Positions 1 through 64,000 of a stretch of DNA of 64,000 nt are shown piece after piece. The position numbers and the translations under genes are program-made. Numbering within the stretch: the stretch's first letter is position 1; each line of letters begins with the position of its first letter. A model generated the notes under the pieces. That model was not told where the DNA came from, searched no databases, and saw nothing but the letters and a program-made list of their open reading frames with translations. The stretch covers positions 34,100,001 through 34,164,000 of the forward strand of contig OZ004607.1 in NCBI GenBank assembly GCA_963924565.1, in the 5' to 3' direction. This stretch comes from Ascidiella aspersa (taxonomy: Eukaryota).

Positions 1-30
1 TTTATAGATACCAAAGCAAAAACTTTAAGC

Positions 31-459
31 CAGTGTTGTAAACAAGTCATTTTGAAATAACTTAAGTCCAAGTCAAGTCTTTTTGAATAAATAACAAGTC
101 AAGTCCCAGTCAAGTCAAAATTAGAGCAAGTCAACTTCAAGTCACGTCCTTGTCGTAAAAATGAAACGTTAAACTATTGGAATTTTTAAACTCGTACGAT
201 TATGAGCAATAACTGAACTAAAAAAATCAACATATGGCAAGCAAACTGTTTTATGTGCCAAAATTTGGATAAATAGCTCAATTTCACAAAAACACAAACA
301 TTTACAGAGAACACTTCATTTTAACCCAAGACATTTGCCTAAAAGACTTAAGTCAAGTCAAGTCATTTGTCCGAAAGACTTAAGTCAAGTCAAGTCATTT
401 GCAAACAGGTACATAAGTGCAGGTAAGTCAAGTCATTGACTTTAATCATTACAATACTG
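31..459 (+). mobile_element. Non-autonomous DNA transposon (MITE, hAT-like) with internal AAGTC repeats
   Basis: Terminal inverted repeats CAGTGTTGTAA / TTACAATACTG, degenerate 8-bp flanks (CTTTAAGC / CTATAAAC) and subterminal AAGTC arrays. Further copies lie at ~25290-25869 and ~44620-44749. Confidence 0.7.
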
Positions 460-724
460 CTATAAACTGCCGAGTGTTTTTCGGTCGATAAAAGAGTGTT
501 TTTCGGTCGATAAACTGTTGCTTAGAAAGTTATAGGGCTGCTATAGCGATGTGTTTTGGGGGCTTAGAACTGTTTTATAATCGATAGGTTGCTAATGACC
601 CCTTATCTGGTTTGGCTCCTCTATGGAGCCTGTCAGTTCCGGGAGCTTTTTAAAAATTGGATTAACACCTATGTGAGGTTATAGTAGCTCATATTGTGCC
701 CTTATCTAGATGGACCCCTTAAGG

Positions 725-1037
725 CAGTATTTCTCAATATTTTTTCGAGTTGTACGAAATTCTAAAGCATAAGTTTAACAAACATTTTTTGGGCGTTTAA
801 ATTCACTTAACCTGTAGCTTTTGGTAACCAAAGTTAAGAAGTTAGCATTACTAAGTTAGAATTGAATGGACATGATCAATCTTCATTTTTTGAATACAAT
901 ATATTTAAATTTTGGATAAATGTTGCTCAGAACGAATATGAATAAATGTAACCATATAATACAATTTCACTCAGCGACCCAACCAAATCAAATAGCGACC
1001 TCATGTTGGGTCGCAACCCATATCTTAACCAAAACTG
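725..1037 (+). mobile_element. Degenerate hAT-like MITE
   Basis: Starts CAGTATTTCTCAA, has subterminal GCGACCC/GGGTCGC motifs and ends AAAACTG. Confidence 0.4.
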
Positions 1038-2295
1038 CCTTTTATATGGATGATGTAATGGTTGAAACAAGTTTACACCAGATGAAAGACGTTTTATCAA
1101 TTTAAATGTTGCTCGGTAAACATAACTCGATCATTTTCATTTTAACACCGAGGTGCCTTGCCAAGCCGCTTTGTTAAAAGTTAAAAAAAAAACATTAAAA
1201 TAATCCTTTATATTCCTACGAAATATATTCCTTTTTTAAGCTTTTAATTCGAAACATAGGTTGGGTCCGTTTTTTTTATACGAAATGTTAAAAGATTTAA
1301 AATAATTAAATAAAACTTTAACAGTACTGTCCTTTACGGGCTTGGCTATGTGTTCTTTGAATTACTGTTCATTACGCTGAAACGTTATGTTTTCTGACAT
1401 CACATTGACTACTTAGGTGTAGGTTTTGCTATTTTTTCCACGAATTACGCACCTTGCCTAATTACTAGTAGCCCTAATGCGACCGACAAAGCGTGACGTA
1501 GTCAGCCTCGGGTACCACGTGATAGGAGAAAGGCGGTCGCGCATGAGTGATCACCGAGGTATCGACATTAAGGCAGCTCGGTGCGTCTCTTTTACCGTCG
1601 GTGATTACTATCTGATCACGACATGCCGTGGTCGCCTTTGCGCCAATCCTGACTGGCCTTGGGCTGCTTTCTTAGGTTTTGCGCCGCTGCCGAGCGCCAG
1701 GTTTTGACTGGAAGCTGCTGGATGTTTCTTAGCTTGACAACAACGCGCGTTTTTTTGCAGTTTTGAAACTGTGTTTGAGGAGGAAATTAGATAGGTGTCG
1801 CGGTAAAGGGGGATTTACTAAGCTGGCGGTTTTAAGTAATTAACGTGCCTTAAAAAGGGTCGGAATTTAAAATTAGGACGGATGTGTTTTAAACTACCCG
1901 ACCACAAAGCTAGCAAGCAGTCGATTTTACGAGTTCAGTATTTTCTCGCTTTCTTCTTGCCCAATGTTCTTGACCGCAAAGTAGACGCTGACTTAGCGAG
2001 AATGCCAATTACGCCAATTGTTGTGTTAACTTGAGACCTGCGGCGCTGTACGGTATTTTTTCGTAAACAAATAAGAGCAACAGGCATTGAGAGTGTGGCC
2101 TCGCCAGCTACTGTTTTAAGTTGCAGTTATTTCGCTCGGATTAGACCTAAAACAGCAAAATGTTTCAACCAGGCAGCTTCGATTCTTTACTTATCGGTCG
2201 CCATTTTGTTTCAGGCCAACTCTGTATAGTCTGTTTTTGAATCCGAAACTGCAAACCATTAAAACGTAGGTAAACGCTGGAAAACTGCCAAGACG

Positions 2296-3351
2296 ATGAA
2301 GGTATTCCTCTTAATTTCTCTCGCCCTGTTCTCGTCTGTTGTTTCTGGCAAAAGAGAAGTCGGTCAATGCGGCCTTCAAGGTAATTACTGTAGTGTACAA
2401 ATAAACACACAGGCATAAACAAATATAACAATAATTACCAAATATATAAGCGAAGCTAGAGCAACCCTCAGGTACTTATTATGGCTCACTCGCGTGATTT
2501 TGGGCACGTTACCAAAGCCGTATAAATCGTTCCCACATTAGTTACACCTATAGTGTAATCATTATTTACCTAATGTGCATAGGTCACTGTATAAAAAGGC
2601 GTACTTTAAAAAGCAGTCCCAGCAAGATGTAAGCAAAGAGCATCAATTGGTCAATGTAAAGTCGCTTTAATAGTAAAACTATCATTACGCTTAAATAAAA
2701 CAAGCGATTAAGGATTTTTGTTTCTAAATTGTCGAACTATTTTTTGAAATGCCTTGGCAATAATTGGGTCAGATTGTGACGTCACAAAAAAGCAAACCAT
2801 GTGCTTATGACGAACTCCAGCTTAAATGTAAAAAAAAAACGTTTTTTGTTTGTTTTATTGCTCGTGTTATTTAGGCGAGCCTATACATTACATAACACTT
2901 GTTGCATAAAGTAATGTTCGTTGTGGTTAAAGCAAGCTGTAATTTTGCCACATGATCTTTTATGTGTTCTGTGAAAATTTTTTTCATCGTACCGGTTGGA
3001 AAATTACTTTAGATTTGCAGTCACTTTTTTCAAATAATTTTGTCTGGTTTCGCAAAAAAAAAAAAAATAGAAAACGTTTGTTTACAAAATAGGAAGGCTG
3101 TTAATAAATAGAAAATGGTAAATGTGATTTCGTTAGTGTTTTACACCCATTTGAACAAAAGTGCTGTTTTCGGTTCAAAAAATATGAAACTTAAATAAAG
3201 TAAAAACCCATTTAACGGAAAGGCGCCAAAAGTCTGGTTTTCAATTAATGGTGTAAAAATTAATTTCAATTTTCAATAATAAATTATGATTTTAGTTAAA
3301 CCTTTGTCCCCCAAGGGGTCCACGGAGCCTAGTTTAAGAACCTTTTTTTTT

Positions 3352-3407
<56 letters not shown>

Positions 3408-6400
3408 TTCGCCTTTAGTTGCAATTATATTGCCCTGAAGAAGATTACCGAATATTAGGTGGTCAAAGCGTTGTCACTTTAATAATTTTTTGCCCGAAGA
3501 ACAATTGCACAATAGAAACAATGCCTGGCAGCAACAGCATATTCGTTTTTAAACTAAGTTGCAATAAAGCACCAATTTTTACCACAGGTTTCAGTCGTCG
3601 TGTGGTCTATATTGACACCCTAAAACTAGTCCACGTACCCCAAAGGCGTTCACAGACCCCATTTTAAGAACCCCTGGTTTAACAAGATAAGTTTTCCTAA
3701 AAGTTCCAACACATATTTCGGTAGTTGGAGTATTATGCAATAACTAAATACAGCGCCAGCATTATTCACACGTACAAAGCCCCGATTTTATAACCACAAG
3801 TTTCAGTCGTCGAGTGGTCTTTATTTTAAGTTTAAGAAACCCCTGTTTTAACAAGATAAGTTTTCCTATTAAAGTTCCATCACATATTTCGGTAGTTGGA
3901 GTATTATGCAGCATTTTTACACACGAAATTACAAGCGCCAATTTTTACCACAGGTTTCAGTCGTCGAGTGGAGATCGAAGGATGCGAAGTCGTCGAAATC
4001 GAGATCAACGCTTGCCGAGGCTGCTGCGAGTCTAGATCATTCCCATCGGACCGTGACACGGTGGGAAAGTCGGGCAAGAAGCACAACATCACTGCAAGGT
4101 CATCGTGCTGCGTCATGGTCAAAAGCGAACCGGTAATAATATTTTTTTTAAAGGCGAAAGATTTATACGTTGTGAAATAAGACCACAGTTGAACCGGTAA
4201 CAATACTGTACTAAACGCAGCCCTGTCATTGGTCGAGCTCCGTACCTTGCCGGCTTGCCATTGGTCGATTTGAATGTGACGTATTTTCGATATCTTATCC
4301 CTTGTATAGCGAACTGGTTTTGATCAGTTAAAATTACACGATTGTGGATTGAAGTTTAAGTTAACTCTTCATGTGTAATAGCGATATTATTTCTGTTGAC
4401 AACTTAAAGCAAACTCGCTGAACATTGGTTACCCAAAGTTGTTATGTTACGCAAAACTCAAAAAAATGTCACTGGTCAATACTTGAGGGGATAAAACATA
4501 ATGTGTACCGTTTTTATTGGGATTTTGTCCTACAAGTAAAACTAATGCAAAACAATTGACACGAAGGTGTGTATACTGCAGCGCAAACCAAAGCTAAAAA
4601 GGTAAACAAAATTTGTTTATACAGCAAAGTAAACCTGAAAAAAAAAAACTGCCGAAAAATCACTTTGACATGCGGAAGGTTTAAAGCGAAAGTGTTATAC
4701 ACGCATTGCAAGGTTCGTTGCCACTGCCGCTTGCATATAGGGTTCATTTACGCGGTCGGACATTAAATATTAATTCGCGACGACTTATGAGCGCGGCCTG
4801 CGTGTCTAATCGTGGCCTATGAGGTTTTTTTTCGAGGTCGTTAACAACGAGAAACGCTGCTAGCCCCTTTTCCGCACCGAGTGTGTTATTTTTTTGACGT
4901 CTGCTCATCTTAATATCTCACCGCCTGTCGCTTGGGGCGATAGAGAGCGCGCCCTCTTTGTGAGTTACGTTGCTTCGAAAATTGCAGTTGGTTGGTTACG
5001 GCGGTGCTAAGTGGTATTATGGCTGATGTTTTTTTACACTTTTTGATTGCAGTTATGTTATATGTTTCTGTAACTCTTAGAACAAACTTGGCGGCCAATA
5101 GTCGCCATTATTTTTTCATTTCAATCTAGATTCTAGATTCTAGAGGACAATTTTTAGGAACATCTTACCATTTAAGATATTTTTTTGATCTCAAAGGAAA
5201 AACTATTTATTAAATAATTTCAAAGCTACACAATAAGTAGGACCGAGGTGAAAGCCTGTCCTATCACAAAACCCTTGAAAGCTCCCAAAATAATCACCAC
5301 CTTGATATATTCAGCCACATATATTGACTCATATTTGCGCTCAACTGGTCGTCTATTCTAATGGTATAAGTAAATCGGAATGTTACGCTACTTATGTGAA
5401 TGTCAAGTGGTTTCGTATGGCTGTCTCTCTGCCCCAACCAACTCCACCACCCATATATCGAAGTTAATATTTAAACTAAGAAACGAACCATGGTTAAAAT
5501 ACTATAGCTGATTGTTCAAAAATATCATCGCGCAACAGTGTTCAATTAGACGTATATACAGAATGAACATCAAAGCCCATGTAAAAGTATAGGTAGCATT
5601 TTGTGACGTTTATAAGTTGACATATTTATTTTATACGCCTAAGCGTAACTTCTAGCCATTATGCTTCAAAGTGATCAATTAGATTTATTTAACTACGACA
5701 GTTTTGTTAAACAAGCCGTTTTCCAAAATACACAGTACATAGAGGGTGTTCTTTGACAAGGATCTCAAAGCAAAACACAACAGTTTTAAACAAACTTTAC
5801 TAAAAAGCATCTTGCATTTAACTCCTTCGCTCGAGTTGCCGTTTGTTACGTTTGACTTGAAATGATAAAGAAGTGTGCGGAACCTTTAAGACTTTATTTA
5901 TACAGTCGCGCTTTCGTGTATACGCAAACAAAGATATAGGGACGTTATTTATTCTTTTGAGGTCTCAGATCAATCTACACTAAAAGCAAAAACATTGAGG
6001 CTTCCGGCATTGGCTCGTGGTTCGACCAACGAATCGAAAGAATACAATATCGCGGCAATTAAATCTCAAAATGCCTGCAGAGATATGGGCAAGAAAACAA
6101 AATCAATCTCCGACATCCGGAAAAGGTTTCGAGCGGCGATATTTGGCGAGCGCTAATCCTTTTTGCGTTGCACGGCATTTTGTTGACTTGTTAGTTGCGC
6201 AACGCTCTTATCGGTTCGATCGACATCAGATTTTGCTACGTCACGAGCATCATCTTTAAACTTTCAATGTTGCTTTAAGGATCTGACGTAGCGATAGCGG
6301 GCCGGTTATGTAACGTGGGCCGGAGTCGGTGGTTTGCGACAAAAAACGTTGATTGACGATGCTTGTTTGCAGACTTGTTGTCGTTTTTTAATCGTTGGAA

Positions 6401-9400
6401 TCGTCCAGATCTTATCGCGATGCATTACAAGTGATGCGACCGCGGATCTAAATGCTTGATTGCATAACGAGATAGCCACCACCTGCTTCGAATCTTTTTT
6501 TTCTTTTCCATAAGTCGTAAGAACAGCGGTTCTCAACTTGTGATGATACCCGTTTTACGCCAATTCTTGATGTTTTCGGTCTAACTATCGTCGCTGGCCG
6601 GATTACGCACTCAAGTTTAGGCGCGAACGCCAACGCTAAGCTCAACATTTCGCACTAAAGACCGACTATATCAAACCACGCCACAAACAATACTGCCTGG
6701 TTCTTTGGATTTAGCAGTTGCAAAAGCAAAATAATTTCCATTTGACATAAAAGCAAAAGCGTAAAACAAATAGTGTTCATAAGTGAAAACGCAAAAGTTG
6801 AAAGGCAACAGCAAGGAATGAAGTGAGGGATACGAGGATAATTCAAACATAGCAAAACAAAGCGAACTAAGGCAAATTAATCGATTTAAATTGCGTAACA
6901 CTCGTGCCACTATATGTAGTATACACAAAGCTTTTTCAGGTGGTTCGTGAGAAGTCTTTGGGTCAAAATAAAAAAGTGTATTATTATCGCAGCTATATAC
7001 CGAAAGTTATGTTCTCACTTAGGCACCTCAAATTGATTTATAATATAAATTCCACGACTATAGTGCTTAGAGCGAGGTCTGTGTAATTTATTTTTTGGCT
7101 TTAACCAGTGAATTCGTGTAATGTTTCTATTTTAATGGTAGGCGGTAGAAATACCACTGTAAGGTACGCGACCATAAAAGATTGAGGACCACTGAAGTAT
7201 AGGTGCATTACGTTTTTTTTGCTAAAACTAATTGTTTGCTAAATGGTGTGTCACGGCATTTGCCTTGGAAAGTGCGACAGACGACGTCCACAAAATGACA
7301 TTTTCATTTGTAGTAAGGAATAAAAATGACTACCAAAATATGCTGGCAAATGTATTTTTACTGTGTTGCTCTACTTCCCTATATGAATCTGGATTTTACC
7401 ACCAAAAAAGTTGCATTACGGCCCCTAAATCGTTATATTTCCAACCTTAAAATATTATAAGACGCAGAACCAATTCAAACTATATCGTTGTTCAAAACGT
7501 TAAAATGAATAGCGTTTCAAAGTGATAATTTGTACGTAAATGCTTTTTTGGTCTCATTTGACCTTGGGAAAAATACAACTAAAATCTCCCCTTCCAAACA
7601 AGGAGATTTTTCCGTCGGTTTAAATCTGCCCGCCGTTCCACGCCACAAAATCACCGGCGCTTAACAAGCCGCAAACAGTTATGCCGGCAGAGTTGCGTAA
7701 CTTTTGACGCACGGTTGCGTAACAATTAATTAAAATGTTTACGTAACGTTTATGCATGGTCGCGTAAGACTTGAGGTTGATTTTACGTAACGTTATGTAT
7801 AGTTACGTAACGATTAAGTCAACACGAGACATTAATTACCTGTTGGAACTTACATAATTAGATGCTTGGATTTTTTTCTCCGTGTTTTAACACAGAGCGC
7901 ACATTTTTTCATTGATACACGACAAGGTTCATCAAACTTCGGAGAATTTTGTTGTACCCTTGGAAGCAATTGACTTTGTGGTTTAGTGGATTAGTTTTGT
8001 AGAATCCGAAAGACATTTTTTAAAGATTATTTTGTTGTAAATTTGCATTGGCTTAATAGTGAAAAACACTTTTAAATTTCTCAATTTGTTTAAACATAGG
8101 AAGACACATTAAACTTTGTAATAAAAGAAAAAAAAACATTTTTGGGGATTTTTTCAACGTTTTGCAAATGTTATTCATTTATTGAACAGTGAACCAATAA
8201 GATATTTGTGGCTTTCTCGTGCATCCAATTTTACATAGTGGCTTACGAAATAAACCAGTTCCATATTTAACAGGCTAACAGGCCCTTTGCTAACATTTCA
8301 AATGAGTATTCGACGAAAAAACGAGCAGCCATTACAAGAAACGGCCTGGCAAGGAATTTAGCAGGTCAAATATGTATTAAAATTCATATTCAAAATGATC
8401 ATCAATATCGTCGTTTGTGATTGGCCACGGGACGTGTGTTAGTTCTACGTTGTGTTGGCGTGTTAAGGAATCTAGAAACTTTGCTAATCCATAAGCTCTT
8501 GTTGTGCAAACTCTAGCTAATCGCACGTCAGGTTTTGCTGGACTAGTTTGCACGACTGCACGTGCAAAGTGCGCCTTTTTGTAGACAAGCTGGTTGTTGC
8601 TCTCCCGAGTGTTACCTTGACATATAGACGAGATGCAACACGAAATAATTGACAAGGGTGAAAATAAAAAAGCGAAATACCTCTGATTTGTTAAATTTAA
8701 ACCATGGCTACAAAGTGTTGAAATTAAATTCTCAATCCTAACCCTTTCCTATAAAAAGTTGAAGGTGTAACCGCAAAAAATCCTACTTTGTGTCAAGATA
8801 TTCCAACAAACTATATAAATGCGTTTATGAAAAACACCTTTTTGGTAAAAGTAAACGCAACTGATTGTTTTTATTAAAAAGCTCCAAAATTAGCGTCTTG
8901 TTGTGTTCGTAAAGTCACGAAAAACAACAACAACAACAACAACAACAACTGCTTTTGGGAAGAAAGTGATATATGCCACACGGCACGTAGGCGAACGCAT
9001 ATATATCGTTTGCAAACGTTCAATAAAGTTGGTTAGTTGTTTTGTACCGAGTTTTTTTGTAATTGAAGTACTTTTTCCATCACTTATAACAACTCAAAAA
9101 AACGGTAAGAAGGGTTTTGATCAAGGTTTTTGTCACTAAACATCTTTCCGAATGCTCTTCTTCGTCATCGCTCCTGGAAATCATTCGACAAGCAAATAAC
9201 AACAACAATAACATTTTTTTCGGCGAAATTAAAATGCCATGTTGCTCACGTACAGGCCAGATAGCGAATGTCGATCTCACTAAAATCGATGCCACCCCCA
9301 TATCCCTGATCCAGTCCCGGTGTCTGGCCTTAAGATAAAATCCGACATCAAAGTGCAATAATAAGCCTACCACCACTGACGCCGGTCACGTAAAAAGCGA

Positions 9401-12400
9401 CGTTTTTCGGTCAAAAACAAATCACCAACGAGCTTTGACCGAAAATGGCGTCCGATTTTATCTGACTACGAGTGTCACGAATGTCGCGACTCCAGAAACT
9501 CGATAAAACCCCAAAGCAATTAAGCGTCGCCCGGCAGCGATGGCATTGTGGGCGGCATCGCGACCTAATCTCGACGCCATGCGATTATGACGTCACAGTG
9601 GAGATGCGCGATCGTCGCGCGCGCTTTCGTCTGCATTCCGCGCCAGAAGTTTGAGATGTCTGCGCGAGGGTCTGTCTGTCTGTCTGTCTTAACGTTCGTT
9701 TACCAGCGTTTTTTTGGGACGAATTCCAAAGATAGCTAAAAGTTGTGCTTGTTCTGTTTTGTGCTTAGTTAGTGCCTTTCAAAAACAAGAACAACACTGC
9801 CTTTGGATCACGTTACACTGGTATTAGTATCAGTGCTAACAAAAGCATAAAACAACATTTCATTAAATGCTTTATTTTATGTCTCTGTAATAAGAAACAT
9901 TGATAATTTGTCATCATTTCGAAAAGGTAAATTTTTGGAGCGCCAGAATTTATTTTTATTACAAGTCTATGTCGTATATACCTCCTCATTTGGCGTTTTT
10001 TGGACAATTTTTAGCCAACGCTTTCCTCTTCCATTCATATAAAAATCAAAGTGCATTTAAGGTACACGTTTCTTTTTAATTTATCGTCGCTCTTTTTTGC
10101 AAAAGGTTAACTGCCATTAAAAAAGTTGTCAAGAGGAACGCAAGGAGAATTCAAATGTAGAACAAAATGTTGATTTAGTTCCGATGGAACTAACGCCTTT
10201 ACACTTCTGATATTCAATCAAATTATGACAAATATATAAAGCCAAACTTTTCAGAAAAGCGACACATTCGGGTTTCTAATTTCCGAGAACCAAGGCTTGC
10301 GCGCGTTAATTTCGGAAACAGCAGGCTTCTAGCTGACTTTGATTGACATTTTTCGACTTGTTTGGGCAACAAGTCCAACTCGAAACCAACGCCCAGTCGT
10401 GGGTCGCGTCCGAAACTATGTTTCCCCGAACAACAAAGAAGCAAACAGTGGCTAAAAATCGTCGAAAAGGTCGCCTAAAGCAGCGGTACCGGTCACCACG
10501 GCTCCAAAGGCCCGCCGACCAATTCGTCGCGTGAGAGAGAGAGTTGGGCCTTTGCGAAATCTGGCGACCGGTAAATAATCGTTCGGCGGCGTTCAAGCAA
10601 ATTCACCAGCAGGCGTTATAATGGCAACAGATTGAGTTAGGCGATAATCATCTCGCCAGCGCAGCGGCTACGTATTTACGTCGTGGATCGCGTGCCCTGC
10701 TGTCCGCGAAACTTTGCCCACCCGCCGGTCCCCCCTCCCCTCCCGGGTCCGATTATTCTGTTTCTGCCTCGTCATGTATCACTTGCTTTGCGCGCCCGTC
10801 TAATTGACAGGCGAAAGCGAGTGCCTGCCTGTTTTCATTGGCGTAATGTTGTTATTCTTCGAAGCGCCGCCCGGCTTATGCCAAAACAAGCACGCTTGCA
10901 GTTTTGCAATTTGACCCCTCCCCCTGTGCCTTATATAAGCGAGCCACCCATCGTTCCAATCCAAAACCCGATTGGAGTTTAAGAAAATATTGACGCTTCT
11001 TGTTCACTGTTGTCTTCGCGATTATACCTCCTTGTGATGTCACAATCGCTTGATCGCGCGCCTGTCCATCAACGAAATGAGCGCGATGGATTTTGCGCAA
11101 CCCAAAGAAGCGATGGCCTTTGATTGAAGAAAGTTCGTGGAATTTTAGCTCATTAAATTTGCATTTTGCGCCTGTTTATCCAGCGTGATTCACGGGTGGC
11201 CTCAATCTGCAGCAAAATGAAACTTTGATCGCCGCATTTTTTTTTAACATTTAGAGCAAGGGTGGGGACATATGTTGGACAACTATAAGTCCACTTAGGC
11301 CGGTTAGAACGATTCAATGCTTGTGGTAATCTGGGAAAACCGAAAATCTTAATCTGTTGGAACATAAAAAAAAACTTTCTTTCGTGTTTTTTAAATCTGC
11401 GAGCATCGTTATTTAATGCGGTGGCTACATCTGAATTTGCTGAAGACCGCAACATAACAACTCAAAAGTAAAAAAATGATGTGGGGAGTTTAATTATTTC
11501 TTTGAAAAGGCTTCGATTAGGGATTAATGTTAACGTTAAAGTGTATTACGACGTACAAATTTATTAAGAATTGCTAAGCAGTTGCCCACTAGTGATCATT
11601 TTGGACAACAGCATCGCAATACGGCTGAAGAAATGGAAGCCGCCCACATTACTAAATAAGTTCCCCATCTCTCGAATATATAGATGCTGCAAAAATTCCC
11701 ACCGACGATGTTTCAAATGTCACGCCCGATGCTATCGGTCGTCGCAAAAAAAACGGCCTTTGCATAATAACCGCTTCCATGCAACTGACACGTCCAAATA
11801 AGATAAAAAATTAAACGCACGATTCGCTTGCGATTTGAACGGCAGCATAAAAAAAACAGGCCTGTCGATCTGGCCTTCCGATAATGTCCCTTTCCCGCTT
11901 GCCTGCTGACAGCTTTCGGGGTGCGCGAAAGATTCCTACACGGGATTAAGTATATTCTGTTTTTTTTTATGTAGGGTTGTATTTTTATGCAGTTCAAATG
12001 CATTGCTACCAGTTACAGCCTTTACCTCTTTTTCTTATAAACACACTCCCTGCAGACTCTTTTGAACACACATCTGATCTTTCCTACTCCATTAAACAAA
12101 CGCCATGAAGTTTCTTAAACAAACGTCCTTTATAGTTCATTAAACAAACTTCCTGTAGTTACTCTTATTTATTTTATTCAAGGCTATAATTTTTTCGATA
12201 GTGACTATAGAAATGTTCAAGTGTAACTGCAAAAATGAAAAAGGGTCAAAAATGTTTTTGAAATAAGAAAAAAAAATGTTTTGAAAATTAGGACGAACGT
12301 CGAACGTGCTTATGTGCTTGTGTGTGCGACTGTGTGTATTGGTGTGTGTGTGTGTGCTTGTGTATTTGCAAATTAAACACCCCTGTTATTTTTTTAAGCC

Positions 12401-15400
12401 ACTCTATCAATGAGAAAACCTAGAAAATTTAAAGCCAACTTAAAGGGGAATCGTTTTTTGCTTCTCTCCACAAGGTGGCGACATAAACCCGGCGCATATT
12501 AACTCTTTGCGTGAAGTGATGAAATCGTTATATATACTCGTGATAATTAACACCGTTAGGTGAAAATGGGGTCATTTTTTTAACACAAAGCTTGAAACAC
12601 AGTGTTTTTTTATTTTTGCATAAACAAACGTAACGTAAACAATTATGATATACTGCCCTATAGGTTCATTCGGTGGTTATTAAGGTGTTTTGTTATTAAA
12701 TCGGGCTCCCCACTGCGCAAGCCAACGACCCTGCTTAATAATTTATTCCAGGCAACGGTGACCCTAGATTGCCCCTGTGCCATCAATATATACCATGGGC
12801 GTATAAACTTCATACCTTATGTTCATGACTATACAGCGTGAGTCATGCCCTGTTACCTGCCGGGCCGCTGAAGTATTTCTGGGTGCGTGAAATCAAGAAT
12901 TTTCTCGCCTTTCGCGACTGACTCAAACTTTGTGCGCGTTAAAATTTCATGTTTAGCATTTCTAGAAAACCGCCGGCCATCGCATTTCTCCAAGTCGTGA
13001 CGCAATAGCGGAGTTTTTTATTGCTTTGCTTGGGATTTTTTTGCGACTGCAAGCTGACGTATACTGAATGCGTCGATACGATAGTTAGACGTTATCTTGG
13101 CAGACGAAATAAGGTCAAACCTTTCAGCCAAGGCGAAAAATGCGGTTGATCGACGGATATTAAAGCTTGGTATAACATTAGAAATTGGTCAATTTTCGAC
13201 AAAATAAAGTATGCAGAATATCGACGCACTTTGTAGTTACTCATTGGTAATTGTAAGAATGAAAATGTATATCGAAACACCACAATTATAGTGCACGACA
13301 TACATACTGCAGCAATTAGAATGCTTTCGTTAGTTTTCAATTAGCTCAAAAAAAAAATGGGCAACATCGGATGACAACCAAAAAAAATCCCCAAATTTGT
13401 TTTACCCTTAAATTTATTCGTTTAACTCTTAAATTCTCCTGGATTTTGCAATTCGGAAATATCTGTCGAAGAAAAACAAATTCTAATATTAATGTTGTGC
13501 TATAGGTATATCAAAGGCCATATAGGAGTAAGTAATATTTTGAACGTTCTGGTTATCTCTTTTTTCATTTTTAACATCAAAATTAACAAAGAGACATTCG
13601 AAACATGAAAACTGTTACCTACATGTCTATATGGGCTTTGATATATTTACTACGTCTAACTAAAACCTCCGACCATTATGCACCAAATGCTGTACTTATC
13701 CTGAAGATTTCCTTCACCAAATAAAGTCAGGGTGCACTCCGCTATCAAATTTATTTTAGTTCTCGTCAACACTTCTCAAAACTGTGATAAACAATTTAGA
13801 GTCCGTCTTAAAAATTATCAAGGGCTTCATTGCCTGAACAAAACTCACAGCTGGAACAACATTAATCCTGCGGGCCAGGGCGGGTGTGTCGTGCTGTAGT
13901 TTCGAGGATATTTAGACGTGTTGCGGTTTCACTTTCATTGAAGTGTCGGAAGCTTTTCTGGGCAAGCAATTGTGTGTTGTGTTAAAAAGGTAATGAGAAG
14001 CGAACCCTGGGCGTTTATGACGGAGCGTAAGTGCTACTATACTATACTAAGTGCGTGAGTTTTCACACGGGCCACTTTTAATTTGACGTAATCCCGTGTC
14101 GAGGCCATTGTTCTGAACGGGTTGGGCCCGATTTAAACCGACAATTTAAAAATAGTCGCGACCTGATACCGAAATGACGTAGTCGTTTATCGTAACTGGA
14201 ATCGCTTTCATGTTCCAGTTAAGCTATAGTACCGAGTGTGGCGAATTTTGATATCTAAACCTATTTTTGTTATTAATTTCCTTTTCAGTTTTCCAGTTGC
14301 TCAGCGTCTGTTTGTTCATTACAGTATAACTTTTAAATTAACAAAGTATTAGGCGGTTTAATAATTTCATAAGCAAACAATATTTAAGATTTAGATTAAA
14401 GGGGAAGCCTCTTAAAAACATTTTCACTTCAAATTGATTAATTGAGAATTGTATGATGACGTCATGCTCAGAGTCACACGTTTTAGTTTAAGGAACGAGT
14501 TTTCAGCTAAAGCGATCACCGGTTAAGATAATCGGGGATTTTTCCCCTTTTTTTCAACTAAATAAAACCGATTTGATCGCGAAAGTTTACTTAAGCCGCA
14601 TAGTTGTTCTGCTGCTGGAAAAACGAACAAGTGTATCGCATTTAACTTAAGCGACATATTTTAGAACGAGTTGTGAAACTTTGCGCAAGTTTGGAAATTC
14701 CATTTTTGCCGATTTTTATCGGTGCTATAGCGTATTGTTAAAGCCATATTGAAAAACTTAATAATCCCAAAAAATCGAATTCCTCCCGAAGAAACACTCT
14801 ATTGCAATTTATGGATTACAACTTTAGGATGTTCTTTGTAGTACGACAGATTACGAATTTGAATTGCGCCTGTCAATCAGACGGCTTATCGCCGTAATTA
14901 TTCGTTGATTTTTACCATTAGGCGTATAATTGCACCCTGTTATATCTACCCAGCAATACGGACATGGCTTTGGATTTTGAGACGCGTCGCAAATTTGTTG
15001 CCCGGCTTACGGTTTATTTTAATCTGAGAATCTTTGGATCGCGTAAAATATTTCAGGTATCTTGCTATTAGTTTAGCTTCTGTCTGTTTTTTCTTTGAAT
15101 GCGAGTTTTTTATTTGTGGCGTTGACATTTCAAGTTTAAGAGGATTTTAAAAATTGTGAAACTTTTCCGGAAACTCGACTTATCCGAACAGCATTTGGCA
15201 TCAGCGATGATCGACCTACTTGACTGGTATTTAAGTTATTTGTTGGCATGAGATAAAGACGAGTAAAATGTTGTACCTTTACAAAGCCTTTGGATTTCCA
15301 AAGGTGAACAAAATGTTCTGCGTGATTGTATAGCCTGTTAATGTGCCAAGAAGCATATTATGCAATCTCAATTACACCCTTGCAACGACTAACTGCTATG

Positions 15401-18400
15401 TCAAAGATGTTTGGCGTATTGTGTCCAGGTTTAACAACTCCTCGGCGACGAATTTGCTTATACACTATTATGTATATTTGGCCACTGTACAAAAAGAGTC
15501 CAGCTCTTTCCGTAAAGCAGGATTAAGTCAAAAGTGAAAATCAGACCGTTTTTTTTCTATGGTCTTCTCCAGTTAGTTTTGTCGTTGCCAGTTGAAAACT
15601 TGCACCACTTTGTACACTTGCTGAGTTATTTCCTTTATCTGAGGTAACTTGCGGTTTGTGTGCTCCTTAATTTGCCAATTCTGTATTTACGAGTTTTGCA
15701 ACCGTCGCTAACTTGTTAAATAAATATACATGTCTATTTTCAACGCAGACAACATTTTACACCGAACGTATTAATCGACGCCTACAACTAATAAAACGCG
15801 GGATTTCCGCAAAGCAACCATCACTGGCCATTCCCGGCATAATTCGCAACTTCAGAGTGAATTGAATCACTGGAAACCTCAAAAAAGGAAATCACAACTA
15901 AATGACTAAAATGTAAACAAGTTTTTAATAAAAACTGTTCTATTTCGGTCGCTATAATCCGGGTGATTAATTGCTTTGCGGTTGTACACTCATTGACTAT
16001 ACTTGAACCACACGCGCTAATGCATTCTGATTCTCGTTTCACTGGTAGTGATGAAACTGTTATATGTAGCCTATCGCTAATCTTTTTAAACGGCTACATA
16101 ACGTCAAGGTTTCGACGATTGGGACCAAAAGTCTGTGGTCCAACGAATTGTAATTTGATTATTGATAAGGGGGTAACTTACTAAATTCTACTTTGAAATA
16201 AGATGCAATTTTGGAACGACAAATGTCAAACAAGCAGGATTAAGCCTTTGATTGCTTAAACTGTAAATCTTAACTTAAAGGAATGCAGCTTTTGTATCAT
16301 TTTTGGTTATTGAGTATTTGATTCCAGGTCATTAGCCTACTATCGAATCCTATTTTAGCAGAGGTTTATACGCATATAGGTAACGGCCGTGAAACGCCAA
16401 CAATTTATTATCTAAGTAAGATTTGCGCCGTGCTTTAATATGCAAAAAATAGGTGTCTATATTTGGTCACAGGATTGTTTTTCCGTAAATACCCAACAAT
16501 AAAATCAAAGCGAGCGTTGGGAAGAGAAAGAAAACGACGAATAAACAACAGAAAAAAGAAAAAAAGGGAAAAAACGTGCAAATTGCGATCGATTTTGTCA
16601 AAGAATTCCACGGATTTATATCAATAGGTCGCTGGACTTTCCCCTGCAGCTAGAGCAAAACCGTCACCGCGGTATTTCGCGGCGTTGCTTGTGACGTCAC
16701 AAAGGTATTTGCCGGTGTTTGTTGTAGCGATCGCGATCGGAGCGCCAGAGATCGAAACGCGAAGTTGCTTAAAGTTTGCGGTCTGGCGAAAAACAAGTTG
16801 CACGAAGCTCTAGTCATCAGGCAACAACTTATCGGGCAACAACTTATCGCGCAACAATTTAACGGGAAAGAATTTATTATGCAACAAAATATCGGGCAAC
16901 AATTTTTGTACCACAAAATAACGGGCAACAATTTATGTACAACAAAATATAGGGTAACAAGTTTTCGGGCAACAAAATATCGGGCAACAATTTTTTTGCA
17001 ACCAAATCTTGGGTGGCAATTTTTGGAGCAACAAATTATCGGGAAACAATCCATCGGGCAACAAAATATCGGACAACAATTTTGTTGCAAAAAAATATCG
17101 GGCAACAATTTTGTTGCAAAAAAATATCGGGCAACAATTTTTGTGCAACAAAATATCGGTAAACAAATTATCGTGCAAGAAACCAAGGGGCAACTCCTAA
17201 CTTTTCCTGAAAGGAAACTTCATAATTACATTATTTTTTATAGCTTTCAAAAAAATTGAAAATTAAAATATAAGCAAAAAAAATAGTTGCAGGAAAACGG
17301 ACCTCGTCACAAATTAAAAGCTAAGCCGAAAAATACTCTCGGCGGGAATGCGCATTAATATGCGTGTCGTTGGTCGTTAAAAATCCTGGGACGCCCGTCA
17401 ACTTTTGCTCTGTGAGATTTCGCAACAAACGCGCCCCGCGGCATCAACTTCTATTAATTGCCGCCGAGGCCGCGACGAAACGACTTGATTTGCCAAAGAG
17501 CTGAATTCGCGGAAGTCGCATTCTTCAGTGGGCACCACTTCTTCACCAAAAAAACGCCTAGAAAACCTGACCCCTGAGTTTACAACACAGCTAAGCCATC
17601 GGTGTCAACCAGGCCGATGTTTTCCTACGTCACAATCAGCGGTTGGCGTACGTCATAATGCCCCGCGACCCGGCAACAGCCGCCTGTTTTTGCGATCGCG
17701 CTTAACTAACGCTTGCACGCAATTATCGCTTGCCAGAAAGTGTTTTAAGACCCTGTTGACCACGGCGCGTGTAGAGAAAGGCCTTGGCTAAACAAGCAAT
17801 TTTCCCTTGTGTAATTTGTGGCACAACGCACTGTGGAGTGTGACCCTTTGATTGACAGTTTTTCTTTTCTGAAATTGTTTAACTTGTCGGGGTTTTCTCA
17901 CAACCACCAGCGTCGAAATTTGCTATAAAATTGTTGGAATTTTATCACAACAAACCCTTGAAATTTACTACGGGCATAACTTCCGTCGAAAAACAAAAAC
18001 AGCCGATGCCATACATTGTTTGCAATTTACTTGAGGGTAGTTTAGCATGGCGGGGCGTTTATATTTTATACCTCTATTATATACGCGTTTCATATGCCGT
18101 TTTTATACAGGACGTTTATATGCCTACTCTACAAGTAATAGCTTATCTTTATTCCGCTGTGTAAATGAGGTCAAAATATTGTAAATATGTACAAGGCTCA
18201 GTTTTAAGCATTTTTCGTTTGGGTGTTTTTTTGTGTGACGGCCTCTACATTGAGTCGATTAACCAGGAAGCTTTTGAAATATCGGTACATCAAGGGGCTG
18301 TCCAATTTATTTGTCTCCAATCATTTTTTTTTTCGATCCAATTACATCGTATTTTATTTCCGCTTCTGACAGACAAAATAACTAAATTCTAAAAACAGAC

Positions 18401-21400
18401 AAAAAATCGGGATTTTAATTGAAAATCGCATGAGTTCATAAATTGCACAAGTCGTGATATGACAGCACTTCTTACAAAGTGCGCCGCAGAGGACTTGTGC
18501 GACATGGACGCTTGCCAGGTGCGCCCAGGCAAATGAAACAATATAATATAAAACATTTATTAGCTTTTATTACTTTCGTTCAGCTTAGCTCATCAATTCA
18601 ACAGTTACTTTTAATATATACAACAGTGGGGCAGTTTTTTTAGTAAATTTTCAACCAAAATAAGAGCAATAATTTCGAGTTCACTTTGCTCACCAGGTGC
18701 GCCACAACGGTACTAGAGGTCTACAGGTAAAAAAAGGTTTGAATGCTGGTTTAGGTTCACACGGAGTCAGCCCCTCGAAGAACAACAATTTAGCACTAGC
18801 AGCGGAACTGTGCAGCCTTTCGAAGTGCGGCTATATTTATCGCTTGTGTAAATACAAATGTTCAGCAGAAATCGGGTTTATTGCACGCGAGATGCTTTCA
18901 GAGACTGGCGAAAAATCGAAATCTTCAAGTGCCCCTTATATCGGATCAAGATTGTCCGGGCAAAGAGGCAGTTGGCTGGAGATGGACTCCATAAAATTGA
19001 GGCGTGCGACTAAAGATAGCGGGCATCTCGGAGAGTCTAAATCGCACCCTTTAATCTTTCTTTGCGTAAACAGCACCTTCCTGGGCTAAAGACTCCCACT
19101 AATATGCGTCATATCGCCACCCGCATCGAAACGACGAAAGCGCAGATAGTATAGAAAACGATAGAAAATGGCACGACTTAATTTGCGCGCGCTCATCGGA
19201 TCAGATCGCGTGTTCGCGCCGATCGTTCGGAAAGGTTCGGATCGTTTCGCGTCCTTGTTTACGAACCGCGGCGCTTTCGTGACAAAGTGTCGTAGCGATG
19301 CGGCGGCGATAAGGCGATTTTTCACGCGATCAGCGTCACGGCGTTAAGCGCACAATTTCCGCTGGCCGGTGTGGCCAGCACCTTTGAAGGACAACGGTAT
19401 GACGCGGTTTGATCTAAGATGTCAGCTATGGCCATCTGGACAATCAGAAGCCGCTGGGCTTTGTGGTTATTTCGTGTAAGGCGCCATCGCGAATCAAACG
19501 TACATGAAAAAATATTTCGGCACTTTGGAGCTTTTTTTTGGATGGTCACTGGTTGCCTACATATGGTTACTGGTTGGTCCCTGGTACATGTGTTAAGAGC
19601 TTGAGTTTAAAGAGTTTTTTTTTAAAATAAATTGTAACTCAACTGAAAACAAAAATAACTCAACGAAAAAAATAACTCAACATAATATAACAAGCTAATT
19701 GTTTTACTTCCAAAATTGAGATAAATGTACAATTTCATAAAGAATATTTAATGAAAACGCTTTATTTAAACCCGATTTATTGGACACAATTAGGAATTAA
19801 GAATAATAATATGCTATACAGCTATATTAAAGGATATATGCATAGTCCAGACAAAGTGTCTCTCGGTGGTTTGACACGCTATAAAGTGAGGGCTTGAAAA
19901 GGGGACGAGGGCAATTTTGTTTGTTCCATCCCTGGCCCTTAAAGCAGAAACCATCCCTTATCGCGTCGTGCGTTAAAAGGCACGTTCAGCGATTTCAAAT
20001 CTAAGAGTTTCAACTAATTCTCACCCGCCAATTTCGTCAGATGCGAAATCTGTCGCTTGGAAGCCAAATCTCGACTTTCAAGCTCCGGAATCGCGTCCTT
20101 TGGTCGTTTTTTGCGCCGTTTTATCTCGACAGGTCAATTGAGGCTCACTGTCGGGACAAAAGGCCCCGCGATCCCATCGCATCTCGCCTTGTGACGTAAC
20201 AAATACCCCCCGGGGCGGCTTGGATCGGACTGACATCGCAATTAGCGAGATTTAGAAAAGGCGAAAAAGGTCAGTTTTGCATTTTTGAGTGACCGTCTTC
20301 GAAGGAATCTCGATTCCCCCATTTTTTCGCGACATTTTTCGCCTTTTTTTAATCCCGTTTTTCGGGTAGACAGAGCCGCAAAAAGGAGCTTGTGTGCTTT
20401 CGAATTAATTGAAACACTGATAAATACGTAAACAACATGCAAATCTAAATTCAGTTTCCCGTCCAGACAAATGGGAAAGAAACTATAAAAGCTGTAAAAC
20501 AGGAACGTAAAACGGGACTAACAACTTAACGAGCGGTGAATAAATAAATAACAGCGTGAGAGGTTAAACAGGGGCAGATATTTTCCAAGTTGGCAGATGA
20601 GTCACAAAGTTGTAAAATCATATACATATACAGTATATACTATAATAGAGTGATTTTCAACCGGTGCTCCGCGAAACACCACAGTGTTCCCTAAAACACG
20701 GAAAATGTAAAGCTTTATAAACTCTCGTTTGGTGTTTTGCAAATTTATTTTACTGCATAAGTTTCCACGGCTTAAAAAAGCTTGTAAACACTGAGTTACA
20801 AAACTGTTTCTTTCGAGAGACCGTTGAAAAAAATCAATGAAATCAAAACACCGTAAAGTGCATTTTTCCACGAAAAGTAAAAAGAGGTTACAACGAAAAA
20901 GTTAAAGCAGGAACAAAAGTGGAAAAATGTCGTGCAGTGCGCAAATACTCCCTCATAATTTTCACAAACTAACCGACTTTGTGGTGTTTGGGTTTGGGCT
21001 TTTGTGTTCCTTGGTGTGAAGCTTGGTGTCAAACCTTTTCAAAGCGAGCCAACCCACTCGGTCGAATCGAAACAGCGGCTTGCCATGAACGACCGATTTT
21101 ATTTATCGCCTCGCGTGCGACGTTTGTGTCGCGGGCGCGAATCGGCGGCAAATCGACGCGTTAATTGCGGCGGGCGGCGACGCCGGCTGACAGTCTGCGG
21201 TCGGCGCAATTTCGCGACACGCCGCAAACGAAAACAAATACGCGGCAGGGACAAACGAGGTGGCTACACGCGAGCGCCGTTGCGCATTTTTCGCTTATGC
21301 GTCTGTTGTTGCACGCTCGATTGCTGTTCTGGATGCAACTTGAAATTACGTTACGCCAATGAAAGCACACACATATGTGTGTCAATTACTGTGATCTAGC

Positions 21401-24400
21401 CATTCTGAAGCTGCTTTTTGAACAACGATTACGGCTTACGTATCATTAGTACACCGAAAAGTTATGACAGACTCACCAAATCTATCGATCAAAGATGCAA
21501 GCAGGACCGGCTACCAAGTTATGTACTTAGTTTGAACCATATTCAACTTCAATGAAAGATGCACACACATATGTGTGTTAACGACTGTGCTCTAGCCCTT
21601 CTGAAGCTGTTTTTTGTGGCCAACGATTACGTATAATTAGTAAACCGGAAGCCATCACAGACTATAGAAAAAGCCTTCCCTGTTTGCATCATTGACCGAC
21701 AGATTCAGTGAGTCTGCGATGGCTTTCGGTGTACTGTGTTACGACAATTTGCAGGACCCCTACTTACGGCCTGTCGGATGCCAAGCGCTACACGAAGTGC
21801 CTTTAAACTCTGTTAATATAGGCGAAACAGAAAAAAAACAATATAAGACATAAAACAAATAAAAGCGACCAACGTCTAAAAAAGGGACAAAAACGTTAAT
21901 TGCAAAAGTCTCCAAAAGCGATATAGTTTACGTGAGTGGTAAAGAAAGAGTTAAAAGAACAGACGTGTTGTCTGCACAACGACATAACTACAACCAGCAA
22001 AGTTGAACCGTTTTGCATCGGGTTCACACTATAGTTACAACCCAACTTCTATAAAAACGTTTCTGTTGGCGTGATTTTCCTCAGAGATCCAAAACGGTAG
22101 TTGCAAGTTGCGGCTGAGAGATAATTAATCATGCTTAGTGTAACGTTCCCAGGAAAGCCGAAATAGCATCGACCGACGCTTGCGGTCAATTTGGCGCAGC
22201 GGGGCCGGGCCGAGGCCGATTATGCAATCACCCACAGACAACTATCTAAGACTTAGATCAGATTCGTAGCCTTGTCTCTTTTTCGTATTGCTTTGCCCCG
22301 GCTATGAACCTTCGAAAAAAGCCCACCTTACCATAACACGCTCAACCAGTGTTGCCTGCGGTGGATCAAGCTTAAACAGCTCGCGAATTCCAACGTTCGC
22401 TTCCCGGGGTCAAGTAAGAACGAAACAATTTTCGTTTATGCCGATTAGAGGGCTTCAGCGGTATCGTTGGTCTGCGCACACGAGCGGGATTTTTGTGGTT
22501 TTTGTTGAGTCAGAAATTCGACTATTTGCAACAACTCGGATGATGTTTCTTGCGCTTGCCGCAATTTGCATTCCACAAAAGCGAAACTTGCAGCAAGAAT
22601 ATCAGAGCCCATGAAGTACACCGATGTTGAAAATGAATAAAGAGATATTTGAAACGTTCAAAGCGTCAAATACTTGTAATACTCTAGTTGTGAACATAAT
22701 GCTTGGAGGCATTAGTTCGACGTAGTAGTAATATCAAAAGCCCATGTAGAACATCGATGGTGAAAATGAATGAAGAGATATTTGAAACGTTGAAATATTA
22801 CCTACTTCTGTACCCTCTTTGATGTCAAACTAAAACCTCCAACCATTATGCTCTACTCAACTGTTTCGATGCGTTTTTCACGCATTGCTTCGCAAGAGAT
22901 TAGACTTTTCTTTATGCCATTAAGAAAATTTTCAACCGTACCTGACAACAAGTATTTGTGACGGCCAATAAGCAATCAAAATATTTGTGGGCACATGTTT
23001 TCTTGGTATAGCAATCTTGTTTTTGTATAGGCTGTTGTGTGTGTGATTGTGTGTGTGTCAGTGCTAGCGCAAGCGACGAAATGAGCGCATGCGAATGTGA
23101 ATGTGTAAATCTGTGTGTATTTGTACGTGTGTGTCAGATGTGTCGAATGTGTGCATGTGTCTGACTCGTGACGAACAATCTCAAAAAGACATCTTCAGAA
23201 TCGAAACCGATCATCTTAGACAAACACAACGTTGGGAATTTAACGTTGCCGCAGTTACATAACGAACCTCAGTGCAATCTCGCAATGCAATCGTTACTTT
23301 CCGATTCGCAGTTCGTCGCATCTTGCACGAAAGCCCCTTCTATAAATACGGCGCTAATTCCGCGAATGGCACTGCTCGTATCCCAGCCTCTTCCCCCCAG
23401 CCCCGCGGCCCAGCACAATACGACACGACAAAGCTCGAGAAATACATGTAGAGCGCGGGTCCGATCAAGATCCCTAAGGCCGGGCGACCGTGTATTACGT
23501 CAATTCGGTCGGGCCTCTTGTTTTAGCCAAAGCAGAGCCACGGCCGCTCGCTCTTTCCAAAGTTTGTTTACCGACAAACAGGCAAAGCGGCCAAACGCGC
23601 CCGGCATGCCTAGCCCGGGCCGTTTGTCAGGGCCGCGCCCCCTCATACCCCCCGCCAGACGCGACCGCATGACTCGCCCGGAATTTTTTCGGCTCGCTCC
23701 TAATATCGCAATATCTCATGCCGATTATGACAGGAGGCGCTCTAGAGGTTTTGATTGGCGTTTTCAGTTCTCTGTTCGTCCTAATTTCGATAGGAAGGAT
23801 GATAAATCGCTGCTGGAAGACTTAGCCTTGACATTTCGGGCCGGGTGTTTTGGGTTTAACGCGCTTAAGAGTCCAAAGAACGACAAGAGAAATGTTAAGA
23901 GTTCGCGGCGCTGTTTTGCAAAGAGGTGATTGCTTTCCCGCAACGGCCTGTAGTTTACCGGTCTCGGGATGTTATCCATTAAGGTGGCAGGCAGCTGTGG
24001 CTACACATGGCGAGCGTCGCCCTAATATCGTCAAATCTGCTGACAATGGCGTTTCGGGCCTGATTGGCAACTGGTCCGTCCGTTAGTTTGTGAACTATAA
24101 TCGTCGAAAGACGAAAAGACGTCGTAAAAACGGCGCCCTAATATGGTTCTTGTTTGCAGCTCGACCGCCTGGTTGTTACCGAAACTACAGAGTAAAGGAC
24201 ATAAGTAAGTTTACAGGTTAATAGTTAGGAACGCGCAAAAAGTTTAACGCCTCTTGGACACGTGTTGGCGAATTTTACGCTTCTTTTTTGTTTCAAATTT
24301 TATTTTAAAAGTGCAAAGTTTTTGCGGCCTTTCGCGAATACATGGCATTGTGTAGGTGAACGAGTGTGTGTGTGTACTGAGTCAGGTAAAATATGACGTG

Positions 24401-27400
24401 TTATTTAGACAAGCAATAACAATAAAAAAAATAAAAAAATAAAAAAATAACATTGTATTGGTTATCCAATTGTTCGCAAAGCGATATCATTCTCCAGTTA
24501 AAAAAAATAGTTCTATTTTTGTGTAAGAGGGTTCGGTGCTTTCACCCTGAAGAAGGTCGAATGTAACGAGAACAAAAAATAATTTCCAGGGATGCTTTTT
24601 TGTTTATCATTTGGGATCCTTTGTTAACTTAAACAACCTTACAAATTGTTCAGCGGACAAAAAAAGTTGAGGAAATAATACGCATACATTATAGTGAGCG
24701 TGCTATTCCGCAATATCGACACAGTTATTACTTGTGGCGTCCCAAAACCTCTCGTTGGCTGCCTGTTTGTGGCCCAACAAACAGAGTGGAGCGTCGTGTG
24801 GAGACCTGTCACTTCACCTAAACACGCAAACGACTTCGCAGCAAAACAATCCTTAACGCGATAATGGGCCACTTTTACACGACCGCTTCGAAAGCACAAG
24901 AAACCCTTTTTGTCGCTCCGTTATACGTTTATACACTATTAAATTTGCCCCTTTAAAAGCACTAATCTATACGTTTCATTTCATTTATATGTGTTCCATT
25001 TTACAACCCAAGGTGGTGGAAATTGCTCTAGGGTACTTTTTAACCGTGCAAACTGGCTTTCTATGTGCTCGGTTGACTTAGAAAACCCAGATTTACTTGT
25101 ATTTTTTTTTTTTTTTGATAAGTTTTACAACTTGCGAATCAGGTTCGCCGAGATTCCATTCGGCACGAAAGAGCTCTATAGAGATTTGGTTATAAATGTG
25201 TTGTCAATCCAACCAGATTTGTCAAAGTTGGCATTTTTAAATTAGATTTAATACCAGACACCATGGCAGATATATTTTTTAAATAAGTCTTTGTTTTGAA
25301 ATGACCTGACTTGACTTAAAACTTTTGATCAAAATTACTTCACTTGACTTAAGTCTTTCGGACAAATGAATTGACTTGACTTAAGTCTTTTGGACAAATG
25401 CCTTGGCTTAAAATGTATTTAGGAATACTAAACACGGATCTATTCATAATATTCAGTAGAAAGAGAGTGGCCCAAATAATAGATTAAAGATTCAAAAAAA
25501 TTGCCGAAATGTTTGCTAATAAAAGAATGAGTCTTTTATCTATTATTTGGGCCACTCTCTTTCTACTAAAATGTATTGTTTTCATTAAGCATTTTCTTTA
25601 TAAAATATTCCAATTTTTGTGCATAAAACAATAAACGTGCTGTGCGTTTTTGGTATTTATTAATTGGGATATTGCTCGTATTCGAACGAGTTACCAATTT
25701 TAATAGCTTGACATGTAATTTTATGACAATGGCTTGACTTGAAATTGACTTGCTCCAGATATGACTTGACTTGATTTTTATTAGAAAAGACTAGACTTGA
25801 ACTCAAGTTATCCTACAAATGACTTGACTGAGGTTTAATTAATTCCAAAATAACTTGTTTTTAACACTGTCAAACTCTGACACAACGACGAAACAAGCTA
25901 TCAATTGAACCAATGGCATAAAATACCAGCAAAGACGGAAAATGACGTTTCTCTAACTAGTTTTATTGTCAGATATAAATGTGATGTCGTTTCCAACCAG
26001 GCCTAAAGCATGTGAACGATACCCACATAGAAAAACAATACGACGCTTGACGATTTTGACCAACCGGTTTTCCCGCAAACCTCCCTGCGTTTAAATGCTG
26101 GGCTGAATCTTACACCTCAAATTATTTTCTCGCCGCAAAGGTTCAGTCAAAATAAACGCTTCCGCCATTTAGAGGCTTGTCAGCGAAGGCCACCTACATC
26201 ACAACGCCTCGAATTTTTTCTCTTCTTTCGGAGAGGTTATCTGCAAACAGTCGGATTATTATTTTCGCCCGCGCAAACTTTTATCCTTTAACACGCGCAC
26301 GCAGGCGTCCGTCTGTCATACAACTGCGTGATTGATTTTTAATTAAAAAACGCTGCTACAACATTGGACCGGTTACCGAAAACAAACCGGGCGTGTATTG
26401 AGTTGTCGATTTGGTTGATGCGAACTATGCGGGATCGCAGTTGGAAACTTTCGCTTTTGCGCTTGTCCGTGTTGTAGGCACAACATACTACGGTGCATGG
26501 AACGTCAGGGCAACGTTAAAAGTTCGCCAGTTGTTTTGAAAAGAAGCGATTTGCGTCCCGCAGCGGCCCTATACCTGCCAACAAAATCTGGCTTCGACTG
26601 TTAACTGTGGGACTCTTTAAGATGGGCAAAACAGATACTACAGCGAGGCTTTATATGGAATTACTGCAGCCTCAACAAAATGTTTATGGCTGTAAAATTG
26701 AGAATTTGACGTGGGCGTTTTACATTATATTACAATAACATTCCAGTTGCTGCTACAACTATATCATTAAATGTGCATGTAAAACGGCAACGTTTTCAAT
26801 AAACTGGAATTCATAGCCCAAACAATTTTGTAATATAAATTATGTTGTACTACTAGAATTAGGTGATGGTCGTATTTGTAACTATTCAAAAACTGAAAAG
26901 CTAAAGGACTTTTGATTAATAGCATTTTACCGTTGACGTGATTTCGCAAAACCATGCTTCATCAGTCAAAATAAGAAATGATAGTTTCAAACAGGGCCAA
27001 TTGTTTGACAGTCTTTTACTATTCATATCGGCTTTTCCTAAATACGGCATCTTTTCGACCCTATGCAGCCTTAGGATATAACCTAAATTTATAAATTACG
27101 GACACAATTATAAGACCCTAAAAATAAATTAAATCGAGCCTGTGAAAGTTGAAATTGTCAAAAAGTCGCATTGTAGTTTAAAATCGTTAAGTTTTTACGC
27201 AACAGCGATTAATCGGGTTCCAAAAGATTAGAAGCAACGTGAACAATAGGATCATGGCGACGCTAAGTAGATCAAATGCCTAATCTTGTTTGCGCCAAAC
27301 TTATTATAATGCCTTCATTGTCTTCTACGTAGCGCTTTGTATCTATTAATTGTCCTTGTTTAACCTTGATATATCCAAAGTCATTTTCTAATTTTTTGGC

Positions 27401-30400
27401 CAATTTTAACTTTCTTCAGATAAGCTGTTTTTTTTAGAAGACGTTGTTGCAATATTCAAGCCCATATAGAATTAGGTAACATTTTGCACATTTGAAATAT
27501 ATCTTTATTCAATATCTCTCAAAATGTTACCTACTTCCATGGGTTTTCATTTTGCTACTACGTCTTCTACAACACTTTATCAGAAGAAAGTTAAAATAAA
27601 AATAGTTTAGAGGCAAAGAAGCACAACTAACAGATGTAATTAAAAAATGTCTACTACTTATATATATTGGCTTTAAAAGTCGTGTGGTTTGTCTACCTAA
27701 AACTTCCCACCATTATTTTCCAAGGTTTTAGAAGCAATTGATCAAAAATGTTCTACGAAAAAGAGCAATGCTGATTCGGTCTACAAAACAACTTACATAC
27801 CGGTCGAAGTATTTTGTTTTCGAAATTTATTCCTGATTGGAAACCTTGTTTGCGGTGTGCATAAACGCCAAAACGTCAGTAAAGTTTCACGGAAAAATAG
27901 TTGTCTTTCGGTGGTTTTGTTTGCTTTTGCAAAACAATTCCGGGAAGCAGAATTTACACGAAAGCGTCGAAATTTTCCCCGATGTCGCAAATCAGATAAG
28001 TCGGTCGCATATCTGCTAATGGAGGGTAAATATGAAAATCGCAGGCGCAATTGACGATCATTTTGCATTAGCTTTAAGATGTCGCAACAGATTTCGCAAA
28101 GTAATTGATTTGGCCTTATTGGGCTTTTAAAAGCGGGATTCGATTTTACAGTAGAGATTTTTATCAATTTTTGGACCGTGAGTTAGCAAAAAATATAATT
28201 ACATCGATGGCTATTGTGGTAGAGTGTCCTCGTTGCTTTGTCATTTGCAGATAAGGTTTGAATTTCCATCAGTGGTTCCTAAAATACAGGAAGCAATCAG
28301 TCGGTTTTTCCCGCGTACCTGACCTTTGTGATCTCGTTTTTATTCCATCTTATACGTTTCGCATATAAGGCTGACGTTAAGTGAAATTCCGAGGAATTCA
28401 AATCATACTATAACCCGCCTAAACCCACACGTCTGCCATTTTGTGCGAATGTCCATCACTTGGTGTACAGCAGCCTGACAGCAGCGCACACCCCTGGATT
28501 TTGTCACGCACGCATAAACAAGCCCTCCGACCGCACATCTAGCATCAACGATGGCCCGGTGTGATTCCACGTCAGCCAAATCTCAAATAAACAGCGACGC
28601 GCCGATACGGGGCTTAATGCACGCGAATTGAGCGGCCACGAAGCCCCAACTATCACCTGCCTTTTATATCTTGTCCCTTGATCGCTTAGCGGCTTCATAA
28701 TTACCCGTCGGATCCCTTCGCAATCTCCACTCTATGGTCAATTGGGACCTGTGGTACGTGCTGTGCATTAGAGGCGCGATCTTGTTGTTTGGCCATAAAA
28801 TTCTGGCCAGCACCTTTTTGCCAGGGCCCGTTTTGGGTTGTTGGCCTGATTTTTTGGTTCACTTTTATAAACCTGAATGTTGCGATTTCGTTTAACGTTC
28901 TGCAGTTTGCATGCAATCCTATTTTTAAGTGGATTCAGGTGTTTTCTAATCGTTTTAGTACAGCGTATAGTGCTATTGGCCTTCAGGCTGTATTGATATG
29001 CAAATCGTGTATTTTTCTTTTCATGGTTTCTTGGCGAAATTAGAAGTGTGAATTTAAAAATATAGAGCACAAATGCCAGAAATGTGATGATCATTTGCCT
29101 CGATCATGGGTTGTTTTTTAAATGAGAAAGCGTGACTGTCAACGCAACATGTGCCTGATGTTCTACCTCGCTGTTGTTCCTTAAAAATGTTTCTTCCCAA
29201 TCGTTCGATCCTCAATCTTGTGTGCTGTCCTGTAGCGCAAAACCTTTCTCTATTTTCAGTCCGTCTTGTTGCCATTGTACAGGTATGTTCTGTTGTTAGA
29301 TATTTTAAAGTGGAATTCAAGTTTTTGCGTTAAAAATACATATGAATGAATTTTATAGTAAGTTACGGGTTTCTGAGTTTTGAGATTCCATGTAATTATG
29401 CTCTGGTGTTGAAACCAGTTAATTGTTCAATTTGTTTTGTTAAAAAATAATTCAAACTATTATTAGGCCGTATAATTCGTTAATGTGGACTTAGGTTTTT
29501 CATATTGTTGCAACCTTTTGCGTTAACCAGTTGTCAAAATCTGTTCCAACGTCTATTTTTGTGAAGCATTCTGTGCATGTCGCGTACAGTTTTGGTATCG
29601 AGTTTCTTTATTTTTGTTTAGTTTAGAGTTCATTTAAACATGCTCGACTTGGCTGAGTAACATATCTAGTATATTCCACCGAGATATTAGACATAAAAAA
29701 AGATTTCTATCACTCCCAGCTGCTATAACTTGCATGTAAGGATGTCTGATAATAATGGTTCAGAGTCGATACTTGGGTGGTATCGCCGTCGATCCACTAC
29801 GAAATAAGTACAGTAATTCCATATCCAACGATGTGATTTCAATCTTAAAAATTAATTTATCCAACAACTCAAGATAACGAAACCTCTTAAACAAAAAAAC
29901 AAACAAATATTTCTTTAAAAACCTGGAAAACGTTCTCAATGTTTTAATTTGATTATTTGGTCATGGCATTTTCGTCATTTATCCGGAAGGATCGTCATAC
30001 TTCACGTCCATCGCAATAAAATGTATCGGACACTAAGAACTGTCAAAGTATCGGACATGTAAAAATGTCGATAAACATTTTACAGTGGACTACTTCTTTT
30101 TTACTTTTTTTTACTTCTTTTTTGTATTGCCGTTCTACAAAGCCCCTTGTCAAATAGCCTTTGGCTAACTTGTTAAATTATAATTGTGCTCGTTGGCAAA
30201 ATGTATCCGTTAAGAAAAACGTCAAAAAAAATTTAATTGTTCTCGTTGACAAAACGTATTGAAGCCCTAGCGTTAAAGACTTTTGTCTTGATGAAACCGT
30301 GTTCCTTTGACCTCTATGTGTTTCCAAGTCCCAGCCAAACGCGCCCGCATCTCGCTGAGTTTAATTTGCGGCTCGTCGTCGGCAATTTGTTGACGGCAAT

Positions 30401-31635
30401 CTCATCTCGGCGCCGCACGCAAGCCAACTTAGCCGGGATAAGCGACGTATGTGCGGGCAACCGTAGCCCTGCCCTGCTCTCTCGTTAGTCGCAAAATCGG
30501 CCAGAATCGCATCGCCAAATCACACTCGGCATTCCGCGAGTCAAAATGGGTGCGCCCAAACGGAATAGCTGGAATGCTGCAAATTTGCTAGTCAAGGCTC
30601 TTTTTGTATTTTTTTTTTCAGGTTCTTTTTTTTGCCGGTGGCTGCTCAGCCAGGTTAGTGAATTTGTGAGTATGTTTTAGCAAATTACACTCAGCATTGT
30701 CTTGTCCACGAGCAAACTGTAAATAAATTGTTTGTGTATTTTCAGATTTTACTTTAAAAATCGGCTTTTATCCAGAAACAAGGCTGTGCGAAATTTCGAA
30801 TCGTAATCACATCGCAAAATCAAAGTCGGGATTGTTTTCTGGGACTATAGTTTCCATTGGCAAACAGGATAGTCGGAATGTTTGAAACTTTTGTGGCTTT
30901 CAGCAAGTTTGTTTTGCACCAGGAATTGGTAAACAGTGCTGCCCGAAATTTCGAAACCTATCGGTCTTTCCTTTAAATGGTGAATTGAAGTTTTCTTTTG
31001 AATGGCGTATAATGTTTTTGAGTTACTTTTTGGATGCATATACGATACTGTGGTTTCCACATTTGCTACTTGTATTTCCACCTTTTGCATTGTATGCAAA
31101 CGATGACTAAATACAGTAAGAATCCGTGCTATAAAACCAACTTGTTTCGCCCAAAAAGTCCCAACCATGTGTACCCTCTTTGCAGGTTACACACATAAAC
31201 AAAAAACAATTCAGTTATGGTTTGCAGTTCAACGGAACAATTTCTACCTTGTAAGATGAATAAAAAAAAACAGTATAGGTTCACAATTTCAGGTAACTCA
31301 ACTTATGAACGATAAAGTAAATTTCGGCATAGTGAACTGCAAAAATTAGCTTCGAACATTTCAATTCCATGTATTTTGCCTGTTTGAGCACTATATTGAC
31401 GTCATTTGGTATCCGGTCGCGATACACTTGGTTCAAAAAATTTCCGATATCGGTATCGGAGTAAATATCAAGTATCTGTCATCCCTTTACCCACAATGTA
31501 TATACGCCACTGTGGGGTAAACGGCATTTTTTGTCTTTTTTGTAGGTTCCGTTCCTGATCCAGTGCGGTTCGGAAGAGATCCTCAAGGAGATCCATTCGG
31601 CCACTGTTTGCGCGTGCGGTCCGTGCAGCGATTAG
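2296..31635 (+). CDS. GPA2: Glycoprotein hormone alpha-2 (thyrostimulin alpha subunit), 117 aa; coding exons 2296-2380, 3954-4132, 31546-31635
   Basis: Spliced translation MKVFLLISLALFSSVVSGKREVGQCGLQ/GFSRRVEIEGCEVVEIEINACRGCCESRSFPSDRDTVGKSGKKHNITARSSCCVMVKSEP/VPFLIQCGSEEILKEIHSATVCACGPCSD*. It has a signal peptide, cystine-knot CxGxC and CxCxxC motifs, and GPA2-typical CESxxFPS, HNIT (N-glycosylation) and CC. Introns are GT-AG with compatible phases (1, 0). Confidence 0.9.
3354..3404. repeat. (TA)n microsatellite
   Basis: About 25 TA units. Confidence 0.95.
7692..7858. promoter_or_regulatory. Homotypic cluster of PAR-bZIP/D-box-like motifs in GPA2 intron 2
   Basis: GTTGCGTAAC (7692, 7714), TTTACGTAAC (7738, 7782), GTTACGTAAC (7802) and CTTACATAAT (7849) within 170 bp. 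Confidence 0.5.
8922..8949. repeat. (AAC)n microsatellite
   Basis: About 9 AAC units. Confidence 0.9.
16818..17209 (+). repeat. Minisatellite, ~15/30-bp units (ATCGGGCAACAA core)
   Basis: Repeated ATCGGGCAACAA and TGCAACAAAAT units; this array explains the overlapping ORFs at 16650-17259. Confidence 0.85.
21358..21740 (+). repeat. Two adjacent copies of a dispersed repeat (MITE-like); third, inverted copy at ~36300-36480
   Basis: Shared CACACACATATGTGTG...CTAGC..TTCTGAAGCTG...AACGATTACG...ACAGACT blocks. Confidence 0.6.
22600..22860. repeat. Dispersed palindromic repeat family (also ~5570-5670, ~13510-13690, ~27450-27570)
   Basis: Shared AAGCCCATRTAGA...TTACCTAC...ACTACGTC...AACCTCC.ACCATTATG blocks. 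Confidence 0.5.
25290..25869 (-). mobile_element. Second copy of the AAGTC-repeat MITE (inverted), carrying a nested hairpin element
   Basis: GACTT arrays; the reverse complement of its right end aligns with positions 31-90. Confidence 0.65.
25455..25567. mobile_element. Small foldback MITE nested in the AAGTC MITE
   Basis: ~40-bp near-perfect inverted repeats AGTAGAAAGAGAGTGGCCCAAATAATAGAT... / ...ATCTATTATTTGGGCCACTCTCTTTCTACT. Confidence 0.6.
28208..28276 (+). mobile_element. Possible decayed tRNA-derived SINE head
   Basis: TGGCTATTGTGGTAGAG (A box-like) followed by GGTTTGAATTTCC (B box-like). Confidence 0.3.
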
Positions 31636-31770
31636 TACGACGCCATCTTGGAGCCCTTTCCACGCTTGTCTTGCTGATCCATGTGCTGGACCCAATCGCT
31701 CAGCACCCAAAAAAGTTTGGGGCCTTTTCCGTTTTGATACGCAGAATGTAACGCAAAAAATAAAAATAAA

Positions 31771-31931
31771 AAGGTACGGTCTACAAACAACGCAACGCAC
31801 ATAGCGTTTGGGTTTGGGTGGGTCAGGCATTATTATTACCATTAAATATAATATTACTTGATCCACCCACACCCAAATGCTAAACCTAACCCAGATATTT
31901 TGCGTAAATCATAATTTGTAGACGGTACCTT
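31771..31931. mobile_element. Palindromic MITE just 3' of GPA2
   Basis: Inverted ends AGGTACGGTCTACAAA / TTTGTAGACGGTACCT. The internal GGGTGGGTCA...TATTATTA...ACTTGATCCACCC core is shared with copies at ~45785-45975, ~61505-61590 and ~62030-62060. Confidence 0.6.
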
Positions 31932-34900
31932 TTTGTATTTTGTTGTTTTTTTTACGTACCAATTTGAAAGGGCCCCTCAAGTTCGACGTACATGCATTTC
32001 TAAACCTTGTTAATCTAAACCTTGTTAATCAAAGCACTTTTGGTGGCCAAGGACAGGTTTCTAGCCTAAAAAATAAACGCTCAACTACAGAAAACCTAAC
32101 TTAGTGTTTGTCAACGTTTTTTCGTTGCAACCCAAATAATAAGCTTAAATTTAACTGCATTGAACTTTTAACAGATGAACAAAACACAAGACAGTTGTAT
32201 AAATATGGTCAAATTTCATTATTATTAGACATGTCTTCGCATTTGTCAAACAGCTTTCTCAAATTTGAAGAAATATCGCTTAAAACCAATCTCAATAGAT
32301 CTAATCATTTTGGGGCGCGGCCCCTATGTTGAGAAACACTAACCTAACTTAAACATGTAGTACATTTTATATTGTAAAGCGGTATTCGTTATAAGCCCGC
32401 CCCAGCAGAAGTTTTTACTTTTTTCCGCCAAATACAAATGAGCACATATATAATCCCATTTTCGTGGCGATTGGAGCCGGTGCATGGTTCAACAAGGCAG
32501 ACCTTACATTTCTCACGTCCTTTTTGCCGCATTTTCTACAAGTCAACTTCGCATTTTTGCGTATGCCGTGTTTGCAGCTGCTTCACAGAATCATACCACA
32601 AAGCTCTGAGCTTAACGGCTGTGAATATTTTCCTTCCTTGGTATTTTTTGTCGCTTTTCAGTTCAGCTTTTTCACAATCTCTTACGATACACAGGTTTAG
32701 GATTTTGTCTTGTATTACCTAACACAATTTAGATACATGGGCGTATGTGCGCTTTCGCACCTTGAAAGTCTCAAAAAAATTGTTTTTAAGTATAAATAAA
32801 CTGTTTAACTACAATTGAAAGAATTTGAAAAATATTTTTTTTAACTTGCACGAAAATTTTATTTATTTTAGTCTTTTTTTATCTTCTTTTTACCTGACAC
32901 TATAATCGTATTTTGTTGACTCCATCACAAATAATTTCATCGCTTTTGATTTTGCATTTCCCTTTTGTCATAGCATGGAGTAGGCTACGTAAATTTCGCA
33001 TGCAAAGCGCGAAAAACTTACCTCAACCTCAATTAAAATTAAAACTGGACTTTTCAAAAATGAAACTAGTTTCGCGGCATTTCGTGTTACGTCATCACGT
33101 TCCGGCAAAAATTCGACGCAACGCCGCAAGATTTTGCCGGCGCAAAAAAATAAGCAGAAATGCGCGACCGAGCAAACCGTGAAATTTAAGCCCATCGTTA
33201 AACACGAAATGTTGGCAAGCGACCTTTGCTGTGACAGACAAGAGGTTTATTTACGTATCGGCCAAGATTTTCATTAAGTTTTCGTACTCTTTACGCTTTT
33301 AGCCTGTCCCATGTGTTCCACGCCTCTTTCACTTTCTCTGCTGGTGTCTCGTCTTGTATGCCTTTGTTTATTTATCTCCAATGTCCGTCAACCTTTTTCG
33401 ACCGGCCTTTAGTTTTTGTCTTGCTTTTCGTTTGTGCAAAGACGCGAAAATACACTTGCAAGCGGCTCATCGAAAATAGTGTCTATTTGTTGTTGTTTGG
33501 TTTAAATAGGGGGGTAGGGCAAACTTTTGAGCTTCGCGGACCGAGTCACAAATTTACGAGTTTGAAGAGCCGCATAAAATAGGGGAAATTTGTTAAACAG
33601 TTTTAATTTTGTTTTTGTAACGACACGTGAGATTGAGTTCTGAAGGCCACGACAGAAATTAAAAAAAAATTGTGGCATTAAGTAATATAGATTTTGATAT
33701 GGTTTGATTTTTTGAAGCAGCATCACTCAAATATTACTTTACGTGGTAAACTAGTTCAACTCGGGGTTCTACAAAAAAACATGACCGATTGGCCGAAGTG
33801 TAATACATTAATAAACGAAACATAGTATAAATAATCTTTATTGGTAGACTGATTGTATAATTCTAAATCTGGAAATCATTGGGCACTCTTAACGACAAAT
33901 TAGGTTAAAATGTTGTCATGCTTTTACACAAGTGTGCTTCATGTGCAATGTAGAAAATTTTAATATTCAGGCCAAACTAGAAATTTAAATATAAGGTGCA
34001 ACGTTATCCTCTGTATCTATATATTTTTTAAATATTAATCTTTAAATAAAAGAGTCACAAAAAACATGTCAAATAATCGCCCTCTGTCCGCGGTTGGACT
34101 ACGGTCAGCGTAAACATATGTCAGGGTTTATGGGCACTAGGTAAAACACAATAAACAGGACACTGCGTCGTTTTTCGTGTAAATAAACCCCATGACAAAC
34201 GCCGGCCGAAATGTTTACAAAACATAACTTTCATTTGGTATATTACTGCTACATGTCATCGGCTATTTATAGCAGGGAATTTTGGTAAAAGAGACTGTTT
34301 CGTTGTTTTACAATTGCGTCATATAACTTTGACAATGCCAATCACTTTTGGGGAACTGAAATTACACGGAATATATTGTGACACCACCTTTGTCACTTTA
34401 AAATCAAGGTGTGGTATCAGCAGTAATATACTTTCATGGTTAACGTCTCTTATAAAACAAAATAATAAACTTTTATTGAAAGCCTAAACCCACACGGTTG
34501 TCTTCTCACGATACAGTATTGACACATTATATGTTCATATCGTTGGTTTTATCAACAACAACCGTGACATAGCATAGATACAGCCTTACGTAAGAGCCTA
34601 TTCGGATATGAGATTCTCAATCTTTAAAAGAATACCAACCCTTGTAAGCAAGCAAAACCTATAGTAATTTTGCGCATAAATTATCAATACGGATGCAGCA
34701 ACGCTAAACCACTGGGTAAATTGTCAGATTTATCTTCAAAGATTGCATTGTAGGGTATAGGTTGAGGCCAATTACAGCCTTATCTCGTCAACTCCGGATA
34801 TTGGCGGCATTTTTGGTCCGAACCAATCAAGCGATTTCTTGGTGGCAGCGTCGCGAAGAACAAACAAAGTCCCTCTACTAATCTTTCGTGGCGATATTAT

Positions 34901-35156
34901 CGATCTTAGGTATAAAGCCCTCCTTGTTTAAACGAGTTTGATATTGGAGCCTGAGTTTATAGCTAATAAGACGATAGGTAATTTAGGTGCGTTGGCTTTG
35001 GAATAACATTAAAATAATTATTTTAAGGTAGACTAAGCGAAAAGATCTGTTTTTTCTTGTTTTTACAACAAATGTCTCGCTACAATATTTCAGGTAATGT
35101 TTAAAAAATAAGAGAAATATTTGGGTACACCATGCACGGATCTGTAATGTAGCTTG

Positions 35157-35312
35157 ATAATGAATGGCAAAACCAAAAAGGTCGAGTAGATCGACATCAT
35201 CTCGATACGAGCTTGTATTATCTTCAGTTAATGTGTAATACAAGCTCCTATCGAAACGTCTTAATCAAGATGATGTCGATCTACTCGACCTTTTGGCTTT
35301 GCAATTCATTAT
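35157..35312. repeat. ~155-bp foldback inverted repeat
   Basis: Arms AAAAGGTCGAGTAGATCGACATCATCT...GAGCTTGTATTA / TAATACAAGCTC...AGATGATGTCGATCTACTCGACCTTTT. Confidence 0.8.
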
Positions 35313-37164
35313 TAAGAAAAATATTGTTTAGAGAACAATTTTTTATACCAAAAACACAATTCTCATGCAAAGGTAATGTAAACGAAACTATTTATTACAG
35401 GTAATGTAAACGAAATATTGCAAAGAGACTAAATTTCCACGCCAATCACACATTTATCATGTATATAGCTTGCACGATTAGGCTGCATACCCTCTCCAGC
35501 CAAACTATCATATCAACAAACTCTAAACAATCAGTTAATACATTTTTGGGAGAAATTCAAAATTTTAGGGTTGCACCGCTGATCGTGTCAATTATATCCC
35601 AAAGAAGTAAACGGCCACATCCGATGATAAACATGCCAAGACCGGTTATATCCCAATCGTACAACTTACAACGTACCAAAACGCGGCATATTTACAAGGG
35701 AAAGTTAACTCTCCGTAAAATCGCAACATCGCTCGGCACTCAATAAATGCGATTTTACAAACGAAAGCGGCGAAACGCGGCTTTTTTCGCCCGCATTAGG
35801 TCATGAGTTTTCCCAAAACGTGACCGGCGAACTTGATAGATGTGCTGCCAAACTTGACAGTTGGCTCTTGTGCTGTTCTAAATTTGGACGCGCCGGGTAC
35901 GAATCGGTAACGGCGGCGGCCCAAAGTAGCCTTTCGCAGTTGCAAAGGTCAGACAATTTCGAGCGGAATTGTTAACGATTTGTATGTGTGCGCCGAATTT
36001 GACCGATTTCCAGAAGACGATAAGAACTACAGAACAGCCAGCAATTTAACGACGTGAAGTAACGTTAGCCAAATCCGTGACCTAGTCTCTATACAGTCGT
36101 GCAGTATAATTGCAATAACATTGCACCCTGAAGATGGGCGTTGCTTTCAACATGTACACAAACACGGTTTTCTGCGTGCTTTTTTGCCCGCACAGTTTGC
36201 TATTCCAGTTGCGTTTAAATGGAAAGTTTCTTTCATAAAGTAGCGCAATAGAGGTGCGTATGTAGAATTGCAGAGCACTGTTTATAAACATAAACGCAAT
36301 CAATAGTTTGTTTTTTCTATAGCCTGCCCTGCTTGCATCATTGATCGACAGATTCGGTGAGTCTGCAATGGCTTTCGGTGTACTAATTATACGTAAGCCG
36401 TAATCGTTGGTCAAAACGCAGCTTCAGAAGCGCTAGATCACAGTTATTAACACATATATGTGAGTGTACCTTTCACAGAATAAACTCAATCAATTCACGT
36501 TATGTTTTGTTAAATAAAGTGAAAGCAACAAGATAATATCTCGTTTCATTGGCAGGCACCTTGTGTTTCTCGAGTCTCAGTCATCACGATAAAGTTGCCC
36601 ATACCCAACAGGCAACTATGATTTCAATATAATCCTTACTCCCTGAACATGCTACTCACAGACGATTTTGCCATAGTTGTGAGTTCAAATCGCATCCCCG
36701 CCTAGTTGTTTTATGTAATTTGACTAAGTTTTGCACAAAATATGAAAATCAAAATGCTTTGGGTAATTTTTGTTTTATATTTATTGATATATTACTGACA
36801 TTATGTTTGTTAGGCACAATGCATAAACAGCGTGATTCATGTTCCTTCGTGTACCCAGTCGATAGCTGGGAAAAATAAGTGAATTTATGAACAAATTAAA
36901 GTGGTAGACTTGTTTTAAAAAAAGCTGTATTTTTTCAATCTTTAGTCGGAATTTTACCAAAAGTTAACTCATTTTTTTAAAAGTAAGTTCGTAATACTGC
37001 CATTTTCCCATATACTTGCGACTTTTCAAAATCTTTGACGGCTGGTTTGTCTTTTCCCCGGAATTTGCGAATCGGTAAAACAATGTGCACTTCCAACAAT
37101 CAGCAAAGTTTCCTATTCAATCAACTCACCGCGGAAGCGCTTTTAGCGACCGGCAACGTTTGGT

Positions 37165-37750
37165 GGCAGTCCTTCAACCAGCATCAACAGATTCAGCAGT
37201 TCCAAACATCTGCTGTTTTTTCGGTTTCAGGCACAACCAGCTTATCTGTCTACACCGGTAGCATTACAACAGGAGTGATGACCGGTTTTGCAAGCGTAAA
37301 GAAAATCGCGCCTAATTGCTTTTCGACACCAATTTAGGTCACTCAGGATGCGCCGCGGTGGGGTTAACCTGCCCCAATTGGGTTAACGCCGCACCCCGTT
37401 ATGTTCAAACATAACTTTCTTTTCGTCGATTACCGCTTCATGTCATCGGGCTATTTATAGCAGGGAATTTGGGTAGAAAAATTGTTTCGTTGTTTAATAA
37501 TTGCGTCATATAATTTGGTAGTCCTTCAACCAGCATCAACAGATTCATCAGTTCCAAACACCAGTTGTTTTTCCGGTTTCAGATGCAAAGAGCTTATCTG
37601 TCTACACCGGTAGCATTACAGCAGGGGAGAGATGGCCGGTTTTGCAAGCGTAAAGAAAATCGCGCCTAATTGCTTTTCGACACCAATTTAGGTCACCCAG
37701 GATGCGCCGCGGTGGGGTTAACCGACCCCAGTTGGGGTTAACGCCGTTCC
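37165..37750 (+). repeat. Direct duplication of ~230 bp (37165-37395 and 37519-37750) flanking a ~110-bp segment also found at ~34221-34331
   Basis: Near-identical GTCCTTCAACCAGCATCAACAGATTCA...GCGCCGCGGTGGGGTTAACC blocks. Confidence 0.85.
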
Positions 37751-38591
37751 CCCGCTGTGATTCACCCATGTGAGGGAATCGCGCGCGCATATCTCAGTTG
37801 CACGTGACCGGTTTTCCACGTCCTGTTTTTCGTCGCAAAATATTTTTGTTTTTTCGGCAACGTAAGTTTCGAGTGATCGTTTAAGAGGGAGACCTTCCGA
37901 GTCGATCTGTTGGGGTCATTTTGAAAGAAATTTTGCTTATTTTAGTAATCTGCTCGTGTTATGGTTTGCGGTCGATTTTTTTGCACTTTATTCTTGAAAT
38001 CTTGCTTCGCGGGTTCTAAGGCCATATGCGGTAAGTTTTTTAAACCGGTTTTATTTCCTAGAAATTGCGTATAGTTATTTTCGGACGTTCGTCCGAGTAA
38101 AACGACATACGGCGGTATTTTTCATGAGTCGCCCCATTTCCATCACTCACGGCAAAAATATTCGGTTAAAAATTTTGATGGTTAACATAGTTTTTTGCTG
38201 ATTCTTGGTGGGAGTGTCTTAGCTTTAGTGTGGAGAATATTGTCGTGTTGCCTAATATGTCTACAATGTTGTGAATAACTTTGTCTGCGGGTTTATAATT
38301 GTAACCAAAAATCGAAAAGGTCATATTATACATGATTCGGCATTTTAGTGAGAATGGAACTCAAAAGTCTAGGACTTTTTACGGCATCATAAATCACATA
38401 TGAGAATGCTAATGGTGTACGCGAAATGTGCAGAGATACCTTTTTTTTAATTTCCAATAATATTTTTATATCGATCTCCTTCGGTAAAAAGTTGCAATTA
38501 TATAATCACAGAATTGTTAACACAATATTTTGTCGGGCAAGTTTCATTTTAATGTAAATATATTTGCACTCAATTAAAGAATACGATAGAC

Positions 38592-39097
38592 CAGTGGTTC
38601 TCAACCGGGGGTCCACAAAACGTTTTTAAGGGGTCCTAAAAAACTTTTAAATTAAATTAATTAAAGCTGGGATATGTGCTTAATCACGTTCTTGGTAAGT
38701 GATAAAATCACATTGTAACATGTTGTAAATCGTATTCAGTATGACGTAACACTTCGATTGTGATCTAACACAAATAGATTGTAAAGTGAACGGCAGCATT
38801 ACAAGAGTTCACATGTACTGGACCTAGGTTTAACTTTATGCTATCGTTCGCAAAGATGAACACAACCACGCATTTCAAGACTTGCTTCGTAGATGCAGCA
38901 GCAAATAAAATAAACGTGTCATAATAAAGCAATCTGGTGTTTTCTGTTTCTTCACTCAACATACGGTGCCCTACGCGGATATACTGAACTATTAAAAAGA
39001 ATTAAACGCACATATTACACCAGAAAATGTAAGGGGTCCGCGACTATTTGATGACATTAAAAAGGGATCACGGGTACAGAAAGGTTGAGAACCACTG
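38592..39097 (+). mobile_element. hAT (Charlie-like) MITE, 506 bp
   Basis: Perfect 15-bp TIRs CAGTGGTTCTCAACC / GGTTGAGAACCACTG and a perfect 8-bp target-site duplication CGATAGAC (38584-38591, 39098-39105). Confidence 0.9.
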
Positions 39098-40181
39098 CGA
39101 TAGACTATTTCGCAATCTGTGTGTTCATAGTGAAATCTACCGAATGGTTTGACATTTTTTTAACTTCGCAATCGCATGAAACTGAACAATTGCAAAAAAC
39201 TCACTACAGGTTTTGTTAATTTCGTTATTATGTTAACCTAACGTGTAAATGTTGACAAAATTTAAGTCAAAAAATAATCGCCCATAGTTATAAGCTATAA
39301 TGTTTGGTACCCAAAGTATTGTGTTTTGATAAATATGCTACCGTTAAAGCATTGTTCATTCTTTGGAACAATTGTGAACATTTATAAGAAAGGTTTTAGC
39401 TTTACTGGAAACGTCCTTACGGCACCTTTTCCTTAACGATATAACATAGGTTTTTTAACGTGGCATTATTTACGATTTTCGGTATTAAGATATCTCCTAA
39501 TGAATTAGTTAAATAAATGTATAGTCCCTAAAGTTTTTTTTTTTCTTCTATCTTTTTCCGTCACAACTCTTTAAAATAAACGGACATTGAAAAGTTTATG
39601 TGGGCGTTTTTTTATTAAACAAAGCGGAACGTAGAGAAATCACAGCAGGACGAATCACTTTGAAGACGTGTGCAAAAAAAAGAACAAAAACAAGAAAAAC
39701 CAGAAATGGCGACACGAAGGTTCGCAAACGCAAACCGAAGGGGGCGAAAAAGTTTGTGAAAAAACGCCTCAAAAATGATTCTTTGGCGCTGCGAAAGCGC
39801 CGCAAAATTAATTTGGTGCGTCTTTGATGAGAAGCAAAAGTTCAATCGAAAGTTTTGCCGCTTTTTGGGTGATGTAAGACCTCCCCAGGATCGCGTCTGC
39901 TTGCATAGTAGGCGGAAACGACCGCCTTCAACTGTCCGTGGTGTTTCAGAAGTGCGGCCCACAACCAACCACCACCACCATCATCATCAGAACACAGGCA
40001 TTTCTTCTGACCTCGTGTCGCCGTCGGTAAAAACAAACGAAAACGCACAGCGCGGTGCCTTTTCAGGGAATGTGCAAAATAACGTAAAACATGAAACAGT
40101 GGTTCGCTGGGCGACGGATGGGCTTTGCCGGGCGGCAAAACGCTATTTGTCCTTTGGTTTTCAGGGCTCTTTTCTCTTGCT

Positions 40182-41105
40182 CTAGTAGAGAAGACGGCAG
40201 GCCATGTTGTCGGACAGGCACTTGGCGCACATGCACGACTTGGGGTAGCTGATGTAGTAAGAAGGATCGAAGCCGTCGCGGCATTTCAGCGTGAAGCGAC
40301 GTACCCTGACCTTCTTTGGCCTGCAGATCGAGCTGTTGGTGGTCATGTGTCGCGGCGCTACGTCGGGAATCTAAAGATAGAGCAAAAGGAACGTTAATCA
40401 CCGCTTTCCAGGGCGCCGTTTGAGGCTTTAGCCAGAAGTAATCAGCGCTTTTGAAACTCGCTCGCCGATTTTCGACCTTTAATTGCTTCCTACAATATGA
40501 TTTAAGCGCCGAAAGGCTTAAAGGCGATTTCTACAAAGTTTACAAGACTTCGGCATAAATTTGCCTTACATAGGTAAACCTTATGTAAGTTTTTACAGTG
40601 CATTAGTCGTGCAACTTTTGTAAGTGACCCGGTTTAACAGTTACTGCCTTTCTACTATAGGTAAGGCTAGTTTTACTATAAAGCTAAACGTTTTAACGGA
40701 GTCGGATCTCACCTGAAAGGTTTCGCACATTCCCTTGCACTGGGGTACGGGAACAGTCTTGCTGTGACAGCCTTCCTTGGACAGTGTCATCGGCTTCCAG
40801 CTGATGCCGCATGTCTTGCACTTCTTTTCCTTGGGCTCGCTGACCCGGTACATCTCGGCGTCGGCTTCGTCGGCCGATCGCGTCAAACGGTTGAGCAAGG
40901 TTAGAACGAAAGCGCGGGAACCGATATTGAGAGGCGCTCGGGATGCGCGTATGTTTCGCTTGCTCCGGACCGCTACAGGCTCCGGCTTGAAGCGGGAAAG
41001 AACGTCGTCGAACTCTCCGCGGCTCTCGGCGGTCCCGACCCCGGCCAAAGCGGCTGCGACCGCCAGGACGAAAAGAACAACTCCGGTGCACTTTTGGTAC
41101 TCCAT
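40182..41105 (-). CDS. GPB5: Glycoprotein hormone beta-5 (thyrostimulin beta subunit) with N-terminal extension, 193 aa; coding exons 41105-40713 and 40370-40182
   Basis: Signal peptide, then ...CKTCGISWKPMTLSKEGCHSKTVPVPQCKGMCETFQ/IPDVAPRHMTTNSSICRPKKVRVRRFTLKCRDGFDPSYYISYPKSCMCAKCLSDNMACRLLY*. This matches the beta-type pattern CxGxCETxxxP...CxxGxDPxY...CxCxxC...C and lacks a seat-belt. Single phase-0 GT-AG intron at 40371-40712. Confidence 0.9.
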
Positions 41106-41268
41106 TTTTTCCTTGAATCTGCTGCTTTGTTTTGTCAATATAGACGGCTTGTTGCGGTTTGCTATTCACTTGCAAAAGCCTGCGTATCCGAATTCCTTTT
41201 TAAAGCTGCTGCTTGCTTGCTGCTGCTCGGACTGATTTGGGATGACTGGTGTTTGGTCGGCGGTGGCC

Positions 41269-41277
41269 TTATATATA
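41269..41277 (-). promoter_or_regulatory. TATA box of GPB5
   Basis: TATATATAA(GGCC) on the - strand about 165 nt upstream of the GPB5 ATG, followed by Inr-like CCAGTC/TCAGTC, in CpG-rich sequence. Confidence 0.6.
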
Positions 41278-44200
41278 CCCGAGCGCCGCTGATGAATCTA
41301 CTGATGCTGTTGTCGAAATGGCAGCGCGCGCTGATAAGACGCGACCGCTCGCGCTAGCCGCCCGTAAATAAATAAACCGACGACGACGCTGAGGACAAGA
41401 CGGCCCGAAGTCCTTGGGCCTCCCGCCGCCGCAATAATCTGACATTTCCCGCACATCGAAGAAAGAGCACCGGAGCATTAATCATTTATGCAAGCGCCGC
41501 TTTCTTTCTCTCTCTGAGTCTCTTCCAGCAGTAGGCAGCGCGCGAGAAGCCTGAAGGCGCCTTTTTCTCACGCCGACTTACGCACGGCGTCGTTACGCAC
41601 GCGACGTCGTTACGCATCGACGTGCCTCCTTTTGTGAAAGTGAATATCAACGCGACGCAAGCTCTCGAGTTATTTCCAAATCGCAGCCACCTTTGAGAAC
41701 CAAAGTCTCGGGTCAAGCGCGTTCACTGAAATTTCGTCGGCGCAAAAATGTCACAAAAACGCTTGATTTTCGCCTGTTTTGAAAGTCGATCCACTAAAAT
41801 AGTGGCCAACTGACGTTGACGTTTCCATGTGCGCAATACTTTGGCGATAAGAGGCCGTGAAACTAAGAATAAGTGCATTCGTTGCTTGAATGTCGTGCGA
41901 AATTGACCTTTATAACTGAAACTATCAAGAGATTTCGTTTCGTTCTTTTTAGGATTTTTTTTACAAAAAACACTTTGCCATTAACTTTAGGTGTAACCAG
42001 CGTATAATCTCTATACATTTTATCACGAATATCGCATTTACGCAACTTTCTGTTGGATGTGACGCGAATGGTCAATTGCGATTTATTTTTAAGAAATAAT
42101 TTTGAAATTATTTTTACATTTGTTGTGAAAAACAATTCATTGTATTACTGTGGAAGCAGGTACCCTATCTGAAAACATAAACCATGTTATTCGCGGTAAA
42201 ACTTTCTGCCGGGGTTAAACCTTAAACATTATGATTTAAATCATTTTTAAAGGTTTACATTTTTAACTGTTACTTCGTGGTGCTTCTTATGCTTTCAGCT
42301 AAATCCATTTTTCTGAGGTTTTTGATTTCCCTTTAGGTCAAACGTTAAAAATTTCTTTTCGAGGTATTTCAGTATTTTAAGGCTTAGCCGTTAAAATCGA
42401 TCCGCACGCCATATATGGGCCAGTGTTAGTAGCAGCAGCGGCAGCCTGCTTTACCGCTGGCAATAAACCGCAAGACCTCGCAAAATTTTGTGACCCAAAT
42501 CTGTTGCCACCGTCCATATACAAAGGACGGGCGACGACGTTGCTCGTGACAAACCGCAATGAACCGTAAACAGCAATCAGCCAATCAGCGACGAGCCACG
42601 TGACTTTGGAACGCGGTGAAACGTCAGTCGATCTTCAGGGTCGCAAACAAGTAGAATAATCTAATGTACAGCCGTTCGTGCTGTTTGGGATCGTATATGG
42701 CCTGCACAACACGCAAAGGCACGACCCAAAACAAATCTTCTTGGTTTAACGTGGCAGGCTTGTGGTGTTTGGCTTTGTTTTGCGACGCGTCGTTTACTGT
42801 AATCCCCAAAAATCATTTCTCCCTTCTTTGACGCCAATTTGGGCGGGTTTCGATGCGGATAAACGACCAAGGTAATTAGTGTCGTGCAGACTAACAAGCT
42901 CTTTAAGTAAGGCATGTCTGCATCACGCCTGGTTTGCTGGGGCAAAATATTTTGCAGTGGCGAGAGGGGATTACCTTTCCCACCAGGAGAAATACCTGGT
43001 ATATAGGGTCAACGGCCGAACAGCTAACCAACCTCACACCTCATTAGTTTGGCCTGCAAATGAGCCATGATGGGAAAAAAGGAAAACAATGCTATTTATT
43101 TAAGAAGATGAGCCGTGTTATGCTAAAATCCCATACCCCATAGTTAGGCCATTTTTTGAATTGGTAAGCATAAACAAGCAAAAGGATTTAACCTATTCGT
43201 GTAACTGTAACCCCATAGGGAGATTACGCAACACGTTGGACGTTTTTCACACGTGCGAATTTTAACATGCCAAACCTTACAGAGAACTAATTTGCACTAT
43301 AAGAGACCTCGAGCGCCACCAAACGAGTGCCTGCCTTTGGTGCACGAAAGTCGAACACATCTTTTATTTTACGTTTCGTAAAGCCTGCGAAAAAGCTGTT
43401 AACATCAATTATGGCCCTAAGCTATTAACACCAATTACAGCCCCAGTTAAAGCTAAAATTATTTTTGTTATTTTAAAATGTTTTTCAATCATCTCAATAG
43501 CTGAACAAATCTTAGTAGCTGACAATACCCCTAAGAATAGGTCTACCAGTCGAATTCAATCGTCAAGGCCTTTACTCAGTACAATTGAAACAACGTCGTT
43601 TATTGCGTTGTATTTGATTTTGAACATTTTAATAAACTTTGAGGTAATTAGGCGATTCTTATTAGAAATGGATTAACTGCAGGAAAGTTGTATTTAAATA
43701 ACTTTTCTTACGGCATTCTCAACTGTGTTTGTCGGAAACGGCTTTCGGTCTATACAGGTCATGGGCCAATAAATCAAGAACAGGAGCCCAAACTCCCCAA
43801 ATAATTTTAAAATGTGGGTATTAGTACATTATTAGGCATAATGTTTGTTAGATGAAAAACTAAGCTAAGCTTTTTGGTAAATTCAAACTTTACGACACTT
43901 TGTATGAAGCTCAGTAGGCTCTGGATTTTGATAAGTATTTGTATCTCCTTCTTTTCACGTTAATTAGGTCATAAAAACTTGAAAAGCCTACAATATTTAT
44001 TTCAGGCCAACTAGCCTTAGTCTTTGTAGGTAGCCGGACCACGACTACCAGCCTTTAGAGTTATTCAGGCCTTTAAGAAACAGTTTGATGGCCGGTTATC
44101 TAGGTTTAAGAAGGCCAAAAACCTTAAGAATTTAAGGTAGCCTATAATGTATATGGAAGACGTCCTAGACACGATCTTTTTCCGGGACTTTTTTCTGGGA

Positions 44201-44619
44201 GTTTCCGGTGTCTTGCCCGTCATAAAAAAAAATAAAAATAAAAAAACCCTTCTGTTTCTATTTTTGTTTTGTTTTGTTTTGTTTACTGGGCACATTGTAA
44301 GTATATTTTACAAATAATTGTCAGATTTGTCAAATTACTAAAAGAAAGGGGAACACAATTTTAATAAAATTGAGACTATTTATTTCATTTTTTGCGTGAA
44401 CCAGTTTGCTTGATATTTGTTATGTTTTGGTACAACTAGATAAAATAATTATATAGATATGTAGCGTTTTTAACTTTTGTTAAGGTCGAACATCGGTCAC
44501 CCCAAGCGCTGCATGCCGGTTGCGTCGCTCAAGCTATCAACCTAGTTTCCGCTCCGTTTATTAATTATTATCGAAATGAATCCATCTAATTTTTAGTTCA
44601 AAATATTTAATTTTGATGT

Positions 44620-44749
44620 TAATGACTTGACATGAAACAGACGTGCTATAGACTTGGACTTGTTATTTATTGAAAACCTTGGACTTCAGTTATTTTGCAA
44701 ATGGCCATACTGGGACAGTCTTTTATAAAATGACTTATTTACAACACTG
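44620..44749 (-). mobile_element. Truncated third copy of the AAGTC MITE
   Basis: GACTT repeats ending in TTACAACACTG, the terminal repeat of the element at 31-459. Confidence 0.55.
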
Positions 44750-45441
44750 TTAACAGTCATTTAAAACTTCTTTCGCGCCTATTTCAGCGACGGGCACTAA
44801 AAATCAAGTTACAATCCTTACAAATCAATTTTTTACATGGAGTACTAAAAATAAAAAAAGAAGTGATAAATGAAATGTAGTCTACTTTTTCATAGATAAG
44901 TCTGATATTATCGTGTTGCAACCGCTACCTGATTTTAAGTGGAATTATTGCTACTCGTCAGGTACTGTTGTTCTATTTGTTTGGTGTCATAAGATTTTCG
45001 TTTTCGCTGTGATTTTTATGCCTAATTGTTACGCATGATTGGTATATGTTAAAACGTCAACTAGGTAGCATTTTTACGAAAAAAATTGTTAAAAAAATAA
45101 ATTGTCTCTGCATGTTTTAGAAGCCTAAATAAAAAATAAATAGTTCCTGCAATGAGTTTGAAAATTATGGGTAGAATGTGCATCTAGATACTGCGTACTT
45201 TTCATGTTTATGCCGCTTGATTAATCATTCTGCACTTCTTATTATTACCGTAGTTATTGCTTTCCGCACAATTTTGGAAGTATGGGCACGTGTGTTGCGT
45301 AATCGAGTTTTCTATTTCATACTATAAATTTAGTGTTTTTTATGGCTGTTTAGAGTAAATATGTCGTTTTATAACTATAGTGAGTATACCTAAATAATTT
45401 ATGTTGTTTTTAAGAATCCCTATTGTGCTGTAGTTTTAAGA

Positions 45442-48400
45442 ATGGCCAAGTTTATTCCGCCTGAAATTCAGGACAATGCAAATGGATGGGGACCAGTTCA
45501 TATCCCAGAGAAGTTTAAAGATATGCCATACCAGCCTTTCAGCAAAGGCGATCGCCTCGGAAAGGTTTGTTGTGCTATGCTTAATATATTTAAATCACTA
45601 ATATTTTATGGAAAATTTTGGGAATATGTATGTATTTATTAACAATGAACAGTGTAAGATTTACTCCAGTCTATGTTCTCCATGTATTCTTCCGATAGTG
45701 TTTTAATGAAGTGGCACTGGTCTAGATTCTAGACTCTAGAATCCTCCCACATTTTCTTGCGGTGGTTTATATTGCTCACATTATTTGGGTTAGGGTGGGT
45801 CAAGTATTATTATTATATTTATTTATTCTCCCAAATTTATTTGTTTATTACAATTTGACTTGGGGTAACACTAATTTACAGAATGATGAATGGTCGGAAC
45901 GCTTACAGTATTATTATTAAATATAATAACACTTGACCCACCTTCACCCAAACGCTAACCCCCTAACCCAAATATTGTGCGTTGGTTTAATAATTGTTTT
46001 AACGGGGTAACACTTAAATTAGTGAACGTTCAGATCATTCTGACCATTCATCATTCCGTAAATTAGTATTACCCTTATTTAAAACCCGTTACTTCACTGT
46101 AAAAAAATGGTAGGCTTTTAAACGAGCAATTAAGAAATGTGCATATACTAGGGTTCCTCTTTTTCCCGGATTGTTTCACTCTTAGGTAACGGGACTATAA
46201 AATGAAAATTCTTGGGAATCCCGACGAAAAAAGTATATATACCTAATTACGTATTTATGATGTTTAAAATTATTTTATATTAGCTCCAAACATTTAGTTA
46301 AGCTCATTTATGTTCTTTAGTGTTGCTTCTGCAATCTTACAAGTTAAATTAAGTTTTTCCGCTTGTAAGTGCAAATAAAGCAACTTATGCAACGACTTCA
46401 ATAGGTTTGGTAATATTTGTTTTGTTTATATCAGTTTTTTACTGTTTTTTTACCTTTGTTATAGGTGTCTGACTGGAGTGGCAACACATACCAGGATCGT
46501 CGGTTTATGAACAAGTACAACTCACAATTTGGTGGAGGAAGCCAATATGCCTATTTCCATGATGAAGATGAAAGTAGCTTCAGGCTTGTCGACAACACAA
46601 AGGTATACTTTATATGCAATTTTTAAATCTATTTTTTAGGTTGTGTGTTTTGCGTTTCTGTTTCATATTCAAAGAAGGATATTTAGCTACTTTTTGGTTC
46701 CTGTGAAGTTTGCCAAACAGTATTTGGTTTTTCATACCATAAATGAGTTTTTCTGTATACTGTTATGCTGTTAACTAGGAAATATTTCAAGTTTACCAGA
46801 AACTGAAAAAAGCATGCTATATTTATATGCGGTCCCTAAAGCCTAAAAAAAACATATACAAACTTATGAAGTTAAAGCTGAAAATTTGTTTTTTTATTTG
46901 TTGCAAATTAAAAAATAAAATTTTTTTTACATCCCAAAGCCTTTGTTTAATTAACATTAATGAATTTTCATAAATTTAATAGCACTTTAAATTAAATTTA
47001 AATGAAACTTTCAAAAGTCAAAAGATTTGATAAAATAGACCCATTTCTCTCTCTTCATTTTACTCTGATGATGGCCTGACCTATTTTCAAAACATTTAAA
47101 AACAGGGAAACATGTCAATTTTATTCCATATATTTTGCTTCAACTTATCATCCAACCTTTCTTTGCAGATCCAAAAGCCCGCCTACCAGAGAAACCGCTT
47201 CCGTTTCAACCAGCTTCGTCAACGACAGATGCAACAGCGGCAGCAGCGTGAGGCAGGGGGCGGGGTCTCCAACCAGAAGACGCTCACCAAGCTGGAGAAG
47301 CGCAAGGAACGGGAGCGTCAGCGCTTGCAGCGGAACATGCAGCGACAGTACGGACAGAGTAAAATCAGGTGGAAGGAAAGGCAGCTGCAGAATCAGCAGA
47401 AGCGCAGAGACGCCTCGGTTACTGTGCATGAAACTTGGGAGGTAAGTTGTTTAAGTCCTTTTTTTCTTTTGTGCGTGTTTTAGCGTTTATATCTTCACTT
47501 GTATTTTTACATTGATGATGGCATGAGGTATTGCCGAAACGTTTGTAATCGCGAAATGTTGATTTTATCCAATATAATGGATTTAATCTTTTTATTGAAA
47601 TTATTTATTAAAAACAACCTGTGTACTGTGCTCCAAATATTTCAGCTTATTTTTGTTATGTTTCCATATGTGAATGCTTCTTTTCTTAGGATCTGTTTGT
47701 AAAAGTACAAAGTTTATTTTGGAGGCCTTTTAACTGACAGCACATTTTATGATTTGTGCGTCATGTTGCATGACATCATAAACATCTTTAAATAAAAATA
47801 CTTTGTTTTATACTGATGATAAAATAAACACCCCTAAAGAATATAAAATTTTCCTCCAAAATATTTAAATTCCACTGTGTAACAATTGTCTATAACTACA
47901 ACTGAAATATACATCATTAAATTGTAAATGCTTTTACTTGAGATCTGTATCTAAGGCATCTAAACTGCATTGTTATTTTTTGCGAAAAATGCTATTATTT
48001 TCTGCTAATGATTTTCGATCATTAGGTTCTTGAAGAAATGGATTTCAATCGTCTTGGCAAGTTGAAGCTTCCAGATATTGCCGACCCAGAAGACCTGTAC
48101 ACTTGTGGTGAACTTCTGCATTACGACAAGACCTATGACCGGGTGTCAGTCAAGGCAGAGAAGCCACTACGAAGGTTCAACAAGGAGTTCCACAAGGTAA
48201 ATAGTTTTCTTGTAGATTTTCCTGAGATTTAATAGCATGTCAGATTGTTGTAAGGGCTTCAGTTTTAAATGTACTTGGAAGCTTCACAATCATAGACAGT
48301 ATGTAAAACAATCTTGTATAAAATCTTTAAACATTACTAAAGAAAAACTATTTATTGTTTGTATAATTGTGACTTATATAAGCTACTTTGTATGTCACAA

Positions 48401-51400
48401 ACCTGACAAAGCATTGAATCTAAAATCACCAAGGTTATATTATATTTAAATAAAAGTCCAGGCTTTTTGTATGGTTTGCTTGAAAATAATTATTGGCTCA
48501 AAGATTTACTTTCTTTTTTTTTACATTGTATAGTAAAATTGAACATTCCATCTGGTCTTAATAGTTGTTTTTTAACATCTTGTTTTATTGTGGTGAGTTT
48601 TTACCCTTTTAATTTTCTGTTACGTTTGCAGGTTACTACTACTGATGATCCAATCATTCGTCAACTGTCAAGAAAACCTGGCAATGTTTATGCGACCGAT
48701 GCAATCTTGGCAACGCTCATGTGCTCGACCAGATCTCAGTATTCGTGGGATATCATCGCTCAGCGAGTCGGCAGAAACAAGCTGTTTTTCGACAAACGAG
48801 ACGACTCCAACTTTGATCTTCTCACTGTCAGTGAAACTGCCAATGAACCACCGCAGGTATAAATAATGTTTGACAAGATTTAATCGTGCTAGGAATGTCC
48901 CTGAAATAAAGTAATATTGCCACCTAGAAAGTTACGGTATACAATGTGGAACCACCGCAGGTATAAATGACGTTTGGCTAGATTTAATCGTGCTAGGAAT
49001 GTCCCTGAAATAAAGTAATATTGCCACCTTGAAAAGTAACAGAATACATGATGTGTACCGTCAGTGATCAAGTCTTCTTACTGTTAGTGATACTGCCAAC
49101 GAACCACCGCAGGTAAAAATGACATTTGACAAGAGATTTAATCATGCTAGGAACAGCCCTGAAATAAAGTAATATGGCCAACTTGAAAGCAACTGAACAC
49201 TCAATATGTAGTCAGTGATCAAGTCCTTCTGGGGTCGTACAGGTCAAAGATAACGACACATTATTTAGTACACAGGTCGGATGGGAATGGCTTATTGACA
49301 TCATTCAGCCTAATCAGGATGATAGTACAAGCAAGGCCAGGCTAGAAAAACAACTAGCCTGTTGTGAGGTTCGACCACACAACTTTCAGCCAAACTAGGA
49401 ACTTCGCTCTATCAATTGATTTATGGAAGCCTTGAAAGTATTGAAGCTTTAAACGCCATTTAATGACTTCATTAGCCGATGTGTTAAAACTGACCAATTA
49501 GGGTTATAGTGGTTAAAATCTTTACAGTCTTAAATCGAAAAAGATTTTGCTGGTTGCGGAGTAAAAACAATTAAAGACACAAAGTAACAAACTGTTTCTG
49601 TGAAGGTTGAAGAAAAGAAGGAACTCAATTCACCCCTCAGTCTTGCCATGGAAGCCACCTACATTAACCACAACTTTTCCCAACAAGTCTTGCGTCCTGG
49701 TGAAAAATTCAAGTTTCCAAACAAAAATCCGTTTGTTCAAGGTATGAATTATTTCTCCATTAGGCGTTTTTAAGAATTTCAAAGAAGTTTATACTCCTAA
49801 TTATGCATAAGTCTTATTTCAGTTCATAATTTCAGGTGTTAGGTGTTAAGTGTTAGATTTATTAAATTAAAAAGGGTTATGGTTGATAAAAAATAACTAT
49901 TTTGTCACGCCTATTGTGTAATACACACATTGTGTATTCTACATGTCGCAATCTACTATTTCCGAACTGCAAATGTAAAACTGAACTATTTAAGAAACTG
50001 AATTTCCTTTCCTACTAAAATTTGTGTTTATTCCAACAGAGGAGTCTGACAACATTGCATCGGTCGGATACAAATATCGAAAGTGGAATCTTGGAAACAA
50101 CCTTGAACTTATCGCAAGAACTGAGCACGACGCTGTCATCGGACAACCTGGGAATGAAAGCTTTATTAACGTTAAGGTCTGTTATTCATTGCTAACTTTC
50201 CCAATTGTCTCTATAGATTACTTAAAATGAATCGGCTAAAGAAGTTAGCGACAAGATCAGCAAATTACCAATTTTGGCCAAATAGGTTGTTTTTCTTAAA
50301 ATGTAATGGGCTGTCACAACACACAACCTCAAAGTCAATTTATTTACTTAGAGAAAAACAGAAGTTAGCCCTTAGAAAAAAGACCACTTAAACCTAACGA
50401 ATAAAGAGTGGATTGACAATGACATTAATATGATTGAAATGTAGAGCATCTTTTTAATACAAGCAGTCTTTCTACAGACACTTAACGAATGGGATTATCA
50501 TTACTGCAATGGAATTGAATGGAGAAGGAAACTGGATTCGCAGAGGGGATCCGTGTTGGCCACAGAGTTAAAGAACAACAGCTGCAAACTGGCCAAGTGG
50601 ACGATGTGTGCTATACTGGCAGGGTGAGGCTCATTCTCACATTAATATTTTCAGTTCTGTAAGAATCGTAATTTGTCAGAAAAATAGCTGCATGTGTCTA
50701 TCTTTGAAGCGAAGTCCGTGTAGTTTTTCCATTCAAAGCTGTGTCATTTAGCACTGTTTAATTTTTATATTTAAGAATCGTTTTTTTCTTTTCCTGCGGG
50801 ATTGTTTTTGGTATCAGTTAAGGGTTAGATTTAAATTAATTCTGCCATAATTTCATTGAAATATTTTTTCAAGTTGATTGTTTTTCCACAGCATGTGTAT
50901 TCTCAAAAAGCGGTTAGGTTTTATAATTGGTTGTTTAAACCAGTTGTAACATGTCGAGCTTGTGTACCTCTATCCACATTATTATAAAGTTCTTTAACAA
51001 TAAACCCTATTTGATTTTTTCAAATAGATCTGAATACATGAAGATGGGTTATGTGTCACGTTACAACATCCAAGATTCCTCGCGTCATGTAATCATTGGA
51101 ACACAGCAGTTCATCCCCAAGGAGTTTGCCTCACAAATCAACTTGTCGGTGTCCAACGCCTGGGGAATCTTGCGATGTATCATTGACCTTTGCATGAAAC
51201 AACCAGAGGGAAAATACTTGATTCTGAAGGTAATGTAAATCAAAGTCTGTATTAAATGTATGTCAAGATGTCATTTTCATTAGTTGTAATCGATTTATCC
51301 TTGAAAGGCGGTTACCAGCAACTTATAAAATAGTAAAATACCAAATAGTTTTTTACCCATGTCTGATTTATTTTTTATTTGCTGATCTTATTTACATGAA

Positions 51401-52377
51401 CTCTTTTGGAAAATTACCAATCTGTAACTTAGCATTTTTTGCGAAAGCTAATTATATGTCCATAACCTTTTTTGTTCATTAAAATTATACCTAGTTTCAA
51501 AAAGTTTTTTTTTCTGTAATGATGTCATTATCGGATCGAACGGCTTGTATATCAGATATCGGACAAAGGGGAAAGTAATGCGGAACAACGTTCCGGTTTA
51601 AAATATGCCTATTTTATGCCATGTACTGAAAACTGTAATTTTCGTCTTTTTCAATCACGTAGAATACGTGCAAAAATTATAATGAACTCTGAATAAATTA
51701 AAATGCTAGATATTTGACAACGGCAGTAAATTACCAGTGGCAATTTAGGCATTCTTATCTAATAAAACTACCAAAAATGCCACCTTAAGGCTGGTTGAAT
51801 ACTTGTCCTACGAATTAACCACTTGTTGTCCGATTCAAATCTGCCCCAAACTTGTGCCAAATACATTTTTTGCGAAGCGATATTTAAGCCAGTATTTCTA
51901 AATCGCCAAACAAATTCGTTCGGACGAATGAAGTATTGGACTTGCGTATTGATAGCAATAAATTTAGACGTTTGGATTGATAAATTAGGCCTGCAATTAA
52001 AGTTCACTATTTTCACCTCCAAATGATAACTATTCGGCGTTTTTCGGAAGTTTTTCGTAAAAATGATTTGTTGTTGTTGAACGCGCCAGTCACACTTTGT
52101 CGCAAAGTTGAAAAGTCGTCTCAAGTCTTGGAATAGTCTTTCAATTTAGTTTATGTCAAAGTGCCATTGTAATAGCATTTTTTCTACATACCGGTACTTG
52201 TGATTGTGTTTTTCATGAAAGTGTGTGGCAACCTTGAACAATCAAATAATTGATTCGTAGGACCCCAACAAGCCGGTAATCCGCTTATACAAACTACCAT
52301 CCGGAACATTTAGTGATGACGAGGGAGAATCTTCCGAAGAGGAGAGTGACAGCTCAGATGACGAAGAGGAGAAATAA
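45442..52377 (+). CDS. EIF3D: Eukaryotic translation initiation factor 3 subunit D, ~555 aa; exons 45442-45564, 46465-46602, 47169-47441, 48026-48196, 48632-48856, 49606-49741, 50040-50176, 50478-50623, 51028-51229, 52261-52377
   Basis: Conserved motifs [82 protein letters not shown] and an acidic C-terminal tail. All introns are GT-AG and the frame is continuous. Confidence 0.97.
47507..47548 (+). ncRNA. Minimal type I hammerhead ribozyme-like motif in eIF3d intron 3
   Basis: Stem I TTACA/TGTAA, core TTGATGA (C3 replaced by U) plus an extra T, stem II GGCA/TGCC, then GAAAC-GTT with a palindromic stem III. Confidence 0.5.
49230..49431 (-). mobile_element. Degenerate tRNA-derived SINE in eIF3d intron 5
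   Basis: The - strand head GGCTTCCATAAATCAATTGATAGAGCG resembles a tRNA 5' end and A box, and GGTCGAACC resembles a B box. It cannot form a full cloverleaf. Confidence 0.5.
51515..51680 (+). repeat. Dispersed repeat in eIF3d intron 9, second copy at ~53025-53170
   Basis: Shared ATGATGT.ATTATCGGATC.AACGGCTTGT...GAAAGTAATGCGG...TATTTTATGCCATGTACT...AATCACGTAG. Confidence 0.65.
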
Positions 52378-53879
52378 ATAGGAGGAGGAAAATCTCCGTT
52401 TTCATTGCAGTCAAAATTCTCTGGTGTTTCTATTTGCTGATTTGGGTGTCAAAACAGGATAGAAGTTTTTTATTGCTTAATAAAGGGTTATTTATTTTTC
52501 GGGTTATTAGGAAAAGAAAACTGTTTTTTCGGAGTATCTTTTTTTTGTTTTGACCAAATTAAGAACTAAACCTTTGTGCTTAACTTGTTAACTACAATAT
52601 TACTTGAAGCAATACATTTTTGTGCTGCTTTGTTGTGTGACTTATGATGGTGTGTTGTCACAAGAAATCTTTATGGCTTGTTTTGGATGTCGGAAATACA
52701 AATATACTTGCTCTCCGGTATGACGTTGTTTGTTTGATTTTAACTTAAACTCAGCAGAAAGTTTAAAACAACCAGAGAATCAAATTTTAGAGGTAGTTAC
52801 CAAGAATTAAAGCTTTTGTCCGAAGGTGCACAAAAATAGAATTGGATTAATAAAAACTGACGATAAAACTACACCTGTTTTTAGATAGCTAATAGGATGT
52901 TTTTATCACTAGATGCGTGCGATAAGAAGAATTGATGCTACGTAGCAGTCTAGGTTATTGACTTGTACAATTCTGGCGGCATTGTTACCTTTACCGGCAA
53001 TTTTTTACGTTAGTGTAATTAACCTTTATGATGTTATTATCGGATCAAACGGCTTGTCATTTTAGTTATCAGGCAAAGGTGAAAGTAATGCGGTTAAAAA
53101 TGCTATTTTATGCCATGTACTAAAAAACTGTAATTTTCGCTTTTTTAAATCACGTAGCATAAGTGCAAAACATTTAATACCTTTATACCAATGTGCTATG
53201 CCCCGTCTAAATTATTTTATCTCTTACACTCTATGAACAAAAATAATTGCTTTTGTATCGCAAATGTTTTGTCGCCACTTAGTGGACTAAAAAAAGGACT
53301 AATTTTCAGTTTCGTATTTGCGCCCGAGATTGAAAAACAACCCCAGTTTGATGAAAGTTTACACGTAGGCTATAAATAGTGATACAAAACATTTTAAAAA
53401 GTTTGCAAGGCAAATCATTAAAACAGTTATTGCGGGAAATATATTTATGGTTATAGAGCAGGAGCTAAAAGGCGCGCGTTAGTAATTGAATTGCAGCCTA
53501 CTCGACAAGTAAACAAAAAAATCGTTGTTATTTTACATTACAGTGCATGTGTCGAATCAGTTATGCGCCAGTGAACACATGTGGTAACCGGATGTATGTG
53601 GGGTTTGTGGGCGCTTATAAATACAATAATTATAACAATTAATCAAGAAAACATGCGTGTAAGTTAAAACACATTTCAAATGTTTATTTTTGCGCATTTA
53701 GCAACCTATTTTACATCATAAATGGAGAAAAGTTTGGGGACCGCTGGGTACGCCTTTTGACATGTTTTAAAAACGAAAATGGTCCTTAAATTCGCTTCAA
53801 AAGGTGTCAAAAGATCACACACGACAGGCTGAAAAGGGTTGTTTTCGTGTTGGGAATTTCTCAACGACTGGTTACTTTA

Positions 53880-54039
53880 CATTGAGCGCAACTTACACGA
53901 TACACCACGTGATCGTGCGGAAATGAATAAATGTGACGTCATTTCAACGAACGGCGCTGATTGGCCGGGATATTACGCCCCTCAACTCAGCATCGCGGTT
54001 CCCGAGAAAGGCAGCTCGTCCTCAATGATGAAGGTAAGT
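53880..54039 (+). promoter_or_regulatory. CpG-rich promoter and non-coding first exon of the BICRA-like gene
   Basis: E-box CACGTG, CRE TGACGTCA, reverse CCAAT (ATTGG), and a perfect donor AAG|GTAAGT at 54033/54034. Confidence 0.55.
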
Positions 54040-54703
54040 TTCTTTCTTGTTTATTATATTCACTCGTTTGTTGCTGCTGCGGAGCAGCGTTTGCGTTGTA
54101 TAACGAAATTTTAACGTGAAGGGCGTTGCTATGATGCTTAGTAGTGTGTGGAAAGAACGCCGCTCCGCTAGCCGCCTTTCCAACGATCACAAATTGAAAC
54201 TCGCGTTGTCATGACGTCATCTTTCACTTGCGTGCTATTTCTACACTTTTCGCAGCGCGTCATGAACAAATAGCCCTGGTAAATCAGCTAAGCACGCATC
54301 ATACACGTTGCTCTTATTATTGCTTGTGAAAACGGCCCGTACCGCTTGCCGTTCACGATTCTTTATTAAAAAAAACGCCATTTTTACACCAATTCTAATC
54401 TTTTGCTTACCGTTTGAATGATTATACACATTTTCTAAGTTTTTCAAGCTTTTTTGGTTGATTTTGCATAGCCATCTAATTATTTTTTGGTTGTTATGTA
54501 TCTTTAAACAAGCTTTCAAACAAAGTATCCTCTTCTACATTTGTTTGAATTGAACAATACCTACACCACTTGACAATGTACTATTTAGAAGAGTTATTCT
54601 ATAAATCTATGCAATTCAACTTTAAGCTACTCTATGCTGTTATGTGTCTTATATCAACAACCTCTCAAAATCTTTTTTTAATGGCAGATTTCACCACGAT
54701 GAC

Positions 54704-57700
54704 ATGGCTTTCAGTAACACCATGTATGGAGAATACGGGTATGACTAATCTTTGCCCATTTTTAGTCCTAAACATTTATATATCATTAGTATTTTATTGG
54801 ATTTGCTTCATTCATAAATGTTCCGTGTAGTTTTTAGTGAACTAACCAACAACCAGATAAACGAGTGTCCATTATTACACCTGGTGCTCTTTTAAACATT
54901 TTGTCGTCGTATAAAATAAATACATTTAAATGCCTGTTGGCTGTTCGCTGCAATGTGTTTGCTCAAATTTATGATGCCCTTAAGGTTAAAACGGTCTGCA
55001 TTCTGAGGCACCTTGGTACACACATAAGAATGCTTAATGATTTTTGTATGTACTTGAATTAGTAAGCTACACGCCTGAATATCGTAAAACAATTTCTGAA
55101 ACATTGCACACTTTAAAATTTAGCATTGCGCAGCTGTGATTTCTGCAAAAATGCCCCAAAATGAAACTATATAACACTAACTAAAAATCAATTGATACAT
55201 TTTACCTTGGTGATTAGGTGACATACTTACCTGCGATTTTTCAAAGCCTTAAAAATACTAAGTGGACAAGTGATACTCTTATCTTCTATGTTTTAATCAA
55301 AGCCTTGAAAGTATTAAGTGGGTTTAACAAATAAGTTGGCTATGTGTATGGTGTTGGTTCAATTTTTTTGATCAAGTCCACATATATTTCAGGGAAGGTA
55401 ATATCCTTGAAGATTTAGTGAGTGAGACAAATAATGATTACTCATCGCAACCGGTATGTTAAATTGTGATTTATTGTAACATTTTGCCCACTATAAGTGT
55501 TACCAAACGTATTTGTTATAGAATGCTGGAGATGCCTCGGGTGGGTTCGATATTCTTCAGCAATCTTTGCGAGCGGCTGAAATATTGGGAAATGAAGATG
55601 GAGAACTTCCTTTTGATAGTTTGGGTTTTTCATATAACAGCAGCCCTTACCCAATAAGTAAGCCACTTAATAACCTGCCACCAACAGTTCCAAACAAATC
55701 GGAGACTAGCGGTTCTGAGAATTTCGACCCAACTCAGTTCTTTAACCTTGGGACAAAAAATTCTTCACAACAACCAACAATACAAACTAAAACAAATGCA
55801 ATTATTTCAGAAACACAAACCGGCTATTCAAGCGAATTTCCCCAATCAGAAACCGTGCCAAAACAGCAGTTGTCACAGCTGCAGCAATCTACAAACACCA
55901 ATCAGTCTAATCATGTTTCTCATTTTAATCCGTCTACGTTACTCGTGCCAAACCAACAGATTCAAGTTGCAACGCCACAAATAACGCCCAATAAGACTGC
56001 CAGCAACACTCAACAAAGCCAGTATGGTGTTTTCAAAATACAAATCCCAAACTCTAGCGGGACTTACTCGAACGCACAGGCCGTAGCTGTCAACCAAGAC
56101 CAAAAGCTGCAGTATGTTGTCACAGGAAAACCGATTTCCACAAGTGCTGTAAGCAATGTGGTCATACAGCAAGGCCCAATTGTCACACACAATCTTCAAA
56201 GCAATGAGATGTCCCGCCGCAGTCCTGCACCTGTTGTGATACAAGCAAACCGAAGCCAACCAGTTGAAACATCTGTGCCACACGCCACGCTGGCAGTTCC
56301 TGCAGCTAATCAGGTTCAACCGACGGGTGTCCCGATTTACATCAACAATGTTGTTCCAGCTGCTCCAGTGGCTGCTGCTCCACCCCAAACAGTGTTGCCC
56401 GTTAATAACAGCACCCAAGAAGAACAAACTAACAAACTTGCGGCGTTGTTGCAAAGCAAAGCAAGCCAGCAGTCTGGAGCGGGAAATCCTGCCGTTTTAA
56501 AGATCGGCAATCAGACCATTAACATTTCTAATATAAAGGTGGCAAGAGCGCTGGCCGCCAACATTATACAGCAAAGAATGAAGCAGAATCAGTTGACACA
56601 AGCTAACCAAACTAAGGTTCAGAATGCAGTACCAAGCCAGCCACAGACTGTGTCCAATGTTCGAAGCATACAGCCCGCTGTTGAAAACCCACATAGTGTT
56701 CAGACACCAGTTCCAGCTCGTTATACGTTTTCACCCAAACCTCAAAACCAGGCTCCCCAGGTTTCCAACGCAGAACCACAGACAATTGTTCATAAACCCG
56801 CCCTTGCACAAAACGTATTACGCCCCTCTAATTCCCCGACACCAACTTATGTGCAAGTCGCTCTTCCAAAAATCAGCGCCAACTCTCCGATAAATCGAAT
56901 TCAAATAGCAAGTGTGAACATCCCGATCTCTAACAATGGCAAGTCGCCAACTCCAGGGCAGGCTGTTCATTCTTATCAGGCTTCCCTCCCACCAAGCTGT
57001 TCAGTTGGATCTACAATGCAGACTGTGGTTTCCGCACAAGGCGTCCCTGCTAATAAGACAATGCTTCTTACTGCCTCGCAGCCTGCTAACAACTACAACA
57101 AAGACCGCCTGCAAAAGCTTCTGATACAGGTATTTTGTACCTTTTTATTCATTTGGTTAGAGGTTCTCAAAAAAGGGATGTTGCACAATTATCCTGGATT
57201 GAATACCAAACTTGAGTACAGTAATAAAATGCTTCCCGCTACTATTATTCCCTGAGTTGTTCATTTGATCTTATTATACAAACTGTACATACTGTTGATT
57301 ATGATTTAAAAATCACATTTTTCCTGTGATAATATATAATTTATAAGCACTGATTTTATAGGACTAAAACGGTAAAGCTGATATTGCAAAAACACAAAAA
57401 AATGATCATCCTAAAAAAAACGTAGTATTATTGACTTTATCAAAATCTGTGGTAAAAAATGTGCTATTCACACCAGGCATGTGTCAGTAATTACATGTTG
57501 CCTAAATCATTAATAAGAAATATTATACTTGCAATTAAGTAATACCCCCATAGTTATTTTTTTTAAAGATTTAATGCTTTGTGTACACATTACACTCTTG
57601 TTTATATGTTATCTGAATTATGATTTTTTTTGTATATGCAGTCAAATTTTTACCTTTTTTGTGCAAAAATAAATAACCCAAATTCTAGGATCGCCAAACT

Positions 57701-60335
57701 TTTACAAGGAAAAAAAAACAAACTTCTGGCCGGAAAAAGTTTAGAACCGGTGCATTATGTGATTAAGTGAGTGTTTGTTGATTTTTGCAGAATCAAGCCT
57801 CGAAAGCTGTGCCAGCTGTACAACCTGCAATTGCAAAACCCACAACAGGAGATGTAGCAAAAGATTCGGCAACATCCGATCAGGTATGGAAGCTAAGTTT
57901 GTACATAAATGCATTTAATAGTGAAAAACATGCGAACTATATTACCTACTGGAGTATGTGCTTTGATATTTGTTGTATATCTAACTACAACCTCAATGAA
58001 TTGTGCTCCAAATATTATTGTAAACTGTGTATAAAACAAACTGTTTTTGTATTTTGTTGTAGAAACCTGCAGTGACATATTTGACATTTCAAGTGGACCC
58101 TAACTTGACATATCAGCAAGTTGAACAAGTTCAGCAAATTGTTTCACAAAAGTTAGAGTTGTCAAAGGTAAGATAATCCAACTGTTATCCCAAAATCAGA
58201 TCAATGTAGAATTTCCTTTTTGTAACAGTGAAAATATGACCCCTTTAACACATGTGTACCAAGATAGATTTCGTTGAACTTACCGAACTTCTGAGTAATA
58301 CATATTACTTTTTTTTTCTTAGGTCCCTAGTCTGTCTAGAGAGCAAAAGCAGCTTCTCTCAGCGTTTCGCGCACAACTTCGCACAATGGAGACCCCAGTT
58401 CAGCATTACTACCTCCGAAATCCTCAGCTCTTCTTTCAAAAGGTAACTGATAAAACACTAACATGTATTTTATTTATTAATCAGTTTACAGTGGCAATAC
58501 AGTAATTGCAACAACATCTTTTATTGATAGTCACTAATACGGATCATTTTTTATAGGTTTACCAACAACTGCAATTGGGCCAGCCTTTTGTATTGCGAAT
58601 AAAAGTAGACAAATCTCGTCAGCAGCCTAGTATTTCTGCAACTTCAGGATCAGCACCATCTAACACTACAGAGGTATATATGCTTTTAATTACAAAATGA
58701 AAAAAGTTCCCCGTTAAAGTTTATACCTGCAATCTGACAAGGGTTCCAGACATGTTTCTTTAAAAAGAGGATTAAAATGTTAGTATTTAGGTTTACATGT
58801 TAAGGCAGCAACAGTATTTTACCACTTTCTTTTTTATTTGAAGGTAAAGGTTGAGCATCCAACAATTTCACTTTCCAACAACTCTCCGAGATCGAGTTCA
58901 CCGAAACCCAAACGAGCTATCACAACAGTTCACACTCTTGCAAAGATCCTTAAGAGACCCGCTCCAGAGAAGCCTGTGGCTGTTAAGCAAAGCCCAGTTC
59001 CAGCTAAAAGACCATCCCTGTAAGAATCTGGTTTTCATACTGTTTTTTATATGCAATTATTTGTTGGCCATTATTAATACTTTAGTTTGGCCAAATAATA
59101 TAGTTTGTGGCAACTTGTTGTTGTTATGATATAATTTTATGTTTGCAGGATTATGGAGCAACTTCAAAGAAACCAAGATTTTGTTTCTTCACCAGACTTT
59201 GCAACTCCATTTAAAAACACACGAGATGCTATTAGACGTCTGCTTCCCTACCATATATGCAGAAGTCCAGAGGTTTTTATTAAATTTTAAGTTGTCCAAA
59301 TAAGTTCTGTGCTCAACCAAGTATTTTCAATTGCAGATTGATAAAAAAGACTTCACAGAAAGTGAACCACTGTTCGATACGTTGTCAACAAGATTAATGT
59401 CGCGAGTTAACACCATGTTTGCACAATACCATCGCTTGGCACTTCAAGAGACTACCGTAAGCTTCCAATTTAAAAAATGTGCTATTCTGTAAGGCTCAAA
59501 AAAGTAGTTCATCAAAATTATTATGAATATTTTCAGAGAGTTGAATGTTCTGCCGATGTTGTTTTATTACAACGAACCTACCTGCAAAACGAGCGTGCTG
59601 CAATCATGGAAATGAAACGTAAAATTGCAGGTGAGATTTCATGGGACAAAGCTTAAATTTTTTTTGAAACATTTTTTTACCTTTTTCGTTCTACAGAGGA
59701 TCCAAGTGCCGTTAAAGATTACTTGACTCCAGATGAGATACACAAAAACCAATCCACTGTTTCCTTTCTTGAAGGTAACACTCATTTTGAGCAAACTGTA
59801 ATTAAACAGACGAACCTAGAATCCTAGTCCATTTTATATAAGAAGATCTTTTTGTTATCATTTTAGTACAGTCGTTCAAAAAATAACTCTAAAATAAACT
59901 TGGCTCAATCACCTCTTTTGTTCCGAACTTTATATCAATTAATGCAAAAACAATGTTTGATTAGTCTAATTGAGTTGCATTCAAATAAACAAATAAAAAA
60001 AAAATTTAAGCATTTTCTATTACATATACTCTAAAAGCAAATAACGGTTGTATTGTTTTATTTTTCCTTAATCAAGGGCTGTAAAAAATGCAAGTATTGT
60101 TATTATGGCATTATTTTGTCAACAAACAGAATTTCACTTTAGATTTATTCTTTATTTTAATTTAAATGTTAAAGATGAAGAAAGGAAACGATCGCGAAGC
60201 GGCTCACTGGAAAGCATAAATTCCCAGCAATCGAACATAAGTGCGCTGTCAACGACAGAAAAGCAAAATCCTAAAACTTGTGTAGAACCTCCAAAAGATG
60301 TTTTGCTTCAAGAGGCAGTGCTGAGCATTCTTTGA
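54704..60335 (+). CDS. BICRA: BICRA/BICRAL (GLTSCR1)-like ncBAF subunit, ~951 aa; coding exons 54704-54738, 55393-55417, 55522-57129, 57791-57883, 58063-58167, 58323-58442, 58557-58673, 58844-59019, 59149-59272, 59337-59456, 59537-59630, 59697-59774, 60175-60335
   Basis: N-terminal DILQQSL motif, long Q/P/S/T-rich disordered region, GLTSCR1 domain (PDFATPFKNTRDAIRRLLPYH) and C-terminal EAVLSIL. The frame is continuous across GT-AG introns. The start codon and the two small 5' exons are less certain. Confidence 0.85.
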
Positions 60336-62348
60336 CACACAGATTGTTTTACTTGATGTGTTGGCCAAAGCCGGGCAAAGAAATGAAAAAAAGTTACAAA
60401 ACCCAATGCGGTTTCTTGCCAGAAAAGTGGTTGTATTGATCAGTTGGACGGCAAATTATTATAAATTCGATTGTTGAATGTAAGTGCAAAAGTTTATAAC
60501 ATGTTTACTTGTTAGCAAAGTATTTGCATCAAAAGTCACCACAAAGCATTTTATTGTGTTCATGTTCTTTTACTTTTATGAATTCTGGAATTTTTTAAAC
60601 TGGTAAAATTGGTTATTGTGCTTGATTTGGATTAATACGAAGAAACCTTGACGTTTCTGCTCGTCTTTAAATAATACCAAAGAAATACAACTTCCTTGCA
60701 AGAACGGAAAATGACACCCAAGTTGAGATAATACAAATAAAAAAATAATTATTTGTCGTGTTTGTAGTATGCATTGGAGAGTTGGTGCTACAGTTTATGA
60801 TGTAACCTGAACCATTGTTCAATCATGTTTTCTATTCGAGGTGTTTTTGCACTGTTTTTGATTTGCCTTTTGAGCGGACAAAATATATGCATTCAGTTAC
60901 AAAAACAGTTGGTGGTTGTTTTAGGGTGTTAGATTACGTAGAGTTGATAATGAGTTGATTATGTTAAAAAAACTGTTTTCGAGTTCGAAAGAATATATTA
61001 GTGTATCTTAAGATATTTGAAATGAGAGTTTGTTTTTTACACAAAGTTCACAACAATCGGGTTTAATTTGAGTTGTCTAACTTCGTAGCATGTTATAAAA
61101 AAAATAGTCATTTGTCAGGACTTTCCCATGGTAGTTCCCCTACACCTAGAGTATTTAATTTAAAAAAAGTTAAACATCTTTACCGCCTTAGTTTGAACTT
61201 TTGAGGTAGCATAATTATGACCCAACATAATATTTTTCAATAAAATAATTATGAATACCCTAAATATGTAAATACTTAAAAATTAAAAGTATTGCACATC
61301 ATGCTTGAACAGGTAAGGTGAACCCACGTGTGTTTACAAAAATTACCCAGTTGTGAAACCAAAGCAACAAATAAGTCATTTTTAAGGTTATACATTAAGG
61401 TAAAATTGTCGACAAAAGGTGTTAAAATCCTGAAAAGCGTATGTTTTCCTCACTTTAAATTGACCATTCGGCGCTGGTCTGGAATACTACCACAACAAAC
61501 ATTATTTGGGTTAGGGTGCGGGTTTACATTTTGGAAGGTTAAGCAATATTATTAAATAATAATACTTGAGCACACTCAATCACCCTTATTCTTTGGGCTG
61601 TTGTAGGATTCTAGACCAGCGCAGTCGTTTTTCATTGGGTGGTTAGTACTTTAGCTACGATTGCATAAAAACACATTTTTTTCGCAAACCTCTTATGGTT
61701 GGTAAATTACGTTTGGAATTGTGGTTCGTCTATAATAGTACCCGGGGCCACCAAACTGCCACCGACCCACGGACAGGCCATATCCAGCCCATCAGGTTAA
61801 TTAATCTGGACCCCAGCATATTTCCTCAATGAAGATAACAGTTGAAATGTTGTTGAACGTAATGCAAAAATAAATTTCAATGTGAACAACATTTTATGAA
61901 CGCTCTACATTTTTTATCATATAGGTATTTATATTTACTTTGTATAAGGATAATTAGGTTCAACAAAAAAAAAATTGGTGCCGGTCTAGAATCCTACCTG
62001 CAGAGTTTTTTTTTATATTTGGGGTGACATTTGGGTGGGTCAAGTATTATTATTATATTTGTTCTCTCATATTCAACTCTTCCTTGCAATTTCAATTTTG
62101 ACAACTTGTTTCGTTACTGTAAAAAATGCCGTAGGGTAATAGACCAAACTGGTGCCAATTTTTTTACCCAGGCCACCATACTCAGCCTTTATAACTATTC
62201 GGCCCTTTCTGAAAGAAGTTTAGTGACCCACTGGTCTATACTTTCAGTAATATGTGTGCTTTTGGATTAGGTTTGCTACCTTACTTTGAAAAGCAGTTAT
62301 ATAATTGCTCTAATTCTTTATAGTATATAATCATATCTTAATAAAAAA

Positions 62349-63387
62349 ATGGTGAGAAAGAAAGTGGACAACAGGATTCGGGTGCTGATTGAAAATGGGG
62401 TTGCGACAAAACACAGAAGCATGTTTTTCATCGTTGGTGACCAGTGTCGCAACCAAGTTGTCATTTTGCATCACATGCTGTCCAAGGCCCAGGTAAAGGC
62501 CAGGCCATCGGTTCTCTGGTGCTACAAGAAAGAGCTTGGATTTAGCACGTAAAATTGTTGTTTGCTATTACTTTTTAAAATTAAAATTTAACCGATCTTT
62601 TCTAGCTTGATCTTTTTAAAGGCAGTTTATACTAAGGCGTATTGGTTTACTAATAATATGTTCCACTACCAATAAATTGTTTTTTTTTAGGGATAGACCG
62701 ATATATCGGTATCGGTAAATATGAGCCGATACTTTGGACGATATTTTAGTGCGAAAATAAATATAATTTTTCCTGTAGAACAAACAAATTACCAATTTTT
62801 TAATGAAAAAATATTGGGTTTTAGCATCACACCAAGTTTATATGCAAAATATTAGTTTAATAATTAATATATAGGTATATAAACTAAAACGTTATTTGGA
62901 TTTTATTTTCAATTTATTCAAATTTTGAACGTTTTCTAGGTATATAAAAAAATCGGTATCGGTATCGGGTATCGGTTGACAAAATTGTAAAAAATCCGGT
63001 ATCGCTATCGGTCGACCTCTAGTTTTTTTATATATATATTTGGGTTTTTTCTCGAGAGAGATTGGATTGCAACTTATGTAGTGTATTTCTTGGTGGATGT
63101 GGCGACAATGCACAACTAGGCCAGTTATAAGACATCTCCTACAACAATTATAAAACAGCCTGTTATCCAATGCATGTCTTTTTTGTAGTTTTTAAAATAC
63201 TGCTTGTCCTAACAGGCACAGAAAAAAGAAAATGAAGCAGCTGCAGAAAAGAATATCCAGTGGTACGTTGGACGTTAACGAAAATGATCCGTTTGAACTT
63301 TTTGTTGCTGCAACCAACGTTAGATACTGCTATTACAAAGAAACTCACAAGATCCTTGGAAACACATATGGGATGTGTGTCTTACAA
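62349..63387 (+). CDS. NAT10: RNA cytidine acetyltransferase NAT10 (Kre33), 5' part; exons 62349-62548 and 63216-63387; gene continues beyond the window
   Basis: MVRKKVDNRIRVLIENGV...HRSMFFIVGD...RPSVLWCYKKELGFST/HRKKKMKQLQK...DPFELFV...RYCYYKETHKILGNTYGMCVLQ is the highly conserved NAT10 N-terminus. Confidence 0.96.
62688..63021. mobile_element. MITE in NAT10 intron 1
   Basis: TIRs TAGGGATAGACCGATA / TATCGGTCGACCTCTA with subterminal TATCGG repeats. Related TATCGG-rich fragments occur at ~29740-30070 and ~31400-31490. Confidence 0.65.
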
Positions 63388-63715
63388 GTAAGTGCAATAA
63401 GGTAATTTTACCACATAAAGTATCTTTTTCTTCTTCTTGATAATTTTGATTTAATATTTACACATTGTAACATGGTTTCCCTAACATGATGATTAAAATC
63501 AGCCACATAAAAGTAATACCAAAAGTGGACTCCAGCCATAAGACCGAGGTAAGAATAGCACCAATGTCAGAATAAAACACAATTGGGAATAAGGCCAAAA
63601 TAGGACTAACACCTTCACTAACTCCCCTAATAATTTCAACACAAACCCATTTTCTAACCCCACCCCCCATTACCCACCAATAACCCCAAACAGGACCAAA
63701 AATCCGGTGCCAAAA

Positions 63716-63850
63716 TATTTAGGCCCTGTTCCGATGACTTTAGGCCTTATTCCTATGAATTTAGTTCTTATTCAGATGAATTTAGGCCTTATTCCGATGA
63801 ATTTAGGCCTTGTTCCAAAGAATTTAGGCCTTAGTCTGACAGATTTAGCT
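63716..63850 (+). repeat. 21-bp tandem repeat (GAATTTAGGCCTTATTCCGAT-like) in NAT10 intron 2
   Basis: About 6 degenerate units; this array explains the ORF at 63707-63910. Confidence 0.8.
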
Positions 63851-64000
63851 GTTATTCAGACGATTTGGATCTTATGCTGTACTGGATATTACTTCGTTTT
63901 GGCTGTATGATGTCGTTGGTCTTAATACTATGGTTTTATAGATTTTTCTGCTATAGGTATTGCTGCTTTATCGGTCTTGTTGTGTGTTCCCACCAAAAGT

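Follow-up and report, generated by a model that had tools for sequence, protein, structure and literature searches.

Complementary extra cysteines in GPA2 and GPB5 of a tunicate-like animal and a plausible covalently linked thyrostimulin

The existence of a stable, seat-belt-free heterodimer of GPA2 and GPB5 has been a matter of debate since 2002. Such a heterodimer was argued to be impossible at circulating concentrations because no cysteine is available for an inter-chain bridge, and the absence from both subunits of any cysteine able to link the chains was stated explicitly (PMC3224965); a review from 2025 still calls the question unresolved (PMC12691860). In the alpha2/beta5 dimer of C. 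elegans a quasi-dyad relates the two cystine knots, and the CxGxC cysteines of both chains emanate from inter-chain beta-sheets (PMC9910494). The alpha subunit of hCG possesses a unique bridge (7-31) that connects an extra ring cysteine with the most N-terminal cysteine of the chain (PMC9910494, PMC3224965). Among related cystine-knot proteins an odd number of cysteines is an accepted sign of covalent dimers; this signature is known for LGR ligands (bursicon and the hormones of basal metazoans) as well as for BMP, gremlin and cerberus (PMC9910494, PMC3224965). At the level of the genome, the GPA2 and GPB5 genes adjoin in invertebrates and in Ciona (PMC3280201).

Here, we describe a stretch of 64,000 nucleotides of genomic DNA (the window), which is best explained as part of the genome of a tunicate-like animal with GPA2 and GPB5, each present in a single copy, arranged tail to tail. 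The GPA2 gene comprises three exons and the GPB5 gene two; they are convergent with their 3' ends 8.5 kb apart (Table 1), and the adjacency known from invertebrate and Ciona genomes is thereby found in the window too. A genome search returned one copy of each gene. Two weak GPB5-like matches (L003 and L004) that were considered as paralogues actually represent a duplicated VWC+CTCK gene.

Table 1. Coordinates of the GPA2 and GPB5 gene features within the window
Feature	Positions	Strand	Content
GPA2 exon 1	2296..2380	+	signal peptide and mature N-terminus, knot Cys 1 (C25, codon 2368-2370)
GPA2 exon 2	3954..4132	+	L1 Cys, ring CRGCC, L2 loop with NIT glycosylation sequon, CC doublet
GPA2 Cys52 codon TGC	4022..4024	+	extra ring Cys, equivalent to alpha-subunit Cys31
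GPA2 intron 2	4133..31545	+	27.4 kb, gt..tag, phase 0; last intron
GPA2 exon 3	31546..31635	+	L3 Cys, CxCxxC; coding 31546-31632, stop TAG 31633-31635
GPB5 exon 1	40713..41105	-	signal peptide, N-terminal extension, CKTC, L1 Cys, ring CKGMC
GPB5 Cys96 codon TGC	40818..40820	-	extra Cys three residues before knot Cys 1
GPB5 exon 2	40182..40370	-	six Cys; coding 40370-40185, stop TAG 40184-40182

Mature GPA2 contains 11 cysteines, contributed by its three exons as 1 + 6 + 4, and the ring motif CRGCC is encoded by TGC CGA GGC TGC TGC (4013-4027). The arrangement typical of the family, C-13/16-C-8/9-CxGxC-~26-CC-13-C-14/15-CxCxxC including the L1-L3 pair, is present. The actual spacing (13-9-CxG(C)C-26-CC-13-14-CxCxxC) equals the amphioxus and insect rows of table S3 in PMC3224965, with the sole departure that the ring residue following glycine is cysteine; family members have ten cysteines, all of them bridged within the chain, and another residue at this place (His35 in alpha2 of C. 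elegans). Exon 2 alone scores 27.8 bits with Pfam PF00236 (Hormone_6, cut-off 25), and its phmmer matches include the alpha2 chain of C. elegans (8enb_A) and human alpha chains. HMMER aligns it with residues 25-62 of the human alpha subunit, whereby CRGCC stands opposite CMGCC (residues 28-32). Three residues ahead of knot Cys 1 there is valine instead of cysteine and consequently no N-terminal CxxC. Exon 1 ends with CAA G followed by gt (phase 1), and just upstream of exon 2 its acceptor occurs in three tandem copies. A cysteine-rich open reading frame at 4560-4763 was rejected as third exon on account of the missing in-frame acceptor and wrong cysteine spacing; the true exon begins at 31546.

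In GPB5 one cysteine (Cys6) falls inside the signal peptide, and the remaining part of the protein contains 5 + 6 = 11 from its two exons. The CKTC motif occupies 40820-40809 of the minus strand (in the context AAG TGC AAG ACA TGC, i.e. KCKTC), and its last residue is knot Cys 1 (Cys99, codon 40811-40809). The spacing C-2-C-13-C-9-CxGxC-19-C-13-C-15-CxC-2-C-6-C corresponds to the chordate pattern (table S2 of PMC3224965) plus one cysteine three residues before knot Cys 1; compared with the reference arrangement C-13-C-9-CxGxC-19-C-14-C-15-CxC-2-C-6-C one loop is shorter by a single residue (13 versus 14). Both this cysteine arrangement and the beta-type cystine-knot profile assign the protein to the GPB5 family, whose members have ten cysteines (eight in some species) and none N-terminal to knot Cys 1, a rule from which the window protein departs. 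With Pfam PF00007 (Cys_knot) exon 2 alone reaches 23.5 bits (cut-off 24) and the full-length orthologue P0007 57.6 bits. The chain stops five residues past its last cysteine, which means that there is no seat-belt, and neither L1 nor the C-terminus shows an extra cysteine. The N-terminal extension of about 70 amino acids contains RSKR, has furin-type sites and might be processed in another way than assumed here. The two lysines immediately before Cys96 are found in the window species only.

A sequence-only reading of this locus had counted 11 cysteines in mature GPA2 and in GPB5 after its signal peptide and had singled out Cys52 in CRGCC and Cys96 in CKTC. Both codons and the cysteine counts of both chains are confirmed. 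It had further equated these residues with Cys31 and Cys7, respectively, of the vertebrate alpha subunit. The alignment of the ring and the position before knot Cys 1 agree with this assignment, and each subunit indeed has only one of the two equivalents. Since GPA2 lacks the N-terminal CxxC and GPB5 lacks the ring cysteine, neither extra cysteine has the intrachain partner that its equivalent has in the vertebrate alpha subunit. Its literature premises hold as well: canonical GPA2 and GPB5 have even cysteine counts and no seat-belt (PMC3224965, PMC6752823, PMC4772807), and pairing of Cys7 with Cys31 within the vertebrate alpha chain is stated for hCG alpha in PMC9910494. The interpretation built on these premises, according to which a disulfide would join Cys52 of GPA2 to Cys96 of GPB5, is, as a whole, partly supported.

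Conservation was followed in five GPB5 sequences originating from the window, from Styela clava (XP_039248966), from two transcript assemblies and from an animal represented by metagenome contigs (species 2). The CxxC is present in all five with varying middle residues (KT, GG, GQ, GQ and DK). In their alignment 11 of 11 cysteine columns are invariant versus 15 of 90 other columns, the identity between exon 2 of the window gene and its orthologues being 40-46%. The GPA2 gene of species 2 was found by walking about 31 kb along the metagenome contigs. Its exon 2 is 54% identical with the window exon, and the protein shows CRGCC, 11 cysteines and no N-terminal CxxC; the ring cysteine is coded by TGT and the neighbouring codons exhibit synonymous changes. 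Exon 1 has the same phase as in the window, exon 3 the same cysteine spacing, and the intron orthologous to intron 2 is located at the same position and measures about 17.6 kb. The convergent layout of both genes and their exon phases are also common to the window and species 2. As GPB5 of species 2 reads CDKC, both extra cysteines co-occur in the two of two species with both genes known, and the GPB5 cysteine occurs in five of five. The co-occurrence check proposed in the sequence-only reading did not, then, refute its idea; with two species only, this co-occurrence could reflect shared ancestry rather than coupling. No GPA2 was retrieved for Styela clava, Ciona or the two transcript species, and within 10 kb on each side of the Styela clava GPB5 locus neither a GPA2 exon nor a neighbouring gene call was found. 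Protein homology searches with GPB5 exon 1, with the GPA2 exon-2 reading frame and with the two-species GPA2 alignment gave no match, and a protein cluster search yielded generic cystine-knot clusters only. The single short match of GPA2 exon 2 in a metagenome search (L013) is probably spurious.

Judged from these sequences, the extra cysteines are neither a product of chance nor an assembly artefact. That they stem from a pseudogene, from faulty assembly or from a wrongly modelled exon, and that the mature proteins are devoid of them, is hardly credible. It is true that GPA2 has a last intron of unusual length, that the acceptor of exon 2 is repeated in tandem and that the scanned 6% of RNA run X8 contained no reads matching exons 1-2 of GPA2, so that the splice model relies on homology and on the exon structure conserved in species 2. 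However, the codon at 4022-4024 is unchanged in the contigs that cover exon 2 in a further DNA sample from this species, and the six differences of this independent sample in exons 1-2 (four of them in exon 1) are all synonymous. Reads of a relative (organism B) covered GPA2 exon 1 only. Moreover, the reading frames are intact with canonical cysteine spacing, the exon structure, the phases and both cysteines are kept in a species only 40-54% identical, and the sources of the GPB5 orthologues include transcript assemblies and an NCBI gene model.

With the cysteines accepted as real, a covalently linked hormone arising from their complementary positions appears plausible. Each mature subunit retains the ten canonical cysteines of its family, which pair within the chain, and has an eleventh. 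In the mechanism considered most likely, upon head-to-tail association of the subunits in the endoplasmic reticulum the N-terminal strand of GPB5 would come to lie at the quasi-two-fold axis, beside the CxGxC ring segment of GPA2, and the two unpaired thiols of Cys52 and Cys96 could form one inter-chain disulfide. The product would be an SDS-stable thyrostimulin heterodimer needing no seat-belt. From the positions of their equivalents we infer that both residues are close to each other in the dimer and are bonded; that this disulfide locks the thyrostimulin heterodimer is a tentative reading, to which we give slightly less than an even chance. Both protomers carry the odd cysteine number (11 and 11) known from covalent cystine-knot dimers, which, following the bursicon-type principle, would imply an inter-chain bond. 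A complex prediction with four separate exon-wise chains (unspliced fragments) reached a score of 0.25 versus a mark of 0.34, an outcome that speaks neither for binding nor against it. Cross-links are said to have been engineered into hCG between alpha5 and beta8 and between alpha31 and beta37, in work attributed to Heikoop in 1997 and to the Moyle laboratory. We take these to place the site three residues before knot Cys 1, as well as both rings, near the dyad.

Closeness to the quasi-dyad has a second consequence, namely that symmetric homodimer bonds are at least equally feasible. On geometric grounds each cysteine would face its symmetry mate, and GPA2 (C52-C52') and GPB5 (C96-C96') could each be linked across a true two-fold axis and act alone. 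Symmetric inter-chain bonds are common in odd-cysteine cystine-knot proteins, and proteins of the TGF-beta/BMP type dimerise in this way. Furthermore, separate action of GPA2 and GPB5 with often different expression sites has been argued (PMC3224965). We nevertheless regard covalent homodimers as unlikely, because the extra cysteines are exactly the two halves of the known alpha 7-31 disulfide and occur together in both species with both genes known. The adjacent, single-copy genes point in the same direction, and in PMC10319355 tunicate thyrostimulin is cited as activating its LGR.

The two cysteines may also have other fates than a bond to each other: their thiols may stay free or be capped, they may pair with another protein, or they may assist folding. 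In GPB5 the CxxC could, for instance, act on knot Cys 1 as a short-lived redox or isomerisation motif; in GPA2 the ring cysteine could be an alternative knot partner. The CGGC and CGQC of Styela-type GPB5 do resemble motifs of thiol oxidoreductases. This reading is considered rather unlikely, since secreted cystine-knot hormones seldom have free thiols, against which selection usually acts, and since both residues are conserved as strongly as the structural cysteines, while the middle residues of the CxxC vary among KT, DK, GG and GQ, unlike those of an active site.

A chordate lineage with conserved unpaired cysteines at complementary sites of both subunits would represent a natural test case for the heterodimer question. 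If the bond exists, a permanent heterodimer was favoured by selection, studies of the receptor and of structure would gain a stable ligand, and an origin is suggested for the otherwise unexplained 7-31 bridge of the alpha subunit; if homodimers are formed instead, independent roles of the subunits would be supported. A broader scenario, in our opinion quite improbable, combines a disulfide-locked tunicate thyrostimulin with a CxGCC ring cysteine that is a shared derived feature with the vertebrate common alpha subunit, so that the alpha 7-31 bridge would descend from an inter-chain bond in the Olfactores ancestor. In this scenario the bond would have turned internal once the alpha lineage gained a CxxC and the beta lineage evolved a seat-belt. 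No mention of extra cysteines in GPA2 or GPB5 was found in the literature searched, a body of papers outside which stands Yang et al. 2023 on Styela thyrostimulin (Int J Biol Macromol 229:401).

Compared with the known systems, the closest relatives are the other bilaterian thyrostimulins (human, amphioxus, insects and C. elegans with PDB 8ENB, PMC9910494), which belong to the same families and share the ten-cysteine scaffold with near-identical spacing, the GPB5 without seat-belt, the adjacent genes and the conserved GPA2 glycosylation sequon. They differ in having even cysteine numbers, whereas each chain encoded in the window shows a conserved eleventh cysteine, and the window GPB5 differs additionally by a long extension at its N-terminus, which carries furin-type sites. 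The same two positions, a CxGCC ring and a cysteine three residues ahead of knot Cys 1, are used by the vertebrate common alpha subunit (CGA), but there both reside in one chain and form an intrachain bond, while in the window they are split between the GPA2 ring and the GPB5 CxxC. Besides, CGA has no L1-L3 bridge. The window GPA2 does not unite the Cys7 and Cys31 equivalents in one chain, and since its L1 and L3 cysteines are retained it is of the GPA2 type and not of the CGA type. Bursicon (burs/pburs) and the cystine-knot LGR ligands of basal metazoans, which belong to different families, likewise have 11 cysteines per chain and form hetero- or homodimers presumed to be covalent. Their inter-chain cysteines have been modelled elsewhere (8-9', 9-8' and 14-14'; PMC9910494), and the window proteins retain the full canonical alpha2/beta5 intrachain pattern, with their odd cysteines at other sites. 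In LH, FSH, TSH and CG the same goal of a dilution-proof heterodimer is achieved by a non-covalent seat-belt that is latched by an intrachain disulfide of the beta subunit. The engineered hCG analogues reportedly carry artificial disulfides in the same neighbourhood, whereas the cysteines described here are natural and conserved.

The thyrostimulin subunit genes of the window, GPA2 and GPB5, each encode one cysteine beyond the expected pattern, and this pair is a real, conserved feature that is probably clade-wide. Both genes are present in one copy each in the 308.6-Mb assembly and are convergent, with 8.5 kb between their 3' ends. The sequence-only reading had assigned one extra cysteine to the TGC codon 4022-4024 within the GPA2 motif CRGCC (Cys52, the equivalent of alpha-chain Cys31) and the other to the TGC codon 40820-40818 on the reverse strand, within KCKTC of GPB5 (Cys96, the equivalent of alpha Cys7), and had counted 11 cysteines in either mature chain; translation of the gene models bears this out.

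Features of the window and of the corresponding GPA2 gene of species 2 (an animal represented by metagenome contigs)
Feature	Position	Strand	Content
GPA2 exon 1	2296-2380	+	signal peptide and mature N-terminus with knot Cys 1; phase 1 end
GPA2 exon 2	3954-4132	+	acag acceptor; L1 Cys, ring, L2 loop with NIT sequon, CC doublet
GPA2 exon 3	31546-31632, stop 31633-31635	+	tag acceptor; L3 Cys and CxCxxC
GPB5 exon 1	41105-40713	-	signal peptide, ~70-residue extension with RSKR, CKTC, L1 Cys, ring CKGMC
GPB5 exon 2	40370-40185, stop 40184-40182	-	six further Cys; chain ends five residues after last Cys
eIF3 subunit D exon	48467-48862		Pfam PF05091, E 7e-34; ~7 kb upstream of GPB5 start
Open frame, 562 aa	55567-57255		Q/P/S/N/T-rich; no Pfam match; may be a low-complexity exon of some gene
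Species 2 GPA2 exon 3	about 13.7 kb downstream of GPB5	opposite to GPB5	
Species 2 GPA2 exon 2	17.6 kb past exon 3		..INACRGCC..; 54% identity with window exon
Species 2 GPA2 exon 1	about 0.85 kb past exon 2		signal peptide, single Cys (..PGCHVE), without CxxC

Exon 2 of GPA2 exceeds the cut-off of Pfam Hormone_6, and in the HMMER alignment with the human alpha chain its CRGCC falls on CMGCC (residues 28-32). Compared with the supplement tables of PMC3224965, the cysteine spacing 13-9-CxGxC-26-CC-13-14-CxCxxC is the amphioxus/insect pattern, the sole deviation being cysteine as the post-glycine ring residue. In GPB5 the spacing 13-9-CxGxC-19-13-15-CxC-2-C-6-C follows the chordate pattern of the same tables except for 13 instead of 14, and the only addition is one cysteine three residues N-terminal to knot Cys 1. 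The Pfam Cys_knot match of GPB5 exon 2 alone reaches 23.5 bits (cut-off 24) and is strong for the full-length Styela orthologue. The sole other weak genome match to this exon is a tandemly duplicated gene with VWC and C-terminal cystine knot (CTCK) domains at C1:27.94-27.97 Mb (loci L003 and L004 of the source genome G000), which was rejected as a source of paralogues. The GPB5 N-terminal extension (40821-41027) contains basic cleavage-type sites and is common to Styela clava and the transcript orthologues (RRRPRR, RRNRR, LPRR); a KK immediately preceding Cys96 is found in the window species only.

Exons 2 and 3 of GPA2 are separated by a 27.4-kb intron. An A-rich ORF with six cysteines just 3' of exon 2 (4560-4763) was rejected as exon 3, having no in-frame acceptor and a non-canonical cysteine spacing. 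The exon-2 acceptor and the exon's initial ~18 nt are present in three tandem copies (3567-3605, 3779-3817 and 3933-3971; 69-95% identical), of which only the last runs on into the real exon; the two upstream copies are decoy acceptors, remnants of a local duplication. Within the long intron, a tandem repeat at 16650-17260 gives overlapping long ORFs on both strands with the short unit QQ.IG / CCP.F.

The GPA2 splice model and its expression are predicted, with no RNA reads on the exons in the 6% of one RNA run of the species that was read. Between 2200 and 4300 such reads fell only on the intronic repeats 3123-3690 and 4117-4187, high-copy interspersed elements for which the DNA run of the species gives a summed contig word depth of up to about 29,000. 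Contigs of another same-species DNA sample cover exons 1 and 2 with six differences, all synonymous (6/6), and an identical Cys52 codon; an artefact is accordingly a very improbable account of the extra cysteines. A contig of run X4, labelled as a different organism (organism B), is about 96.5% identical to 2246-2388 (exon 1 and flanks) and comes either from a very close relative or from a labelling difference.

GPB5 exon 2, used as query in a full HMMER scan, yielded four orthologues: Styela clava XP_039248966, two transcript-assembly proteins and an exon call on animal-genome metagenome contigs (species 2). The best named relative is an ascidian, hence the description of the window as tunicate-like. 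All five GPB5 sequences have a CxxC N-terminal to the L1 loop (CKTC, CGGC, CGQC, CGQC, CDKC). In their alignment 11/11 cysteine columns are invariant versus 15/90 other columns, and just N-terminal to the first cysteine none of five columns is. The CGGC or CGQC of the Styela-type orthologues (P0007, P0004, P0008) resembles thiol-oxidoreductase active-site motifs; since the window has CKTC and species 2 CDKC, the middle residues are not conserved.

From GPB5 of species 2 its GPA2 was reached through four successive gene calls along metagenome contigs, which are 99.9% identical where they overlap between samples. There GPA2 has 11 cysteines including the ring cysteine, GPB5 has 11 with CxxC and a CKGMC ring, and the exon 1 junction is in phase 1 as in the window; the arrangement is therefore the same. 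Intron 1 apparently has a GC donor (GAAG/GCAAGT, contig L024 about 14228, reverse strand), the window a GT donor at the same phase-1 position. Both extra cysteines thus co-occur, by the orthologue check that the sequence-only reading had proposed, in 2/2 species with both genes at hand, the window's species and species 2; Styela and the two transcript species are represented by GPB5 alone. The cysteine codons and their neighbours differ synonymously between the two species, so these residues were retained over a long divergence.

GPA2 and GPB5 pair with each other, and each has one cysteine without an intrachain partner; in cystine-knot ligands an odd cysteine count is an accepted sign of a covalent dimer (PMC9910494; PMC3224965). 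In the C. elegans alpha2/beta5 structure a quasi-dyad relates both knots, and the CxGxC cysteines of either chain leave inter-chain beta-sheets (PMC9910494). It follows that the GPA2 ring residue sits in the core of the interface. This ring position is reached, in the vertebrate alpha chain, by the residue three N-terminal to knot Cys 1. Engineered hCG cross-links reportedly exist between alpha5 and beta8 and between alpha31 and beta37; they would place the N-terminal strands of both chains in antiparallel orientation over the dyad, with the minus-three positions (relative to knot Cys 1) opposite each other and likewise the two ring positions. If this geometry holds, GPB5 Cys96 would be about equidistant from the GPA2 ring and its own ring. 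C52-C96 would then be the sole hetero pair available, because the minus-three residue of GPA2 is valine and the ring residue of GPB5 is methionine.

These two cysteines would form a single inter-chain disulfide, and a covalent GPA2-GPB5 heterodimer with this putative bond is the best single explanation, at nearly even chances. The same dyad geometry would make homodimer bonds C52-C52' and C96-C96' feasible, which we consider unlikely. It is somewhat improbable that the extra cysteines are free or capped thiols, bind another partner or, as CxxC, serve folding. The disulfide between the two subunits is a plausible, readily testable and unproven mechanism.

Canonical GPA2 and GPB5 indeed have ten cysteines: ten are found in GPB5 of vertebrates and lancelet (PMC6752823) and in starfish GPA2, starfish GPB5 having eight or ten (PMC4772807). 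Tunicates are absent from the surveys of GPA2/GPB5 cysteines examined, which state that these chains offer no cysteine for an inter-chain bridge (PMC3224965), and tunicate cysteines are not mentioned in the C. elegans structure paper or a 2025 review; a functional paper on Styela clava may already have noted them. The reference of the sequence-only reading, the intrachain 7-31 bond of the alpha subunit, is well founded: this bridge is present in hCG alpha and missing from alpha2 (PMC9910494), and it uniquely joins an additional ring cysteine to the most N-terminal one (PMC3224965).
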